Assembly (NCBI GenBank): GCA_963664405.1
Contig: OY761158.1
Coordinates: 736,001 to 800,000, forward strand
Source of the DNA: Thermoanaerobaculia bacterium
Lineage (GTDB): Bacteria; Acidobacteriota; Thermoanaerobaculia; Multivoradales; Multivoraceae
Direction: 5' to 3'
DNA length: 64,000 nt
In this document: one piece after another, positions 1 through 64,000 of the stretch
Layout of the letters: every line of letters begins with the position of its first letter
Position numbering within the stretch: position 1 is the stretch's first letter
The notes under the pieces: generated by a model
Databases searched by the model: none
Seen by the model: the letters and a program-made list of their open reading frames with translations, nothing else
What the model was told of the DNA's origin: nothing
Made by a program: the position numbers and the translations under genes

Positions 1-801
1 GGCGATCTCTCTGGCGAAATCGAAGCCTCGAGGCGGGCGGCGGCCGAGATTGACCTGACGGGCGAAGTCGAAGGGGTAAAGCACGGTCGCGCGGCTTGAA
101 TCGAAACCGCCAAGCTTCCCCAGGCGCTGCTCCACCTCTTCGCGAGCGGACTCGAGGCCCTCGACGATCCTGATCTCGAGGCTCACGCTATGAAGCGTTT
201 CGCTTCCTTCGCTGAGCTCCGCGACAATGCGGTAGGCACCGGACTCGAGGCCCCTCAGATCGACCGAAAAGGGGAAGGGCGCCGCCAGGAGGTCCCCGGG
301 CAAGGGCCCGAAAGTCCCCAGCTGTCGCTCTTCTCTTTCACCCTCGAGCAACTTTGCCGTCATCCTCAGCGGACTCGTCGGCTGGTAGTCGGTGGGGTAC
401 AACTGAGCGAGCCAAACGGTCGCATCGCCTCTGGCGTCCGCAATCCGTGATTCGGAGCGCAGGTGGAGCGAGCGCCAGAGCTCGTCGCGCTCGCTCCAGG
501 GCCGCCCTAACGCTCTCGCAAGCGCGCCGTATAGCAACCGGTAGGCTTCGCCCGAGCGATCTGCGCTGTAGTGGTCGAAGGCCTCATCGACCCGCTCCTC
601 CAATGCCCCGAGCTCGGTTCCGCTCAGGTCGCGAGCCGCGGCCGCGCGGATAATCGTGCCGGGAAGCTGCTCAATCAGGACCAGGGGCCCTTCGAGTCGC
701 CCGAGCGCCCGCCGCACCTCTCCGGCTCGGCCCTGGCCAACGGCCAGATGGCAGAGCACGAAGAAGGCGATGGCGAGAGTGATGGCGATGCGTGGTCTCA
801 T
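1..801 (-). CDS. Secreted protein, 3' end outside the window (possibly N-terminal part of a hydrolase)
   Basis: Hand-translated open frame from ATG 801 to base 1 (MRPRIAITLAIAFFVLCHLAVGQG...RATVLYPFDFARQVNLGRR); signal-peptide-like N-terminus; missing from the ORF track because it runs off the edge. Confidence 0.6.
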   Translation of the reverse strand, partial: MRPRIAITLAIAFFVLCHLAVGQGRAGEVRRALGRLEGPLVLIEQLPGTIIRAAAARDLSGTELGALEERVDEAFDHYSADRSGEAYRLLYGALARALGRPWSERDELWRSLHLRSESRIADARGDATVWLAQLYPTDYQPTSPLRMTAKLLEGEREERQLGTFGPLPGDLLAAPFPFSVDLRGLESGAYRIVAELSEGSETLHSVSLEIRIVEGLESAREEVEQRLGKLGGFDSSRATVLYPFDFARQVNLGRRPPRGFDFAREIA

Positions 802-898
802 TGCGAAGCCTCCTGGGTCTAAAGCTCACTACCTCGAATCTAGAAAAGTAGATAGACTGGTCCACTTTAACAAGCAAGCCTGGTCTTGGGAGGAGCAA

Positions 899-1912
899 AT
901 GCGCGAGAGAGTCCCGAAAGTACACACACTCTTCCTTCTATTGCTGATCTGCGTGACTTCGATGGCAGCCGCCCAGAAAACGCAGCGGGGCCGGCTGATC
1001 CACGCAGAGGTCGAAACCGATCTCGTCCCAAGTCCGGCGAAGTTCGACGTTCTTCTACCGCCAGGCTACGAGTCGATCAGCGAGCCGTTGCCTCTCCTGG
1101 TCTGGTTGCACGGCGGCGCAAGCGGGGTCAACCATATCGAGCGCCGCATCGGCGAGCACATCGAGAGCGCCTGGGCGCAGGGCGTTCTCTCCCCCACCGT
1201 GATCGTTGCCCCGATAACGGGGGCCTCTTATTACATCGATTGGAAGGACGGCTCCCAGGACTGGGAGCGCTTCATCGTCGGAGAGCTGCTCGAGCACGTG
1301 CGAAAGAACTACAACGTTAGAGGCGACCGGGAAGGTACTGTCCTCGCCGGGGCATCTGCCGGAGGCCAGGGCACTCTGCGCCTCGCATTGCGAAATCCCA
1401 CCACGTTCATCGCCGCTGCCGCGATGGAGCCTGGCTTCGAGCCTGTTCTCTCCTTCGACAAGCTCGATCCGGGTCGTCTGGACTCGCCGGGGGCGAGGCA
1501 GTTCCTCGCAGAGCGCTTCGGCGACCCGATCGACAAGGACTACTGGGCGGAACGACATCCGCCGACGATCGTCATTCGCCATGCCGACGCCATTCGAGAG
1601 TCGGGGCTGCAACTGCGAGTCGAAGCCGGCGACGAAGACGCCAACCTCACTTGGCTCAGCGCGGAGCTCGTCCATCGTTTGCTCTTCGACGCCGCGATCC
1701 CTCACGAGTACTACATCGAGCGCGGCGCCGCGCACACCGGCTTTTCGATGCCACGACGTCTCCATCAGAGCTTCGCCTTCCTCGATCGCGCCGTCCATCC
1801 CGAGGGTCCTGACGCACAAGCCATGCGGCATTTCGAGGGCGCCAAACAAAACGGTCGCTATCGGCCGCGGGTCCCGAATCAGCTACCCTACGAAGCGCCA
1901 GACTTTCGCTAG
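899..1912 (+). CDS. Exported putative esterase (alpha/beta hydrolase, PF00756-like)
   Basis: GGAGGAG RBS before ATG 899; signal peptide; LHGG and G-A-S-A-G-G nucleophile motif; C-terminal GAAH. Confidence 0.8.
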   Translation: MRERVPKVHTLFLLLLICVTSMAAAQKTQRGRLIHAEVETDLVPSPAKFDVLLPPGYESISEPLPLLVWLHGGASGVNHIERRIGEHIESAWAQGVLSPTVIVAPITGASYYIDWKDGSQDWERFIVGELLEHVRKNYNVRGDREGTVLAGASAGGQGTLRLALRNPTTFIAAAAMEPGFEPVLSFDKLDPGRLDSPGARQFLAERFGDPIDKDYWAERHPPTIVIRHADAIRESGLQLRVEAGDEDANLTWLSAELVHRLLFDAAIPHEYYIERGAAHTGFSMPRRLHQSFAFLDRAVHPEGPDAQAMRHFEGAKQNGRYRPRVPNQLPYEAPDFR

Positions 1913-1943
1913 AGCAGCCGCTCAGCTCAGAAGAGGAACACTC

Positions 1944-3236
1944 ATGTCCTGGAGCTTCGAGACCGATCCTGAAGACCAGCAAGAGCTCGACTGGGTCGAG
2001 AGCTTCGTCCGCGAAGAGGTAGAGCCCCTCGACCTCGTCTTGGGCGACCCCTACGACATCGAGGACCCGGCCTTCGTCGAGCTGGTGCGGCCGCTGCAGA
2101 AGGTGGTGCAAGCCCGCAAGCTGTGGGCCTGCCACCTCGGCACAGAGCTCGGCGGAGAGGGCTACGGCCAACTCAAGCTGGCGCTCATGAACGAGATCTT
2201 GGGGCGCTCTTACTTCGCTCCCATCGTCTTCGGCTGCCAGGCACCCGACTCCGGTAATGGCGAGATCCTCGCCCACTACGGCAGCGAGGAGCACAAGCGA
2301 CGCTACCTCGAGCCGCTATTGCGAAATGAGATCGTGTCGTGCTTCTCGATGACCGAGCCTCAGGCCGGTGCTGATCCCAAGATGTTCACCTGCCGAGCCC
2401 AGCGGGACGGCGATGAGTGGGTACTGAATGGTGAGAAGTGGTTCTCCTCCAATGCCAAATTCGCCTCCTTTCTCATCGTCATGTGTGTCACCAACCCCGA
2501 GGCCGAGGTCTACAGTCGGATGTCGATGTTCATCGTGCCGAAGGAGACTCCGGGCATCGAGATCGTGCGCAATATCGAGATCGGCCTCGAGGGCGCTGGC
2601 ACGCACGCCTACATTCGATACAAGAACGTTCGTGTGCCTCTGGAGAACATGCTCGGTGGCGAGGGCCAAGCCTTCGTCGTCGCCCAGACGCGCCTGGGCG
2701 GGGGCCGCATCCATCATGCGATGAGAACTCTGGGGCAGATCAAAAAGGCTTTTGACGCGATGTGCCAGCGCGCCCTTTCGCGGCAAACCCAGGGCGAGCT
2801 TCTCGCCCAGAAACAGATGGTCCAGGAGAAGATCGCCGACTCATGGATGGAAATGGAGCAGTTCAGGCTGCTGGTCCTGCGAACTGCGTGGCGCATCGAC
2901 CGCTATCAAGACTACCGACGGGTACGCAAAGACATCGCCGCGGTAAAGGCCATGATGCCGAAGGTCTACCACGACGTCGTTGCGCGCGCCCTGCAGATTC
3001 ACGGCGCTCTCGGCCTGTCGAACGAGATGCCCTTCGTGGGGCAGTTGGTGGGTGCTTTCGGAATGGGTCTCGCGGACGGGCCGACGGAGGTGCACAAGAT
3101 CACCGTGGCGCGCCAGGTGCTGCAGGAGTACGAGGCCTACGAAGGCGTCTTCCCGCCCGGCCATCTACCCGCTTTGCGGGAGAACGCAGTCAAGAAATTC
3201 GCGGATCGGATCGAGTTCGAAGTGGCGTCTCTGTAG
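1944..3236 (+). CDS. Acyl-CoA dehydrogenase
   Basis: CFSMTEPQAGAD, LNGEKWFSS, RLGGGRIHH and ADGPTEVH motifs; AGAGGA RBS before ATG 1944. Confidence 0.92.
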   Translation: MSWSFETDPEDQQELDWVESFVREEVEPLDLVLGDPYDIEDPAFVELVRPLQKVVQARKLWACHLGTELGGEGYGQLKLALMNEILGRSYFAPIVFGCQAPDSGNGEILAHYGSEEHKRRYLEPLLRNEIVSCFSMTEPQAGADPKMFTCRAQRDGDEWVLNGEKWFSSNAKFASFLIVMCVTNPEAEVYSRMSMFIVPKETPGIEIVRNIEIGLEGAGTHAYIRYKNVRVPLENMLGGEGQAFVVAQTRLGGGRIHHAMRTLGQIKKAFDAMCQRALSRQTQGELLAQKQMVQEKIADSWMEMEQFRLLVLRTAWRIDRYQDYRRVRKDIAAVKAMMPKVYHDVVARALQIHGALGLSNEMPFVGQLVGAFGMGLADGPTEVHKITVARQVLQEYEAYEGVFPPGHLPALRENAVKKFADRIEFEVASL

Positions 3237-3250
3237 CGACACCCATCACG

Positions 3251-5506
3251 CTACTCTTTGCGAATGAGCTTACCCAGAGCGACTCGGTCAGAGGCCAGGA
3301 GGGCCTCGACACGCTCCTCATCAACGTTGGCAACGATGATGTGGCCAACTTCGTCGTGCACTTCTTTGAACAACCCGTGCGTCTTCATCTTCTGGGTCTG
3401 ATACTGGTTGTCCTCGGTGGGACTGACGTAATGAACCTGCGCGGCCCGATAGCGATGGATCAGCCAAAGATGTATGAGTGACATCAGTCGCTTCTGCCGC
3501 AACGCCGGGTCGAAAGTGTTCTGATCGCGAACCGACAGAATCCGCTTGCCCTGGCGATCCTCCATCGGGGCGAAAATGACGTTGGCTACCCCCTCGTTCT
3601 CCGGACCAATGACGGTCAACTCCAGGAGCTCGGCTCCGGCCGTGTGAGGGCGCAGGGCAATCTTGAGATCTGACGGCAGATCGTAGTGCCCGGTCCAGAG
3701 ACCGAGCCAACCTTCCAGAAGACTTCTCGGCACTTCCGTCTGCATCACGTGCTGGAACTGCGTCGAGCCCTTCCCCATCGCCTTGGTCGTCGAGGTGCGA
3801 CCCGACGATGCCATCAGAGCGGCATCCAAACGCGGCCCCCCCACCAGAGTCTGGGGAGTGCGATAGGGAGAGTCCACCAGACGAAATTTTCGCTGCAATC
3901 GGGCCAAGGCCAGCATCCCGTCTTCGAGAAGGGCTGTCGCAAACTCCTCACTGGCGAGGCCATCGATCTGATGGCCACCGTAAGTGATGAAGTTGAAAAC
4001 AAAGCCCAACTTGCCGAGCTCCTCCGGAAACTGCCGCATTTCCTCGTCGCTCATCCCGGTGGTATCCCAGCTGAAAGACGGTGAAAGATTGTAGGCGAGC
4101 ATCTTGTCGGGAAACTCCGCATGAATCGCCTCCGCGAACACTCTCGCGTCTTCGAGGTCGGCGGTCTTCGTCTCCATCCACAGCAGATCTGAGAACGGAG
4201 CCGCCGCCAGCGACTTCGCGGTGGCCCACTCGATACCACTCCTGACCTGGTAGTAACCCTCGGGGGTTTTCGCCAGGTCACTGCTCCATTCGGTGTCGAC
4301 GCCCATCGACCCTGCCCGTTCCCCCGCCTCATACCAAGATGCGCGGCTCGCGAACTCGGTCCAGGCATCCACGCTCATCTCGAAGTCCTCACCATCGGCA
4401 GCGCGAGCCGCCATCGCATCGGCAACGGCTTGGGCATAGGTGGTCAGCCCGGCGTCCACCTCCCACCGATCGACGAATGCGGTCAGGACACGATCGAGCA
4501 TCGCGTCGACGCCCATATCGGCGTCTTGTCGGTAGGCTTCCGCGCTCTCCTCTGCCAGGCTCGAAAGCCCGGTCTTGCTCAGCCAAGCAAAAGCTTGTTC
4601 GTATTCGGCATCTGAGATGTCGTAGAGCAGGTGGCCGCGAATCTCTTCCAGGCCAAGCTCCGCGAGCTTCTTCTGAATTGCGATCGTTACCACGCGATAT
4701 GCAGGAACGCTTCGGTTGGTCGCTCCGAGGATGAAGGGTTGGTCACGCTCGTCCGAGCAACCTTCCAAGAGCGTCGCCGCCTCGGCATCGGTACGGGCCA
4801 CGATAATGCCAGGAACTCCCATGATGTCGAGCTGGAGGCGGGCCGCGTTGAGCCGCTTGATCTGCTCGTCGCAGGCAACCAGGACCTTGCCCCCCTGGTG
4901 CCCGCATTTCTTTACACCGGGCTTCTGATCTTCGATGTGGTACCCGGGTACGCCGGCTTCCACAAATCGGCGAATCAAGTTTCTGACATGCGCGTCACCC
5001 CCGTGCCCGGTGTCGGCGTCGGCGATAATGAACGGGCGGAAGTCGACTTCGGGCGTGCGTCGGCGCTCTTCTTCACTCATGCGCGAGCGTGCGAAGTACT
5101 GGTTACGGTCGGCGCTCAACAACGCTCGCACCAGCGGCGCCGCCTCGTCGGGGACCTGACCCAGTGGGTAGCTTGCTAAATCGGCGCCGGGGTCTTCGCC
5201 TTTGGAGCCCTTGGCGGAGGTAGCCCAGCCTCCTAGATAGATGCCCTCGATCCCGAGTCTTTTCATCGCGACGCCCTGACCCGGCGAGTACGGGCCAAAG
5301 GTCGTAATCGACTTCTTCGCCGCGAAGAGCTCGCGCAGGCGGGCATAAAAGGCCTCGGCTGCGTCTCTGGCGACGACATACTCACTGGGCACTGTGCCCT
5401 GCTGCTCCGCGACCTGGCGCGGCGAATACAAGCGCTCGATGCCTTGAAAACGATCGCGCGCGATCCACTCCCTGGCGGCGTCGAGCTGTTCATCCCATGC
5501 GCTCAT
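3251..5506 (-). CDS. aceA: Isocitrate lyase, long ICL2-type with C-terminal extension
   Basis: [11 protein letters not shown], catalytic [21 protein letters not shown]; ~750 aa. Confidence 0.92.
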
Positions 5507-5639
5507 CGTCTCTTCTCCTCCAACGGTCATAGGCTGTCTTAATGAAGATACAAAGCGGAGACGCCCTCCATATCAGGCCTCTAGAAAGGGCGACAGCTGC
5601 AGATGCGGCAGACCGTACCAAAAAAGGGGTCGGGAGTCC

Positions 5640-7085
5640 TCAGAAATCCGGCGGCCGCCGAAATCCCCCCATCATCTCTGTCAGATGCCGGGCAAACTCT
5701 AGGGTCGTGCGGTCCTCGAGATAGGGCCCGACCAGCTGCATGCCGACGGGCAGGCCAGCCCCGGTGAGGCCGACGGGAACCACGGTCGACGGCAGGTAGG
5801 CCACCCCTACCAGGCCCATCCACTTCATCTGTTCGCCATAAGGTCGTGACTCTCCGTCAACGACGATCGTGCGCAAGCTCATCGCCTCGGTGTGATCGTG
5901 GGGGATGGCCGGCACCGGAGAGACCGGCATCAAGACGACATCCCAATCGGCAAAGAAGTCGAACCATTTGCGACGTAGCTGCAGACGGCGCTCGTTGGCC
6001 GACAGCCAACCCCGATGCCTCAGGGTCGCGCCCTCGACAAAAGCCTCGCCGCCGCCCTGGGCCACTTCAGCGGCCATCTTCTCGATCTGGTCGTGACTGA
6101 ACCCTCCGCACTGAGCCGCACCGAGTAACTGGGCGAAGACCCGGCCCGAATAAGAAAACTCGAAGTCCGGACGCGCTTCCCAGGACACTCTCGCTCCCGC
6201 CTCCTCGACCGCCCTCGCCGCGCCGTGGAGCAGATCGCGCGACTCGACCGAGAGGGGGCAAAAGGAGTCATCGACCCACACCGCGACCCGAAAGTCCTCG
6301 ATACGTTTTTGGCGCGGCTCCGGCAAAGCCAGCTGCCAGCCGACGCTCTCCCACGCATCGGGACCGGCGAGGAGATTCAGGCCAAGCTCCAGATCCTCCA
6401 CGGTGCGAGCCAGAGGTCCGGCAACCGCGATATCCGCCTGAGTGAGAGTTCCTGGTGGGCCGGGAATCTGCCCCTGCGCTGGCACGATCCGGTATGAAGG
6501 CTTGTGCCCCATCACGCCGCAGGAGTGCGCCGGATTTCGGATCGATCCTCCGATATCACTGCCGAGCTCGAGTGGCGTAAAACCGGCGGCCAGAGCCCCA
6601 GCAGAGCCTCCCGAAGAACCGCCCACAGTACGGCTCGCGTCCCAGGGGTTGTTCGACTGTCCGAAGACTTCGTTGTAACTCTGCACATCGCCGGCGTAGA
6701 GAGGCAGGTTGGTCTTGCCGAAAACAACCGCGCCCGCCGCGCGCAATCGAGCCACTGGCACCGCGTCGACCTCCGGAACATAGCTCGCGAGCTCGGGAGC
6801 GCCCGAGGTGGTGCGCATGCCGGCAGTGCTGAAAGAGTCCTTGATGGTCATTGGAACGCCGTGCAATGGGCCTAGCACCGCGCCGCTCGCTACGGCCTCG
6901 TCCGCGGCCCGAGCCTGCTCACGAGCGCGCTCGGCGTCGACTGTCACCACCAGGTTCAGTGGCTCGTTTCGATTCTTCACCCGCCCGAGGAAGGCCTCGA
7001 GAAGCTCCAGGCTGGAAACCTCCCGATCGCGGATGGCCGCGGCGAGACGAGTCGCAGATAGATAGAAAGGGTCGCTCAACGACAT
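5640..7085 (-). CDS. Amidase (amidase signature family)
   Basis: GPLHGVPMTIKD, GGSSGGS, LGSDIGGSIRNPA. Confidence 0.92.
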   Translation of the reverse strand: MSLSDPFYLSATRLAAAIRDREVSSLELLEAFLGRVKNRNEPLNLVVTVDAERAREQARAADEAVASGAVLGPLHGVPMTIKDSFSTAGMRTTSGAPELASYVPEVDAVPVARLRAAGAVVFGKTNLPLYAGDVQSYNEVFGQSNNPWDASRTVGGSSGGSAGALAAGFTPLELGSDIGGSIRNPAHSCGVMGHKPSYRIVPAQGQIPGPPGTLTQADIAVAGPLARTVEDLELGLNLLAGPDAWESVGWQLALPEPRQKRIEDFRVAVWVDDSFCPLSVESRDLLHGAARAVEEAGARVSWEARPDFEFSYSGRVFAQLLGAAQCGGFSHDQIEKMAAEVAQGGGEAFVEGATLRHRGWLSANERRLQLRRKWFDFFADWDVVLMPVSPVPAIPHDHTEAMSLRTIVVDGESRPYGEQMKWMGLVGVAYLPSTVVPVGLTGAGLPVGMQLVGPYLEDRTTLEFARHLTEMMGGFRRPPDF

Positions 7086-7114
7086 AGTCTGTCCTCCGAG
7101 TGATGGCAGGAGAC

Positions 7115-7600
7115 CTACTCCTCCGGCTCTTCGAAATTCTCCACCATGTATTCGTAATATGGACCCTTCAGGAATCCATGGAAGACCTCGTGGACCAGCG
7201 ACACACCCTTCTTGACCGCATACTCCCAATCATCTCTGAGAACCCGGAGTGAAACCGACACGCTACCCCTCCGGCTCGAGCACAGAAGCTCCACTCGCCC
7301 GGGGTCGATTCGCCGATGCTCGGGCAAATCCTCACTGCTGCGCTGGCTGAAAAAGTCCCTGAGGGCACGATCCATCACCGAGCGGTAGGGAATATTAGGA
7401 AGCAGGTCCTGAAACACCAGGGTCTTACGCACCGGATCGACGCGAAGCCTAAAAGTCGCTTCATGCAGCCATCGGAAGCGAAACTCTTCCGTGCCCCGTG
7501 ATGACGGGCGCCGCACGAAACCGCGGAACACACCCCGATCGGCATAACTCTGCAAGGTCTCGGCGACTTTGTCTGCGCTCCGCGTTGAGGTCCTGTTCAA
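7115..7600 (-). CDS. Hypothetical protein
   Basis: 161-aa ORF with protein-like composition, co-oriented with the amidase. Confidence 0.6.
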   Translation of the reverse strand: MNRTSTRSADKVAETLQSYADRGVFRGFVRRPSSRGTEEFRFRWLHEATFRLRVDPVRKTLVFQDLLPNIPYRSVMDRALRDFFSQRSSEDLPEHRRIDPGRVELLCSSRRGSVSVSLRVLRDDWEYAVKKGVSLVHEVFHGFLKGPYYEYMVENFEEPEE

Positions 7601-8022
7601 TCGGCGACTCCGGCCAGTCCGGTAACTCTAGTGGGCCGTAGTAGGACACTAGACTATCGCTGCGGCTACTCTTTGAGAAGAATCAGTCCCACTTCAGTGT
7701 CGCGACCGTCATCGAAGCGGACAGTCTCGAGCTCGAGACCTCGGTTGGCGATGTCTAGAAGAGCCAGCTCGAAGCAATGACGACGGCCGTTGCGACAGCG
7801 ACGCGAGCACGGGCATTCAACTCGTGAGCGACCCTCGGTCCGCCTAGCCTGGACTATTCATGAGGTCCGTAGCGAGGTGCCGCAGATGCCCGAAGATACA
7901 AGGCGTCGCGACCGAGAGCACCGCAGGCGTATTGGGCAATACGTCGAGGGGCGCGACAGAGCGCAACGCAGTAGATTCGGGCAGCTGCGGCACCGTAGTA
8001 GGAGCTTCATGAATAATCCAGG

Positions 8023-9630
8023 CTAGGCCCCCACCCGGTAAAGCAGAAAGAGCCTCCAGGGATCATGAACTCGATGGATCAGCTCGAGGCGGCGCGCCTC
8101 GGCGGGAGAGGCCTCTTCGATACTCCGTAGCTCTCGGGCGGAGAGCACGACAAAGGATCCAACAGCCGGTAGCGGCCCTCCTGGATGAAAGGTCCTCACC
8201 GGGCGATCGAGATAGAAGTAGAGCGAAGAGCTCTTGCCTACGACATCCGCTACGCCAAACGCCCAAACCGTTGCGCCCTCGGGTAGGTGGGCGTCCAGCG
8301 ACTTCGCCGCCGACTCCAAGACACGGAATCGGGCCCGATGTGGGCGAAATGCCCAGTTCTCGGCCGTCCACGAGCACAGTGCACCGACGAGCAAGACATA
8401 GGCGATCCGATAGCGCGGCCGATCGCGATGAAGCCACTCGACGACAGCGAATGAGGTGATCCCGACAACCAACAGCAAGACTCGGGAGGGGGCAGAGAAT
8501 GTAGGCCCTAGAGCCAGAGTCATCACTAGGATCGCGAATACGAGGCCCAAGCCGTGAAAGAAGCGCGAAGCACGCTTCGTCGGCTGGGCCAGTCGCTCCA
8601 AAGCGTGGGCGCTGACAATCCCTGCCGCAACACTCAACGGCAAGTAGTAGCGACTCTCGTCAGTGGGCACCGCCATGAAGACGAGAGTGCCGCCGACAAG
8701 AAACGCCCAGGCGGCCCGCTGCAGGCGTTCCTCGGGTCCCGCGGGGGCCACCCTCCAACTCGAGCCAGGAGAGCTCCAGAACCAGCAGAGGCTCCAAGGA
8801 ACGAACGCGGCAAGAATGACCAGGGGCTTGGTGAAAGTCCGGCTGACGGTCTCGAGGGTCCATTCGAGGCCCCGCTTACGAGCCTCGTCCAGAGGCTGAT
8901 CAAAGGCCGCCGACCCGACCGAGCTCCAGAGCAGCGCGAGATAAGCTCCGATGAGAACCGCAAACAGGGCGACGCCGGCAAGGTGTCCGCGACGGGTGAG
9001 CTGGCGAGTTTGGCGAGAGAAGATCGCAGCGCCCAAGAGTCCTGGCCCGAAGGCCATGAGCGCCAACATGCCCTTGGCAAGAAATGCCGCAGCGAGGGCG
9101 AGATAGGCGAGGAGCCAAATCCAGGTGGAGGGCTTTGCTCGCTCGGCCGCCAGGTTGTAGCAGGCAGCCGCAACCGCGATACCCACCAGAGAGGCCAGCA
9201 CGGTGTCGAACTCACCGAGGTTCACTTTCTGGTTCCACAGCAGCCCGGTAGTGGCGGCGAGGGCGGCGAAAAGGCCCAGTCGAGGTTTAGTCACGCGACC
9301 GATGAGCACCAGCACTACCAAGCCCATGACTACAGTCGAGACAGCACCTGGAAGACGCACCGCCAACTCGGTCGGCCCGAAGAGCCCAATCGACAACGCA
9401 GCCAGCCAGTAAACCAACGGAGGTTTGTAGGTGTAGAGCTCGCCATAGAGCTCAGGGAGGAGGAGATCGCCGTTCTCGAGCATGTTCTCGGCTGCGTACG
9501 CGACCATGCCCTCCATGCTCACCAGACCGGTGGAGCCCAGCCCGGAGAGAGTCACCAACAGTGCGATGGTCAAATAGAAAGCGGCGGCGCCCGGCCACGA
9601 GTCCAGCGAGCTGAGAGAAGAACGATCCAT
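8023..9630 (-). CDS. ArnT/PMT-like (GT39/83) membrane glycosyltransferase
   Basis: YKPPLVYWL, RLPGA, LAKG motifs, many TM segments; start uncertain. Confidence 0.8.
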   Translation of the reverse strand: MDRSSLSSLDSWPGAAAFYLTIALLVTLSGLGSTGLVSMEGMVAYAAENMLENGDLLLPELYGELYTYKPPLVYWLAALSIGLFGPTELAVRLPGAVSTVVMGLVVLVLIGRVTKPRLGLFAALAATTGLLWNQKVNLGEFDTVLASLVGIAVAAACYNLAAERAKPSTWIWLLAYLALAAAFLAKGMLALMAFGPGLLGAAIFSRQTRQLTRRGHLAGVALFAVLIGAYLALLWSSVGSAAFDQPLDEARKRGLEWTLETVSRTFTKPLVILAAFVPWSLCWFWSSPGSSWRVAPAGPEERLQRAAWAFLVGGTLVFMAVPTDESRYYLPLSVAAGIVSAHALERLAQPTKRASRFFHGLGLVFAILVMTLALGPTFSAPSRVLLLVVGITSFAVVEWLHRDRPRYRIAYVLLVGALCSWTAENWAFRPHRARFRVLESAAKSLDAHLPEGATVWAFGVADVVGKSSSLYFYLDRPVRTFHPGGPLPAVGSFVVLSARELRSIEEASPAEARRLELIHRVHDPWRLFLLYRVGA

Positions 9631-9677
9631 TGCAGAGCTGTCCCGGCCTTCGAGCCCCCCCTCCCCGCTAACCGACA

Positions 9678-10580
9678 TCAGCCTGCCCGGTGGCTCTGAG
9701 GCGGAGAGATCTGGATGAAGTTCGCGAGAACAGCTTTCGAAACTTGTCCCTCCCGATCCCTCAGCCAATAAGCTTCCAGAATCGTGGGAGTTACTCGTAC
9801 CTCCCGCGGTACCTGAGCCAATACCGCCGGAGGCACCGGCTCGTCGTCCGCAAGCTCGAGAAGTAGTGTCAAGCCGCTCTCGAGAATCTTGACTTCTTGC
9901 TCACCGTGGCGGCTCCGCCACCGAACCGCGTGGACGGTGCTTCCGAGCTCTTGCTCCTGGCGCACGCGTGTTGGCGGAGTCCCACCCAGATAAGGGCGGA
10001 GTGTCTGGGTTACCTGGCCCGCCAAATCCGAGAGCTCCTCCACTCCATCGCCATCCTGAGCCTCCGCCAGATCCTCGAAATGGAAGAGCGCATTGCCCCG
10101 CGCATCGAGAAATCGCACGATCTCAGCGCCATCCGACGCTGCGCCACTCACTCTGTAGGCCAAGATCCGGACTCGCTCGACACGCGGTTCCGGAGCCGAA
10201 GAGTCGGAGAGAAGGGACTCTCGAAGGCTCTCGGGCAAGACACTCACCCGCGCGGGCGACGAGAGCCAGAGAAGTGTTCCCTCCGCGGTCACCTCGCCGC
10301 GGTAAGTCTGCCCGGGTCTCGACGCCTCGAAACGGTGGATCCCATCCGTGGAGGTCGGATCGACGTCCAGCACCACGGCGTCTGAGGGGAGGAACCTGGC
10401 GAGAGTGTCGTAAGCGGCCGGCACCGGCCTGGCCTGGTCTCTCTCGACACGGTGGGCTAGCAGGGCAACCGCCGGGGGGACGAGCAACACCGTGGCGAGT
10501 CGCCGCAGAAAGCCCGCTCGCCGCCTTTTCTGCGCTTCCTGGAGCGCCTCACTGGTCATCAAATTCGCTTGCATCTCCAA
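9678..10580 (-). CDS. Membrane-anchored hypothetical protein (PepSY-like repeats possible)
   Basis: 300-aa ORF with N-terminal TM segment. Confidence 0.5.
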   Translation of the reverse strand: MEMQANLMTSEALQEAQKRRRAGFLRRLATVLLVPPAVALLAHRVERDQARPVPAAYDTLARFLPSDAVVLDVDPTSTDGIHRFEASRPGQTYRGEVTAEGTLLWLSSPARVSVLPESLRESLLSDSSAPEPRVERVRILAYRVSGAASDGAEIVRFLDARGNALFHFEDLAEAQDGDGVEELSDLAGQVTQTLRPYLGGTPPTRVRQEQELGSTVHAVRWRSRHGEQEVKILESGLTLLLELADDEPVPPAVLAQVPREVRVTPTILEAYWLRDREGQVSKAVLANFIQISPPQSHRAG

Positions 10581-10882
10581 CCGGGCTGCAGAGCCATCGA
10601 CAGGGACCGTGCGCGGAAGACGGTCGATCCCTTCGCTCTCTTACACTATCGTCTCCAGTTCAGGAACGGCGCCCTGTGTGCGAGCGAACGGAGGAGGCGA
10701 TTTCGGAGGAGCTTCCGAGAATGACGGCATACGAGTCGCCGCGGAGAAACCCGATCGCTGACGCTGCGGTGAAGGTCGGGCGACGCACCACGACGGCCAG
10801 ACAGCCCTCGCCCCCTCGACCGCGCGATACGATCGGACGCGCCGAATAGAGAAACGTGATCCCGATCCGATGACGCGGTCTG

Positions 10883-11217
10883 ATGACGGTCGAACAAGTC
10901 CTGGACAGCTATCTCGAAGGCAAGGGTCTCAGTCGGTCAGACAAGTGGGTGTGCTTCCTGATCGGCGGCCTGCGCATTCCCTACTTCCCCAGATATCCGC
11001 TCCGCCACTTTCTGACGATTCACGATGTTCACCACGTCATCACCGGCTCCTGATCAGTCCGGTCGGTGTCCGAACTGCGCTCTCAACCGGAGCCAGGCAG
11101 CACAATCTGTACTCCTTCGAGGTGAATGAAGTACTGGAGATGGACTACGAAGCTGCGTTTGCCTATGTGACCCGAGGTGAGAAGTGGACGAAGCCGGAGC
11201 ACAACACGAATAGCTAA
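10883..11217 (+). pseudogene. Fragmented gene with Coq4-like HDxHHxxTG motif
   Basis: MTVEQVLDSYL...LTIHDVHHVITGS* stops at 11053; a plausible C-terminal part continues in another frame to 11217. Confidence 0.4.
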
Positions 11218-11321
11218 TCGGACTCGATCGAGGGCGAGCTACCCCTCAGTGGTAGTACGCCATGCAGCGCCATGGAGTAAGTGACTTTATATCAACCATT
11301 TGCGAATCCTCATCTCAATTG

Positions 11322-11514
11322 TGTCAGCACTATGTCAGCACAACTCCCCGCTTCGACGCGACTGACTGATTACAAGTCCCTCTTAGGGGCTGACTCAGCA
11401 GTACTCCTAGACACTAAAATACTCAATCTAAAAGGGTTTATTGGATTTCTTGGTTTCTCGAGATAGGCCGAGATCGGGACAGTTTTGCGGAGTTGGTGAA
11501 CAAACGGTGAACAA
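11322..11514. other. Possible att-site relic: two 11-bp-period direct-repeat pairs around a tRNA-Thr(TGT) anticodon-arm-like core
   Basis: TGTCAGCAC at 11322 and 11333; GGTGAACAA at 11495 and 11506; 11365-11378 reverse-complements to GACTTGTAATCAGT; AT-rich patch. Confidence 0.4.
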
Positions 11515-11661
11515 GCTCTCATCAAGGGGCTGTCTGGCTGAGTTGGTGAGCAGGAGGTGAGTAGCTCGTCGGGTAGGGGATCAGCGAACGGCTTCAGATC
11601 GGTGCCATCCAGGGGCGGGCTCCCGCAGAGGTCGAAACGACGCCGGTGCTGAGAGGTCAGG

Positions 11662-11688
11662 TGTCGCACCCACGCACATATCGCGACA
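11662..11688. repeat. Divergent TGTCG-N17-CGACA box (no GGYG core)
   Basis: TGTCGcacccacgcacatatcgCGACA. Confidence 0.45.
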
Positions 11689-11895
11689 AACTGTCGCCTT
11701 TCACCCGCGGGCCACCACGACTGACCTGCTCCCCATTCTGGTACCACAGATCATGACAATTCATCGGCCACCGGCACAGCAGCGCCCGTAAGTTCCAGCC
11801 ACTCCACATCGAAGGGGCAGCCAACACGGTGGCGTCATCGTCTATGAACAGCAGATGCCCCGTAGGGCTGTACAGCTTGTGCAATCAGGGGTGTG

Positions 11896-13851
11896 TTACG
11901 GAAACTCCATCTTCACGATGATCTCTTGCCCCCGGGGATCTTCACGCAGCGGGGCAAATTCGGGCCAAAGCCTGGCCACAATGGTTAGAAACGGCTCCCT
12001 TTGCTCGTAGGCACGGCTAAAGAGTGCGACGCCTTCGTCGAGAAGCCCGGCACTGAGGGCGGCAACTGCCAACATTGACGGTTGAATGTACTCGCGCCCG
12101 GTTCGGGCTTTCAACTCTTCATATATAGCGCTCGCCTTTTCCGGTTTCCCCCAGTTGCCGTAGGTAGCCGCCAAAATCGCCATTGCCCACGGGTGTCGCC
12201 CCGAAATCGCCAGCGCCTCTTCGCCGGCTTGCTCGGCTTCCTGGTATCGTGACGCCCAACCGTACACCACCTGGAGAATCCAACGCGTATGGTATGCATC
12301 CGGATCAAGTTCGGTGGCTTTGACCGCCTGCTCGATTGCTTCTTCGTGGTAACCGGCGAGCCCAAGGCCCACACCCAGCACCGCGGCGTTGTAGCCGCAC
12401 AGAGGATCGATTTCAACGCACCGCCGAAGCTCGGCCAGGCCTTCTTCGAACCGACCCGCAACGAATTGTAGATAGAACAAACCGTACCAGGATCTCGCCT
12501 GGACGTATTGCGGGTTTAATTCCAACGCTCGACGGAACGCTCGCTCGGCAGTCTGCCAATCTCGGTCATGGAGAAGACTCACGATGGCAAAGGCATTGTG
12601 CGCCTCCGCAAGATCCGGTGCCAGTTCCAAGGCTTGGGTCGCCGCCTTCTTAGCCTGCGGCATTGTTTCTTTGCCGGGGGCAAACCCGTAGTAGCCAAGC
12701 ATTGTGTTGCCATCCGCGAGCCCGGCGTGGGCGAGTGCGTAATCAGGATCGAGGGCAAGCGCCTGATTGAAGCATTCCAATCCCCGGGGAATCACCAGGC
12801 CGCGTTTGTACAGAATGGAGCGCCCTTTGAGGTATAACTGATACGCCTCGAGATTCTCCGTGTGCGGTTTTACGAGTGGCGTGTCGGCTCCATCTTCGAG
12901 GGATACCTTCAACCTGTCCGCGATAGTTCGTGCGATCTCGTCCTGAATCGCAAAGATGTCTTCTATTTCTCGGTCGAACCGTTCGGACCAGAGATGCTCG
13001 TCTTTGGCGACGTCGATGAGCTGGGCCGTAATCCGAACGCGGGTTCCGGCTCTGCGTACACTCCCCTCCAACAGTGTTGTCACTCGCAGCCGCTCCGCGA
13101 TCTCGCGCATCTCCAGTGTCTTGCCCTTGAAGTAGAACGAAGACGTGCGGGACGCTACGTGAAGAGCATCCACTTGCACGAGTGCGTTGATGATTTCCTC
13201 GGTGATTCCATCGCTGAAGAACTCGTTCTCGGGATCCGTGCTCATATTTGCGAAGGGCAGCACCGCGATCGACGGTTTGTCCGGGAGGGCCGACGGAGCC
13301 TGGGAGACGGTTGCCGCTCGCGGTCGGTCGGAGTCGACTAGGCGGAACGCGCGGATCCGCTCAGCGATGTTCTTGAGAACCTGCTCTCCCATGTCCTCGT
13401 AGAGGAGATCGAGACTCGTCTTCACGGCGGAGCGCACAGCCTCGGAGACACAGATACCCCCAGGGTGGGCGAGACTCTCGAGGCGTGCCGCGATGTTCAC
13501 TCCGTCGCCATAGATGTCGCCACGGTCCTCGATCACGTCACCGAGGTGTACGCCGATGCGTAACCGCACTTCGCGCTCATCCGGTAGACCCTCGTTCAAT
13601 GCCGCGAGCTGCGTCTGGATGTCAGTTGCGCTGGAAACCGCATCGACTACCGCCTGGAACCTGGCCAGCACGGCATCCCCTGCGTAGTGCATCACTTCAC
13701 CGCGATGGGAATCGACGGTGGTGGTGATCAGGTCGAGGTATTCGCCGAGCGTACGGTGAGTGGAATCCTCATCTTCACCCGTCAGCCGGCTGTAATCGGC
13801 GACATCCGCGTATAGGATCGCGGCGAGCTTACGTGGCAGGCGCTCTGACAC
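11896..13851 (-). CDS. Class III adenylate/guanylate cyclase + TolB-N-like + TPR protein
   Basis: AILYADVADYSRL, GDAVLA, GDIYGDGVNIAARLE; PSIAVLPFANMS; TPR repeats. Confidence 0.9.
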   Translation of the reverse strand: MSERLPRKLAAILYADVADYSRLTGEDEDSTHRTLGEYLDLITTTVDSHRGEVMHYAGDAVLARFQAVVDAVSSATDIQTQLAALNEGLPDEREVRLRIGVHLGDVIEDRGDIYGDGVNIAARLESLAHPGGICVSEAVRSAVKTSLDLLYEDMGEQVLKNIAERIRAFRLVDSDRPRAATVSQAPSALPDKPSIAVLPFANMSTDPENEFFSDGITEEIINALVQVDALHVASRTSSFYFKGKTLEMREIAERLRVTTLLEGSVRRAGTRVRITAQLIDVAKDEHLWSERFDREIEDIFAIQDEIARTIADRLKVSLEDGADTPLVKPHTENLEAYQLYLKGRSILYKRGLVIPRGLECFNQALALDPDYALAHAGLADGNTMLGYYGFAPGKETMPQAKKAATQALELAPDLAEAHNAFAIVSLLHDRDWQTAERAFRRALELNPQYVQARSWYGLFYLQFVAGRFEEGLAELRRCVEIDPLCGYNAAVLGVGLGLAGYHEEAIEQAVKATELDPDAYHTRWILQVVYGWASRYQEAEQAGEEALAISGRHPWAMAILAATYGNWGKPEKASAIYEELKARTGREYIQPSMLAVAALSAGLLDEGVALFSRAYEQREPFLTIVARLWPEFAPLREDPRGQEIIVKMEFP

Positions 13852-14089
13852 TAGCGGGACGCGGCAGGTTTGATGGGAGGCATGCCCGATCTTATCCGAG
13901 GATGCTAGTGGTGGCGAGCCTGCGGCGCGACTCGCCTCACTTCAGCCCTTACGTTGGAGGCTGTTCATGACTGGCCCGGGCCGCGACGTAGCGTACACTG
14001 GCCTGCGGCAGTGGCGCCAGCGTTTCCACGAAGCGTCGCTGTGATCAACTGAGGCTCGGACCAGAGCCCGAAGGAAGGTTCGCCGCACC

Positions 14090-15661
14090 ATGGCCAAAGT
14101 CGCTGACCTCCCCGTGCCGGAGCTTGGGATCGGCCCGAGTGAGGCCGCCGAGCGCTTCGAGCGACTTCAAGCGAAGTTGGCACGCATGTGGCAGTCCATG
14201 CGCGAGATGACCGACGCCGAACGCACCATAGTCGTCGTGCCCTCGCAATCGACCGAGTTCGATGTCAAGGGCGCGGAAATGCAGGCGTACGAAGAGCGGT
14301 TTCTCTTCCTGCTCCTCTTGCTGCGGCAGCCTCGCGTACGCCTCATCTACGTCACGTCGCAGACGATCCTGCCGAGCACGATCGACTACTATCTGGGCCT
14401 GCTACCGGGTGTGATCCCACGTCACGCGAGGGCCCGGCTATTCCTCGTGGCACCGGAGGACAGGAGCCCACGTCCGCTCTCGCTCAAGTTGCTCGAGCGG
14501 CCAGCGCTCCTGGAGCAAATTCGCTCGTTGATCCCTGACTCCGAGAACGCTCACATCGTGCCGTACAACACCACGGCGCTCGAGCGCGACCTTGCGCTCC
14601 GGCTGGGGATTCCGATCTACGCTGCCGACCCCAAGTTCTATGATTACGGGACCAAATCCGGCTGTCGGCGCCTGTTCTCCGAGGAAGGCGTGAAACACCC
14701 CTTCGGAATCGAGGATCTTCACTCCGTCCAAGACATCGCCGATGCCATTCAGCGCATGAGGAGTGAGAGGCCCGGACTCGTGGAAGTCTTCGTGAAGCTG
14801 AATGAGGGCATCTCTGGAGAGGGGAACGCGGCGGTCGACATCAGTGGGCTCCCGACGCCGGGCAGTCCCGCTGAGCTGGATGAGATCGGCGAGCGCGTTC
14901 GCAACCTGCGCCTGGAGTATGCCGGCACGACCTTCGAAGCGTACGTGGACAAGCTGGTCGCACGGGGAGGGGTCGTAGAGGAGCGCATTTCGGGTGTCGA
15001 GTTTCGTAGTCCGAGTGTGCAGTTGAGAACGACGCCGTTAGGCGATCTGGAGATCCTCTCGACACATGACCAGATCCTTGGAGGCGCGACTGGAGGGCTC
15101 TATGAGGGTTGCAAGTTTCCCGCCGACCCCGCCTATGCTGCAAGCATCGCGGAAGAGGCTGAAAAAATTGGAAAGCGGCTTACCCTGGAAGGCGTGCTTG
15201 GGCGCTTCGCGGTGGACTTCGTCGCCGCAAGAGGGAGCGAGGGCGAGTGGGACGTCTACGCGATCGAGGTGAATCTACGAAAAGGCGGGACCACGCATCC
15301 GTTCTTAACGCTACAATTCCTGACGGATGGCAGCTATGACCCCGAAGCAGGCGCATTCGTTGCTCCCAGTGGGAAGGAGAAATTTTTCGTCGCTAGCGAT
15401 CACCTGGAGTCGCCCAGCTATCGGGTGTTCTCACCGGACGATCTGTTCGACATCTTGGTGAGGCACCGGCTTCACTTCGACCAGACGCGCCAGACCGGTG
15501 TCGTACTTCACATGTTGGCCACGCTAGCCGAAAACGGCAGGGTCGGCGTCACAGCCGTGGGTGACTCCGAGCAGGACGCGGACGATCTCTTCGAACGGAC
15601 CAAGGCTGTGCTCGACGACGAGGCCGCCGCCGCCCTAGCTCCGGCAGAGCTGCCGACCTGA
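14090..15661 (+). CDS. PGM1-related ATP-grasp peptide ligase
   Basis: YEERFLFLL, GTKSGCR, VKLNEGISGEGNA, SPSVQ, EVNLRKGGTTHP. Confidence 0.8.
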   Translation: MAKVADLPVPELGIGPSEAAERFERLQAKLARMWQSMREMTDAERTIVVVPSQSTEFDVKGAEMQAYEERFLFLLLLLRQPRVRLIYVTSQTILPSTIDYYLGLLPGVIPRHARARLFLVAPEDRSPRPLSLKLLERPALLEQIRSLIPDSENAHIVPYNTTALERDLALRLGIPIYAADPKFYDYGTKSGCRRLFSEEGVKHPFGIEDLHSVQDIADAIQRMRSERPGLVEVFVKLNEGISGEGNAAVDISGLPTPGSPAELDEIGERVRNLRLEYAGTTFEAYVDKLVARGGVVEERISGVEFRSPSVQLRTTPLGDLEILSTHDQILGGATGGLYEGCKFPADPAYAASIAEEAEKIGKRLTLEGVLGRFAVDFVAARGSEGEWDVYAIEVNLRKGGTTHPFLTLQFLTDGSYDPEAGAFVAPSGKEKFFVASDHLESPSYRVFSPDDLFDILVRHRLHFDQTRQTGVVLHMLATLAENGRVGVTAVGDSEQDADDLFERTKAVLDDEAAAALAPAELPT

Positions 15662-15743
15662 GAACCGAACTCCAGCACACGGTGCGCCACCGCGGGGTCT
15701 CGTGTGCGGTACTGAAAGATGTAGACCTTGCAACCGAAACCAG

Positions 15744-15791
15744 TGACACCGGTCTGGCGCGAGGCGACACGAATAGCTGAGACCGAATAAG
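15744..15791 (+). repeat. Cassette-boundary site, degenerate box A + linker
   Basis: TGACA-N16(GGCG)-CGACA-cgaATAGCtgagaccgaATAAG. Confidence 0.7.
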
Positions 15792-15847
15792 CCCCGCAAC
15801 AGCGTAGATGTCTATCTGGCGGATAGGATCCGCCACCTGGGAGAGAA

Positions 15848-16849
15848 ATGATGCCGATGCTTGTCCTCAGCCAAACCGAGGTCCGTGAGCTCCTGCCCAT
15901 GGATCGTTGTATCGACCTGATGGCGGAGGCCCTGACCGGCCTCTCGGCGGGTGAGGCGGTCAACCCGCTGCGTCACGGCATCTTCCTGCCTGACCGGTCC
16001 GGCCTTCTGGGCCTGATGCCGGGGTATACCGCCGAGCCGGCGGCACTCGGGGTCAAGGTCATCGCCGTCTTCCCGGACAATCACGGCAGCGAGCTTGACT
16101 CCCACCAGGGCATCGTGGCCCTCTTCGACGCACAGAACGGACGCCCCCTGGCCATTCTCGAGGCCAGTGAGATCACGGCGATCCGCACGGCGGCGGCCAG
16201 CGGTCTCGCCACCCGGCTGCTGGCGCAGGAAGACGCGTCCGAGCTAGCGATCCTGGGCTCCGGCACACAGGCCCGCACCCACCTAGAAGCGATGGCGGCA
16301 GTCCGACCTCTCAACGAGGTTCGAGTCTTCAGTCCCCATCGCGAGCACCGCGAAGGGTTCGCAGCCGAGGCTCGCCGGCGTTCGAGCTTGCTGGTCAGAG
16401 CTGTCGACTCCGCCGAGGAGGCGGTGCGGGGCGCCGATATCATCTGCACCACGACGACTTCGGCTGATCCAATAGTTGATGATAGCTGGATCCATCCTGG
16501 AGCCCATATCAACGCGGCCGGCTCCAGCGTGGCCAGCGATCGTGAGCTCGACACCGCGTCGGTGCTTCGCGCTCGACTCTTTGTCGACTGCAGGGAGTCG
16601 ACAGTCAACGAGGCAGGAGACTTTCTGATTCCGAAGAAGGAAGGCGCGATCACCGACGAACACATTCAGGGCGAACTCGGTGAGATTCTGCTGGGCAGCA
16701 TCCAAGGCCGCCAAAGTGCCGACGAAGTCACGCTCTTCAAGTCGCTGGGGGTAGCGGTCGAAGATCTGGCCGCAGCGACCTACGTCTATACAGAGGCTAA
16801 GGCTCGGGGAGTCGGGACCGAGGTCGAGCTCGGAGGCATGCGTTCCTAG
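15848..16849 (+). CDS. Ornithine cyclodeaminase/mu-crystallin family protein
   Basis: ITAIRTAAAS, GSGTQA, GAHINAAG, FKSLGVAVEDLAAA. Confidence 0.92.
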   Translation: MMPMLVLSQTEVRELLPMDRCIDLMAEALTGLSAGEAVNPLRHGIFLPDRSGLLGLMPGYTAEPAALGVKVIAVFPDNHGSELDSHQGIVALFDAQNGRPLAILEASEITAIRTAAASGLATRLLAQEDASELAILGSGTQARTHLEAMAAVRPLNEVRVFSPHREHREGFAAEARRRSSLLVRAVDSAEEAVRGADIICTTTTSADPIVDDSWIHPGAHINAAGSSVASDRELDTASVLRARLFVDCRESTVNEAGDFLIPKKEGAITDEHIQGELGEILLGSIQGRQSADEVTLFKSLGVAVEDLAAATYVYTEAKARGVGTEVELGGMRS

Positions 16850-16917
16850 AGGAGGTTCAGCGGTATGGATACTGGCGCCGGAGTATTGTTCCATTCACAT
16901 CGTTCGCTTTCCGGAGC

Positions 16918-17061
16918 TGTCGCGAAATCCGGCGGACCACGACAAGAATAGCTCGAAGCGAATAAGCCCCCCGCTGTCGCACTTTTGGGTGCTTCGAGAC
17001 ACGTTAGATCGAGCCCTGAGCCGCTGATCCCCCGGGCGACGGGTAAGATGTTGCCAAGTCA
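16918..17061 (+). repeat. Full repeat unit (box A, linker, box B, kinase leader)
   Basis: Boxes at 16918 and 16975; then GAGCCGCTGATCC..GGGCGAC..TAAGATGTTGCCAAGTC. Confidence 0.9.
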
Positions 17062-19740
17062 ATGACCCTTGAAGCTGGCACTCGCCTCGGCCACTACGAA
17101 GTGGTCTCTTCCCTCGGCGTGGGAGGAATGGGAGAGGTCTATCGCGCCAAGGACACGAAGCTCGGTCGCGAGGTAGCGGTCAAACTCCTGCTCGACGAGG
17201 TCTCCTCTGACCCGGAGCGCCTAGCTCGCTTCGAGCGCGAGGCTCACATCCTCGCCTCGTTGAACCACAAAAACATCGCCAGCCTCCACGCCTTCGAGCG
17301 GGAAGGCGATACCAACTTCCTCGTGATGGAGTTGGTCGAGGGCGAGACCTTGGCTGACCGCATCAAGAGAGGTGCGGTACCAGTCGATGAAGCACTGCCC
17401 GTCTTCTTGCAAATCGCGGAGGGCCTGGAGGCAGCTCACGAGAAAGGCGTCATCCACCGGGATCTGAAGCCTGCGAACATCAAGGTAACCGACGACGGCC
17501 AGGTGAAGATCCTCGATTTCGGGCTGGCCAAGGCGATGGCTGTGGAAGCTAGTGCCACCGGAGACGGCGTCTTGTCCGAATCTCCGACCCTCACTCTTGC
17601 CGCGACTCAGCGGGGCCAGATTCTCGGTACGGCGGCCTACATGGCTCCCGAGCAGGCGCGAGGAAAGACCGTCGACAAGCGCGCCGATGTGTGGGCCTTC
17701 GGGGTCTGTCTGTTCGAGGCGCTGAGCGGCAAGCGAGTCTTTGCGGCCGAAGATACTTCTCAGATTCTGGCCAAGGTTCTGGAGCGTGAACCTCAGTGGG
17801 ATGATCTCCCAAGGAGTGTGCCGGCCCCGATTCGCCAACTGCTTGATCGCTCACTGACGAAAGACATCCGGAGTCGTCTCCAGGCAATCGGAGAGGCAAG
17901 AATCACCGTCGAAAAGTACTTGACCAATCCTTCGGCCTACGATGCAGAGGCCACATCCATTCAACAGCTGATTGACAGACGGCAGATGATGCCCTGGACT
18001 GCTGCTGGGCTGTTGGTTGTAGCACTTCTGATTTTGCTGGTGGTCCTGTGGCCTGCTACTAGCTCGGTAGGGCCTCCGTCCGTCGGTCGATTTGCAGTTA
18101 CAGCACCAGGAGTTCTGAGAGGCGGCCACACGCCGAACCTGGCCTTGTCACCGGATGGCACGCGTGTGGTGTTTGCCGCGTTGCGTGGAGGCATCCCTCT
18201 GCTTTTCGAGCGACCCCTAGATCGCCTGGAGGCAACGCCGATGCCAGGCACCGAGGACGCAAGGGATCCGTTTTTCTCCCCCGATGGCCAATGGGTGGGC
18301 TTTTTTGCCGATAGCAAACTGAAAAAGGTGTCACTTCTCGGTGGCCGTCCGCAAGTCCTCTGCGAGGTCCCGAGCGGCCACGGTGGGACTTGGGGCCCGG
18401 ATGACACCATTTACTTCTCTCCATCGCACTCATCTGCACTATCCAAAGTTTCGGCCAGCGGAGGCACGCCCGAGGCTTTGACGAACCTCGACCCTGGCCA
18501 GGGCGAGACGGCACACTACTGGCCGCAAGTTCTTCCGGGGGGGCGACAAATACTTTTCACCATCTCGAAGAGGGACCTCCGGGATGTCAGTATCGCGGTG
18601 GAGTCTGTGGAGACCGGTGAACGGCACATTCTCTTGGAAGGCCTTTACGCTAGGTATGTGCCGACGGGACACCTGGTCTATGCGCACGGGGAGTCAGTCC
18701 TGGCGGTACAGTTCGATGCCGAACATCTAGAGGTGACCGGCCCTTCAGTGCCGGTGCTGGACGGTGTGCGGTTCTCAGCGTTAGGAGCCGCAGATTTTGC
18801 CGTTTCTGAAGCCGGATTGCTAGCCTATAGACCTGCCGGTACGGACGCAGACAGCGGTGAACTGGTTTGGGTGGACCGAGAGGGATCCGCTCAAGTCATT
18901 TCGGAATTCTCGCGCTCCTATTGGGCAGCTCCCCGCCTCTCGCCCGATGGCGAACGTGTGGCCGTAACTATTGGAAGAGAAGACCGCGACATCTGGATCT
19001 ATGAGCTGGTGCGTGACACCTTAACTCGGCTAACTTTTGACGGAAGCAATCAGCTTTCAGTCTGGACGCCCGACGGTCAAAGAGTGGTGTTCGCCTCAAG
19101 TCGCCACGGAGGGCAGCCCAATCTGTATTGGAAAAGGGCGGATGGCACCGGGCAGGCAGAGCGTCTGACAACAAGCGAAAACTCTCAGTTTCCCATGGCT
19201 TTTTCACCTGAGGGTGAGGTCTTGATCTTTATTGAATATGATCCCCGGTCCTTGTTTGACATCTGGAAGCTTCCGCTCGATGGCGAACCGAAGTTGTTTC
19301 TCCAAACTCCCTTTCAGAATTTTGCGGCAGTTGTTTCCCCCGATGGTCGATGGATGGCTTACCATTCCACGGAATCGGGACAGAACGAGGTTTACGTGCA
19401 GGCCTATCCTGAGCCTGGGGGTAAGTCGAAGATTTCAACCGATGGAGGTACTAACGCGGTATGGGCTCAAGACGGTCGAGAGCTATTCTATCGCAACCAA
19501 AATAAGATGATGGCTGTTGCAATGGAGAGTGTGGGAGAGTTCAGGCCTGCCAAGCCAAGACTCCTTTTCGAACGACCATACCGGGCTGGCGAGCTGCCTC
19601 GCGAGTATGACATCTCACAAGACGGCCAGCGTTTTCTGATGATAAAACAGGCGGAGACGACCGAGGAAGGCCTGGGGAATCAGGTGATTCTGGTGCAGAA
19701 CTGGTTCGAGGAGCTGAAGCGTCTCGCCCCCACCGACTGA
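17062..19740 (+). CDS. Ser/Thr protein kinase 1 with TM and TolB/PD40 beta-propeller
   Basis: Gx[26 protein letters not shown]; TM at ~aa 312-330; repeated FSPDG motifs. Confidence 0.95.
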   Translation: MTLEAGTRLGHYEVVSSLGVGGMGEVYRAKDTKLGREVAVKLLLDEVSSDPERLARFEREAHILASLNHKNIASLHAFEREGDTNFLVMELVEGETLADRIKRGAVPVDEALPVFLQIAEGLEAAHEKGVIHRDLKPANIKVTDDGQVKILDFGLAKAMAVEASATGDGVLSESPTLTLAATQRGQILGTAAYMAPEQARGKTVDKRADVWAFGVCLFEALSGKRVFAAEDTSQILAKVLEREPQWDDLPRSVPAPIRQLLDRSLTKDIRSRLQAIGEARITVEKYLTNPSAYDAEATSIQQLIDRRQMMPWTAAGLLVVALLILLVVLWPATSSVGPPSVGRFAVTAPGVLRGGHTPNLALSPDGTRVVFAALRGGIPLLFERPLDRLEATPMPGTEDARDPFFSPDGQWVGFFADSKLKKVSLLGGRPQVLCEVPSGHGGTWGPDDTIYFSPSHSSALSKVSASGGTPEALTNLDPGQGETAHYWPQVLPGGRQILFTISKRDLRDVSIAVESVETGERHILLEGLYARYVPTGHLVYAHGESVLAVQFDAEHLEVTGPSVPVLDGVRFSALGAADFAVSEAGLLAYRPAGTDADSGELVWVDREGSAQVISEFSRSYWAAPRLSPDGERVAVTIGREDRDIWIYELVRDTLTRLTFDGSNQLSVWTPDGQRVVFASSRHGGQPNLYWKRADGTGQAERLTTSENSQFPMAFSPEGEVLIFIEYDPRSLFDIWKLPLDGEPKLFLQTPFQNFAAVVSPDGRWMAYHSTESGQNEVYVQAYPEPGGKSKISTDGGTNAVWAQDGRELFYRNQNKMMAVAMESVGEFRPAKPRLLFERPYRAGELPREYDISQDGQRFLMIKQAETTEEGLGNQVILVQNWFEELKRLAPTD

Positions 19741-19748
19741 GCGAAGCG

Positions 19749-19899
19749 TGTCGTGAAATGTGGCGCACTGCGACAGGTATAGCCGAAAGGCGATAGACCC
19801 CGAAATGAAGGCGCTGTCGCAGTTCAGGGTGAGGTCCGACAGCACAGATCGAGCTCTGAGCCGCTGATCCCACGGGCGACTGTAAGATGTCGCCAAGTC
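19749..19899 (+). repeat. Full repeat unit
   Basis: TGTCG-N17-CGACA at 19749 and 19815; GGCGAC-tgTAAGAT-GTCGCC at 19875-19894. Confidence 0.92.
19875..19899 (+). promoter_or_regulatory. Putative -10 element (TAAGAT) inside a GGCGAC/GTCGCC inverted repeat; near-leaderless kinase promoter
   Basis: TAAGAT, TATGAT or TAGAAT lies 11-12 nt upstream of every kinase or kinase-stub ATG; no Shine-Dalgarno. Confidence 0.55.
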
Positions 19900-22800
19900 A
19901 TGGCGCTAGAAGCTGGCACTCGCCTCGGCCACTACGAAGTGGTCTCCTCGCTCGGTGCGGGGGGCATGGGAGAGGTGTACCGCGCTCGCGATGCCAACCT
20001 GGGTCGAGAAGTCGCCATCAAGGTTCTGCCCGAGGCGATGGTCCGTAATCCTGATCGGCTGGCCCGTTTCGAGCGCGAGGCCAGAGTGCTGGCTTCGCTC
20101 AACCATCCCCACATCGTCACGATCCATGCGGTCGAGGGCGAAGGCGAGCTGCGCTTTTTTGTGATGGAGCTGATCGAGGGACGGACTCTGGAGGCTGCTC
20201 TGCGTCGAGGTCCTTTCGATGCCGACGCTTTCGTCGAGACTGCCGTTCCGATCGTCGAGGCGCTTGCCGCGGCACATCAGCAGGGCGTCACCCACCGCGA
20301 CCTCAAACCGGCCAACGTCATGATCAATGAGTCTGGATGGGTCAAAGTGCTCGATTTCGGTCTTGCCAAGGAGGTCGCACCGAGCTCTCACTCGGCGAGC
20401 ACGGAGGCGACGACCGCCGGCATGACCGAGGTCGGCAAAGTCATGGGCACCGTGCCCTACATGTCCCCCGAGCAGCTACGAGGCCTGCAGGTGCAAGCCA
20501 CTTCGGACGTTTTCTCCCTGGGCGTCCTGCTCTACGAGATGGCGACAGGACGGCACCCCTTCCGGGGCGACAGCGACATCGACTTGGCGTCGGCGATCCT
20601 TCGCGACACTCCGCGAGCGGCGAGCGCTGTCGGGACACTGCTACCGGTAGAGCTCGACCCAATTCTGGCTCGCTGTCTCGAGAAGGACCCGAGGAAGCGC
20701 TTCCCGTCGGCAAGCGATCTTCTGGAGGCTTTGATGGAGCTTCGCGACGGCTCACCGGCAGGGGGCGTCGAGTTGGCGCGGATTCCCACGTCGGTATCCG
20801 CGGCGACGGTGTACCGCACACCGATGGTGGGCCGGCAGTCCGAAGCGGAGCAGCTACGCCAGGCACTGGAGCGGGCCTCGAACGGTCAGGGGGCGCTCGT
20901 GACCCTGGCTGGGGAGCCGGGCGTCGGGAAGACGCGGCTCGCGAGGGAGACGATCTCGCAGGCCCGCGAGCGGGGCTTCCTGGCTCTGGTGGGAAACTGC
21001 TACGAGGGCGAAGGAGTGCGGCCTTTCAGCCCCTGGGTCGAGATCCTCGACGCAACGGCGAGGGTGGCTCCCAAGGAAACACTACGCAGTCTTCTTGGAG
21101 ACGAAGCCTCCGAGATCGCCAAGATCTATCCGGGACTCAGACGCCTCTACCCCGACCTGCCGCCGCCGTTGGAGCTACCGCCGGAAGCCGAGCGCGGCTA
21201 CCTCTTCGACTGTTTTCGCGACTTCATCGAGCGCTCGAGTGAGCTTCAACCGCTGCTCCTGGTGCTCGAAGATCTGCACTGGGCGGACGAGCCGACACTC
21301 CTCTTGCTGCAGCATCTGGCTCAACGAGTCGCGCAGTTTCCGCTCCTGATCGTCGCCACGTATCGCGATGTCGAGCTCGATGTCGCGCGTCCTCTTGCAA
21401 GTAGCCTACGAGAGCTGGTGCGCGAGCGTCTGGTGGAGCGCATCTCGCTCGGGCGCCTATCCTTCTCTGCGGTGTCCGAGATGCTCGCGGCACTCAGCTC
21501 CCGAGAGCCGCCGGCTGACCTGGTCGCTGCCATTCACGGTGAGACGGAGGGCAACCCTTTCTTCGTAGAAGAGGTGTACGAGCACCTCGACGAGGAGGGT
21601 CGACTGTTCGACGACCAGGGTCAATGGCGAGACGGCCTGACGCTCGAGGATCTCGAGGTCCCCGAGGGAGTCCGACTGGTCGTCGGTCGCCGTCTGGAGC
21701 GACTCCCCGAGGACGGTCGCCGGATCCTGGCGACGGCTGCGGTGATCGGACGCAGTTTCTCCTACAGCCTCGTGAGTGCCGCTTGTGAGGCGGAGCCCGA
21801 CCTTCTGTTGGAGGACATCGAGGCCGCCGAGGCGCTGCATCTGATCGAGCGCACGAAGAGTGCCTCGCCGCGGGAAGCCCGCTACCAGTTTGGGCACGAG
21901 CTGATCCGACAGACTCTTCTCCAGGGGCTGTCAATGCCTCGCCGCCAGCAGATCCACCATCAGGTCGCAGAAGCGATGGAGGCTCTCTACGCCGGAGCTC
22001 TCGACGAGCATGCCGCAGCGATGGCTCACCACCTCTATCAGGCGGGCGCGATGATCGAAGAGGATCGGGCCCTTCACTTCTTCACTCTCGCGGCCGACCA
22101 GGCCCTGGCGGCCGGCGGTTTCGAGCAGGCTGTGGAGCAGTTAGACCTTGCCCTGTCGTTGCGAGCTGCCGAACGTGCACAGCAGATCGACCTGCTCTGG
22201 AAGCGCGGTCGGGCGAGAAAAAGCCTCGGCTTGTTTGCGGAGGCTCTGGCGGATTGGAAACAGGCTCTGACATTGTGCGAGCAGGGCGCGGATCCGGCGA
22301 CCGTCGCACGCATCTCCTGGGATCTCTCACTTCAACTCGGCTGGCAAGCCGAGCCGGCCGAGATGGTGGAGGAGTCTCAGCGCGGCCTGAGACTGATGGG
22401 CGAAGCGCAGGGGCCGGAGCGCTGCCGCCTCCTGGCCATGGCGGGGATGGCGTTGGCGTTCGATCGGCAGTTCGAAGAAGGGGATGCGCTGATTGCCGAG
22501 GCGATCCCGATGGCTGAGAGTCTGGGAGATCCTGCTCTGCTCGGCCACGCCAGGCTGATGAGTTCATACATTTATTGGCACTCGATGCGCATGCCCCAAT
22601 TGGTGTCGAACAGCGAGCAAGCGATCGAGATTCTGAAAGGCACCAACGATCCTAGGAGCCTGATTGACGCCCGTGCCTACCTCGCGTTCGGCAAACTCGC
22701 CATGGGCTGCTCGAACGTGGACACGTCAGAGTTCGAAGAGGCAGCGCTGCGACTCGGAAGTCACGGGGACCACTACATATTCCTGATGGTTCGAGCTCAG

Positions 22801-23526
22801 TCGGCGTGGATGCAGAGCGCCGATATCGATCGCTTCGACGGGCTTATCGAGGAAGCATTCGGTCTCCCTGACATGCCTTGGCATCTGTTCGCGCGAGGGT
22901 GGCGTGGTTTGGCTGCGTTCTGGAGAGGCGACTGGGAGACTGCGTACGAGCTTCTGGCTGAAGCCGTGATAGGAGAGCCGGTCGGGGCGCTCTACGGCGT
23001 CACCACGTCCTCGTTGCTCCTCGTCTCCGGCTATCTCGGTCGACGAAGCGAGGTGCTCGCCCTCTATGACTCGGAAGACGCCCTTCCTCGAGGCTCCGGC
23101 CCGAACGCCAACGGCGCCTGGTGCGTGCTACTGGGCGCTACAGAGGCGCTCGCCATCCTGGGAGAGCGAGACCGGGCCGCTGAGCTCTACTCGATGCTCG
23201 AGAGAGCCATCGATACCGGCACGCTCATCCCGCCTTACGTTCCGCGGCTCCTGCAGACGACTGCCGGCATCGGGGCCTCCTGCCTGCGCGATTGGGACCG
23301 CGCTGAAGGGCACTTCCGGAAGGCTCTCGAACAAGCCGAGAGAATCCCTTTCAAGAGTGAGCAGGCGGACGCCCGTCGTTGGTACGCGGATATGCTCCTC
23401 GAACGCGGCGCCCCCGACGACACGGCTCGGGCGCATCGGCTCCTGGAAGAGGCGCGCACCATTTACGAGCAGATCGGGATGCCCAGACACGTCGGCCTCA
23501 CGGAAGATCTGCTTGCCAGGGTCTGA
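19900..23526 (+). CDS. Ser/Thr protein kinase 2 fused to AAA/STAND ATPase and TPR-like region
   Basis: Kinase motifs; Walker A GEPGVGKT, Walker [14 protein letters not shown]; helical C-terminus. Confidence 0.95.
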
Positions 23527-23556
23527 AGAGCCGGCGCGGCGCAAGTCGGACGAGAC

Positions 23557-23707
23557 TGTCGCATTTGGTGGCGCACTGCGACAGCCATAGCTCGATCCGC
23601 ATAAGCCCTCGCTGAGCGCTTTTGTCGTCTTTCTGGGTGAGGTGCGACAGCACAGATCGAGCTCTGAGCCGCTGATCCACCGGGCGACTGTAAGATGTCG
23701 CCAAGTC
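23557..23707 (+). repeat. Full repeat unit
   Basis: Boxes at 23557 and 23623; ATAGC..ATAAG linker; conserved leader. Confidence 0.92.
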
Positions 23708-26368
23708 ATGGCTCTAGAACCAGGCTCCCGCCTCGGTCCCTACGAGATCGTCGAGCTGCGCGGCAAGGGCGGCATGGGTGAGGTGTACCTGGGCCGCGAC
23801 ACACGCCTGGAGCGGGATGTCGCCATCAAGGTGCTACCTGAGGATCTCGGGCAGGACACGCTCTACCGCCAGCGGCTGGAGCGTGAAGCGAAGAGCCTCT
23901 CGCAGCTGAGCCATCCCCATATCTGCACGCTTCACGACATTGGCAGCGAAGACGGTGTCGATTACCTGGTCATGGAGTACCTGGAGGGCGAGACTCTCGA
24001 GGATCGGCTCCGACGCGGCGCTATGCCCCTGGATGAGGTCGCGACGATCGGATCGCAGATCGCCGAGGCCATCGATGCCGCCCATCGTCACGGAGTAGTC
24101 CACCGGGACCTCAAACCTGGCAATGTCATGCTGACCCGAGACGGAGCCAAGGTTCTGGACTTCGGCCTCGCCAAGGGCGTGGTTCACGCCGGACTGGCCG
24201 TGGGGGATACACAGACCCCGACCGTCACGCAGCCCCTGACCGGCGAAGGCTCGATCCTGGGGACGCTCCAGTACATGGCCCCGGAGCAGCTCGAAGGCAA
24301 GGAGGCCGACGAGCGCTCGGACATCTGGGGGCTGGGTGCTGTCCTCTACGAGATGGTGACGGGAGCGCGACCCTTTGCCGGGGAATCCCAGGTGAGGCTC
24401 ATGGCCGCCATCATGACCAGCGAGCCGGAGCCGTTACGGGAGCGGCGGCCAGTGGCTCCCGATCGCCTCGACTGGCTGGTGAGCCGCTGTCTCGAGAAGG
24501 CCCCAGAGCGTCGCTGGCATTCCGCCCACGACCTTGCCCTCGAGCTCGAGGCCCTTACCGATAAGCCCGAGACCGAGACGGAGCCTGCCAAGCGTCAGGT
24601 ATCGGCGGTCCTCGCCGGTGCCCTCGGCCTCCTCGCCCTCGTCCTGATCCTCGTTCTCGTCCTCGGCTACGTCCTGCCCCGGGGCGGAGGCGATGCGACC
24701 AGCGACGCTGCCTCGGGCGACACCTGGACGGTCACGGCTCTCGACCTCGAGGCAGCTCCGGATCAGCCCTTCGTGCTCTCTCCGGACGGTCGGATGGTGG
24801 TCTTCAGTCGTCGCGAGGGAGCCGAGACCAGCCTCTACCGGCGCGCTCTCGACTCCCTGGTCGCCGAGCGCATCTCCGGCAGTGACGGTGCCCTCAGCCC
24901 GATCTTCTCGCCCGACGGCAAACAGCTTGCCTTCGTGGACGCCGGGGGCAGTCTGAAGACGCTTCCCGTGGGGGGCGGAGGCGCCAGCACTCTGGTGGAC
25001 GGGATCTTCACAGCCGGTGTCTGGGGGCGCGATGGCTTCCTCTACTACACGCTTGGCTTCGGCAGCTCCACGTCTCTTGAGCTATGGCGGATTCCGGCGG
25101 GTGGGGGCGTCCCCGAGCAGGTGGGGCATGGCTTCGGCACCGCGCTTCTGCCTGGTGAGAGGGTCGCCTTGACTTTCATGAGATCCGAGCGTCCGGACCT
25201 CTTCTGGAGCGATGTTCGGGCGGTGGACCTTGAGACCGGCCAGGAACGGGTTCTGGTCCCTGGGGCGCAGCCGTTCTATCTCGATCCCGGGGTTTTGGTC
25301 TTCTATCGCGAGGGCGGACTGTGGGCAGCGCCGATCGATCCCGAGACCGGCGACCTCCTCGGCCCGGCGCGTCAGGTCGAGAACGAGGTGGCCCCGGTCC
25401 TCGTCGGTGGCACCGATCTCGGCCGCTTCTGGCTCGCAGATTCGGGCGACCTGCTCTACGTTCTCGGGAGTCGGAGTGTGGCCCGCCTGGTTTGGGTGAG
25501 TCGGGACGGCCGGGATATCGAGGAGGTGGCGCCGGAGAGTAAGCCTTTCGGGTTGCCGCGACATTCCCTGGACTGGCGCCGGATCTCGGTGGGCGCCCTT
25601 GACGCCAAGGGGTATTACGAGCAGTGGATGCTCGACCTCGAGACCGGCTCCTGGACCCGCCCGACCCAGGAGGGGAATCGCAACCTTGGCGCGATGTGGG
25701 TGCCCACCGACGGCCAGGAGATCGTCTTCATGTCGGATCGCTTCGAGGGGCGCTTTCAGCTCTACATCCAGCCCGCCGATCGCGGGGCCCCGGCGGAGCG
25801 TCTCGTACCGTCGGAGCACAACCAAGCCCCGCTCGACTTCTCCCCTGACGGGCGCTACATGCTCTACACGGGCCTCCTCGATGTCAACGGGCTCTGGGTC
25901 TTCGACCGGGAGAGCGGGGAATCCGAGACCCTCCTCGAGGGGAACGTGCTCGGCGCCGCCCGCTTCCACCCCACCGGACGTTGGATCGCTTACTCGATGG
26001 GGGTTCAGAGCGAGCAGAACGTCTGGATCCGGCCCTTCCCCGGTCCCGGCGAGCCGCGCCAGCTCACCTTCGACGGCGGCCAGGAGGCGAGCTTCTCCCC
26101 CGAAGGCAGCGAGATCCTCTACCGCAGCCCGACCCACATGATGACGCTCCCGATCGAGATCTCCGGCGAGCGCTTCGTCACCCGCCGTCCCGAGCCACTC
26201 TTCGTGGATGATTACCTGCGCATACCCATGAGCTACCAGAACTACACCGTCCACCCCGACGGTCGCTTCCTCATGATCCAGGCGGCAGAGGCCGAGGAGG
26301 AGCGTCTAGTCTTCATCCAGAACTGGCGGGCCAAGGTGCTCGAGATGTTCTCCGAGGGGAGCTCGTGA
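23708..26368 (+). CDS. Ser/Thr protein kinase 3 with TM and beta-propeller
   Basis: Start MALEPGSRLGPYEI at 23708, by analogy to the paralogs; kinase motifs; SPDG repeats. Confidence 0.95.
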   Translation: MALEPGSRLGPYEIVELRGKGGMGEVYLGRDTRLERDVAIKVLPEDLGQDTLYRQRLEREAKSLSQLSHPHICTLHDIGSEDGVDYLVMEYLEGETLEDRLRRGAMPLDEVATIGSQIAEAIDAAHRHGVVHRDLKPGNVMLTRDGAKVLDFGLAKGVVHAGLAVGDTQTPTVTQPLTGEGSILGTLQYMAPEQLEGKEADERSDIWGLGAVLYEMVTGARPFAGESQVRLMAAIMTSEPEPLRERRPVAPDRLDWLVSRCLEKAPERRWHSAHDLALELEALTDKPETETEPAKRQVSAVLAGALGLLALVLILVLVLGYVLPRGGGDATSDAASGDTWTVTALDLEAAPDQPFVLSPDGRMVVFSRREGAETSLYRRALDSLVAERISGSDGALSPIFSPDGKQLAFVDAGGSLKTLPVGGGGASTLVDGIFTAGVWGRDGFLYYTLGFGSSTSLELWRIPAGGGVPEQVGHGFGTALLPGERVALTFMRSERPDLFWSDVRAVDLETGQERVLVPGAQPFYLDPGVLVFYREGGLWAAPIDPETGDLLGPARQVENEVAPVLVGGTDLGRFWLADSGDLLYVLGSRSVARLVWVSRDGRDIEEVAPESKPFGLPRHSLDWRRISVGALDAKGYYEQWMLDLETGSWTRPTQEGNRNLGAMWVPTDGQEIVFMSDRFEGRFQLYIQPADRGAPAERLVPSEHNQAPLDFSPDGRYMLYTGLLDVNGLWVFDRESGESETLLEGNVLGAARFHPTGRWIAYSMGVQSEQNVWIRPFPGPGEPRQLTFDGGQEASFSPEGSEILYRSPTHMMTLPIEISGERFVTRRPEPLFVDDYLRIPMSYQNYTVHPDGRFLMIQAAEAEEERLVFIQNWRAKVLEMFSEGSS

Positions 26369-26377
26369 GCGAGAGTC

Positions 26378-26531
26378 TGTCGCTTTTGGTGGCGGACTAC
26401 GACACGAATAGCCAAGTGTCGATAGCCTCCAGAGAAAGGCCGTCTGTCGTACTTCTCGGTGCTTTGCGACACCCACAAAGCGATCGGCGAGCAGCTGATC
26501 CCACCGGCGACGGGTAAGATGTCGCCAAGTC
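26378..26531 (+). repeat. Full repeat unit
   Basis: Boxes at 26378 and 26445; leader CTGATCCCACCGGCGACGGGTAAGATGTCGCCAAGTC. Confidence 0.9.
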
Positions 26532-26585
26532 ATGGCTCTAGAAGGTGGCACTCGGCTCGGCGACTACGAAGTGGTCGCTCGCTGA
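26532..26585 (+). pseudogene. Kinase 5' stub (MALEGGTRLGDYEVVAR*)
   Basis: Direct translation; near-identical to the first codons of kinases 1, 2 and 4. Confidence 0.85.
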
Positions 26586-26636
26586 GGCAGTCATAAATGC
26601 CATTATGAAGGGCCGCAACGCCGAAAGGAGGTCCCG

Positions 26637-27278
26637 ATGGCGGACGAGTGGGAATTCAAGACTGAGACCTACGATAATTGCAATTGCGCCGTGAACTGTG
26701 GGTGCCAATTCAACTTGCCCACTACCCATGGCTATTGTCAGACGGCCTATTTCGGCACCGTGGTTGAAGGGCATTTCAATGGGACGCCGCTCGCGGGCCT
26801 CAGGTGGGCGGGGCTCTGGAAATGGCCGGGGGAAGTCGCGGCGGGCAACGGCACGCGCCTCATCGTCATCGATGAGCGGGCGGATGACGCGCAACGGGTG
26901 GCGCTCGAAACGATTGTCGCAGGCGAGGCCTGCGCCCCCCTGAGCAACGTTTTCTCCGTGTACGGCTCTTGTTGCACCGAATTTTTGGACACCGCGTTCC
27001 TACCCATCGAGTTCGAGGCGGACTTCGAGCACCGTACCGCCAAGGCCCACATCCCGGGCATCCTGACCAGCCAGGGAAGACCGATGATCAATGAATTCAG
27101 TGGCGAACCGTTTCACGTGGCGCTGGCCCGCCCAAGTGGGGGCGTCGAGTTTACGTACGCGGAACTCGGCCTGGGAACGACCACAGTGGGCGGGGGCCTG
27201 GACATGGCGTACGCCGATTCCTTTGCCATGTTTTGCGTGCTCCACTTCAATCAGGATGGCCTGATCCGGCCGACATGA
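26637..27278 (+). CDS. DUF1326 family protein, copy 1
   Basis: NCNCAVNCGCQFNLP..HGYC motif; AGGAGG RBS. Confidence 0.85.
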   Translation: MADEWEFKTETYDNCNCAVNCGCQFNLPTTHGYCQTAYFGTVVEGHFNGTPLAGLRWAGLWKWPGEVAAGNGTRLIVIDERADDAQRVALETIVAGEACAPLSNVFSVYGSCCTEFLDTAFLPIEFEADFEHRTAKAHIPGILTSQGRPMINEFSGEPFHVALARPSGGVEFTYAELGLGTTTVGGGLDMAYADSFAMFCVLHFNQDGLIRPT

Positions 27279-27484
27279 GGGTGGGCCGCCGGGTGGCCGT
27301 CGACGAGACACTCGAGCGATGGGTCGAGAACGGACGAGCGCCCGATCAGATCCTCGCTTCCCACGCCCTCGGCACGATCGGGATGCGCTCACGGCCGCTG
27401 TGCCCGTACCCGGAACTGGCCATCTACAACGGATCGGGTAGCACCGACGACGCTCGAAACTTCGAATGCCGACTAAACCCCTGA
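27275..27484 (+). pseudogene. Chimera: DUF2182 start fused to tannase/feruloyl-esterase C-terminus
   Basis: First 14 codons match the DUF2182 start at 30966; then LERWVENGRAPD..RSRPLCPYP..YNGSGSTDDARNFEC. Confidence 0.75.
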
Positions 27485-27493
27485 GCTAATCGG

Positions 27494-27542
27494 TGTCGCG
27501 ATTCGTGGCGAGAGGCGACAGGAATAGCTTGAGCCGCATAAG
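27494..27542 (+). repeat. Box A + linker
   Basis: TGTCGcgattcgtGGCGagaggCGACAggaATAGC..cATAAG, 10 nt after a stop codon. Confidence 0.88.
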
Positions 27543-27559
27543 CTTGTTGCGTCCCAAGA

Positions 27560-29797
27560 TCAGCGAAACACGTCGAAGAGACGGCTGTACTTGAGGACCA
27601 GGGAGCGGTCTGGCTTCGGCTGGGCCAAATGACCGAACCCCGCGACCTCGTTGTAGACCACGAACAGTCCCGTATTGGCAGCGCCGAGCCAGCTGAAACG
27701 CAGATTGGTGGAGACGTCGTCCGTGACGTCGTTGTACTGAATCAGCGCCTGCAGCAATACTCTGGTGCTGAAGGCGAAGGTCACACGAAGCCGGCCGAGG
27801 TTGGTCTTGAACGCCCCTGTCTCGAGATCGACGTCGTTGTGGGACCAGCCGAGCTCGGAGCTCAGGTAGTCGCTGAGACGAAAGTTGACGGTGGGGTTCA
27901 GCGACAGTTGGTTGCCGTTGAAGAAGCCGCCGCCCTGGATGAACCCGCCGAGACTGATGGCGCGGCCTCGGTTGGTGCTGAACAAGATGAAGAAGGTGTC
28001 GTTGGCGTAGCTGCCGGACGGGACCACTACCCCGTCAAAGATCTCGAAGGGTTCCTGCAGCCGCTCGAGCTGCTGACCCACGAAGAGATTGATGCGCGCG
28101 CCGCTGCGAAGCTCCATCTCACCACCGAACGAATACCTCTCGCTTTCGTGAAAGCCGGTGAACTTCCAGTAGCTGTCGTAGAAGAACGAGGGTCCGAGCT
28201 CCTTGATCCGTCCCTGCCCGCTGGGACGAAAGCGACGCTGGAGCCGACTGTTGAGCCGCCGATAGTCCGACCGGTTCACAAAGCCCACCTCCGGGTTGAA
28301 CTCGGCTCCGACCTCCGAGTAGCCGGCTCTCAGGCGCCACGACGGCGAGTTGAAGTTCGAGTCGAGACCGAAGGCGCGGTCGCGGCCTTCGAGTCCCGGG
28401 GTCTCGGTCTTGGCCGCCCAGCCCGACAGATCGGTGTACTGACCGATACCGAGCTGACCGTCGACCCCGAACGTGCGGTTGTGATCGCCGTCGGGCGCCA
28501 GCGAGCCCGTCCCCTGTCGGTTGACCACCATGACTCCCGCCCGGCCACGGTTGCGAAACTCGCGACTGAGGCGGCCGACGGTAAAGTTGTTGGCGTGGAG
28601 GTCCTGATGGTCTTCGGTCTGCATACTGAGGAAGCCCACGTTCAGTCCGGCGGCCTTTCCTGAAAGCCGTACCCCGCCGACGATGGGCACCCGCTCCCCA
28701 TCGTCGAGGCCGATCCGACGGCTGAAGAAGAGGTCGACATTGCCCGATCCTGGACCTCCCCCGCGGGGCGTACCGATCTTGAACAGGCCGGCGTTCTCGA
28801 GGAAGAACGGCCTCTTTTCCGGGAAGAGCAGGCTGAAGCGGTCGAGGTTAATCTGTTGGTCGTCCACCTCGACCTGGGCGAAGTCGGTGTTGACCGTCAC
28901 GTCGAGGGTGAGGCTCGGGGTGATGCCGTACTTGAGGTCCAAGCCGCCCTCGGTCGAGCTGTTGCGCTCCGTGAGGCCGTCGTCGCGGACCTCGGTCAGT
29001 GCGTACGGAATGACCTGCAGATTGCGCTGCTTGGGCGTCTCGATTCCGACCAGTGTGCCGGCCGCCGATATCCGGAAGAGATCGAACTCCCGGCCCAGCG
29101 GGGCCCAGAACACGGTCTCGGTCTTGCGCCGGATGTTGCGCTCGAAATTGATGCCCCAGGTCGAACCGCCCGAGCCGTAACGCAGGCTTCGAAACGGGAT
29201 GGCCAGCTCGGCACTCCAGCCTACGTCGCCCGTCTTCGAGCGAACGGTCCAGGAGGTGTCCCAGTCGAGGTTGGCGGAGCCGCCTTGCCGCCGACCCGAG
29301 CCACGGCGGCGACTGCCGCCTCCGGTACGCCCCTCGTTGGTCACCTGGCCGTCGTACTGGATGCCCGCCAGGTTCGTACCGAAGACGAAGCCGTTCTGGC
29401 GGTCATGAAAGGTGTCGAGGACGACCCGGAAGCTGTCTTCCTCCTCCAAGTTCGCATCTCGCCGGCTGTCGGAGACGGCCAGCGAGCCGGCCTCGGAGTC
29501 GTAGCAGACGACAGCGATGTACAGCATCTGGTCGTCGAAGGCGACCCGCACCTCGGTCCTCTCACTCGCGGGTTGACCCTCGAAGGGCTGTACCTGCACG
29601 AATCCGGTCGCCACCTCCACTTCTTCCCAGATGGCCTCGGAGAGGACTTCCCCGTCCACCTGGGGCGCGGTCGCCAGTCGATACGCCTGGAGCTGGGGTC
29701 TCCCGCGCTCCTGCGCTTCGACAGACCCGAGCGGCGTCACGAGTACTTGTATGCCGACCAGAACGACGTAGGGCCTGATGAGCCTTGTGTGTCGCAT
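27560..29797 (-). CDS. CBM9-like + DUF5916 outer-membrane protein
   Basis: VLDTFHDRQNG, NTDFAQVEVDD, FPEKRPFFLE; beta-barrel-like C-terminus. Confidence 0.85.
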   Translation of the reverse strand: MRHTRLIRPYVVLVGIQVLVTPLGSVEAQERGRPQLQAYRLATAPQVDGEVLSEAIWEEVEVATGFVQVQPFEGQPASERTEVRVAFDDQMLYIAVVCYDSEAGSLAVSDSRRDANLEEEDSFRVVLDTFHDRQNGFVFGTNLAGIQYDGQVTNEGRTGGGSRRRGSGRRQGGSANLDWDTSWTVRSKTGDVGWSAELAIPFRSLRYGSGGSTWGINFERNIRRKTETVFWAPLGREFDLFRISAAGTLVGIETPKQRNLQVIPYALTEVRDDGLTERNSSTEGGLDLKYGITPSLTLDVTVNTDFAQVEVDDQQINLDRFSLLFPEKRPFFLENAGLFKIGTPRGGGPGSGNVDLFFSRRIGLDDGERVPIVGGVRLSGKAAGLNVGFLSMQTEDHQDLHANNFTVGRLSREFRNRGRAGVMVVNRQGTGSLAPDGDHNRTFGVDGQLGIGQYTDLSGWAAKTETPGLEGRDRAFGLDSNFNSPSWRLRAGYSEVGAEFNPEVGFVNRSDYRRLNSRLQRRFRPSGQGRIKELGPSFFYDSYWKFTGFHESERYSFGGEMELRSGARINLFVGQQLERLQEPFEIFDGVVVPSGSYANDTFFILFSTNRGRAISLGGFIQGGGFFNGNQLSLNPTVNFRLSDYLSSELGWSHNDVDLETGAFKTNLGRLRVTFAFSTRVLLQALIQYNDVTDDVSTNLRFSWLGAANTGLFVVYNEVAGFGHLAQPKPDRSLVLKYSRLFDVFR

Positions 29798-29985
29798 GGG
29801 CTCTAAACTGCCTCGGAGGCTAGTCAGCTCCCCCGTAGCCAATACGGCAAGGACTGATCGAACCGGCGTTCTGGAAATCGCGGGCGAGAATCATAGTTGT
29901 CAGCCAGCAGAACCACCAACCAAAGGCGTACCTCTCAGGTCCTCGACCCTTGCGGAGCGGCCTCCCTGCTATCGACTGAGTGTCG

Positions 29986-30128
29986 TGTCGCAGAATACAG
30001 CGCACTACGACAGCTATAGCTGAAGTTCGATAAGAGCCGAGAAACGCGCTCGTGTCGCGATTCTGGGTGGACTGCGACACCGCGAACCGATGATCACCAT
30101 GGGCGAGGAGTAGAATCCTCTCTACCTC
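29986..30128 (+). repeat. Full repeat unit, divergent leader
   Basis: Boxes at 29986 and 30053; TAGAAT before the stub ATG. Confidence 0.85.
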
Positions 30129-30218
30129 ATGGCGCTAGAAGCAGGCACCCGTCTGGGCCACTACGAGGTGGTCTCTTCCCTCGGTGCAGGGGGCATTGAT
30201 CGCCTCGCCAAGCGCTAG
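30129..30218 (+). pseudogene. Kinase 5' stub ([29 protein letters not shown])
   Basis: First 22 aa identical to kinase 2. Confidence 0.88.
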
Positions 30219-30327
30219 GCACCACTTCAGCCCCCAGAACTTCGACGTAACGTGGGAAGCCACCGGGAGGACCCGCCGCTTCTCAAAATGCCACTAAGAT
30301 GGGCCGTAGCGCCGAAAGGAGGTCCCG

Positions 30328-30969
30328 ATGGTGGACGAGTGGGAGTTCAAGACTGAGACCTACGATAATTGCAATTGCGCCGTGAACTGTGGGTGCCAAT
30401 TCAACTTGCCCAGCACCCATGGCTATTGTCAGACGGCTTATGTCGGCACCGTAGTTGAAGGCCATTTCAACGGGACGCCGCTCGCGGGCCTCAGGTGGGC
30501 GGGGCTGTGGAAATGGCCGGGGGAAATCGCGGCGGGCAACGGTACGCGCCTCATCGTCATCGATGAGCAGGCGGATGACGCGCAGCGGGGGTCGCTCGAG
30601 ACGATTATCTCGGGCGAGGCCTGCGTCCCCCTGAGTAATGTCTTCTCCGTGTACGGCTCTTGTTGCACCGAATTCTTGGACACCGTGTTCCTACCCATCG
30701 AGCTCGAGGCGGACTTCGAGCGCCGTACCGCCACAGCCCACATCCCGGGCATCCTGACCAGCCAGGGCCGACCGCTGATCAATGAGTTCAGTGGCGAACC
30801 GTTTCACGTTGCGCTCGCCCGCCCAAGTGGGAGCGTCGAGTTTACGTACGCGGAACTCGGCCTGGGCACGAGCACGGTGGGCGGGGGTATGGACATGGCG
30901 TACGCCGATTCCTTTGCCATGTTTTGCGTGCTCCACTTCAATCAAGAAGGCCTGATCCGGCCGACATGA
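30328..30969 (+). CDS. DUF1326 family protein, copy 2
   Basis: Near-identical to 26637-27278. Confidence 0.85.
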   Translation: MVDEWEFKTETYDNCNCAVNCGCQFNLPSTHGYCQTAYVGTVVEGHFNGTPLAGLRWAGLWKWPGEIAAGNGTRLIVIDEQADDAQRGSLETIISGEACVPLSNVFSVYGSCCTEFLDTVFLPIELEADFERRTATAHIPGILTSQGRPLINEFSGEPFHVALARPSGSVEFTYAELGLGTSTVGGGMDMAYADSFAMFCVLHFNQEGLIRPT

Positions 30970-31604
30970 GGATGGGCCGCCGGGTGGCCGTCGGCGAGAC
31001 ATTCGAGGTGATCGTCAGGCGTGATCGCCTGGTCGTCGTGACCGCACTGACGGCGGTGATCGCGCTGGCATGGGTGTATCTGCTGGCCGGCGCCGGGATG
31101 GGCATGTCCGCGGTTGAGATGACCCGCCTGTCGCAGAGCGGGATGGCGGGAGGCATGGCGACGATGACGCCCGCGGTCTGGACGCCCGGCTATGCAGTCG
31201 TGATGTTCTTCATGTGGTGGCGATGATGCTGCCCAGCGCGGCGCCGATGATCCTGCTGTTCTCCGCCGTGAATCGCCGCCAGCGCGAGCGCGGCGACCCG
31301 TTTGTGCCGACTGGCGCCTTCGCCGTCGGCTACCTCGCCGCCTGGGCCGGCTTTTCTTTTTTCGCTGCCGCTGGGCTGCACTGGGCGTTCGAGCAGGCCG
31401 GCCTATTGTCTGGGGTGCTGCTGGTTCCTAATGGCGTTGTTGTTCTATGGCGAAGTTATGAACCTCTATTGGATCGGCGGGCTAGCGCTATACGTGCTGT
31501 TGGAGAAGACCATCCCATTCGGCCACTGGCTAGGCTCGACCACTGGTGTTGCTCTGCTGCTTGGCGGTGTCGTGATGTTGTTCGGCGTTATCGTTCCGCT
31601 TTAA
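30966..31604 (+). pseudogene. DUF2182 (metal-binding membrane protein) pseudogene
   Basis: FMWW / AMMLPSAAP / YCLGCCWFLMALLF motifs fall in three frames; frameshift plus internal deletion. Confidence 0.8.
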
Positions 31605-31726
31605 TCAAGCGGAGGGGGAGAATCCTATGGCATGGCGAGTGTCAAGGTGGATCGCGACACGACGAACTCGGCTGATTGTCATGAGGGTGATCGAGTCAGG
31701 TGCGACTCCGGCAGCACGGACTGAAG

Positions 31727-31753
31727 TGTCGTCTTTTCTGGCGAACCACGACA
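31727..31753 (+). repeat. Single box
   Basis: TGTCGtcttttctGGCGaaccaCGACA. Confidence 0.85.
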
Positions 31754-31772
31754 CCTTCCCCGCCGAGGCAAG

Positions 31773-32126
31773 CTAGTCCCCTGTCTTCTCCTTCGACCCC
31801 CGACGCTTCCGCGTCCGCCGGCCGACGAGCGCACCGAGGGCCGAACCGGGAAGAAAGAGTAGGCTGCCGATGCCGGTCGTGATGGCCCCAAGAAGCAGCC
31901 ATCCCCTGTCAAGACCCGGCAGGACCGCCAGTCCTATCACCTGGCCTGACCAGGCTCCGGGGAAGACGAGCAGCCAATGGCGGGGGAAGGCGTAGCCCAC
32001 CACGGCCGCGCCGATCACCGAGGTGAGCGTGTAGTACGTGATCTCGGCATCCCAGGGCTCTGCACGACCGGTGATCAACGGTGAAGCGGCCCAAATACCA
32101 AAGCCCAACGCGGAACTGAAGGACAT
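31773..32126 (-). CDS. Small membrane hypothetical protein
   Basis: Hydrophobic ORF with EPWDA motif; start uncertain. Confidence 0.55.
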   Translation of the reverse strand: MSFSSALGFGIWAASPLITGRAEPWDAEITYYTLTSVIGAAVVGYAFPRHWLLVFPGAWSGQVIGLAVLPGLDRGWLLLGAITTGIGSLLFLPGSALGALVGRRTRKRRGSKEKTGD

Positions 32127-32155
32127 CGGTGCCAACCCTCGAGGAAGGGATCCCT

Positions 32156-32455
32156 TCACGACTCCCGAGCCTCCTTGATTCTCACGAGGAGAACCGCCAC
32201 GACCCAGGCGACAAAGCACCAGACTGCGACCACGAGCCCAACGGCAAACGGGGTCTCTGGTTCCGGCCCGAAGTCAGTGATGCCGAAGTGGTTCGGAAGA
32301 AAGAAGGAAAAGGGCACCGCGGCCAAGCTCCAAACGACGAGAGGCAACAGAGCAAGAATCCCGAGGGGACCAGCGTGAATCAGTACCGGTGGAGAATTGA
32401 AGGCGATCGCCAGAAAGAGAGTCAGCCAAAGGGTCCGGTGAACTATACGGGACAT
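32156..32455 (-). CDS. Small membrane hypothetical protein
   Basis: 99-aa hydrophobic ORF. Confidence 0.5.
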   Translation of the reverse strand: MSRIVHRTLWLTLFLAIAFNSPPVLIHAGPLGILALLPLVVWSLAAVPFSFFLPNHFGITDFGPEPETPFAVGLVVAVWCFVAWVVAVLLVRIKEARES

Positions 32456-32556
32456 GACGAACTGGTTTTCGTGACTCGGGAATGCTCCCGGAGACTCGAG
32501 TGTACTCCTGAGGTATCCATACGGAGCCGACTCAGGAGGTACTCTGCCTCGTGGGG

Positions 32557-32583
32557 TGTCGTGATTCCTGGCGAATTGCGACA
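32557..32583 (+). repeat. Single box
   Basis: TGTCGtgattcctGGCGaattgCGACA. Confidence 0.85.
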
Positions 32584-32633
32584 GGGTCCCAAGCTCCTTG
32601 CACGAAACGATAGAGACACGCAGAGGACCGCGA

Positions 32634-33608
32634 TCAACCGGCGACAGAATCGTGCAGCGGAGAGGCGAGAGCCAGCCTCTTGAGGTGCACCAGCGGCCCC
32701 TCGTCGGTCAGGCTGCGAAAGAGCGGACGGGCCGTGGCCAGAGCCGCCTGTCTCGCCGAGACCGCTTGCTCCACTAGGCGACCCAGCGCGACGAACGTCG
32801 TGGAATCCGCACCCTCGAGTCGAGTCGCCAGAGGCCGGAGGAGTCGGATGTGGCATGCGGCATCGTGGTAGTCCCCGAGAGTTTCCTGCAGTCGCTTCAG
32901 GTCGCGCATCAGGGGCTCGATCTCCCGCGTGGAGTACAGGGGACCGAAAGACTGAACTAGGTAGCGCCAGCGTTTGCCGGCTATTCGGAAACGGTGGACC
33001 GAGCTCGCCTTCTCGTCCTTCAAGGCTCGCTCGCCGCGTTTTCTGGCCCTCTTCAAAGCCTTCCCCAGGCAGAGTCGCGCCTGGGTCCCGACGTGCCGAG
33101 CCCCCAGGGTGCCCGACGGTGCTCTCTCCGTCCCCTCCGCCAGCGCCTGCCAGCGGTCGAGGAGACATCCCAACCGTTTCGACTCGAACCCTCGACGAAC
33201 TTTCGTGCGCTCGTCCCCCCGCCGCTCTTCAAGAATTGCGAGGACCGGCCCTAGCGCCTTCTGCTCGGGCGCCGAGAACGACCCGGCCGCCTGATGGAGA
33301 GCGCGGATCTGAACATCGAGGTCCCGCGAGGGGCTCGTGAGGCGACCTAGCCAACGCAACTCGCTGGCGAGAATCTCGACGCCCGCATCGGGAAGGGCGT
33401 CCGCGAGGTCTGACAGAAGCGAGCGTGCCCACCGAACCACGACGCGGAATCTGTGCAGCTCCCGAGCCTCTCCTCTGCAGGCCCCCGGCTCGACCTTGAT
33501 CAGAGCCCAGCGAAGGTGATCGAGCTCCCGCCGCATGGCTGCATCCATCCGCATGGACGGATGGAGTCGGTAGCCCGGACGGGAAGCTGAGAGTCGGGTG
33601 TGGGACAT
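32634..33608 (-). CDS. CHAD domain protein
   Basis: LHRFRV..R, RDLDV, HRFRIAGKRWRY, LQETLGDYHD. Confidence 0.85.
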   Translation of the reverse strand: MSHTRLSASRPGYRLHPSMRMDAAMRRELDHLRWALIKVEPGACRGEARELHRFRVVVRWARSLLSDLADALPDAGVEILASELRWLGRLTSPSRDLDVQIRALHQAAGSFSAPEQKALGPVLAILEERRGDERTKVRRGFESKRLGCLLDRWQALAEGTERAPSGTLGARHVGTQARLCLGKALKRARKRGERALKDEKASSVHRFRIAGKRWRYLVQSFGPLYSTREIEPLMRDLKRLQETLGDYHDAACHIRLLRPLATRLEGADSTTFVALGRLVEQAVSARQAALATARPLFRSLTDEGPLVHLKRLALASPLHDSVAG

Positions 33609-33750
33609 GGTCGTCACCTCTTCGGAACCCCCGAACAGGCGACTTGCCACCCTAACAGACCCAGAAGATGTGCGCGGGTGGGCGACTTCCTCACGCTCCT
33701 GCCAGGCCTCCGATCTCCCGCTGAGGACTCGCGTAGTACCCGATTGGCGT

Positions 33751-33902
33751 TGTCGCACTTCGTGGCGGTTCGCGACAAGAATAGCCGAACCTCGATAGAA
33801 CGCCGAAGTCGGCGAATTGTCGTAGTTCCTGGTGCTTTGCGACATCACAATTCGAGCTCTGAGCCGCTGATCCACCGGGCGACTGTAAGATGTTGCCAAC
33901 TC
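33751..33902 (+). repeat. Full repeat unit
   Basis: Boxes at 33751 and 33818; conserved leader. Confidence 0.92.
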
Positions 33903-34181
33903 ATGGCTCTAGAACCAGGCTCCCGCCTCGGTCCCTACGAGATCGTCGAGCTGCGCGGCAAGGGCGGCATGGGAGAGGTGTACCGGGCCCGAGACACCCG
34001 TTTGGATCGGGACGTGGCGGTCAAGGTCCTTCCCACCGAACTGAGCGAAGACGAGACCTACCGCAAGCGCCTGGAGCGGGAGGCGAAGACGATCTCGCAG
34101 CTCCATAATGGCTTGGCTAAGCCGAAGTGGGTTGCGAGGTACAACAAGAAGCTCGCCAAGCAGGCGACGAAGGGACGGTAG
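33903..34181 (+). pseudogene. Kinase 5' stub (~67 kinase codons, kinase-3 type) fused to unrelated sequence
   Basis: MALEPGSRLGPYEIVELRGKGGMGEVY...REAKTISQL, then a non-kinase tail. Confidence 0.88.
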
Positions 34182-34456
34182 AGGGTAACACCGTGAAACT
34201 AGTTGGGCAGCGTCTGACTGCAGCAGTCCGGCTTCTTTCAGGAATGATCAGTGGTCGTCACCTGAACGTCAAGGTCGACGTATCCCCTGCGGTCGGGGAG
34301 AATCTCTGGGAATTCGAGGACGCAAGGGACGACCTTGGCCGATTTCCGATAAGCCTCGTAATGAAACTCATAGACGGAGGGCTGCTCGAAAAGGATCTCG
34401 AGAGCGGCAACCTGTTTATCACTGACGAAGGGAGGCGCTGGCTAGGGGAGCCGTAG
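34127..34456 (+). CDS. Hypothetical protein (winged-helix-like C-terminus possible)
   Basis: LIDGGLLEK...FITDEGRRWL; start uncertain. Confidence 0.4.
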   Translation: MGCEVQQEARQAGDEGTVEGNTVKLVGQRLTAAVRLLSGMISGRHLNVKVDVSPAVGENLWEFEDARDDLGRFPISLVMKLIDGGLLEKDLESGNLFITDEGRRWLGEP

Positions 34457-34551
34457 GGTGCGGTGCCGATGCGGCACGCGCGCAAGCCCCGAATCAGATC
34501 CACGCTCTGGTCACCAATGGACCCGATGGCCTTCGCAGTCGCGTCAAGGGC

Positions 34552-34821
34552 TTGTCGCTTCTCCGACTCGCAGCACGGGCCCGACGGTGGCGTGCAGGCG
34601 ACATTGAGGATCCCCTGAATGATCCCGAATGGGTTGACGACCGCAGGAGAGTCCTCGCTGAGACTGGGGAGAGACTTCTGGCCATGTGGAAGAACAACCA
34701 CGCCTTCACAGTTAGTATGGGTTCATCCAGCGAAGACGTTTGGCGACTATTCAAGTCGGGCAAGTACTCCGACGGAGAGATCGTCGAGAAGTTGAGAGCT
34801 TGTGTTCTAGAGCCGCCGTAA
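34552..34821 (+). CDS. Hypothetical protein or fragment
   Basis: Protein-like ORF ending 8 nt before a repeat box. Confidence 0.35.
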   Translation: MSLLRLAARARRWRAGDIEDPLNDPEWVDDRRRVLAETGERLLAMWKNNHAFTVSMGSSSEDVWRLFKSGKYSDGEIVEKLRACVLEPP

Positions 34822-34828
34822 ATCCGGT

Positions 34829-34918
34829 TGTCGCAATATCTGGCGAAGCCCGACACGAATACATCGAACCGAAAGGGGCCAACGAGAAGCGGGATGTAGC
34901 AGCTTTCGACGGGAGACA
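34829..34918 (+). repeat. Box A + degenerate linker and box B
   Basis: TGTCGcaatatctGGCGaagccCGACA; TGTAG 66 nt downstream. Confidence 0.8.
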
Positions 34919-35142
34919 ACGCACCGGCGAGCCCCCCGAAAACCAGCAGCTGGGATAGAATGGACGATCCACGGCCCACGATGGGAGCCCCACCTCGGAG
35001 GGGCCTCCTGGAAGCGGGCGACGTGCCCCCACAAAGCCGGTGCTCGAAGGGGGCGTCAATCTTCGAGAGTCTACGCACGGAGCGGGGGCGGGACTGCAGG
35101 CCCGCGAAATGCCCGAGAGCCTACTAGCCCAGGAGTACGAAT

Positions 35143-36837
<1,695 letters not shown>

Positions 36838-36860
36838 GAGAGTCGGCGCCATCGGAAGCC

Positions 36861-37012
36861 TGTCGCAAAATGTGGCGGTCTGCGACACGAATAGCCAGCT
36901 CCACATAGACCTCACAGAGCGGATTTGTCGCCTTTTGTGGTGCCTTGCGACAGCACAGATCGAGCTCTGAGCCGCTGATCCACCGGGCGACGGGTATGAT
37001 GTCGCCAAGTCA
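36861..37012 (+). repeat. Full repeat unit
   Basis: Boxes at 36861 and 36926; leader with TATGAT. Confidence 0.92.
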
Positions 37013-39682
37013 ATGGCTCTAGAAGTTGGCACTCGCCTCGGCCACTACGAAGTGCTCTCCTCCCTCGGTGCAGGAGGCATGGGAGAAGTGTATCGAGCGA
37101 AGGACACGAAGCTCGGTCGCGAGGTAGCAGTCAAGCTCCTGCTCGACGAGGTCTCTTCTGACCCGGAGCGTCTAGCTCGCTTCGAGCGCGAGGCGCGGGT
37201 TCTGGCCTCGCTCAACCACAAGAACATCGCCAGCCTCCACGCCTTCGAGCGTGAGGGTGACACGGGCTTCCTGGTCATGGAACTGGTCGAGGGCGAGACT
37301 CTGGCCGATCGGATCGCTCACGGCCCGATTCCCGTCGAGGAGGCGATCCCTCTGTTTCTCCAAATCGCCGAGGGGCTTGAGGCAGCGCACGAGAAGGGAG
37401 TGATCCACCGGGATCTCAAACCCGCGAACATCAAGGTCACCGACGACGGCAACGTCAAGATTCTTGACTTCGGTCTGGCCAAGGCAATGGCCCCGGCGAC
37501 GGGGCCGGAGAGCGACCCTTCGGAATCGCCCACGCTGACCCAGGCGGCCACGCTCCGAGGCCAGATCCTCGGCACGGCGGCCTACATGTCGCCTGAGCAA
37601 GCCAAGGGGAAAGAGGTCGATAGAAGGGCCGACGTCTGGGCCTTCGGCGTGTGTCTCTACGAGGCGCTGACGGGATCGAGGGCGTTCCGCGGCGACGATG
37701 CCGCCGACACGCTGGCAGCGGTGCTCAGAGCGGAGATCGACTGGGGCAAGCTCCCCCCGGCGACGCCGAGAGCGATCAGGAGACTGCTCCGACGGTGTTT
37801 GACGAAGGACCCGCGGGAGCGCCTTCACGACATCGCCGACGTTCGGATCGAGATCCGAGGAGTGCTCGAGCAGCCGGACATCGACGCGCCAGCCGGTGGC
37901 GAGGCGGCACCAGCCCGGCGTCAGGTATCGGCGGTCCTTGCCGGAGCACTCGCCCTCCTGACTCTGGCGGCCGGTCTCGTCCTCGGCTTCGTCCTGGACC
38001 GGGGTGGGGAGGAGGACGCGGCCAGCGACGCTGCCTCGGCCGACACCTGGACGGTCACGGCTCTCGACCTCGAGGCAGCTCCGGGTCTGCCCTTCGTGCT
38101 CTCTCCGGACGGTCGGATGGTGGTCTTCATCCGTCGCGAGGGAGCCGAGACCAGCCTCTACCGGCGCTCTCTCGACTCCCTGGTCGCCGAGCGCATCTCC
38201 GGCAGCGACGGTGCCGTCTTCCCGATCTTCTCGCCCGACGGCCAGCAGCTTGCCTTCAGGGACGGCGGGGGCAGTTTGAAGACGCTTCCCGTGGAGGGTG
38301 GAGGCGCCAGCGCTCTGGTGGACGGGCTCCCCAATGTCTGGGGGCGCGATGGTTTCCTCTACTACACCCTTGGCCAAGGCTTCACCACGTCTCTTGAGCT
38401 ATGGCGGATTCCGGCGGGTGGGGGTGTCCCCGAGCAGGTGGGGCATGGCACCGGCGGAGCGCTTCTGCCGGGTGAACGGGTCGCCCTGGCCAACTTGAGA
38501 TCCGAGCGTCCGGACGGCTTCTGGAGCGATGTTCGGGCGGTGGACCTCGAGACTGGCGAGGAACGGGTTCTCCTCCCTGGGGCGGAGCCGTTCTATCTCG
38601 ACCCGGGGTTTTTGGTCTTCTATCGCGAGAGTGGACTGTGGGCGGCGCCGATCGATCCCGAGACCGCCGCCCTCCTCGGCCCAGCGCGTCAGGTCGAGAA
38701 CGGGGTGGCTCCGGTCCTCGTCGCTGGCGTCGATATCGGCAGCTTCTCGCTCGCAGACTCGGGCGACCTGCTCTACGTTCTCGGGAGTCACAGTTTGCCC
38801 CGCCTGGTCTGGGTGAGTCGGAACGGCCTGGATATCGAGGAGCTGGCGCCGGATCGCAAGTCTTTCGGGTTCCTGAATCCCTCCCTGGACTGGCGCCGGA
38901 TCGCGGTCAGCGCCCGCAACGACAGGGGGAACTACGAGCAGTGGATGCTCGACCTCGAGACCGGCTCCTGGACCCGCCCGACCCAGGAGGGGAATCGCAA
39001 CACTGGCGCGATGTGGGTGCCGCCCGACGGCCAGGAGATCGTCTTCATGTCGGATCGCTTCGAGGGGCGCTTTCAGATCTACATCCAGCCCGCCGATCGC
39101 GGGGCCCCGGCGGAGCGTCTCGTACCGTCGGAGCACGAACAGGCACCGCTGGATTTCTCCCCGGACGGGCGCTACCTGCTCTACACGAACCTCGATGTCC
39201 CCGGACTCTGGGTCTTCGACCGGGAGAGCGGGGAGTCCGAGACCCTCCTCGAAGGGAACTTGGTCCACGCCGCCCGCTTCCACCCCACCGGACGTTGGAT
39301 CACCTACTCGATGGTCGTTCAGGGCGAGGAGAACGTCTGGATCCGGCCCTTCCCCGGTGCCGGCGAGCCGCGCCAGCTCACCTCCGACGGCGGCCAGGAG
39401 CCCGATTTCTCCCCCGAAGGCAGCGAGATCCTCTACCGCAGCCCGACCCACATGATGACGCTCCCGATCGAGATCTCCGGCGAGGATCTCGTCACCCGGC
39501 GTCCCGAGCCACTCTTCGAGGATGATTACCTGCGCTTGGGAGGGCGCTTCCAGAACTACGCCGTCCACCCCGACGGTCGCTTCCTCATGATCCAGGCGGC
39601 AGAGGCCGAGGAGGAGCGTCTAGTCTTGGTCCAGAACTGGCGGGCCAAGGTGCTCGAGATGTTCTCCGAGGGGGGCTCGTGA
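37013..39682 (+). CDS. Ser/Thr protein kinase 4 (kinase-1-like catalytic domain + kinase-3-like propeller)
   Basis: Kinase motifs; direct comparison with the 17062 and 23708 ORFs. Confidence 0.95.
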   Translation: MALEVGTRLGHYEVLSSLGAGGMGEVYRAKDTKLGREVAVKLLLDEVSSDPERLARFEREARVLASLNHKNIASLHAFEREGDTGFLVMELVEGETLADRIAHGPIPVEEAIPLFLQIAEGLEAAHEKGVIHRDLKPANIKVTDDGNVKILDFGLAKAMAPATGPESDPSESPTLTQAATLRGQILGTAAYMSPEQAKGKEVDRRADVWAFGVCLYEALTGSRAFRGDDAADTLAAVLRAEIDWGKLPPATPRAIRRLLRRCLTKDPRERLHDIADVRIEIRGVLEQPDIDAPAGGEAAPARRQVSAVLAGALALLTLAAGLVLGFVLDRGGEEDAASDAASADTWTVTALDLEAAPGLPFVLSPDGRMVVFIRREGAETSLYRRSLDSLVAERISGSDGAVFPIFSPDGQQLAFRDGGGSLKTLPVEGGGASALVDGLPNVWGRDGFLYYTLGQGFTTSLELWRIPAGGGVPEQVGHGTGGALLPGERVALANLRSERPDGFWSDVRAVDLETGEERVLLPGAEPFYLDPGFLVFYRESGLWAAPIDPETAALLGPARQVENGVAPVLVAGVDIGSFSLADSGDLLYVLGSHSLPRLVWVSRNGLDIEELAPDRKSFGFLNPSLDWRRIAVSARNDRGNYEQWMLDLETGSWTRPTQEGNRNTGAMWVPPDGQEIVFMSDRFEGRFQIYIQPADRGAPAERLVPSEHEQAPLDFSPDGRYLLYTNLDVPGLWVFDRESGESETLLEGNLVHAARFHPTGRWITYSMVVQGEENVWIRPFPGAGEPRQLTSDGGQEPDFSPEGSEILYRSPTHMMTLPIEISGEDLVTRRPEPLFEDDYLRLGGRFQNYAVHPDGRFLMIQAAEAEEERLVLVQNWRAKVLEMFSEGGS

Positions 39683-39694
39683 GACGGTTGGTCG

Positions 39695-39787
39695 TGTCGC
39701 CCTTGGTGGCGCACTGCGACACAGATAGCCGGAAGCAGATAAGCCGCCGCGCAGAGGGGCTGTCGTGAAATTCGGTGGAAGGTGACA
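39695..39787 (+). repeat. Box A + linker + box B (no kinase leader)
   Basis: Boxes at 39695 and 39761; ATAGC..ATAAG. Confidence 0.88.
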
Positions 39788-39826
39788 ACAGCCACAGAGG
39801 TTCTCGGCGCCAACTAGAATGCTTGC

Positions 39827-41827
39827 ATGAGCCTCGACATCTTTCTAAGCGAGGTGGTGGTGCTTCTGGCGTCGGCCGTCGTCGTGATGCTGGTCAGCGT
39901 GCGGCTCCACGTGCCGCCCATCGTGGCGCTGCTCGCTACGGGCGTCCTCATCGGCCCACACGGGCTCGGCTGGATCTCAAGTGTGCGCGAGGTCGAGCTC
40001 TTCGCGGAGGTGGGCGTCGCCCTACTACTCTTCACCATCGGTCTGGAGGTGTCGATCGATCGCCTGCGCAAGCTGCGCCGGGCACTCCTGCTCGGCGGCT
40101 CGGTGCAGGTTTCGCTGACGACCGTCGTCGTGACCGGCGTCGCTGCTGTCGGGCTGGGTCTGCCCTGGCTCCACGCTCTGTTCATAGGGTGGGTGGTCTC
40201 GCTTTCGAGCACCGCTCTTGTGCTCAAGCTGCTCAGCGATCGGCGCGAGACCGAGACGCCGCACGGTCAGCTCGCTCTTGCCATCCTGCTCTTCCAGGAC
40301 TTTCTGATCGTGCCGATGATCGTCTTGACTCCTTTCCTGGCAGGCACCCTCGGATTCTCGATTGGCGCGTTCCTGGGCCGTCTCGCGGGGGCGGTGGCCG
40401 CCCTCGCTGTCGTCTTTCTTATCGGGCGCCGGCTCTTGCCGCGGCTCCTCGAGGTCGTCGTGCGCTCTGGCGCGCGCGAGGTCTTGCCGCTAGGGGCCCT
40501 GGCGCTCTGCCTCGGCATAGGCTGGCTCACCCATTCGTTTGGGTTCTCGCTCGCCATCGGCTCCTTCCTGGCGGGCGTTCTGCTCGCGGGCAGCCTCTAC
40601 TCTCACCAGGTAATCGCTGACATCGCACCGTTCCGGGATCTGTTCTCGAGTATCTTCTTCATCTCGATCGGGATGCTCCTAGACGTGGGGTGGGTCGCGG
40701 CGCGTCCGGGCACGGTGATCGCGGTAGCGGCAGGCATGATCGCACTGAAGATCGTTACGGCGGGCGCCGCCGTGGCAGTTCTAGGGTATCCCGTACGGAC
40801 CGTGGTGCTCTCCGCACTCGCACTCGCCCAAGTCGGCGAGTTCTCGTTCGTTCTGATGGAAGTGGGCCTGGAGAACGGCCTGCTGATCGGTGGACGCTTT
40901 CAGCTGCTCCTGGCGGCGGCGGTCGTGACGCTGCTGGCGACGCCGGTAGTTGTGACAGTCTCGCACCGGCTTTCGGCCTGGCTGGGCGGTCTAGTTCCGT
41001 CACGTCGCGCAACGGCGACCCAGCAGCCCACTGAGGGCGAGGAATCGGATCACGTAATCATCGTGGGCTTCGGCGTCGGAGGGCGGCTGCTGGCCCGCGT
41101 TCTGCGGGAGGGAGGCATTCCCTACATCGTGGTCGAACTCAGCGGCGAGCTCGTACGCTCCGGGCGACGCGAGGATGAGCCCATGCTGTACGGCGACACG
41201 ACGCGCGAGGAGATTCTTCGGCGCGCCGGAATCGAGCGAGCGAACGTAGTGGCTTTCGCCATCTCCGACATAGCCGCTGTGCTCCTAGGGGTGAGGCTCG
41301 CGCGGCGGCTGGCCCCTGGCGCGCAGATCATCGTGCGAACCCGCCTGGTGAGCGAAATCGAAGGGCTGCGGGCGGCAGGTGCCGATCAGGTCGTGGCGGA
41401 GGAGTTCGAGACCGCGATCGAGGTCTTCACGCGCGTGCTGGAGCGCTACCATGTGCCACGCAATATCGTCCGAGCGCAGACTCGCGTGCTGCGGGGCGAG
41501 GGCTATCGCATGCTGCGCTCTTCGTCGCTCGATCGCACGGTCTCGCAAGCCGTACTCGACGCCCTCGCCGCGGGCACTACCGACGTCTACCTGCTCAACT
41601 CCGACACTGTCGTGCGGGGCCGGAGCCTGCGCGAGCTCGATTTGCGCCAGCGCACCGGGGCCACTGTCATAGCGGTCGTGCGCGACGGCTTGTCGCAACT
41701 CAACCCCGAGCCAGACCTCTCCCTCGAGCCGGGCGACAGCCTGGTGCTGGTGGGCAGCCACCAGGAGATCGACGGCGCGTTCGACCTCCTGGCGAGCTTC
41801 GAGGAAGACCTCGAACGTCCTGAGTGA
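39827..41827 (+). CDS. CPA2/Kef-type cation:proton antiporter with TrkA-N and TrkA-C
   Basis: LLFTIGLE, SLSST, ILLFQD, QVGEFSFV, IIVGFG; TAGAAT 6 nt before ATG (leaderless). Confidence 0.92.
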   Translation: MSLDIFLSEVVVLLASAVVVMLVSVRLHVPPIVALLATGVLIGPHGLGWISSVREVELFAEVGVALLLFTIGLEVSIDRLRKLRRALLLGGSVQVSLTTVVVTGVAAVGLGLPWLHALFIGWVVSLSSTALVLKLLSDRRETETPHGQLALAILLFQDFLIVPMIVLTPFLAGTLGFSIGAFLGRLAGAVAALAVVFLIGRRLLPRLLEVVVRSGAREVLPLGALALCLGIGWLTHSFGFSLAIGSFLAGVLLAGSLYSHQVIADIAPFRDLFSSIFFISIGMLLDVGWVAARPGTVIAVAAGMIALKIVTAGAAVAVLGYPVRTVVLSALALAQVGEFSFVLMEVGLENGLLIGGRFQLLLAAAVVTLLATPVVVTVSHRLSAWLGGLVPSRRATATQQPTEGEESDHVIIVGFGVGGRLLARVLREGGIPYIVVELSGELVRSGRREDEPMLYGDTTREEILRRAGIERANVVAFAISDIAAVLLGVRLARRLAPGAQIIVRTRLVSEIEGLRAAGADQVVAEEFETAIEVFTRVLERYHVPRNIVRAQTRVLRGEGYRMLRSSSLDRTVSQAVLDALAAGTTDVYLLNSDTVVRGRSLRELDLRQRTGATVIAVVRDGLSQLNPEPDLSLEPGDSLVLVGSHQEIDGAFDLLASFEEDLERPE

Positions 41828-41866
41828 ATGGGGTTCTGTCGACCGACTACCGGCCGAAAGTGCTGA

Positions 41867-41937
41867 TGTCGCACTCTTCGGCGGCAAGCGACACGAATAG
41901 ATCGAACTGAATGGGCTTCCAGAACGCCGTGTTGTCG
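41867..41937 (+). repeat. Box A + half box B
   Basis: TGTCGcactcttcGGCGgcaagCGACAcgaATAG; TGTCG 66 nt downstream. Confidence 0.82.
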
Positions 41938-42095
41938 TCTCTCTTGGTAGGTGATCCTGCTCGGCTGTCATCGAGTGACCTACGGTCCTTCTACACTTCT
42001 GCGATCTTCACCATGATGTGCGGGCGTAAACGGGCGTCACTATAGACTCGACCGCCCAGAGGTAGGCCGCTCGGGACAGGAGAAGCGCATCTGCC

Positions 42096-42461
42096 ATGCT
42101 GCGAATGAGCGTCGAGCAGTTCGAAGAGGTCGTGGCGGAGGCGCTCGGGGAGATTCCCGCGGACCTGGCCGAACGCATCGAGAACGTCACCGTGATGGTC
42201 GAGGGCGAGCCCCAGCGCGAGCTGCTCGTAGATCTCGGCATGGACCCGGACGAGGACCTCCTCTTTGGCCTCTACGAAGGCGTTGCTCTACCAGAGCGCG
42301 ACACGAACTACGCGGGCACCCTGCCCGACCGCATCCTCATCTATCGACTGCCGTTGCTCAAGGCCTGTGAGACCCGCGGTGAGCTGCGGCGCGAGATCCG
42401 GCTGACAGTGATCCACGAGCTCGGGCACTACTTCGGCCTCGAGGAGGAAGAGCTCCCCTGA
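42096..42461 (+). CDS. Zincin-like metallopeptidase (Zincin_1/DUF1025)
   Basis: LFGLYEG, PDRILIYR, HELGHYFG. Confidence 0.88.
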   Translation: MLRMSVEQFEEVVAEALGEIPADLAERIENVTVMVEGEPQRELLVDLGMDPDEDLLFGLYEGVALPERDTNYAGTLPDRILIYRLPLLKACETRGELRREIRLTVIHELGHYFGLEEEELP

Positions 42462-42525
42462 GGGTTGAGGGACAGGTGCGCGGAGCTTGGCAGCTCAGGC
42501 TTCAGCCGAAAAACGTCAGGCAGCG

Positions 42526-42552
42526 TGTCGCACTTGGTGGCGAAGGGCGACA
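42526..42552 (+). repeat. Single box
   Basis: TGTCGcacttggtGGCGaagggCGACA. Confidence 0.85.
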
Positions 42553-42681
42553 GCACGAAAGCGGGCTTCTGCGCGTTGCCGGTAGAATGTCGCTCACTGG
42601 TGCCCACAGACTGAGAGATGTCTTCTGCTGAGATTCAGGATTTCCTCTACCCTCATCCTGGCGGTCCACGCGGTCGTCGCC

Positions 42682-43062
42682 GTGGTACACGACTTGGCAC
42701 ACCGCGACCTAGGCATCGAGCTGACCGAGGCCCAAACCACCTACATCAACCTGATCATCGTCGCGGCACCCGTCGTCGCTGTCATTCTCGTGTGGACAAG
42801 GTTCAAGACGGCTGGGGCCATACTCTTCGCTTTCGCCATGGCCGGCTCCCTTCTCTTTGGCCTCTACAATCACTACCTTCTCGTATCGCCCGACCACGTG
42901 TCCTACCTACCCGACGGCGATCTCCAGTCTGCCTTCCGGATCACCGCTTCGCTCCTGGCGCTCCTCGAGGCTCTGGGAGTGGCAGTTGGAATCTGGGGGG
43001 TCATTCTCGGCCGGGGCTCCGAAGGCAAAGGACCTGGAGTGCCGAGCGCGAGCGTGTCGTGA
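42682..43062 (+). CDS. Membrane hypothetical protein
   Basis: TM segments, HY..SPDHV motif; true start may lie ~55 nt upstream. Confidence 0.6.
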   Translation: MVHDLAHRDLGIELTEAQTTYINLIIVAAPVVAVILVWTRFKTAGAILFAFAMAGSLLFGLYNHYLLVSPDHVSYLPDGDLQSAFRITASLLALLEALGVAVGIWGVILGRGSEGKGPGVPSASVS

Positions 43063-43205
43063 TTTGTGGCGCAAACATCATGGGATGGCGCGCGGGTGGC
43101 GCCCCCGGACGATGTCGATGAATATTCTTGAGTGGTCCTCCCCCGAAGGCGTCAAGCTTAGGGAAACACAAACACCTGGGCTTGGACCCAGGAAGGAGGA
43201 CCAAG

Positions 43206-44240
43206 ATGGAACGATACCTTGGCATCGATCCCCACCGCGACAGCTGCACGCTGGCGTTGGTGAGCCCGCGAGGCAAGAAGGTCAAGCAGATGGTGGTGCC
43301 GACCGAAGGGTCGGAGCTGGTCAAGACGGTGCGGGAGCTTCGAGGGCCGCTGCACGTCTGTGTGGAAGAGGGCGAGTGGGGCGAGTGGATCTCAGAGATT
43401 CTGACACCGTGGGTGGCTCGCCTGGTGGTCTGTCGGCCCGAGAAGCGTCGAGGTCCGAAGAGCGATGCCTGCGATGCTCGGGAGCTGGCAGAGCGTCTGC
43501 GGACGAATCGGACGGGCCCGCCGGTGTACAAGCCCGGGCAGGAGTGGGCTCGTTTGCGCGAAGCGGTGCGCCTGGAGTCGAAGCTGACCCAGGATCTGAC
43601 TCGCACGAAGCTGCGCTTGAACAGCCTTTACCGTCGGCGGGGGGTGACGTGCCCCAACGGCGACCTCTACCTACCACGGCATCGCTCGAAGTGGGTAAAA
43701 CAGCTGCCTCCGAGCGGACGTCCGTGCGCGGAGATCTGGGGCGAGCAGATCGATTTGCTCGCAGAGCTCCACGAGAAAGCAGAGAAACAGATGCACGCTG
43801 CGGCTGCGCAGTTTCCGGTCTGGAGCACGCTGCAGACCGCACCGGGGATTGCCAAGAAGCGAGCCGCGATCCTGCTCGCAACGGTGGTCACACCGCACCG
43901 GTTTCGCACCAAGCGGCAGTTTTGGTCGTACTGTGGTCTGGGAATCGTGACTCGGAGCTCCTCGGACTGGGTCCAGCAGTCCGGGCACTGGGTGCGTGCA
44001 CCGGTGATCCAGACCCGCGGTTTGAATCGGGCATCCAACCGGCCGCTGAAAGCGGTCTTCAAGGGCGCGGCGCTCTCAGCGCGCACGATGTTGGCGCCCA
44101 ACCCCTTCCGCAACCACTACGACCGCATGCTAGAAGCCGGGACGAACCCGAACCTGGCGCAGCTGACGCTGGCGCGCAAGCTCGCGGCCATCGTTTTGGC
44201 GATGTGGAAGACCGAAAGCGAGTACAAACCCATGAGCTGA
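43206..44240 (+). CDS. IS110-family DEDD transposase/recombinase
   Basis: YLGIDPH, VEEG, KSDACDA; APGI, SYCGL..RSSS, LARKL; GGAGGA RBS. Confidence 0.93.
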   Translation: MERYLGIDPHRDSCTLALVSPRGKKVKQMVVPTEGSELVKTVRELRGPLHVCVEEGEWGEWISEILTPWVARLVVCRPEKRRGPKSDACDARELAERLRTNRTGPPVYKPGQEWARLREAVRLESKLTQDLTRTKLRLNSLYRRRGVTCPNGDLYLPRHRSKWVKQLPPSGRPCAEIWGEQIDLLAELHEKAEKQMHAAAAQFPVWSTLQTAPGIAKKRAAILLATVVTPHRFRTKRQFWSYCGLGIVTRSSSDWVQQSGHWVRAPVIQTRGLNRASNRPLKAVFKGAALSARTMLAPNPFRNHYDRMLEAGTNPNLAQLTLARKLAAIVLAMWKTESEYKPMS

Positions 44241-44605
44241 TCCACCCCTTCTCCGCTCCTTGCTCGAGCCGTCTGCAGGCTGACGTAGCTCAGGAGCCTG
44301 GATCGAGAGCGGGATCGGCAGCGAGATCGAAAGGTCGAGGGGAAGTCTCCACTGTCGTCATCGGCCCCATCGAAGACGGTGGAAGTCACCAGGCGCAAAC
44401 TAGGCCCCCTCACAGGACCGAAAGAAGAAATGGCCTAAGAGGCCCCGTTGGGAAGTTGGTCCACAAACCTAGTAGGACACCAAAACTCGCTTCTTATCTC
44501 CAACGCCGCACCGCTCACACAACCGATCTGAGGACCGAACTGCGCGTAGCGGACCGGCTCGGTAACGGAAAGTACCGCGCTCGATATCAAGTCGTCGAGG
44601 GCCTA
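44241..44605 (+). ncRNA. Putative bridge/seek RNA region of the IS1111-type element
   Basis: Target guides CTGTCGT (44352-58) and GGCGCAAAC (44392-400) lie in an internal loop between two stems; RNA boundaries unknown. Confidence 0.75.
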
Positions 44606-44613
44606 GGAAAGAT

Positions 44614-45897
44614 GGCTCTTCAGGATTTCGTGTGGGCAACAGGCCTCGGGTAGAGATCGAGTCCTCCAAGATGGAAGTAGATGGCGTTACGGAATCGCTC
44701 CCGATTACGGAATCCTCGCGCGGCTCTTTTGATGTTCTGGATCTTGGTGTTGAGGCCCTCGGACATGGCGTTGGTGACGCCGGTCTTCATGGCGTTGACG
44801 ATGCCCCACAGGTAATGGCGTAGGGTTTTGGCCACCTTCTTGATGGGAGCGAGGCGGGAACGGATCGCCCAGGAGTACCAGGAGGCCCAGGCCTGTTCGG
44901 CGTCGTCCGCGGCGCTGGTCTCCCACACGGTCATCGCCAGCTCCTTGATCGCCCAGGCCCGTGCCGTTTTCAGTGCGCTATTGCGAAGCTCCTCGAAGCG
45001 AAGCTCCTGCTCCGAGGTCATGTGGTCGGGATTGCGCAACCAGAGGTAGCGAGTCCCACTGAGCCGATCGTCGCCATCCGAGCGAAGGTCTCGATGTTCC
45101 TGGCGACGGACACGATCGACGGCGTCACCCAGAAGCTTGGCGACGTGAAACTTGTCAAAGACGATGCGCTCAAGCGGCTTGTCGAGATGCTCGCTGGCCG
45201 CCGAGATGTAGGGGCCCCACATGTCCATCGCCAGCGTCTCCACCTGGCTAAGCCACGACGCTGGAGCACCTTGCAAAAACTTCCCTAGAGCTTCCCGACC
45301 CCGACCGTCCGCGACGTGAACCACCGTCCCGTGACTGCTGTCCACGACCACCGTGACGTACTCGTGCCGGCGTTGAAACGACGTCTCGTCTACACCCAGA
45401 TGGCGGGTCGGGCGCAGCGTTCTGCGGGCCAATCCTCGGCCCACGGCACGCTGCTGAACCCCGTCGATCTGATCCCAGCTCAAACGCAGAAGCCGGGCAA
45501 CAGCCGAGAGATTCGACTCTCCAAGCCAGTCGATCGCCAGCCGCTCGAACTGTGCCGTGAAGCCCGAGCCGACCTCGGCCCACGGCACACGAACCTGACG
45601 GACGCCGTGATCTCCGCACTTCACACGAGGAACCTCCGCGACCAGAACCGTCATGTACTGCATCGTGTCGAGGTGACGCCACTTGCGCTCACGCGTGTCG
45701 TAGCGCGGACTCGCCGCTCCGCATTCCGGACACGCTAGCTTCCGTGACCCGTTCTCCAAGTGCACTTCCACCGTCTCTGGACCTAGCTCGACATCTGTCA
45801 CATGCCACGGCTCCTCGATCCCAAGAAGCTGGGCGTAAAGCTCTCGATCTCGCATACTCGCAGCATACGATCAACCCACACGAAATCCTGAAGAGCC
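44614..45897 (-). mobile_element. ISL3-family insertion sequence
   Basis: Perfect 23-bp IR GGCTCTTCAGGATTTCGTGTGGG; 8-bp TSD GGAAAGAT at 44606-13 and 45898-905. Confidence 0.96.
44620..45855 (-). CDS. ISL3 transposase
   Basis: CPECG zinc finger, WRHLD, GVDETS, MDMW, FDKFHV, TNAMSEGLN. Confidence 0.95.
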   Translation of the reverse strand: MRDRELYAQLLGIEEPWHVTDVELGPETVEVHLENGSRKLACPECGAASPRYDTRERKWRHLDTMQYMTVLVAEVPRVKCGDHGVRQVRVPWAEVGSGFTAQFERLAIDWLGESNLSAVARLLRLSWDQIDGVQQRAVGRGLARRTLRPTRHLGVDETSFQRRHEYVTVVVDSSHGTVVHVADGRGREALGKFLQGAPASWLSQVETLAMDMWGPYISAASEHLDKPLERIVFDKFHVAKLLGDAVDRVRRQEHRDLRSDGDDRLSGTRYLWLRNPDHMTSEQELRFEELRNSALKTARAWAIKELAMTVWETSAADDAEQAWASWYSWAIRSRLAPIKKVAKTLRHYLWGIVNAMKTGVTNAMSEGLNTKIQNIKRAARGFRNRERFRNAIYFHLGGLDLYPRPVAHTKS

Positions 45898-45968
45898 GGA
45901 AAGATTTGTCTTGACATCTCATCCCTTGGGAAACGACAGCCATAGCTCGATCCGCATAAAGAGACGCA

Positions 45969-46898
45969 ATGAAGACATTGAAGCGTATTACCCTGCTCGG
46001 AATACTCATGACAGCACTCGTGGCCTGCCCGGCTGCGCCCCCGGGGAGCTCGACTGATGAGGAGGCTGCCGTAAGGAGGGGCACACAGAGATTTCTGAAG
46101 GCCCACAGCCTCAAAGACTGGCCTGCTGTCGCTGCGACGTATACGGAGGACGCCGTTCTCCATCCACCCAACGCAGGCCCGGTGAAGGGCCGGGACGAGA
46201 TTCAAGAGTGGTTCGAAGCGAACGAGCAGTACACGAGCCTGGATCTGGAGATAGCCGAGATCGATGTCCGTGCGGACCTGGCCTACGTCTGGGGACTCTC
46301 CACGATAACGATCGAGGAACCAGGAAGAGAGCCGGTGGTCCTTTCGGGAAAGTACTTGGACATTCGACGGAAGCAGCCCGATGGCGACTGGCTGATCTCC
46401 GTCGATATGTTCAGCCCGAGTGAAGAATTAGGTGTAACAAATGTCGTCGGGTCAGTCGAGCCCTACGTCCAGAGCTGGGAGGAAGGAGAGATGCTCGTCG
46501 ACTCGAAGGGTCGAAAGACGTTCATCAAGGTCAGCCCTGAAACCGGAGCCCAGAGCCTGGCGTTTTTTGTTCAGCAGATGCCCTCGGGTTCCGGAATCAA
46601 GGTCCACCGACACAGCCGTGCAGAGGAAGTGCTGTTCGTACACGAGGGCTCCGGGACCTTTGTCGTGGGCGACGGGCGCGTACCCGTCGAGAAGGGGGCC
46701 ACGGTCTTTGTCCCGCCCGGCGTGTGGCATGGCTTCGAGAACCCAGACGAGCAGGTCGACCTGGCCTTCGTGGTGACACCAACCGGGCTGGAAGGTCTCT
46801 TTCGAGAGCTGTTCTGGCGCGAAGGCGAGGAGCCGAAGGTGTTCACTCCCTCGGAGATCGAGGAGATCGAACGCAAGCACGGCCAGCCCAGTCGCTGA
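45969..46898 (+). CDS. Lipoprotein: NTF2/DUF4440 domain fused to cupin
   Basis: LVAC lipobox; GKYL..RKQPDGDWLI; HRH..EEVLFV..G, PPGVWHGF. Confidence 0.8.
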   Translation: MKTLKRITLLGILMTALVACPAAPPGSSTDEEAAVRRGTQRFLKAHSLKDWPAVAATYTEDAVLHPPNAGPVKGRDEIQEWFEANEQYTSLDLEIAEIDVRADLAYVWGLSTITIEEPGREPVVLSGKYLDIRRKQPDGDWLISVDMFSPSEELGVTNVVGSVEPYVQSWEEGEMLVDSKGRKTFIKVSPETGAQSLAFFVQQMPSGSGIKVHRHSRAEEVLFVHEGSGTFVVGDGRVPVEKGATVFVPPGVWHGFENPDEQVDLAFVVTPTGLEGLFRELFWREGEEPKVFTPSEIEEIERKHGQPSR

Positions 46899-46904
46899 CG
46901 CTGC

Positions 46905-46953
46905 CGTCGCGATTCATGGCGCAGCGCGACACGCATAGCTCGACCCGAATAAG
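46905..46953 (+). repeat. Box A + linker
   Basis: cGTCGcgattcatGGCGcagcgCGACAcgcATAGC..gaATAAG, 7 nt after a stop codon. Confidence 0.85.
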
Positions 46954-47033
46954 TACCCAGAAAAGGCTCTCTAGAGCCGGCTCTCAGCGAGGAGCTGGCG
47001 ATGCCCTCCCGCCAGTCTTTGATGGACTGTGCC

Positions 47034-47125
47034 ATGAGATACCAACACAAACGTGAGCCACTGTCGATTGAGGAAGCCGATCGAATCATCAACGCCTGCG
47101 AGACAATGGAGGAGAAGATCGCGTT
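47034..47125 (+). pseudogene. Possible 5' stub of a small tyrosine recombinase
   Basis: MRYQHKREPLSIEEADRIINACETMEEK resembles the segment before the ..TGLR.. box of compact phage-integrase-family proteins (from recall, not searched); catalytic motifs absent. Confidence 0.5.
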
Positions 47126-47453
47126 GGGGCAATCCCTTCACCGAGCATCACCTTCATCCAGAGTCGGCTTGCCGATAGGTTCGCTTGAACCTCTCGCCTA
47201 CCTGCACCTCGACGTTCCAGCCTTCGACGAGGACACCGAGCTCCGGAGATGGTGCATCCAGTGGAAGGCCGAGAACCGGGTATTCGGTGAACAGAGTGTC
47301 GAGGAACGGCACCACGAAGGCGTCATACCGCTCCGAATCCGAGGCATGGTTCTCCCAGAGCGAAATCAGCAATGTCCTCGCATCGTCCGACTCAGCAACC
47401 CTAGATACGCGCCACGCGCCCCAAGAGCGCTCAAAGAGGCACTCGCTCGACCT

Positions 47454-47993
47454 TCATCTTGGCTTTAGTCTCGCGCGGATGTACTCACATGCGTTGTCAG
47501 TGCACCGCGACAGGACGAACCTGCCGTCCGTGATCACGGCTCTCACCGTGTGGGCGGTGATGACCTCGCCGTCTATCAACAGGGCGACGTTCTTGCCGAG
47601 ATTCTCGCGAGACATGCGTTCGGCAGTGGCTGCTGCCCTAGGGGTGAGCGTGAAGGACAGCTCCGTAGTCCCCAGCCGCCCTTGCCACGATCGTACGGGT
47701 TCTGCCAACTCTAGAGGGACATCGGCGTGCTCGTGGAGGATGAAGTACCTTGCTGGGCGCGCCTCATCCTCGCGCAGGAACTTGTGGTCGTGCTTTGTGA
47801 CCTGCTCTCCGGGGCCTAGAGGTCGGAGATCCTCCTTTGAGCTAGCCTCTGCGAGGATGAGAAACATCCCGGTGTCGGAACCGGTGTCTTCTTGTGCGAA
47901 TGTCGTAGCAGCCCCGATGCCCACCCATGCGCCAACAACAGCGATCAAGGCAACGAGCAGCAGCCGCTGCGAGACTTTGTGGATGTCAGTCAC
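47454..47993 (-). CDS. Exported protein with SecD/SecF P1-head-like domain
   Basis: Signal peptide; SRENLGKNVALLIDGEVITAHTVRAVITDG. Confidence 0.65.
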   Translation of the reverse strand: MTDIHKVSQRLLLVALIAVVGAWVGIGAATTFAQEDTGSDTGMFLILAEASSKEDLRPLGPGEQVTKHDHKFLREDEARPARYFILHEHADVPLELAEPVRSWQGRLGTTELSFTLTPRAAATAERMSRENLGKNVALLIDGEVITAHTVRAVITDGRFVLSRCTDNACEYIRARLKPR

Positions 47994-48228
47994 TTCGATC
48001 CTCTATCAATACTACTACCGGGGCCGTGGCATGCGCCTTGTAGAGGAGGGGCGGGGCGGCAGTACTCCGCCGAAGGGGTGGCCCCACCTTCTCCCGAGTA
48101 GCCCGGTGGCACACATTGTCGTGGAAGGTGAAAGCAGGAAGCCACTGTTGAATCGCTTACGCTGCCGCCTCGGGTAGGATCCCAACGCACCGGATTCGCT
48201 AGAACCCACTAAGTAGGGCACCCGCGGG

Positions 48229-48510
48229 GGCAGTGTCAAGTTGAGGCGGTCGCAGTCAGACTGGACCGATGAAGAACGACAAACCCAGCTACTGCGGATA
48301 CCGGTTCCCTCCCGAGATCATCAGCCATGCCGTGTGGCTCTACTACCGATTCTGTATGGGCTTCCGAGATGTCGAGGATCTCATGTCGGAGCGCGGGATC
48401 ACCGTCTCCTACGAGACGATCCGCCAGTGGTGCTGGAAGTTCGGCACCGAGTACGCCAGAAAGCTGAAGCGGAGAGAAGGGCGATTAGGTGACACTTGGT
48501 TCCTAGATCG
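48229..48510 (+). pseudogene. IS6-family remnant (left IR + truncated transposase)
   Basis: GGCAGTGTCAAGTT end; YRFPPEIISHAVWLYYRF..RDVEDL..ERGITVSYETIRQW..WFLD, then breaks off. Confidence 0.85.
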
Positions 48511-48804
48511 ACGATTCGAGCGGGCTTCCGGATTGGGATGGGGAGTCTCTCGAGCTCGAGTGGGCGGTCGACGCTCTGCGGCTGATCAATTGAGGGATCT
48601 CGTATCCCAGAAGTTTTTGGGGTCCTGCCCCTAGACCAGCGTTTCCAAGGTTCGCGCACATATCTCGGCCCCTTCTGCCCGCTGGCGGCGTTGGCTAGGC
48701 GCCCCCGCGCTCCTCGACATATTGCCCAATATGCCTGCGTCGCCGCGCCTGGCCAGCGAACAGAATGACCTCGAGCTATGTGCACGAACTTTGGAAACGC
48801 TGGT

Positions 48805-50769
48805 CTAATGATAGTAAGCCATGCACCCAGGCTCTACCTTCTGCAACAATCCCGGCGAGTATTCGTCCCGGTTCCAGAACTCTTTCTTCGCTTGGCAGTT
48901 GATCAGAGTCGAGACCCCCTCACGAGCGGCAATTTCGTAGGCCCGTTTCAGCGTCGGTAGCAGCTCATTTGCATCGGTCACGTATTCGCCCCGCGCACCC
49001 AAGCCCTCGGCGATCTTGTCGTAGCGCAGGTTCTCCTGGAAGAGATACATATGCAGCGACCGAGCGGTCCGAGTACCCGCCTGCCATACACCCCACGCAT
49101 TGTTGTTGTAGACCACCAAGACCACCGGTAGCTTGTACTTGGCCAGAGTCTCCATCTCCATCACTGAATAGGCGATACCCGCGTCTCCGGTAACTGCCAC
49201 CACCGGCGCACCTCGGTGCGCAGCTTGGGCGCCAACGCCGTTTTGGACGGCCGCGGCGGCTCCGACCGCGTACCCCACGTCGGGGCCGATGGCGCCGTAT
49301 TGGTAGGCGCCGTTGAGGATTTGACCAGGGCGATAGGAGCGAACGTAGCGCCGAACATAACGAGCGATTCCATAGCCACCCGCGACGAAGGTGGTCTGCT
49401 CCGGCGGTAGGTCTCCACTGCTCATCAGATCAGAGAGAGCCTTGCCGATCATCGCTGGATGTACTAATCCCGACTCGGCACTGTACTTCGCACCCAAGGC
49501 CGCGTACTCGTCGTTCTCTTTCTGGAACTTCGCCCGAGCCGAGGCCAGCTCGGCACGCCACGCCTCACGCCGGGCCGGAGCGACCGCCTCCGTCAACGCC
49601 TCGAGGGCGGCACGCTCGCCGCTGACCATTCCCAGATCGATCGGAAGGTTGCGACCGATATCGGCGGCGTCGGGATCGATGCGGATGTAGCGCGCATCGG
49701 GATCGAAGGCGTACTCGCCAATGCCGGGCATGCAGTACTGCCCCACCAAAATCACCAGGTCGACCGAGAGCAGCGCGTCCGGCGCCGTGCTCGCGGACAG
49801 CGGGTGTGCATCGGAGAAGTGGCCACGACTCGGCCCCGACTCGACAACCGCGATATCCGCCTTCTCCGCCACCGCCTTCAAAGCATCCCAAGCTTTGTCG
49901 TAAAAGCACCCCGTGCTGGCCACGATCATCGGGCGCTCCGACTTGCGGATCATCTCCGCCGCCTTGGCGATGTCGGCCGGAGCGGGATGGGGTCTCGCCT
50001 CGGTCCGGTACCTCGACTTGTCATGGAAGAACTCGAGCTCCTCGGGGTCTTCGAAGCGGGCGCGGGCCACTTCCCCCGGGAAGTCCAAGTGAACCGGCCG
50101 AGGTACGCCCGTCTTCAGCTGACGAAACGCATAGGCGGCGTACTCGTGGACCCGACTCGGAGTGATCAGCCTCTTTCCCCACTTCTTCAGCCCCTCTGTC
50201 GTCGGCTGCTGGTAACCACGCTGAATGTTGCGCTCGGTGTCGTCACCTCCCAACGACATATTGCTGGCGAGAACCAAGAGAGGGGTGCGTGCCGAGTTCG
50301 CCGCACCGATGTTCATGATCATGTTGGTGAAACCCGGTCCCTCGGTACCGGAACACGCAGCAACCTCCCCGCTCACCCGGATGAATCCGTCGGCGGCAGC
50401 ACACATCATTCCCTCGGTACGTCCGCCATAGGTGGGGATACCTTCAGCGGCAATAGCGTTGATCACCTGATAGTTGCCAGGGCAGCAGAACAACCCTGCC
50501 AGGCCTTCGGCGTTACAGGCCTTGGCAAAGACCTGAGCACCCGTCATCGGGAACTCGGCGGGCTGCGCCGCCTCGCGCTGGGTCTTGGGGATCTCGTCGG
50601 GAATGCGAACATCGGTATCAACGACATCGGCAGCCGCGCCGAGCGCAGCCTTGGCGGCGCCAAGAGCGGCGACGGCGGCGCCTCCGGTAGCAGACTTCTT
50701 CAGGAAGCCTCGCCGCGAAACACCCTCCGACGACTCGCCCTCATGATTCTTTTCGTCGCTCATGCTCAC
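48805..50769 (-). CDS. ThDP-dependent enzyme (acetolactate synthase/oxalyl-CoA decarboxylase superfamily) with Tat signal
   Basis: SRRGFLK + hydrophobic stretch; GPGFTN; GDAG..N24..NN ThDP motif. Confidence 0.88.
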
Positions 50770-50784
50770 TCCTTTTTCCTGCCG

Positions 50785-51237
50785 CTATGAGTCCCCGGCC
50801 TCCGCCGTCGGCCTCTCAGCCTTGGGGTCGATACTCCGTATGAAGCTCACCACCTGCCAAACTTGCTCATCGCTCAATTTGTCGCCGAAGCCCGGCATGT
50901 CGATCCCCGCCCCGGACGCGATGGTGTAGAAGACATCCCCTGCACTGGATCCGTGAACGTAGCGCTCGGGAGCCGTCAGATCCGTCGCCTCGAAGTCGAA
51001 GTTGTCCAACGCACGACCATCCTTGCCGTGACAGTTCTGGCACAGGCGCAGGTAATGCTTGCGGCCCTCCCGCACCAACTCCTTGGTGTAAGGCAGCGGG
51101 TTCTCCAGTCTGCCGGCATCCACCCGGCTGAGCTCCCGCACCTCCTCACCGCCCAAGGCAGCAACAGCGACAAACAAAACCACCCAAGCCTGGACAGCGA
51201 TACCGGCCGCTGCCCCCCGTCGTAGACTTCGATTCAT
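50785..51237 (-). CDS. Monoheme c-type cytochrome
   Basis: Signal peptide; CQNCH; MPGF. Confidence 0.88.
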   Translation of the reverse strand: MNRSLRRGAAAGIAVQAWVVLFVAVAALGGEEVRELSRVDAGRLENPLPYTKELVREGRKHYLRLCQNCHGKDGRALDNFDFEATDLTAPERYVHGSSAGDVFYTIASGAGIDMPGFGDKLSDEQVWQVVSFIRSIDPKAERPTAEAGDS

Positions 51238-51318
51238 AGTCAGAACTCTTCCATTCTAGACCACCCGGCGTCCCCGCATCTCCAGAGCAGAAGGCTACGG
51301 CTACAATCGCTTCAACCG

Positions 51319-51636
51319 ATGGCCCTTTCGCAAGACGTCGCCGACTCACCCTTCCTCGCGGCGAGCGCAGGCGGTCCCCTCCTTCGCGTGCACGTCGTCC
51401 CCGGAGCTGCCCACACCGAGATCGTCGGCCTTCATGGCGACCGCCTCAAGATCAAAGTGCGCTCACGCCCCCACGACGGCGCCGCCAACCGCGAACTATT
51501 GCGCTTCGTCTGTGAAGAACTGGCGATCAAGAGCAGCCAGATCGAGCTCGTCAGCGGAGCTTCTTCACGTCGCAAGTCCCTCCTCCTTCCAGCCTCGGCG
51601 GCGGTCCTCTCTAGAGCGAAGGCGCTCGCAGGATAG
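51319..51636 (+). CDS. DUF167/YggU family protein
   Basis: VVPGA, DGAANREL, GASSRRK. Confidence 0.85.
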   Translation: MALSQDVADSPFLAASAGGPLLRVHVVPGAAHTEIVGLHGDRLKIKVRSRPHDGAANRELLRFVCEELAIKSSQIELVSGASSRRKSLLLPASAAVLSRAKALAG

Positions 51637-51641
51637 AGAAT

Positions 51642-52850
51642 GTGAGCGCTCCACCTTCCCTGCGCGTGCTCTACGCCAGCACCAAATGCCCCTGGCCACC
51701 GATCGACGGCGGACGTCTGGTACTACTCGAGACTTTGAAGGCACTGCTGGGAGCCGGGATACGCGCGTCCCTGGTCTGCCCACCGCCGCTCGAAGAAGGC
51801 GCCGGACCCGGGGAGCTGGAAGGACTCCACACGGTTTGGGCCCCCGGACGCAAGCTCCCGTGGCTGCTCACGCTGCTCCGCCCCTATTACCCCGCCACGG
51901 TTGCTCGGCATGCGAGCGCGACAGCGCGGGCGGGGGTTCTCGAGTGTCTTCGCTCTCACCGACCCGACGTGGGCCACGCTGAACAGCTTCACACGATCCC
52001 CAATCTTCGACCCGCCATCGACGCCGGGATCCCCACTCTTCTGCGAGCGCAGAACGTCGAGAGTGACTTGTGGAAGGGGGCCGCCGCCGCGAGCGGTCTT
52101 GGGGCCCCCTGGCTGCGCTACCAGGCACGACAGATCGCTCGCTTCGAAGCCGCAAGCACGAGGCGCCTGCTGACGGTCGCGATCGCCGACACCGACGCAG
52201 AGCGCCTGCGAAGCCTCGCCGGCGAGGAGGGCCGTGTAACTTCGATCCCTGCGCCCTTTCCAGCCGAGCTCCCGGCGCGCACATCCAACCTCGATGGAGA
52301 TCCGAGCGTCGTTATCGTGGGTGGAGGATGGGTCCCCAACTCAGAAGGCGCCCGCTGGTTTCTCAGCAGTGTCTGGCCCGAAGTGCACGCGCGACTGCCC
52401 GGAGCACGCCTTCACCTCTTCGCGGACGAGCCGGTCGATCTTCCGCCAGGCTGCGTGCTCCGAGCGCAGCCTCCAAACAGCGAAGAGCTCTTTCCCATCG
52501 GCTCCATTCTGGCCGTGCCCCTGCGCATCGCCTCCGGCGTACGGATGAAGATACTCGAAGCGTGGGCCCGCGGCGTGCCGGTCGTCGCCACACCCGAAGC
52601 GGCCCGGGGGCTCGAGGCTCGCAACGGCGAGGAGTTGCTCGTAGCCTCGTCACCCGAGGGTTTCGCCGAGGCGATCGGAGCTCTCAGCAGCCGACCCGAG
52701 CTGCGCGCCAAGCTCGCGGCTGCAGGACGTGCCCTCTTGCGGCGGCGCCACGATCCCGCTCGGGTCGCCAAGCAATGGCTCGAGATCTACCAGGAGCTCG
52801 CTGCCACCGGCCGGCCTCAGACCGCGAGCAAAACACCGGCCGACGGCTGA
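51642..52850 (+). CDS. GT4 glycosyltransferase
   Basis: PWPPIDGG, NVE, SGVRMKILEAWARGVPVVAT. Confidence 0.88.
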   Translation: MSAPPSLRVLYASTKCPWPPIDGGRLVLLETLKALLGAGIRASLVCPPPLEEGAGPGELEGLHTVWAPGRKLPWLLTLLRPYYPATVARHASATARAGVLECLRSHRPDVGHAEQLHTIPNLRPAIDAGIPTLLRAQNVESDLWKGAAAASGLGAPWLRYQARQIARFEAASTRRLLTVAIADTDAERLRSLAGEEGRVTSIPAPFPAELPARTSNLDGDPSVVIVGGGWVPNSEGARWFLSSVWPEVHARLPGARLHLFADEPVDLPPGCVLRAQPPNSEELFPIGSILAVPLRIASGVRMKILEAWARGVPVVATPEAARGLEARNGEELLVASSPEGFAEAIGALSSRPELRAKLAAAGRALLRRRHDPARVAKQWLEIYQELAATGRPQTASKTPADG

Positions 52851-55800
52851 GCATCGAGACGCGCCAGGGCAAAGAGGTACCAGGCGAGCTGGATCTCATA
52901 GCCGGCACGTCGTTCCTCTACGTCGGCATCTGTCTTGTAGTCGACCACAACCCAACCTTCGTCCTCTTCGAAAGCAAGGTCCATCGTGCCTTCGAGCAGC
53001 CGTCCATCGGCGAGTGGCAGGACGAAAGGCGCCTCCCGAAAGCAACGGCCCGCAGCCTCAGCCACTCGGGCTCGCTCGAAGACAGGATGCGCCAGTGCTC
53101 TCGTGACCGCCGACTTCGCCGCCTCGACTTCGGCCGCCGGAGCATCGAGAACCGCGCCATGCAGTGTCGCCAGCTCCTCGATCTCCGAGGCGACACCCCC
53201 CAGCGAAACATCTCGAAGCAAAGTATGAACGAGAGTACCGAAGCGCCTGCCTCCCGGTCGTCCGGGCTGGCGTTCCACCTTCTCCTGAGAGATCGGTGCA
53301 GCCGGCTGCCGTGGCCCTTCTTCGAGCTCGGTCACCGTCACCACATCGTGCAGCTTGCTCCTACCCAACTCCAGGGCGTTCTTTCGAAGCTCGCGCCAAG
53401 CCTCGTAGCGCTCGATCCCGCGCTCCGCCTCTCCCGCCGAATCCTGAGTGAGGATCTCCTCCCGCCGTAGGCCGAAGTTCTCTTCCACTTTCAGCTGGAG
53501 ATGTTGAGGATCCCACCACACCACGTCGTAACCCGCCTCGGGAAAACGGTGGAGGCCCGGGCGCACCGAGCCCTCCGGGCGGCCGTCGAAGTTCTGGGGC
53601 CGTTCGAGAACGCTGGCCTGGCCGAAGATCGGGCAGCCGTGAGCGTGCTCGGATTGCCGCCAGTTCTCTGTTGACGGAAAGATGGCCCGGTTCAGGGGAG
53701 AGAGCCAGCCTTCGCGCGCCTCGTCCCCCACCGCGGGCACCACCAGCAGATCACGCGCGCGAGTCGCGGCTACGTAGGCGACGCGTACTCCTTCCGCGGC
53801 GTCGCGATCCCGCTCGAGATCGCTGTTCTCGAGTAGCTCCAGCGGCGCGCAGCCGAGCAGGCGTAGCGCACTCAGGCCGCGTGCAGGGTCGATGTGGCGA
53901 TCCGGGTTCAGCGAAGAGAGCCGACAGCTCATGTCCGCCAGAATCACCATCGGGAACTCGAGCCCCTTGGCCCCGTGCACCGTCATCAGCCGGACTCCCT
54001 CCGCCCCCTCCTCGACCACCGGAGCCTGAGAGCTCCCCGGCTGCTCGGCCTCAGTGCTGAGTCGCTCGACAAAGCCGCGAAACGAGATCCCGCCGCCGAT
54101 CTCGTAGGAGCGCGCCAAGTCTCCTACCCGCTGCACATTGGCGAGAACCTGATTCCCGGCGGGCCGCAGCGCAAAGGCGGCATGGGCACGAGTCACCTCC
54201 AGGAGCTCCTGGACCGTCTCCACCACCGGACGCCGATTGCGGCGTCGGTGGAGATCGGCAAGACACTCGAGGGCCTCCACGATCGGCGCGAAATTCGCAT
54301 CGTCATCCCCCTCGTCGACCCCATCTTTCCGCCAGCGAAAGGGATGAAGACGGTGACCGTGCCGAAATACGTAGAGCAGCTCGTCAGAGATGGAGAACAG
54401 AGCGCCTCGCAGAGTCGAAAACACAGCGAGCTCGTCGTCCGGCCACTCGACCGCGGTGAGAGCGGAGCGTAGAGTCTCGACTTCTTCGCGCCGATGGAAG
54501 GTCCTTGCACCGACCAGGACGTGCGGAATTCCGCGCGCCTCGAGTCCACGCGTATAGGGCCGAGTGACGTCCTGGCGCCAAGCGACATAACGACGAAAGA
54601 GGATGCAAACATCACCCGCGACCAGCGGTCGGAGTACCTGATCATAGGGATCCTCCACCATCCAGCCACTCGAGCCCAGCGCCCAATCAACAAAGGCCAC
54701 GATGTCTTCGGGAAGAGACTCATCGATCTGCCAGTTGGTGATGTTGCTCCAGCCATAGGGCCGCGACACCGGCAGCGCCACCACCGACGGCTGCGACGCG
54801 AGCGCCTCTCGCTCCGGTGCCAAAGCGATGTACTCGGCCTGCCCCTTATCCTCGTCATAGACCATCTCGGGCGCGAAGGCCTGGTTGATCGCCGCTTGAA
54901 TCGGGGCCGTCGAACGAAAGCTGCGCTCGAGATGCACCAGACCGACCCCGGCGTCGACAAGGCGCTGCTTGACCTGCTGATAAAGAACGACATCCGCGCG
55001 TCGGAACCTGTAAATCGACTGCTTCGGATCTCCGACCAGGAAGAGCTTCCCAGCTGCAGGGCGAACCTTCCGCCAGTCGCTCTGCGCCGCATCCTCCGAG
55101 GAGAGCAAGAGCAGGAGCTCGGTCTGCAGCGGGTCGGTGTCCTGAAACTCGTCCACGAAGATGTGAGAGAAGCTGCCCTGAAAAAAGCGGCGAACCTCCG
55201 TGTGGTCTCGCACCAGGTCGCGGGCGCGGATCAGCAAGTCGACAAAGTCGAGATGCCCGGTTCTCGCCTTGAGCTCTTCGTAGCGCTTCAACAGATCGGC
55301 GACGTCCTTTTGCAGCAGCGCCGCTAGGTCGGCATCGGCCACGCCTCTGAACTCCTCCAGCGCCGCCAGCAGATCGTCACGACGGCTAATCACCAGCTCC
55401 CGCGGCACGCCCTCGGCAAAGCTCCCCCTACCTTTGCGGTGACGCGATCGGCCGATGTCCGTGATCAAACCCACCAGCCGCGCTTCGAGCTCGTCATAGT
55501 CGCGTTCGGCGACTTCTTCGAAGCGCTCGACCCAGCCCGCCAGCGCCACCACCGGCTCGAGTGAGTTGCCCAGATAATCCCGCGGATCCTCACAGCGGCG
55601 CACCAGCTCAGCCAGTTCGCAAACGCGCTCGACGAGCCCATCGCTCTCGGCCTTCAGATCGATCTCGGGCCGCGCCCACGGCGCCGGAAAGTCGCGCCAT
55701 TCGCAGAGGTTCCAGGCGGCGCGGCGAATCTGTTCGAGTGGGGTGACGGCGCCGTACGGAGGGCGGACGACCTGCCGGCTCAGTACCCGTCTCACTCCCT

Positions 55801-56302
55801 CCGGCATGTCCTGTAGCGTCTCCTGGATCCAAGCCTGAAATGCCTGATCGAAGAGGCGCGGCGCCGCGTCTTCCGAAAGTCCCTCGAAGCCGGGGTCCAC
55901 GCCCGCTTCTACCGGACGCTCACGCAAGAGCTCGGCGCAGAAGGAGTGGATGGTGCCGATGTGGGCCTCTTCGAGATGGCGGATGCCGGTCTCGATGCGC
56001 TCCGCACGTCGATCGCCGCCCACCTCGTCCTGCAAGCGCAGACGAGCCCGATCGAGCTCCTGACGCAAGCGCAGTTTGAGCTCCCCCGCCGCCTTTCGAG
56101 TAAAGGTGACGGCGACCACGCCTCCCATCTCGGGCACCTTCCCCTCTGCGATCACGGCCACCAGGCGAGCCACCAGCTCGGTCGTCTTGCCGGTGCCGGC
56201 GGCGGCCTCGACCAGCAGACTCTCACCGAGAGAAGTGCGTATACGCTGCCGCGCCGCCTCGTCCACCGAACCTCGGCTCCCCTGATCTTCAGTGCCGCTC
56301 AT
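52817..56302 (-). CDS. addA: AddA-like UvrD helicase-nuclease
   Basis: AAAGTGKT, VDEFQD, VGDPKQSIYRFR, TVHGAKGLEF; C-terminal D..VVDYK. Confidence 0.9.
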   Translation of the reverse strand: MSGTEDQGSRGSVDEAARQRIRTSLGESLLVEAAAGTGKTTELVARLVAVIAEGKVPEMGGVVAVTFTRKAAGELKLRLRQELDRARLRLQDEVGGDRRAERIETGIRHLEEAHIGTIHSFCAELLRERPVEAGVDPGFEGLSEDAAPRLFDQAFQAWIQETLQDMPEGVRRVLSRQVVRPPYGAVTPLEQIRRAAWNLCEWRDFPAPWARPEIDLKAESDGLVERVCELAELVRRCEDPRDYLGNSLEPVVALAGWVERFEEVAERDYDELEARLVGLITDIGRSRHRKGRGSFAEGVPRELVISRRDDLLAALEEFRGVADADLAALLQKDVADLLKRYEELKARTGHLDFVDLLIRARDLVRDHTEVRRFFQGSFSHIFVDEFQDTDPLQTELLLLLSSEDAAQSDWRKVRPAAGKLFLVGDPKQSIYRFRRADVVLYQQVKQRLVDAGVGLVHLERSFRSTAPIQAAINQAFAPEMVYDEDKGQAEYIALAPEREALASQPSVVALPVSRPYGWSNITNWQIDESLPEDIVAFVDWALGSSGWMVEDPYDQVLRPLVAGDVCILFRRYVAWRQDVTRPYTRGLEARGIPHVLVGARTFHRREEVETLRSALTAVEWPDDELAVFSTLRGALFSISDELLYVFRHGHRLHPFRWRKDGVDEGDDDANFAPIVEALECLADLHRRRNRRPVVETVQELLEVTRAHAAFALRPAGNQVLANVQRVGDLARSYEIGGGISFRGFVERLSTEAEQPGSSQAPVVEEGAEGVRLMTVHGAKGLEFPMVILADMSCRLSSLNPDRHIDPARGLSALRLLGCAPLELLENSDLERDRDAAEGVRVAYVAATRARDLLVVPAVGDEAREGWLSPLNRAIFPSTENWRQSEHAHGCPIFGQASVLERPQNFDGRPEGSVRPGLHRFPEAGYDVVWWDPQHLQLKVEENFGLRREEILTQDSAGEAERGIERYEAWRELRKNALELGRSKLHDVVTVTELEEGPRQPAAPISQEKVERQPGRPGGRRFGTLVHTLLRDVSLGGVASEIEELATLHGAVLDAPAAEVEAAKSAVTRALAHPVFERARVAEAAGRCFREAPFVLPLADGRLLEGTMDLAFEEDEGWVVVDYKTDADVEERRAGYEIQLAWYLFALARLDAQPSAGVLLAV

Positions 56303-59300
56303 GCCCTCTTCCTCAAAGCCTCCAGGCGGGCCAGGCGATCCTTCTTCTTTCTGCCGACACGGATCTCCTCGTAGGGTCCACAGACACTTCTATAGTCACA
56401 ATACTGACAGGCGCCGGAGCCCGGAGCCGCGGGAAAGAATCCATCGAGAACGCTCTGCTCGACGACACCGATCACCTCTGCGGCCGCCGCCCGGCTGTCG
56501 GCGTTGAGGGGGACCTCGATCGTGTTGTAGCCGCCTCGCTGCGTGCTGTAGAAGAGCCGGCCCGACTCCACCTGCTCGCCTTCGCGCGCCAGCAGAGCCT
56601 CGGCGGCCAGCGCGTAGAGCACCGGCTGCAGGATCTCCCCACCGCCCACCACCAGCGACTTCTGCTTTGGCGGCCGACCGGTCTTGTGGTCGGTGACCCG
56701 GATCGCTCGCCGCCGCCAGTCGCGCTCGACCAGGTCGATCGATCCGCGCAGCCTCGCCGCCCCACCGAGCACCAGCGCTTCCTCTGAGGTACTCGCCGTA
56801 TCCCGATCGCTACTTGGGGCAAGACCGAACGCGAACTCGAAGTGGGCGGGAGTCCACGACCCCTCCTCTTCGAGGAGCCTTCGAATCCAACCTCTGAAGT
56901 CGGTTCGGAGACCCTCGATCTCACTCTTCCAGACGTGGGGAATCGCCGGTGCCAGCTCCTCCTCGTAACCGGAAGCCACTTCGTTGAGCACACGGTCGGC
57001 GACATCCAGGATCTCGGCCTCGTGATCGGCCCGCAGTGGCAGCAGTCCCAGATCCTTCGCCTCACCGAAGAAGCGGAACTGAGTCTCGTGAAACAAGCTC
57101 CCCCGGGTCAGCGGGTCGAGCCTCTCCGGAGACACGAGGTCCTCGCGCGGGCGAAGCTTGTGGACCGCGTAGAGGAGAAAACGGTAGGGACAGGCCGCAT
57201 AGCTCTGCAGCGCCGTGGGTGAGTAGCTCCTGTTCTCCGGTAGCTCCGCGCGCAATAGCTCCAGTGCCGCGGGCTCGGGCGCGATCAGCCCGTCGGCAGG
57301 GACCCAGCGCGAGCGCCAGCGTCCAGCGCGAGCGCGCAGTGAGCGCTCGAGATGAGGGTTCGCAAACAGAAAGCGAGCCTGCCCCTTGACTCGATGATCA
57401 CCCTCCCCCGACCTCAGCAGCCCCGCCAACACCGACAGGTCGTACTCGGCCTCATCGACCGCATCTTCCGGGTCGGCCGGGGCGGGCCATCCCAGATGCG
57501 TCCGAGCCGCGGCCAGGTCGAGGCGACGAAGATCAGGCAGGCTTCCGTGAGCGGCCCGCAACAGATCGAGCGCATAGAAAGAAGGCACCCTGGCCCGGCC
57601 TGCCATCAGATCGATGCGAGGGTAGGAAGCCACCAGCCGAACCGAGGCGGCGCCAAGAGCCGCCCGCAACAGCGAACGCTCGGCGAGAAAACGCTGATCC
57701 TGGACTTCGAGTGAAGCGGGAAGGGCGCGACGATCGCGGTCCAGAAGCAGAGGATCTTCGAAGGGCTTGCGCGGAAACACCCCCTCAGCCAGGCCGGGCA
57801 GAAAGACAGAGCCGAAGCTCCGACCCGCAGCCTCTTCGATGGTACCGACGAAGACGCGCCCGTAGCGGCGTCGCGGGGGGTCTCGCTGGAGAAACGAGAG
57901 GCGCTGCCGCAGAACTTCGCGCACCTGATCGAGAGGTACAGAAGCGACTTCGGCCATCGGACGCAGCTCGGCGAGGAGTTGCAACAGCCTCGCCGGATCC
58001 GGCAGTACGAGGCTGGAAAGAGCCTCGAGCTGCTGGATCCACTCCCCCCAGGTCGCCTCGGCGGGAAGCGCGGCCAAGGCCTCGATCACCGGTAGGGCGA
58101 AGCGCTCCAGACCCTGCAGGCGTTGCAGCTGCCGAGACAGATGGAGTCGTCGCGGCTCTTCCTCTCCTTCGACATCCCGCAGTCGCAACTGCAGCTCGTT
58201 GCGTAGTCCAGCCAGCCTGCGCGACCACCGATCTCTTCCTCCGACCACCGCAGCGTCGAGCAGCATGCGCTCCCACAGCGCCGGTGTCGGAATGCTCTCT
58301 CCGCCCGAGGCCTCCCAGTCGTCACCCTCACTCGGCGGTGGGCTCTTGAAAACCAGCTGATCCCCACCCGCCTCGACCCAGGCCACCTCGGCCCGCTCAG
58401 GTGCCCCCGTGGCATCGAGCGTGGGGATCTCGCCAAGCGACAGATACTCGGCGAAGCGCGACGCGGAAAGGCCCTCGCTGGCGCAAGAAAGCAGAGCAAG
58501 GAACGCGCGACCCGAGGGATCAGGTCGGCTGGCTCCGCGGCTGGTGTATGTGGGGACGCCACCGCGCCGCATGGCATCCTGAAGCAGAGGCAGGTAGCTC
58601 TCCGGCTGGCGCAGAAGTACCGCCATCGAATCGAAGGAGACGCCGCTCCGCGCAAACTTCTGAATGCGGCGCACGATCTCCACGCACTCCCGATCTTCGC
58701 CGGCGGCGGAAAAGAGCTCCAGGCTGTCGTCATCCTCTCCCACGTCGCACTCCCTCGCCGGAGAATGGACGCCGAAGAGGTGGGCTCGAGCGCGAGCCAA
58801 TGCGGAGCCCGTGCTCGGCGGCGAAGCGTCGAGCTCGTGGACCTCTTGCCCAAGGGCACGTCGTAATCGCTCCTCGCCCGCGTCAGAGGCCGCAGGCAGG
58901 CAGGCAAATACAGCAGGTGCTTTCGCGCAAAGGCCGGCGAGGAACCGCTCCTCGCAGCCCGAGCCCACTTCGATATCGAGAAGAACCAGCGGCAGTCCCA
59001 GCAGCCGGTGGGGCGCCGTCTCCATCCGCTGCACGGCGGCGCTGAGAACTCCCGCCCCATCCACCAGGCGCCAGTGCTCCATCTCCCGCTCGAAACCCGC
59101 GAGCAGGGTGGCCAAGTCCCGGTTGGCTGGACTCCTCGAAGCCAGCTCCTCGGCAACCACGCCCTCGAGTCGCAATTCCTCGAGCGTGCGCGCGAGAGCC
59201 TCGGGAAAGCCAGGCATCGCGGCGACAGGCGCGAAGTACTCCAATTCCCCTCTCGACTGAGCCTGGTGGACACAGCGGGTCGCGAGAGCCAATAGACTCA

Positions 59301-59589
59301 GACCGCTGAGAGGCCGCCGACCTTCGCCGGCCAAACCGAGAGAGCCGAGCTCGTAGGCCAGCTGGCGCGGTGTGGCACGATGGATTCCGAACATCCCCCT
59401 GTCCTGGGCCGCCGCGCTACGTAGAAAATCATCGGCAGCTCCCCACGTCGGCGCCACCACCAGAAGCTCGCGCCGAGGTGCGACTTCCTCGAGCCAGCTC
59501 AGCGCGGCGGCGAGCCGCTCCTCCGCGCTCGCTGACACGAGGAGACGACGCGTCACGGCCTCAGCTCCTCTTCTTCCGGCGTACGACAC
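56299..59589 (-). CDS. addB: AddB-like PD-(D/E)xK nuclease subunit
   Basis: SPTAL..CPYRF, GSIDLVE, TDHKTG, C..C..C Fe-S cysteines; start may be GTG 59556. Confidence 0.85.
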   Translation of the reverse strand: MSYAGRRGAEAVTRRLLVSASAEERLAAALSWLEEVAPRRELLVVAPTWGAADDFLRSAAAQDRGMFGIHRATPRQLAYELGSLGLAGEGRRPLSGLSLLALATRCVHQAQSRGELEYFAPVAAMPGFPEALARTLEELRLEGVVAEELASRSPANRDLATLLAGFEREMEHWRLVDGAGVLSAAVQRMETAPHRLLGLPLVLLDIEVGSGCEERFLAGLCAKAPAVFACLPAASDAGEERLRRALGQEVHELDASPPSTGSALARARAHLFGVHSPARECDVGEDDDSLELFSAAGEDRECVEIVRRIQKFARSGVSFDSMAVLLRQPESYLPLLQDAMRRGGVPTYTSRGASRPDPSGRAFLALLSCASEGLSASRFAEYLSLGEIPTLDATGAPERAEVAWVEAGGDQLVFKSPPPSEGDDWEASGGESIPTPALWERMLLDAAVVGGRDRWSRRLAGLRNELQLRLRDVEGEEEPRRLHLSRQLQRLQGLERFALPVIEALAALPAEATWGEWIQQLEALSSLVLPDPARLLQLLAELRPMAEVASVPLDQVREVLRQRLSFLQRDPPRRRYGRVFVGTIEEAAGRSFGSVFLPGLAEGVFPRKPFEDPLLLDRDRRALPASLEVQDQRFLAERSLLRAALGAASVRLVASYPRIDLMAGRARVPSFYALDLLRAAHGSLPDLRRLDLAAARTHLGWPAPADPEDAVDEAEYDLSVLAGLLRSGEGDHRVKGQARFLFANPHLERSLRARAGRWRSRWVPADGLIAPEPAALELLRAELPENRSYSPTALQSYAACPYRFLLYAVHKLRPREDLVSPERLDPLTRGSLFHETQFRFFGEAKDLGLLPLRADHEAEILDVADRVLNEVASGYEEELAPAIPHVWKSEIEGLRTDFRGWIRRLLEEEGSWTPAHFEFAFGLAPSSDRDTASTSEEALVLGGAARLRGSIDLVERDWRRRAIRVTDHKTGRPPKQKSLVVGGGEILQPVLYALAAEALLAREGEQVESGRLFYSTQRGGYNTIEVPLNADSRAAAAEVIGVVEQSVLDGFFPAAPGSGACQYCDYRSVCGPYEEIRVGRKKKDRLARLEALRKRA

Positions 59590-60265
59590 GCTTGAGAGGA
59601 GAGAGTCGGATCTCGTCCACTACAGCCTCCGCTCTGCCTTCGACCGCAAGCAGGACCGCCGCGGCGACGTCGGTAGGCTCGAGGTAGTTTTCCGGATCCT
59701 CCCCAGGAGCGAAGTCGAGATCATCGAAAAAGGGAGTGCGGGTCATCGCCGGGCTGATCAAGGTGACACGAACGCCACTCCCTGAAGTCTCCTCACGCAG
59801 AGCCTGGGCGAAGCCGCGCAGGGCAAACTTGGCGGCACAGTAGAGCGATCCCTTCTGGGTCCCTCGATGGGCGGCCTCAGAGCCGACAAAGATCAGCTGC
59901 CCGCTCCCCTGCCTCTTCATCAACGGCAGGAAGGCTCGCGCGAGATAGGCGTGGGAGAGAAATCCGAGGTCGAGAAGCTCACGAATGCGAGCGTAAGAGA
60001 ACTCCTCGAGTGAGCCGAACTCACCGCGCCCAGCGTTGAGGACCAGCACCCCGACGTCGGGGTGACGCCGGCTCAGCTTCTGAAGCTCCGCCGGCAAGGG
60101 GTCTAGGGCGCCCAGATCGAGGCGTACCTGCTCGAAACCCTGGCGGCCCTCGAGCGCTTCGCTCTTCCGCCGACTGATGCCGATCACTTCGATTCCACGC
60201 TCCAGGAAACACTCGGCAATGGCAAGGCCGATCCCTGAACTGGTGCCGCTGACGACCGCCTTCAC
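59561..60265 (-). CDS. Short-chain dehydrogenase/reductase
   Basis: SGTSSGIG, LNAG, YCAAK. Confidence 0.9.
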   Translation of the reverse strand: MKAVVSGTSSGIGLAIAECFLERGIEVIGISRRKSEALEGRQGFEQVRLDLGALDPLPAELQKLSRRHPDVGVLVLNAGRGEFGSLEEFSYARIRELLDLGFLSHAYLARAFLPLMKRQGSGQLIFVGSEAAHRGTQKGSLYCAAKFALRGFAQALREETSGSGVRVTLISPAMTRTPFFDDLDFAPGEDPENYLEPTDVAAAVLLAVEGRAEAVVDEIRLSPLKRVVRRKKRS

Positions 60266-61278
60266 GAAGCCACCTGGGAGCCCTGTTCGCCGCTGAGACA
60301 TGGGTGGAAGATCTCTCTGGGTATGTGGCCGAGAATCTCGCCGGTGCAAAACTCGGTGAGCTCGCTCAGGAGATCCTTACGATAGGACACCACCCCCTCC
60401 ACGTCTTCCATCGGCGCGGCAAGGAGGGCCTCCTCCGGGTAGAGTTTGGTCAAGGTCGAGAAATAGGAAGCAGGAAGCCGGAAGGGCCCCAGACTGACCG
60501 AATGCAATACCTCGACGTCGAGGCGCCTGAAGACCTCGTCGAAGAGTTGGCGATAGCGGTCTCGGAAACCCCGGTGATAGAGCAGAGGGTCGAAGCGCAA
60601 ACCCAACTTCCAGCCGGCTCGGGCCAGTCTCTCCATCGCCACCAGTCTACTCTCTAGTCCCGGCGTCTTATGCTCATAGGCCGCGGCAAGGTCGTGTGGA
60701 GAAAGACTGTAGGCCACCACCACGTTGGACAGTGCCTCTCGGGAGAGCAGCGCGTCAATGGCCACCGACTTAGTACGCAGCTCCAGGAACGCCTCCGGCA
60801 GGTCGGCGAAGAAGTCGAGGAAGGAGGCCGCAAAGCCGCTGACGCCCTCGAAGGCCAAGCTGTCACAGTCGTAGCCGGAGAAGAAAAAACAGGGGCGATC
60901 AGAATCGCGCACGGCCTCCCTGACCGCTGCCTCGAAGTCATCGTAGTTCACGAACAGAACGTAATGGGCGGAGCGAAACATCCCCTGCAAGAAACAATAG
61001 CGACAGTCGTACAGACAATTCAGCATGTGAGAGAAGTAGAAACAGCGATAGCCCGGGAGGCCATAGCCTTCCGGAGTCGGAAGCACGTGCCCCGAGTGTT
61101 TCGCGGCCAGGATCAGCGAGGGAGACACCTTCTGCAATCGGAAACTCTGAGAACGGACGTTGAAGACTTCGCCATAGCGCTGGATGGGAATCTGGGTGGC
61201 GGCGGGTAGACGAGAAAGGATTCGCTGAGTTCGCGGCTGCGCCAGTACCTCCTCTTCGATATAGACGGTGCCGATCAA
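60262..61278 (-). CDS. Spore photoproduct lyase-like radical SAM protein
   Basis: NCLYDCRYCFLQG, DSLA, ELRTKS. Confidence 0.85.
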   Translation of the reverse strand: MIGTVYIEEEVLAQPRTQRILSRLPAATQIPIQRYGEVFNVRSQSFRLQKVSPSLILAAKHSGHVLPTPEGYGLPGYRCFYFSHMLNCLYDCRYCFLQGMFRSAHYVLFVNYDDFEAAVREAVRDSDRPCFFFSGYDCDSLAFEGVSGFAASFLDFFADLPEAFLELRTKSVAIDALLSREALSNVVVAYSLSPHDLAAAYEHKTPGLESRLVAMERLARAGWKLGLRFDPLLYHRGFRDRYRQLFDEVFRRLDVEVLHSVSLGPFRLPASYFSTLTKLYPEEALLAAPMEDVEGVVSYRKDLLSELTEFCTGEILGHIPREIFHPCLSGEQGSQVAS

Positions 61279-62168
61279 GAACCTCTCCTCGGGGTCCTGG
61301 GCTCGCGCTCCAGGGCGACTTCATCGACGCGCTGAGCGAAGTAGTCGAGCACCTCGGTCGCGGAGCGAAGCTCGGCGTCTGGGCCGGGCGGTCCGAGAAG
61401 CACATCGACGACCCCTTGACGCCCTGCCTCCTCACCGCCTTCGGAGGAGGAAGTGAGGGCCCAGAACCGTTGCTGCAGCCGCTCGAGCTGGCGGCGCTGG
61501 GTGAGCGAGAAGTGCCAGCGCTCGAGGAGCTCGGAAGCCAGAGCTGGGGGGGCGGGTGGGGCGGCGCTCGCCAGGTCGCGAAGGCTGTCGAGGAGATCGG
61601 AGAGAGTAGGCAGCGCTGCTGTGATCAAGCCCTCGACTCTCTCGGCCACGACCTCGTCCACTGAACTTCCTGGGCCGTCGGAGACCACCTTCACCACCTG
61701 ACACAGCTCGGCGGCGGTGAAGCGGGTGGCGGTGGGCCAAAATCCCGCCGCCTCCATTTCGTAGACGCATTCACGTGGATACTCCCGCTCCACCTCTTCT
61801 ATCGTCACTACTTCTGCGGCCGCAAACCCCTCTGTTGCCGTGCGTGGCGGATGCCAGTGTCTGCCCGAGCCCGCATCACGGATCGTATGAGCCGTCCATA
61901 CACTACCGAGGGCCTCCGAGCGGTGCCCGCCCACTCCGACATTGATCCATACATCATCGGGTCGGGCGTCGATCGCGGCGGCCATGTAGGCCGTGCCCGC
62001 AGCAGCAGCGACCTTTCCCACGCCGGTGACGACCAGGTCCGCGCCGTCACCGACAAAGAGGCGGAAAGCTCGATGCGCCGGATCGCCCTTCAGGCGAAGA
62101 AGCCTCGCCAAGGGACGAGCTTCACAGGAGAGAGCGACAACAAGATGGACGGTCGGAGAGGTCTCCAT
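61275..62168 (-). CDS. Nucleoside phosphorylase/nucleosidase-fold protein
   Basis: TGVGK, INVGVGG, YEMEAAGF, KVVSD. Confidence 0.75.
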   Translation of the reverse strand: METSPTVHLVVALSCEARPLARLLRLKGDPAHRAFRLFVGDGADLVVTGVGKVAAAAGTAYMAAAIDARPDDVWINVGVGGHRSEALGSVWTAHTIRDAGSGRHWHPPRTATEGFAAAEVVTIEEVEREYPRECVYEMEAAGFWPTATRFTAAELCQVVKVVSDGPGSSVDEVVAERVEGLITAALPTLSDLLDSLRDLASAAPPAPPALASELLERWHFSLTQRRQLERLQQRFWALTSSSEGGEEAGRQGVVDVLLGPPGPDAELRSATEVLDYFAQRVDEVALEREPRTPRRGS

Positions 62169-62174
62169 AGCGAA

Positions 62175-63086
62175 TCAGGCTCCGGTCCAGCGCTCCAATT
62201 TCTGCTCGTAGAGTTTCAGCTCGTCCTTGCGGCCCCGCTTTCGCACTCCGGCAAGGTAGATCTCGGTTTTCTCGACAGCCACCCGCCGGGCCGCTTCATG
62301 CTGCTGAGTTGAGAGTACTCCCGCATCGAGGATCTTCTCCAGCGCGGCAATCCGGTAGCGGTCCATCCCCCACCTACTGCGCGACAACTGGTCATCGTGA
62401 CCACCGTGCTTCACGACCAGAGGCTCAGCCACCAATAAGACGGGGTAGCGGCTGCAGACCCTCAGCCACAGATCGTAGTCTTCGCACACCGGTAACGATT
62501 CATCGAAGAGCCCCACGTGATCGAGGATCTCACGATGAAGCAGGACCGAGGACGGCGAGATGGCGCACAGCGGCAGGCAATGCTCGAAAACCCACCCATC
62601 CGGCTTCTGGTGCCGGCGACGCGGGTTCACCCGCCTCCCGCGACGCATCCAGATCTCGTCGGTGTGGCAGAAACGGTGTTCCTGGCTCGCGGCAAGAGCC
62701 CGCAGCTGGAGCTCGAGCTTGCGCGGCCGCCACTCGTCGTCGGAGTCGAGGAACGCCAGCCACGTACCTTTGGCGTAGCGTATCCCGAGGTTTCGAGCCG
62801 CACTGACGCCGAGTGTGCGCGGTTGGCGAAGCAGACGAGCTCCCGGATAGCGCTCTGTCACAATCTCGACAGTGTCGTCTCCAGAACCATCGTCGACAAC
62901 CAGGGTCTCTCCGGGCAGCGTGGTCTGGGCGGCAATCGAGTCGAGCGCTCGTGGCAGCGAGCCACCCCGATCGAAGGTCGGAACGATGACCGAAACCGAG
63001 CCGGCGGCGACATCTTGCCCCGCCGGCACGATGCGATCTCCGTCGGTCACCACGGATCGGCCTCGCCTACTAGTGGACCGGAACAC
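62175..63086 (-). CDS. GT2 glycosyltransferase
   Basis: VVDDGS, GVSAARN, FLDSDD, CEDYDLW. Confidence 0.9.
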   Translation of the reverse strand: MFRSTSRRGRSVVTDGDRIVPAGQDVAAGSVSVIVPTFDRGGSLPRALDSIAAQTTLPGETLVVDDGSGDDTVEIVTERYPGARLLRQPRTLGVSAARNLGIRYAKGTWLAFLDSDDEWRPRKLELQLRALAASQEHRFCHTDEIWMRRGRRVNPRRRHQKPDGWVFEHCLPLCAISPSSVLLHREILDHVGLFDESLPVCEDYDLWLRVCSRYPVLLVAEPLVVKHGGHDDQLSRSRWGMDRYRIAALEKILDAGVLSTQQHEAARRVAVEKTEIYLAGVRKRGRKDELKLYEQKLERWTGA

Positions 63087-63233
63087 TCGAACGTTTAGTG
63101 GCTGAGTGAGTCATTCGTGGTCGAGATCAAGGCGCGCTGACGCAGGCATAGCGGGGACTATGTCGAGGAAGCGTAACGCAGAGATCGGCCGCGAGGGCCG
63201 CTCAGGCGCTAAACGTTTGGGTGTTACGGCCCA

Positions 63234-64000
63234 CTAGGAGTGGCGCTTGCGAAACTCGATCATGAAGTGCTGCAAGGCCTCGACACCCTCGAGCGGCATC
63301 GCGTTATAGACCGAGGCACGGATTCCGCCGACTGAGCGATGTCCTCGCAGTTGAGTAAAGCCTCTACGCTGACCCTCTTCGAGGAATGTCTTCTCGAGCT
63401 CGCGCGCCCCCAGACGGAAGGTGACGTTCATCTGCGAACGGCTCTCAGGCTCAGCGTGGCCTTCATAGAAGCCCCCTTCCTGGTCCAAAACATCGTAGAG
63501 GCGCTGCGCCTTCGCTCGATTGTGCTCGGCGAGGGCCTCTAGTCCTCCCATTTCCTTTTCCAACCAGCGCGTGATCAGGAGGAACACGTAAATGGCAAAG
63601 ACCGGAGGCGTATTCAGGAGACTCTTCTGCGCCGCGATCTGTCGATAATCGAGCATGCCGTGGAGGTCGGCAGGGACCTGCTCGAGCAAACTCTCATGCA
63701 CGATCGCCAAGGTCAGGCCGGCAGCGCCGGCGTTCTTCTGAGCACAGGCGAAGAGAAGCCCGTAGCGCTCGATCGGAATCGGCCGCGACAGGAAGTCCGA
63801 CGAAGCGTCACATACCAGCGGCGCTCCCCCGGTCTCGGGCTCCTGGCTCCACTGCACGCCTTGAATGGTCTCGTTGGAGGTGAAATAGACATAGGCGGCC
63901 CCGGGGTCCAAGCTCAGCTCGCTACCGGTAGGGACACGCCGAAAGCCCTCCTCTTCGCCGATCCACGCCAAGTCGACCTCGCCTTCACGGCGGGCCTCCA
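63234..64000 (-). CDS. serC: Phosphoserine aminotransferase (5' end outside the window)
   Basis: SNETIQG, DASS, AQKNAG, NTPP, GHRSVGGIRAS. Confidence 0.95.
   Translation of the reverse strand, partial: EARREGEVDLAWIGEEEGFRRVPTGSELSLDPGAAYVYFTSNETIQGVQWSQEPETGGAPLVCDASSDFLSRPIPIERYGLLFACAQKNAGAAGLTLAIVHESLLEQVPADLHGMLDYRQIAAQKSLLNTPPVFAIYVFLLITRWLEKEMGGLEALAEHNRAKAQRLYDVLDQEGGFYEGHAEPESRSQMNVTFRLGARELEKTFLEEGQRRGFTQLRGHRSVGGIRASVYNAMPLEGVEALQHFMIEFRKRHS

Follow-up and report, generated by a model that had tools for sequence, protein, structure and literature searches.

Integrons, the dif modules of Acinetobacter plasmids (pdif, XerC/XerD), FimB/FimE-type invertases and the MrpR/SPBRE pair of phage SPbeta are the closest described counterparts of the arrays reported here. 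The likeness to integrons lies in long one-directional arrays in which each gene has one site at its 3' end, in heterogeneous and partly duplicated cargo, in precise breakpoints, in a compound head site that adjoins the recombinase gene or its remnants, and in the insertion of IS110-family elements into sites. Arrays that lack a recombinase, and solitary sites, are found in other genomes in the manner of CALINs and solo attC sites. Unlike integrons, the system has no IntI; its 27-bp sites are symmetric-armed and of a double-strand type, with no sign of a folded strand, and they fall into two classes with the apparent crossover at the site centre. The recombinase gene is co-oriented with the array and itself bounded by sites, and the cassettes are large, the kinase genes among them spanning 2.7-3.6 kb and many cassettes carrying a conserved upstream region of their own.

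Acinetobacter dif modules likewise use short core-type sites to bound gene modules, and passages of three reports describe modules that shuffle between replicons and insertion sequences (ISs) that target pdif at a fixed distance and orientation (PMC6449649, PMC13141974, PMC10132070). In contrast, the present system is chromosomal, with about 98 sites in one genome, its site sequence is unrelated to dif, and it has a small recombinase of its own, linked to the sites. The sites of dif modules alternate in orientation, whereas all sites in an array here are direct repeats. FimB/FimE-type invertases share the size class of the candidate recombinase, srec (about 180-200 aa, catalytic domain only), but direct repeats are expected to give deletion or insertion, not inversion, and srec is nearer in sequence to XerA, XerC and XerD; its matches to the NCBIfam models of tyrosine-type DNA invertases (E 2.4e-06 and 4.4e-06) fall far below the cut-offs. 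For phage SPbeta, the part of the MrpR/SPBRE report that bears on this system ties a tyrosine-recombinase-fold protein to a repeated DNA element (PMC10516654).

In this study, we examine a window of 64,000 nt, the whole stretch of DNA that was analysed, from a Thermoanaerobaculia bacterium (assembly GCA_963664405.1, contig OY761158.1, positions 736,001-800,000, forward strand), together with the rest of its genome and related sequences. A sequence-only reading had proposed a gene-cassette system that uses a site other than attC, and the analysis supports this proposal: of the checks suggested at the time, those on clustering and polarity, on breakpoints and on a co-occurring recombinase all speak for a cassette system. 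We place a probability of roughly 70% on an integron-like cassette system built on core-type tyrosine recombinase sites with srec as the most likely enzyme.

The 27-bp box and the array in the window

The pattern TGTCGY-N7-GGYG-N5-CGACA occurs in 19 exact copies in the window, all on the + strand and all within 16918-42552, against a mean of 0.00 and a maximum of 0 in 100 dinucleotide shuffles; with up to two mismatches allowed, there were 29 matches against a shuffle mean of 0.98 and a maximum of 5. Two site classes are distinguished. Box1 has the core TGGCG and is followed by an ATAGC..ATAAG linker, which the sequence-only reading had remarked on and which is real; box2 has the core GGTG and is followed by the conserved kinase upstream region. 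The box observation in the window is confirmed. Of the 17 intergenic loci originally listed, 13 are exact (16918, 19749, 23557, 26378, 27494, 31727, 32557, 33751, 34829, 36861, 39695, 41867 and 42526) and two (29986 and 46905) have one mismatch each. The box at 43055 is, as described, split by an IS. At 15744 a trace of box1 stands, with good core, 3' arm and linker, but it is degenerate, with a decayed 5' arm, and is better placed at 15743-15769. Second boxes follow downstream, as had been seen, at 16975, 19815, 23623, 26445, 30053, 33818, 36926 and 39761, with start-to-start distances of 57, 66, 66, 67, 67, 67, 65 and 66 nt. The single polarity claimed for the boxes even around minus-strand open reading frames (ORFs) holds at 27494/29986 and 31727/32557, and a scan with up to two mismatches found no box at 46932-64000, the housekeeping flank included. 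The sequence-only reading had not noted that the two boxes belong to different classes, nor the variant head box, the recombinase remnant at 46962-47126 or the six further arrays in the genome.

The array in the window (A2) begins with a variant box, TGTCGCACCCACGCACATATCGCGACA, that lacks the GGYG core (11662..11688, +) and matches other arrays in the head alignment. It is followed by a long box, TGTCGCCTTTC..CGAC(T), with arms 21 nt apart (11692..11722, +), which is conserved 3' of the variant box in 8 aligned heads and at which homology to the other heads stops. An ATP-grasp gene (14090-15661) precedes the degenerate box1 and linker (15743..15795, +; nhmmer LEFT match 15753-15795, score 31.9). 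From there on genes and sites alternate, on the + strand unless stated otherwise. The first cassette gene belongs to the ornithine cyclodeaminase family (15848..16849; PF02423, E 1.2e-82) and is followed by a composite site of box1, linker and box2 (16918..17001; boxes 16918-16944 and 16975-17001). Next come an 892-aa Ser/Thr kinase with PD40 repeats (17062..19740; Pkinase E 1.8e-51, PD40), a composite site with linker (19749..19841; 19749-19775 and 19815-19841), a 1208-aa Ser/Thr kinase with AAA_16 and TPR domains by Pfam (19900..23526) and a further composite site with linker (23557..23649; 23557-23583 and 23623-23649). The Ser/Thr kinase with PD40 repeats listed at 23642..26368 (908 aa as listed) overlaps box2, and its true start probably lies further downstream. 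A composite site (26378..26471; box1 26378-26404, box2 26445-26471) then precedes the first copy of a DUF1326 gene (26637..27278), the second copy of which, at 30328-30969, has 92.8% nucleotide identity to it.

Box1 at 27494-27520, with linker and without box2 (27494..27544), and the composite site 29986..30079 (box1 29986-30012, core CAGCG with one mismatch; box2 30053-30079), both on the + strand, enclose minus-strand cargo, a 760-aa DUF5916/CBM9 protein (27560..29842). Two box1 sites without linker follow (31727..31753 and 32557..32583), then a composite site (33751..33844; box1 33751-33777, box2 33818-33844) with a truncated kinase start on its 3' side (Pkinase fragment in 33600-34181), and a box1 with decayed linker (34829..34855). 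An RpoD-like sigma-70 factor of 564 aa (35143..36837; Sigma70 regions r1_1 to r4) and an 889-aa Ser/Thr kinase with PD40 repeats (37013..39682) are separated by a composite site (36861..36952; box1 36861-36887, box2 36926-36952), and another (39695..39787; box1 39695-39721, box2 39761-39787 with one mismatch) leads to a Na+/H+ exchanger gene with TrkA domains (39827..41827). Box1 with linker (41867..41893), a Zincin_1 metallopeptidase-like gene (42096..42461) and box1 without linker (42526..42552) precede the split site. The 17 nt of its 5' half end in TGGCG (43055..43071), an IS110-family element identified by Pfam and its junctions lies directly 3' of this core (43072..45930), and the 3' half (..AAACGACA, 45929-45938) resumes with its linker (45929..45961, by the junctions). 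The last cassette gene encodes a SnoaL/DUF4440 and cupin protein (45969..46898), the last box1 (CGTCG.., one mismatch) with linker spans 46905..46957, and a remnant of srec (residues 8-62, tblastn; 46962..47126) marks the distal end. The system had been described as one for signalling genes, but the cargo is not confined to these.

Sites across the genome and breakpoints

The genome contains 88 exact boxes, mostly in seven arrays, and nhmmer recovers 65 box1-linker and 32 box2-upstream modules, with 8-23 modules per array and one strand per array; the boxes are thus grouped in single-polarity arrays, as had been supposed, and show no genome-wide scatter. Array genes are mostly large protein kinases, a paralogous family with a conserved upstream region of its own, and 61 of 85 ORFs within arrays are co-oriented. 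Box1 usually lies 1-13 nt 3' of a stop codon: at 50 of 58 box1 sites the 200 nt upstream contain the end of a co-oriented open frame of 100 codons or more, and 29 of the 58 lie at -3 to 13 nt from the stop. The variant head box is found at the 5' end of arrays A0, A1, A2, A3 and A6, with relatives in array A4 and at two solitary loci, and the long-box stretch also lies 3' of the recombinase gene in two metagenome contigs, L017 and L018.

A true integron remnant, a set of CALINs with unusual attC sequences, would also account for the array architecture, for co-oriented genes that each have a site at their 3' end, and for the IS110-family element inserted into one of the sites. We regard this explanation as extremely improbable. 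No IntI was found (best TIGR02249 score 122 bits against a cut-off of 265, with matches that skip model positions 181-235), and the attC ends RYYYAAC/GTTRRRY are absent from the boxes. Bases that could pair at positions 6-22 to 10-18 occur at the frequency expected under independence (for example 39 of 58 sites against 38.4), giving no hairpin covariation, and single-strand folding is weak (z +0.26 to -2.06 in 10 folds). The breakpoints, moreover, place crossover at the centre of the first box and not at the 3' end of the element. The site resembles a classical core site of double-stranded DNA, with arms of 10-11 bp and a crossover region of 5-7 bp, rather than a folded single strand. The presumed overlap positions 11-12 differ among sites, which is unusual for a 7-bp overlap.

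Breakpoints had been expected at the boxes, and they are seen there, at the (T)GGCG or GGTG centre, between arrays and in two independent metagenome contigs. Among three near-identical inter-array duplicates (99.7%, 97.8-98.4% and 99.5%), unrelated sequence gives way to identical sequence at (T)GGCG of box1 in 5 of the 6 boundaries. The block 19760-23586 has its second copy at genome positions 31984-28158 (99.686% identity over 3827 bp), with its upstream breakpoint at position 12/13 of box1 19749-19775 and its downstream breakpoint directly after TGGCG of box1 23557-23583. The block 31719-32586 matches genome positions 4990666-4989794 in array A4 (97.8%; 98.4% over 860 bp), identity beginning at TCTGGCG of box1 31727 and stopping after CCTGGCG of box1 32557. 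Identity in a 94.5% intra-array duplicate begins at GGTG of box2. Contigs L017 and L018 share a stretch of about 100% identity that is confined to the interval between the box1 core and the box2 core; their flanks agree no better than chance (identity 0.18-0.30 in each 50-nt block). The ends of the DUF1326 duplicate (92.8%) do not lie at boxes.

Half-sites reassort together with their own flanks. Box1 pairs that are alike only upstream (n=12) have an identity of 0.75 in the 5' half versus 0.47 in the 3' half, and pairs alike only downstream (n=26) have 0.37 versus 0.74, over backgrounds of 0.42 and 0.41; for box2 the values are 0.71 versus 0.34 (alike upstream, n=16) and 0.39 versus 0.67 (alike downstream, n=116), the pairs not being independent events. 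Together these patterns strongly support recombination at the boxes. Neither a circle nor an excised product nor a difference between strains was observed in the assembled contigs that were analysed.

Insertion sequences at the sites

Two unrelated ISs occupy fixed points of the sites. Nested in the IS110-family element of the window is an ISL3 element (44614-45897), its transposase encoded on the minus strand, accompanied by an 8-bp duplication, GGAAAGAT. A copy of the IS110-family element, 99.4% identical, occupies the equivalent point of a different box1, in array A4. The second is a 2597-bp IS91-family element that encodes a Y2 transposase and a full-length 286-aa tyrosine recombinase (SAM-like N-terminal and catalytic domains), with five full copies and one partial copy in the genome. 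Three of the five full copies and the partial one end directly after a box1 linker, the box lying 24 nt further, and a fifth has its end 18 nt away from a head box. Insertion at fixed points is also described for attC and pdif in the relevant passages of one report (PMC10132070).

This Y2 HUH element, found within or beside three arrays, brings up rolling-circle (IS91/ISCR-like) one-ended transposition, which would copy adjacent genes and leave the boxes as origin- or terminus-like signals; that the duplicates are copies and not moves agrees with it. We consider this very unlikely. The edges of the duplicated blocks carry no IS91 sequence, and L017 and L018 have the same breakpoints with no IS on these short contigs. 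The two ends of a block also fall at corresponding points of symmetric 27-bp sites, a pattern that fits a recombinase dimer and not an ori/ter pair.

The same element has a bearing on which enzyme acts at the boxes. Cassettes and recombination sites could be real and the enzyme be the IS91-family 286-aa recombinase or, after the manner of the Acinetobacter dif modules, the host XerC/XerD: copies of the element end beside box1 linkers or a head box, two Xer-like genes are present in the genome, and the layout of the 27-bp box resembles that of the 28-bp dif site. However, the IS91-family copies adjoin the linker and not the crossover core, and could have spread as cassette passengers, and in unrelated organisms the same box arms, TGTCGC/GCGACA, appear again 5' of srec homologues, a link counted for srec only. 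We hold this alternative to be unlikely, if worth keeping in view.

The candidate recombinase and the proposed mechanism

A recombinase that co-occurs with the motif had been called for, and one is present within and beside the arrays. The srec product is a 179-aa tyrosine recombinase of catalytic domain only (PF00589, 100.1 bits). Its one intact gene, at genome positions 5456062-5456601, closes array A5 and is flanked by a box1-linker on one side and a box2-like site on the other. In an alignment of srec with the XerA and XerD catalytic domains, the Arg, His-x-x-Arg, His and Tyr motifs are present, and all 25 family members compared share R44, K68, K77, H128, R131, H154 and Y163. The remnant in the window (46962-47126) has 83.6% identity over 55 aa to the intact gene, and the DNA at 46917-47120 is 93.7% identical to the intact locus; a second remnant adjoins the head box at genome 874 kb. 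Homologues in other phyla also have TGTCG..CGACA boxes upstream. Among 68 metagenome loci with homologues of 55-92% identity, 35 have TGTCG-N17-CGACA within 1 kb upstream and 33 lack a box by this pattern; its density is 0.855 per kb upstream of the genes versus 0.046 elsewhere in the same loci. None of four viral relatives (45-54% identity) has a nearby box, and a close homologue was found in none of 300 other genomes of the phylum. One intact srec gene stands against about 98 sites in the genome. The protein lacks an N-terminal core-binding domain and could depend on a partner protein, or else a different enzyme may act at the boxes. In most of the distant homologue loci the gene is preceded by no more than one or two boxes, for which an operator or a plasmid resolution site would fit too. 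On balance, srec is most likely the enzyme of the boxes and is the best candidate that we have.

Such upstream boxes raise the question of whether the boxes are regulatory or protein-binding repeats, MrpR-like operators or REP-like, that were spread by tandem duplication of kinase genes, with breakpoints as by-products of short homology. MrpR is described, in the part of the report concerned, as a recombinase-fold protein that has lost activity and binds a repeated element (PMC10516654). Part of the srec family is annotated with PF22823 (MrpR_C_cat), one box at the distant loci holds a TATAAT-like stretch just 5' of an operon, and the kinases are paralogous with a conserved upstream region. 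Against this, srec keeps all catalytic residues, breakpoints fall at the box centre and neither at the arms nor at random, and the shared arms measure only 5-6 bp, a homology that is insufficient for RecA-type exchange. The same site stands immediately 3' of the stop codon of unrelated genes, the sites are clustered and not dispersed, none of 13 Y1_Tnp (RAYT-like) matches in the genome lies inside an array, and no terminator-like sites were found at the boxes. We find this account improbable.

For the preferred cassette system, the following mechanism is proposed. The boxes would be double-stranded core-type sites in which inverted arms of about 10-11 bp (TGTCGY.. / ..RCGACA) enclose a putative crossover region that is asymmetric and 5-7 bp long. 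The cores of box1 and box2 differ by one base, and sites are therefore expected to recombine chiefly within their own class. With the sites directly repeated, exchange between any two of them would release the intervening stretch as a circle, which could re-enter any site of the same class; excision and re-entry would shift genes inside an array and from one to another of the seven, each gene presumably travelling with the 3' half of its upstream site and the 5' half of its downstream site. The compound head (variant box, long box, then box2) would act as the counterpart of attI, and the arrays may ancestrally have carried the recombinase gene. The breaks of shared gene blocks at the site centres point to a second route, independent of that of integrons, by which gene-cassette arrays are built.

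Box arrays, their cargo and their ends

Nineteen exact copies of the 27-bp box (TGTCGY-N7-GGYG-N5-CGACA) lie in the window, every one on the plus strand and between 16918 and 42552, against none in 100 dinucleotide-preserving shuffles of the window; with up to two mismatches allowed, the window holds 29 matches against a shuffle mean of 0.98. The sequence-only reading had placed boxes at 17 loci. Thirteen of these hold exact boxes, two hold boxes with one mismatch (29986 and 46905), and the box described as split by an insertion sequence (IS) at 43055 is a true half-site cut by that element, but the copy reported at 15744, while present, is decayed and better placed at 15743. Eight of the second boxes that it described are present, 57-67 nt downstream, and the ATAGC..ATAAG linker is real.

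The window occupies positions 736001-800000 of a single 6.78-Mb contig (G+C 62.6%) that contains 88 exact boxes (34 forward, 54 reverse). Most of them fall in seven clusters, each with one internal polarity, at genome 17-41 kb, 588-614 kb, 752-783 kb (the window's own), 3.94-3.97 Mb, 4.99-5.00 Mb, 5.46-5.48 Mb and 6.51-6.52 Mb; we refer to these arrays as A0 to A6. Two site classes were recognized among 98 sites with at most one mismatch: box1, with the core (T)GGCG, in 58, and box2, with the core GGTG, in 36. Profile searches of the genome recovered 65 "left" modules, consisting of box1 and the linker, and 32 "right" modules, consisting of box2 and a conserved stretch of about 60 nt that precedes kinase genes.

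The arrays have the arrangement of cassettes, with genes co-oriented and a site closing each cassette. A co-oriented open frame of at least 100 codons ends no more than 200 nt upstream of 50 of the 58 box1 sites, and 29 of the 58 lie -3 to 13 nt from a stop codon. By a simple ORF-picking rule, 61 of 85 array ORFs are co-oriented with the boxes and 25 of the 85 form one Ser/Thr kinase cluster, the remainder being mostly singletons; these counts are rough because the rule skipped a real kinase gene (17062-19740) and took up some spurious antisense frames. Within the window, the cargo comprises three kinase-PD40 genes, one kinase-AAA_16-TPR gene, an ornithine cyclodeaminase, two DUF1326 genes, a minus-strand DUF5916 gene, a Na+/H+ exchanger, a Zincin_1 protein, a cupin protein and an RpoD-like sigma-70 factor. 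The sigma factor (35143-36837) is full-length, with regions 1.1 to 4, and forms a cassette with a box on either side; its gene has about 74% nucleotide identity to genome 3477311-3479003 and 3988181-3989579, and is thus an extra copy of housekeeping type. The kinase domains encoded at 17062-19740, 19900-23526, 23642-26368 and 37013-39682 match the PADLOC models PD-T4-6, a single-gene defence system, and mad6, with E-values of 1e-84 to 1e-92; all four matches are confined to the generic kinase domain. Weak matches to Pycsar cyclases (E 1.8e-10) were also seen for a minus-strand cyclase-TPR protein (11896-13851). These PADLOC and Pycsar matches hint at a defence role of the cargo, as a lead and not as evidence.

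Six arrays begin, at their 5' end, with a compound site, the head, which also occurs at two solitary loci. The window's head consists of a variant box without the GGYG core (11662-11688) and, three bases after it, a "long box" with arms 21 nt apart (11692-11722). The head layout in arrays continues with a box2 about 30 nt beyond the long box; in the window, homology to the other heads ends after the long box, and the minus-strand cyclase-TPR gene and an ATP-grasp gene occupy the interval to the first, decayed box1. The stretch of about 130 nt upstream of the head box (11530-11661) is 92-93% identical among three heads (the window's and those at genome 3944777 and 6523212). No ORF or family was assigned to this stretch, which could be recombinase-proximal remains, a promoter or a small RNA. 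At its distal end the array closes with a last box1 (46905) and its linker, beyond which lies the remnant of a small recombinase gene (46962-47126).

Insertion sequences also meet the boxes at definite points. An IS110-family element (43072-45930) is inserted directly after the TGGCG of a box1 (43071/43072), and a 99.4% identical copy (genome 4985456-4987019) occupies the same point of a different box1 in A4. The window's element carries a nested ISL3 element (44614-45897), flanked by the 8-bp duplication GGAAAGAT. Another element, of the IS91 family and 2597 bp long, carries a gene for a full-length tyrosine recombinase (286 aa) ahead of that for a Y2/Zn-ribbon transposase; it has full copies at genome 34790-37386 (291-2887 of the retrieved locus L001), 41380-43976, 596847-599443, 615191-617707 and 887166-889762, and a partial copy at 1011285-1012199. 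Three full copies and the partial one end immediately 3' of the ATAAGG of a box1 linker; 18 nt separate a fifth copy from a head box. Given the copies that end at the linker, the element seems to home to the sites or to travel with cassettes. Insertion sequences that home to integron attC sites are known. Homing to pdif recombination sites is likewise reported (PMC10132070). Elsewhere in the window, 34112-34525 is 100% identical to genome 4456828-4457241, and 47161-47369 is 99% identical to genome 4423838-4424046 and 95% identical to 4442130-4442338; both are probably further mobile or repeated elements, which cut a kinase remnant and the recombinase remnant. An identical 57-nt stretch recurs at no fewer than 13 places, including genome 47666, 602964, 816474 and 1682325, and is made up of a 27-nt near-match to the box (two mismatches) and the 30 nt 3' of it. 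This repeat is likely part of a high-copy IS, with no relation to the box family.

Homology breakpoints within the box core

The arms TGTCG..CGACA stand out in the position counts of the 58 box1 and 36 box2 sites. The attC consensus ends, RYYYAAC...GTTRRRY, are absent, and no GTT triplet appears in these counts. Mirror positions beyond the fixed 5-bp arms show no covariation, positions 6-22 being pairable in 39 of 58 sites versus 38.4 expected under independence, and single-strand folds are weak and differ in structure (z from +0.26 to -2.06 in ten folds of seven composites, that is, box1, linker and box2 together). The lack of covariation and the weak, differing folds make the box look unlike a folded strand such as attC, a REP element or a terminator. 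Terminator-like sites were not found at boxes; there were seven versus 6.1 expected in 15600-27600, all intragenic. The same interval contained no sigma-70-like promoter, although host promoters may be of other types, and an E-value scan of 14000-49000 matched no Rfam family. REP or BIME elements with a RAYT were rejected as an account of the box, since most of the 88 exact boxes lie in seven arrays and are not dispersed, covariation is lacking, and none of 13 Y1_Tnp matches falls inside an array. The box looks instead like two protein-binding arms around an asymmetric crossover region of 5-7 bp, the layout of dif, lox and FRT sites.

Near-identical segments in different arrays allow the breakpoints to be placed. 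The interval 19760-23586 is 99.686% identical (3827 bp) to genome 31984-28158, in another array; 31719-32586 is 97.8% identical to genome 4990666-4989794 (98.4% over 860 bp); and a 582-bp block with 99.5% identity is common to two further arrays. Base-by-base alignment showed the flanks of these three duplicates to be unrelated. At five of the six boundaries the switch falls within box1: identity changes at positions 11-13 at the upstream boundaries and just past TGGCG, whose last base is position 17, at the downstream ones. The sixth, the downstream boundary of the block with a 143-aa ORF, falls at a box that is degenerate in the A4 copy and so counts neither for nor against crossover in the core. 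A 94.5% duplicate within A3 begins its identity at the GGTG of box2. The metagenome contigs L017 and L018 match at about 100% over a stretch that runs from the box1 core across a recombinase gene to the box2 core, and beyond the cores their identity falls to 0.18-0.30 per 50-nt block, the level of chance. Their divergence exactly at the box cores bears out, between samples and on a small scale, the expectation of the sequence-only reading that gene rearrangements would break at the boxes.

The two halves of the box also follow their own flanks. Pairs of sites were grouped by the likeness of their flanks, and the mean identity of the variable positions was taken for each half. Box1 pairs alike in the upstream flank only (n=12) gave 0.75 for the 5' half and 0.47 for the 3' half, and those alike in the downstream flank only (n=26) gave 0.37 and 0.74, against a background of 0.42 and 0.41; the corresponding box2 values were 0.71 and 0.34 (n=16) and 0.39 and 0.67 (n=116), and all of these figures are descriptive because the site pairs are non-independent events. 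This conditioned test superseded plain, unconditioned correlations between half and flank, which were 0.37 and 0.26 versus about 0 for box2 and flat (0.07-0.08) for box1. Breakpoints fall at the box core, and the box halves have reassorted. The arms that boxes have in common are 5-6 bp long, insufficient for RecA-type exchange. A site-specific recombinase leaves its breakpoints in just such a place, at one fixed point in the centre of a symmetric site.

Sequencing runs were surveyed as well. Of 24 runs listed, six contain at least half of the sampled words, and the isolate runs X19-X24 suggest that close strains exist. A comparison of assembled contigs from four runs gave joints, with short sides of 20-30 letters and a likeness of 90, that mostly join paralogous kinases. 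One contig, from run X1, matches 31738-32078 and diverges at the box1 core; it could be the A4 copy. These runs carry no weight in the reading given below, nor for habitat.

A candidate recombinase and the spread of the sites

The genome has 25 tyrosine-recombinase matches and no IntI-type integrase: the best match to TIGR02249, the model of integrases with the IntI-specific insertion, reaches 122 bits versus a cut-off of 265, and matches to this model split around model positions 181-235. One gene is linked to the boxes. This gene, srec, is an ORF of 179 aa (genome 5456062-5456601) that lies at the end of A5 with a box1-linker on one side and a box2-like site on the other; a C-terminal srec remnant adjoins a head box at genome 874 kb, and the remnant at the distal end of the window's array (46962-47126) has 83.6% identity over residues 8-62 of srec. 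The predicted protein matches PF00589 with 100.1 bits (cut-off 27.1) and consists of the catalytic domain only, aligning from residues ~104-133 of XerA, XerC-like and XerD structures. It scores well below the cut-offs of all Xer, XerA and IntI equivalogs (XerA 117 of 220 bits, XerC 94 of 335, XerD 93 of 330, IntI 68 of 265), with matches that begin at model positions 92-114 and leave the N-terminal core-binding domain unmatched. Alignments to XerA and XerD place the Arg, His-x-x-Arg, His and Tyr motifs, and R44, K68, K77, H128, R131, H154 and Y163 are invariant in 25 of 25 aligned family members. A repressor of the MrpR type, in which the catalytic residues and recombinase activity are lost, was considered and disfavoured, because srec keeps the residues.

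The srec family numbers at least 2691 proteins of about 175 aa (E up to 0.001), with 59-92% identity among the 120 matches listed. A close homologue (E up to 1e-40) was found in one of 301 genomes of the phylum, the window's own. Metagenome homologue loci with at least 400 nt upstream numbered 68, and in 35 of these TGTCG-N17-CGACA (at most one mismatch) occurs within 1 kb upstream; site density is 0.855/kb upstream of the homologues versus 0.046/kb elsewhere in the same loci. Looser versions of the box were seen by eye in several of the remaining loci. Typically, two boxes spaced by about 95 nt precede the gene or the small operon to which it belongs. One locus of this kind is plasmid-like, ParA and a replication initiator being encoded downstream. 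On viral contigs, none of four loci with relatives (45-54% identity) had a box near the gene. The upstream sites tie the srec family to sites with the TGTCG..CGACA arms, with srec as the candidate enzyme for the arrays, and we infer that it fills this role. A plasmid-like metagenome contig (L026, 43% G+C) carries, in the interval 7451-9325, two near-identical boxes with 9-bp perfect arms; these lie on the same strand, at 7451 and 9204, and flank one small gene upstream of a recombinase homologue. In its layout this locus of a distant organism is a one-cassette version of the arrays.

Thirty relatives have hardly any exact boxes (0-4 per genome, controls 0-1). When one genome per species was scanned for box1 followed by ATAGC, nine stretches came up. 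Six records with titles naming Acidobacteriota, Acidobacteria or Bryobacterales, and one naming Myxococcota, show the layout of box1, linker and, in some, box2; three stretches from records titled Cryomorphaceae and Pseudolabrys resemble chance matches and were set aside. Five layout-bearing genomes searched whole contain 1-4 exact boxes each. In a fragmentary genome (L010) the composite lies between two kinase genes, as in the window, and three genomes with long contigs have solitary sites after unrelated genes: a 234-aa ORF adjoining an MFS transporter gene, an Rce1-like gene and a FecR-like gene.

A proposed mechanism, related systems and meaning

In the mechanism that we infer, with a circle as intermediate and the head as primary site, two boxes of one class would be held at their arms by recombinase dimers, which would swap strands within the central TGGCG or GGTG. 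Exchange between direct repeats would release a circle with one hybrid box, and integration of this circle at another box of the same class would place the cassette in a new context. Duplicates would arise when a cassette left one sister chromosome and entered the other. Since a kinase gene has box2 upstream and box1 downstream, it would be movable in either register.

In this, the arrays here would work like an integron. Four defining features of that group were examined and speak against membership: the type of integrase, the ends of attC, the folding of the strand and the place of crossover. The presumed crossover lies at the box centre, positions 12-17 of the 27 bp, and not at the 3' end as in attC, where it falls at the G/TT of R'. 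The Xer-dependent dif modules of Acinetobacter plasmids are nearest in site type, and the layout of 27-bp boxes with inverted arms and a central region is like that of dif. These modules have sites in alternating orientation and are carried on plasmids, whereas the arrays here are chromosomal, with all the sites of an array in direct repeat and with linkage to a small dedicated recombinase; the box sequence is also unlike the dif consensus. We place the system among the cassette systems based on site-specific recombination. Titles, abstract openings and open-access texts yielded no description of such arrays or of the srec family.

Taken jointly, the data may reflect a second, independent invention of the integron principle, a reading to which we give somewhat less than even odds (about 0.45). 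A minimal family of recombinases of 175-180 aa, with the catalytic domain only and with thousands of homologues in different phyla, on contigs both plasmid-like and chromosomal, would act on TGTCG..CGACA core sites. In one lineage, probably Acidobacteriota to judge from the titles of records with composite sites, it would have built a multi-array chromosomal store that excises, duplicates and re-sorts genes for large sensor kinases and possibly defence kinases, the orthogonal GGCG and GGTG classes serving as two exchange registers.

The textbook example of gene capture by site-specific recombination is the integron, which needs one integrase clade and a folded attC; the main other cassette case is that of the dif modules of Acinetobacter plasmids. 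If the joint reading is true, cassette arrays arose more than once, here as about 98 sites in seven chromosomal arrays, and a much smaller, different recombinase with ordinary double-stranded core sites can build them. This raises the question of whether a tyrosine recombinase with only a catalytic domain can carry out excision and integration alone. The system would supply a compact recombinase and two 27-bp site classes as a potential genetic tool, and would give a mechanism by which eukaryote-like Ser/Thr kinases have become so numerous in some bacteria of soil and sediment.

Follow-up and report, generated by a model that had tools for sequence, protein, structure and literature searches.

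Two IS1111-type insertion sequences, ISPa11 (PMC11187229) and ISPpu9 with its Ssr9 RNA, insert into REP palindromes of Pseudomonas. Both combine a DEDD transposase gene with a downstream non-coding RNA gene and occupy a fixed point, in fixed orientation, of a short multi-copy extragenic palindrome. According to PMC11187229, IS1111-type seekRNAs carry a complement of the top strand 5' of a segment matching the top strand, and in ISPa11 and ISPpu9 the top-strand complement is 5' of the bottom-strand match. ISKpn4, ISPst6 and ISPa25 are guided by RNA into integron attC sites, which are repeated, partly palindromic sites separating the genes of an array (PMC11187229). Reprogramming has been described for ISEc11 and ISXne4, where the RNA stems are kept and the loop bases differ to match different targets (PMC11187229). 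The bridge RNA of IS621 has two internal loops, for target and donor; of its guides, one recognises the bottom strand on the left by base pairing and the second the top strand on the right, and donor and target have a dinucleotide in common (PMC11208160).

The window studied here, a 64,000-nt stretch of contig OY761158.1 from a Thermoanaerobaculia bacterium, contains an element that is very probably an IS1111-type member of the IS110 family, in which a DEDD recombinase gene is followed by a structured non-coding RNA directing insertion (Table 1). We observed its anatomy, a conserved two-loop RNA and covariation of three RNA segments with flanks and ends. The mechanism itself was already described in 2024, and the element is a well-supported new member of the IS1111-type seekRNA/bridge-RNA elements. 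It shares gene order, fixed insertion into a multi-copy palindrome and guide arrangement with ISPa11 and ISPpu9, but its transposase is divergent and its target is a different, lineage-restricted unit that is arrayed and often located upstream of co-oriented ORFs. The initial annotation of this DNA had drawn an analogy with attC-targeting IS1111 elements, which holds insofar as both are guided by RNA into a repeated, partly palindromic, gene-separating array site, although the array here is not an integron and its units lack an attC-like organisation. Two loops, the division of strands between the guides and a dinucleotide common to donor and target are shared with IS621, whereas the RNA lies in the right instead of the left end, its guides come in the opposite order, the subterminal repeats are long and a right-donor guide is not apparent.

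Table 1 Features of the interrupted target unit, the IS110-family element (copy A) and its nested passenger, in window coordinates.
Feature	Position	Strand	Basis or remark
Left half of interrupted target unit (TGTCG, 8 nt, GGCG, C)	43055..43072	+	canonical unit positions 1-18
Probable left-junction dinucleotide AA, donor 'core'	43073..43074	+	family geometry; loop 2 encodes TTGGG-AA
IS left end: 4-nt extension ACAT and subterminal inverted repeat CATGGGATG	43075..43087	+	inverted counterpart of CATCCCTTG at 45920-45928, 8/9
DEDD-type IS110-family transposase gene, 344 aa	43206..44240	+	Pfam PF01548 and PF02371
Two-loop guide RNA (seekRNA/bridge RNA), 132 nt	44333..44464	+	covariance model R1, covarying stems
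Target loop (loop 1)	within 44337-44411	+	
Guide T (5' side of loop 1), complementary to right flank	44352..44359	+	reverse complement matches ACGACAG, 45933-39
Guide B (3' side of loop 1)	44392..44400	+	9/9 identical to 43068-43076, left flank plus first IS bases
Donor loop (loop 2)	within 44415-44462	+	
Donor guide TTGGGAA (3' side of loop 2)	44449..44455	+	equals 45926-45932, right end plus dinucleotide
ISL3-family IS, nested in 3' non-coding region of the IS110-family element	44614..45897	-	transposase 44620-45855, minus strand
IS right end: -35-like TTGACA (45911-16), subterminal repeat CATCCCTTG (45920-28), 2-nt extension GG	45906..45930	+	
Probable right-junction dinucleotide AA	45931..45932	+	geometry as for left junction
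Right half of interrupted unit (ACGACAG and box CCATAGC..CATAA)	45933..45959	+	about 10 nt upstream of ATG at 45969

The initial annotation had treated 43055-45960 as one insertion sequence. The IS1111-type element that it proposed is present, but the span comprises two elements, and the nested ISL3 had gone unmentioned; subtraction of this passenger leaves an IS110-family element of 1,566 bp. The passenger is framed by an 8-bp target duplication (GGAAAGAT at 44606-44613 and 45898-45905), its inverted repeats are perfect over 23 nt, and its transposase scores 256 bits against Pfam PF01610 and 331 bits against the NCBIfam ISL3 model. Another full copy (99.7%) and one partial copy of this ISL3 are found elsewhere in the genome, while its insertion site is uninterrupted in a second copy of the IS110-family element (copy B) and in environmental contigs.

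The transposase of the IS110-family element contains both domains of that family, the DEDD/RuvC-like one at the N terminus (PF01548, 42.3 bits, cut-off 29) and a second one at the C terminus (PF02371, 40 bits, cut-off 21.3), and aligns to the IS621 and ISCro4 transposases at E ~5e-6 (IS621 8wt6, E 5e-6). It aligns with NCBIfam NF033542, 'IS110 family RNA-guided transposase', over the full length (4-337 of 344) and scores 118.5 bits, under the cut-off of 140, which we read as the mark of a divergent clade with the same fold. Relative to the IS1111 family-logo motif GL-P----S(t)G (PMC11187229), the C-terminal string GLGIVTRSSS keeps the G, the L and a serine but not the P and the last G; the corresponding strings of relatives resemble GLAVVTRSSA. 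As in the IS1111 group, the longer non-coding region is downstream of the gene (~398 nt with the ISL3 removed, versus 131 nt upstream), and this region, the 9-nt subterminal repeats and the protein length fit the IS1111 features given in PMC11187229 and PMC11208160.

A single TGTCG-N17-CGACA unit is split by the element at 43072/43073 and 45932/45933, with the left flank terminating in GGCGCAAAC (43068-43076) and ACGACAG in the right flank (45933-45939). The near-identity of the right half to 23579-23604, noted earlier, is in fact complete over 26 nt (45934-45959). The subterminal repeats CATGGGATG and CATCCCTTG match at 8 of 9 positions in copies A and B, which is within the 7-17 bp reported for IS1111 elements in PMC11208160 and under the 11-13 bp of PMC11187229; the repeats of relatives are perfect over 9-10 nt. 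The geometry LT-core(2)-4 nt-sTIR is common to A, C, D, L011, L020, L016, L023, L012, L013 and L014. By this geometry, AA (43073-74 / 45931-32) is a likelier shared dinucleotide than AC, because with AC the right extension would have to be 4 nt long in A yet 2 nt in B. On this ground AA is preferred to the AC core of the initial annotation, while the rejoined site that it implied is the same either way. The terminal extensions comprise 4 nt and the dinucleotide at the left end and 2 nt and the dinucleotide at the right end, which counts as 6+2 or 4+4 according to the side to which the dinucleotide is assigned; extensions in the IS1111 group measure 7 (or 6) bp at the left and 3 bp at the right. 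A TTGAC-type box stands at the same distance from the end in most relatives listed. Separately, the match of one environmental contig to the window begins at 43073.

The covariance model R1, built from the RNA at 44333-44464, has a full-length match in 26 of 27 genomic loci, which come from 14 genomes, and also finds the RNA in 9 of 14 metagenomic loci (seven full, two truncated); its hits always lie downstream of the gene for the homologous transposase, as in the IS1111 group. In the stems, 92.1% of cells are paired versus 75.3% in shuffles, and 101 cells are altered on both sides versus 40.3; when the stem partners are slid, pairing falls to 32-49%. Covariance modelling, a check suggested beforehand, returned a conserved structure; folding of the single sequence, also suggested, gave nothing exceptional (z -1.32, with 18 of 200 shuffles folding equally well). 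Rfam gave 0 matches at gathering thresholds across the whole window, and relaxing the limit to E 1 for 43000-46000 added no more than a sub-threshold hit to mir-877, which falls within the ISL3. The strings proposed to close the internal loop, GAGGGG (44337-44342) and CCCCTC (44406-44411), are both present. CATCG (44359-44363) and CGGTG (44377-44381) are present as well, but the inner helix backed by covariation is 44363-65/44385-87 plus 44367-71/44378-82 and not the pairing of these two strings. Contigs from RNA-labelled marine-sediment libraries cover the region and are 90-99% alike, although such contigs cannot show transcription. Marine-sediment runs had small word shares (0.10-0.17), and in some runs parts of the element had little or no cover.

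The guides recognised in the initial annotation proved to be in place: CTGTCGT (44352-44358) is the reverse complement of the right-flank ACGACAG, and GGCGCAAAC (44392-44400) equals the left flank. TTGGGAA does match the right end (45926), starting at 44449 and not at 44448. Guide T covaries with the right flanks in 18 element types and guide B with the left junctions in 11. The mean longest exact match of guide T to the right junction is 7.9 in 18 cognate pairs (at least 7 in 14) versus 3.5 in 306 non-cognate pairs, and the values for guide B and the left junction are 7.0 in 11 cognate pairs (at least 7 in eight) versus 4.0 in 110 non-cognate pairs. For each guide, 0 of 20,000 permutations reached the observed match. 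The proposed donor guide also changes with the right end, reading TTGGG-AA in A, ATGGA-AG in C and D and ATAGA-AC in a distant group. Across homologues, loop bases thus covary with target flanks and IS end, as is characteristic of seekRNAs and bridge RNAs, and guide T is 5' of guide B in all aligned homologues, the IS1111-group order. Exceptions are L021, L001 and L030, which have no good guide T match, and copy C, whose guide B matches over only 5 nt. As in the initial annotation, no second donor guide emerged: the 5' side of loop 2, where a segment complementary to the left end was sought, is rich in purines and conserved, and its sequence does not change with that of the left end.

Coincidence might be suspected, given guide matches as short as 9 and 7 nt in a G+C-rich genome. 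By our own arithmetic, however, an exact 9-mer is expected by chance ~1e-3 times in a region of ~370 nt and a 7-mer ~2e-2 times; with the permutation results and matches at the same positions of a conserved structure in every homologue, chance is a vanishingly improbable explanation. We also considered that the protein alone selects the target, for example by palindrome recognition, and that the RNA is a 3' UTR or regulatory element with incidental similarity to the flanks. The palindromic unit has a shape typical of protein binding, no left-end guide was found in loop 2, and the guides of copy B fit their own site poorly (guide B at 8 of 9 positions; guide T only over CGACA, 1 nt out of register). 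Against this stand the constant stems and changing loop segments, which follow the flanks in 18 element types with unrelated targets, and the requirement for the RNA in published systems (PMC11187229), so that target choice by protein alone appears very unlikely. Were the ends drawn too far in, the supposed flanks would be part of the element and would travel with the RNA; the 3-4 bases at the end of guide B (AAAC) do recur unchanged beside A, B and a left-end remnant, being the element's own first bases by geometry. Yet 88 units in the genome stand without any IS, the bases left of GGCG and right of CGACA vary between copies, and the base after GGCG differs by site (C at A, B and L029; G at the remnant; A at L031), which makes misplaced ends extremely unlikely.

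A further alternative concerns the activity of copy A, not its identity. Copy A could be an immobilised relic, stopped by the ISL3 insertion or by an indel at the right junction, with only copy B active. The ISL3 lengthens the distance from the RNA to the right end by 1,292 bp, the right junction yields a site 1 nt under the canonical one, and relatives decay in this genome, as copy C, with its transposase frameshifted into two pieces, illustrates. On the other hand, the transposase frame of copy A is open and encodes a protein identical to that of copy B, its RNA is intact, as are the two subterminal repeats and the two junctions, and cargo between IS1111-type ends can be moved (PMC11187229). 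We therefore consider a relic rather unlikely; because its gene, RNA and both ends are intact, copy A may still be mobile as a 2.9-kb composite.

With RNA-guided insertion as the preferred reading, the published mechanism would translate to this locus as follows. The guide RNA would bind the recombinase, loop 2 would pair with the abutted ends of the excised circle, and recombination would leave the element inside a TGTCG-N8-GGYG-N5-CGACA unit, with GGCGC on one side of it and the 3' arm CGACA on the other. Joining of the ends would place the right-end TTGACA box upstream of the left end, where it could drive transposase and RNA. This transcription route rests on the published idea of a circle-junction promoter, because a sigma-70 promoter scan of 42950-46050 returned 0 sites and terminator-like sites in the same interval were at chance level. 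The ISL3 entered copy A later, between the RNA and the right end.

A search of genome contigs for related loci returned one remnant only, and the relatives came from a wider genome search and a metagenome scan; the clade is present in 14 of 401 genomes sampled from the phylum and in marine-sediment metagenomes. Copy B is a second intact copy (99.7%) in another unit. Inspection of the flanks of other copies, proposed as a check, placed copy B, the left-end remnant (1144819-1144914) and copy C in TGTCG...CGACA-type units, and metagenomic relatives in the same unit family have guide matches of 9 and 7 nt (L029), 9 and 9 nt (L032) and 7 and 11 nt (L037). Of the outcomes named beforehand as refuting, neither insertion of other copies into unrelated sequence nor a lack of covariation between guides and targets was borne out. 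Copies A and B differ at 5 positions over 1,566 nt, 2 of them within the 17 guide bases (hypergeometric P 0.0011, post hoc). Unlike in ISEc11 and ISXne4, reprogramming here also involves single bases, among copies with at least 99% protein identity: the guide-base combinations are T=C/B=C in A, T=G/B=G in copy B and T=G/B=C in L029. Furthermore, in all three cases with unlike junctions (B, L029 and L032), the left junction carries the dinucleotide of the donor loop and the right one AC, which differs from the common dinucleotide of IS621.

These observations might, tentatively, reflect a lineage in the course of natural single-base retargeting, in which near-identical copies present three guide-base combinations to variable unit positions (GGCG-C/G, CGACA-G/C) that fit the occupied site for A and L029. 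The same doubtful but possible reading holds that the lineage also recombines when donor and target have unlike second bases in the junction dinucleotide (donor AA or AG, target AC), the donor version always being on the left. If so, IS1111-type recombination would tolerate non-identical cores, and the guides would be under diversifying selection to sample ~90 promoter-proximal sites.

The locus extends RNA-guided IS1111-type recombinases to a divergent clade with a two-loop RNA model and clear ends. The many natural guide/target pairs of this clade form a comparative data set for the guide rules of IS1111-type elements, which are not as well established as those of IS621; the length and register of the guides, tolerance of the junction dinucleotide and guide extension into the element's own ends could be addressed. 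With a 344-aa recombinase and a 132-nt RNA, the system is a compact candidate.

The guide match explains the confinement of the IS to TGTCG...CGACA units in this genome. The canonical unit, TGTCG-N8-GGYG-N5-CGACA with 17 nt between the arms, occurs 88 times, all uninterrupted by an IS, compared with 0-5 copies in each of 60 relatives. The rejoined site of copy A has a spacer of 16 nt, as the initial annotation had noticed, and this 1-nt shortfall is real and unusual, because only one unit in the genome is of the N4 variant. A 14-nt search for the rejoined site with up to 3 mismatches was uninformative (6 matches versus 9.4 expected). Insertion parts the two arms of the unit upstream of the start codon at 45969. 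Units are grouped into arrays, often with a co-oriented ORF following 20-200 nt downstream; 51 of 88 are co-oriented and 27 of 88 divergent, versus 195 of 500 at random positions, in a crude ORF-based test that is only suggestive. An integron-like cassette array was ruled out by the gene content and the shape of the site. The array genes encode large Ser/Thr kinases, a sigma-70, a Na+/H+ exchanger and others.

The sequence comparisons give good support to reading copy A, which splits a TGTCG-N17-CGACA unit at 43072/43073 and 45932/45933, as a real RNA-guided IS1111-type element, one of a known kind with useful natural variation. The initial annotation had proposed such a recombinase, and this reading is backed by the conservation of a two-loop RNA, by covarying stems and by guides that track their flanks. 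The sequence strings quoted there were all present where reported except TTGGGAA, which lies one base off, at 44449-44455.

The span taken for one element comprises two, with two transposase genes, one of the IS110 family and one of the ISL3 family. Because the ISL3 element has its own repeats, an 8-bp duplication and other copies in the genome, it inserted later, within the 3′ non-coding part of the IS110-family element; a further full copy (99.7%, 4270131-4271414) and a half copy (99.2%, 1253879-1254530) show that it was recently active in this genome. Removal of the ISL3 element and one copy of the duplication leaves an IS110-family element of 1,566 bp. Four marine-sediment libraries (three recorded as RNA-Seq) gave contigs, 90-99% alike, that span the transposase gene as well as the RNA region. 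These contigs run from 44613 directly into the right end without ISL3, and in one of them the left flank, which belongs to a GGTGG unit, joins the window sequence at 43073. Contigs cannot show transcription, so these show only natural relatives without the ISL3 passenger. Copies A and C and homologue D (L003 in genome G041) conserve a hairpin-like stretch (..GCTCGAT..TCGAG..) in the interval from the RNA to the point of ISL3 insertion (44465-44613); it could be part of a long precursor RNA, or a terminator.

Features of copy A (window positions) and of its other genomic copies and remnants (genome positions)
Feature	Position	Strand	Details
Left flank end	43068-43076		GGCGCAAAC
IS110-family transposase gene	43206-44240	plus	PF01548 + PF02371
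Target loop, outer closure	44337-42/44406-11 + 44345-48/44402-05		
Target loop, inner closure	44363-65/44385-87 + 44367-71/44378-82		
ISL3 element	44614-45897		23-nt perfect terminal inverted repeats; 8-bp duplication GGAAAGAT on both sides
ISL3-family transposase gene	44620-45855	minus	PF01610, 256 bits; NCBIfam ISL3, 331 bits
Solo left-end remnant	1144819-1144914		97% alike over about 100 nt; in unit after GGCGG
Solo left-end remnant	3962570-3962687	minus	86% alike over about 100 nt
Copy B	4985430-4987002	minus	Intact, without ISL3; 5 of 1,566 positions differ from A
Copy C (L008/L009)	5459641-5461074		68% identical; frameshifted transposase; unit in opposite orientation

The regions 3′ of the transposase gene in copies A, B and C and in D (57% identical) align well, each folding into two stem-closed internal loops. 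A covariance model of this RNA (R1, 44333-44464; 129 positions, 27 pairs) gave full-length matches 3′ of the transposase at 26 of the 27 loci examined from 14 genomes, the exception comprising only the 5′ part of the gene. Among 14 metagenome loci, seven matched in full length and two were truncated by the contig; of the remaining five, four are cut off ahead of the non-coding region and one has an identity of only 30%. Pairing was kept in 92.1% of cells (75.3% in shuffles; 32-49% in slid controls), and 101 cells had changed on both sides, compared with 40.3 in shuffles; these stem statistics are support rather than proof, because a model-fitted alignment leans towards its model. The single-sequence fold of A was not unusual (z −1.32), and no matching Rfam family was found. 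In place of the inner helix proposed initially (44359 with 44377), covariation backs a different one (see table).

The most variable positions of the alignment are the loop bases, and the covariation of guides with flanks proposed as a check was found on both sides of loop 1. The reverse complement of guide T (5′ side, 44352-44359) matched the cognate right junction over a mean longest exact stretch of 7.9 nt across 18 element types, with at least 7 nt in 14 of them (lowest: L001, 3; L021, 4), compared with 3.5 nt in 306 non-cognate pairs; none of 20,000 permutations reached the observed mean. One representative per type was used, which dropped eight of the 26 loci (copies B and C, of A's target family, and six duplicates). 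Guide B (3′ side, 44392-44400) matched the left junction over a mean of 7.0 nt in 11 cognate pairs (at least 7 nt in 8), compared with 4.0 nt in 110 non-cognate pairs; here too, 0 of 20,000 permutations reached the observed value; L001, L003, L004, L005, L015, L019 and L021 were omitted since their left ends were not found via the subterminal repeat. In D, guide T includes GCACCTCC and the right flank begins GGAGGTGC. Close metagenomic relatives occupy the same unit family as A with matching guides: 9 and 7 nt in L029 (99% protein identity), 9 and 9 in L032 (77%), 7 and 11 in L037 (64%) and 6 and 5 in L039, with one mismatch in guide B of L031; among these relatives, the right flank of L030 does not fit. 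Locus L001, a remnant reduced to the last 39 transposase residues, has kept the full RNA. The guides it carries, GTGTCGCG and GGTGGAATC, look directed at A's kind of unit; its present right flank does not fit them, and over 9 nt its guide B is instead identical to the right end and the flank next to it.

The tentatively annotated donor guide TTGGGAA is real, since the right end and its dinucleotide recur on the 3′ side of loop 2 and the two vary in step: A and B have TTGGG-AA; C, D, L037 and L039 have ATGGA-AG; L032 has TTGGA-AG and a distant group ATAGA-AC. As in the initial annotation, a guide matching the left end was looked for and none was found. In L014 (G099:C64), the right part of the element is partly repeated in tandem, and the first right end is followed by another donor loop and another right end; the sequence matched by guide T adjoins the outer right end only.

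A common junction layout was seen in A, C, D, L010-L014, L016, L020 and L023: the left target is followed by a dinucleotide, 4 nt and a subterminal repeat, and at the other end the second subterminal repeat is followed by 2 nt, a dinucleotide and the right target. The left and right dinucleotides agree in most elements, as AG (C, D, L037, L039), AC (distant group), GC (L016) or AA (A, L035). By this geometry the dinucleotide shared in A is more likely AA (43073-74 and 45931-32) than the AC of the initial annotation; the rejoined site is the same under either. In B, L029 and L032 the junction dinucleotides differ, the left being the one encoded by loop 2 (AA, AA and AG, respectively) and the right AC, and guide T of L032 is complementary to AC and the right target next to it; the left side carries the donor dinucleotide in all three differing cases, a number too small for a test. 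Guide B reaches into the left end of the element itself by 2-3 bases and the donor guide often into the right target by 1-3 bases, extensions that, we infer, resemble pairing with recombined junctions.

The mechanism is that published for IS1111-type seekRNAs (PMC11187229) and bridge RNAs (PMC11208160), sources that describe an RNA in the right end, subterminal repeats, guide T before guide B, REP and attC among the targets, and ISEc11 and ISXne4 as a case of natural reprogramming. The protein domains, the placement of the RNA, the order of its guides and the subterminal repeats support membership of the IS110 family and IS1111 group, although the transposase scores 118.5 bits with NCBIfam (cut-off 140), retains only G, L and serine of the IS1111 C-terminal motif, and the terminal extensions differ from the published 7(6)+3 count.

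The 6.78-Mb genome has 118 occurrences of the target TGTCG-N17-CGACA, 21 of them in the window between 11662 and 42526, compared with 6-32 for any other single spacing between 10 and 25. The stricter TGTCG-N8-GGYG-N5-CGACA gives 88 units, clustered in few regions, against 0-5 in each of 60 relatives and 0-1 for a backward-read control pattern. Plus-strand genes downstream of the window units encode Ser/Thr kinases with PD40 repeats, DUF1326 proteins, sigma-70, a Na+/H+ exchanger, a zincin and a cupin/SnoaL protein. By a crude test, 51 of 88 units have a co-oriented ORF that starts within 200 nt downstream; the counts are 27 of 88 for divergent ORFs and 195 of 500 for random positions. We read the unit as a putative promoter-proximal or operator-like palindrome, not an integron site, possibly the promoter or operator of a lineage-specific regulon. 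Units in the window and genome-wide are often paired at about 66 nt; GGCG-type units are followed by ..ATAGC..GATAAG, and GGTG-type units by a strongly conserved leader CACAGATCGAGCTCTGAGCCGCTGATCC ahead of paralogous Ser/Thr kinase genes. The array also contains a sigma-70 gene of full length (regions 1.1, 1.2, 2, 3 and 4; 35143-36837), which is preceded by a unit at 34829.

Copy A parts the arms of its unit, the right half of which stops about 10 nt upstream of the ATG at 45969. The right flank of A begins AACGACAG, preceded by ..CCCTTGGGA, and the likeness to 23579-23604 noticed initially is identity over 26 nt (45934-45959). The rejoined site has N4, a form found once in the genome against 88 N5 units, and the earlier remark that its spacer is 16 rather than 17 nt is therefore correct and describes something unusual. 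CGACA starts 4 nt after the right-end GGG in canonical units (B, L029, L035) and 3 nt after it in A, which is thus one base short, in the A-run; slippage, a homopolymer assembly error or a rare N4 unit are possible explanations.

Other copies had been suggested as a check on the target, and copies B and C and the remnant at 1144819-1144914 all lie inside units. The rejoined flanks of B (..TGGCGC-AC-TGCGACA..) share their central 15 bases with intact units at 19749, 23557 and 39695. Copy C matches its site over 10 nt with guide T and only 5 with guide B; the palindromic arms of the unit may allow its guide T to pair with either arm. The five A/B differences fall at 43997 (synonymous), 44241, 44306, 44352 and 44396, of which 44352 and 44396 are guide bases facing the variable unit positions CGACA-G/C and GGCG-C/G (two of five within 17 of 1,566 bases; P 0.0011, post hoc). 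A's guides fit A's site (guide B 9/9, guide T 7 contiguous). Those of B fit their own site poorly and fit the unit at 26378 (GGCGG .. ACGACAC) and the left flank of the remnant at 1144914, which sits in a unit after GGCGG. L029 carries a third combination of guide bases, which fits its own site, and position 44396 is G in all environmental contigs that cover it.
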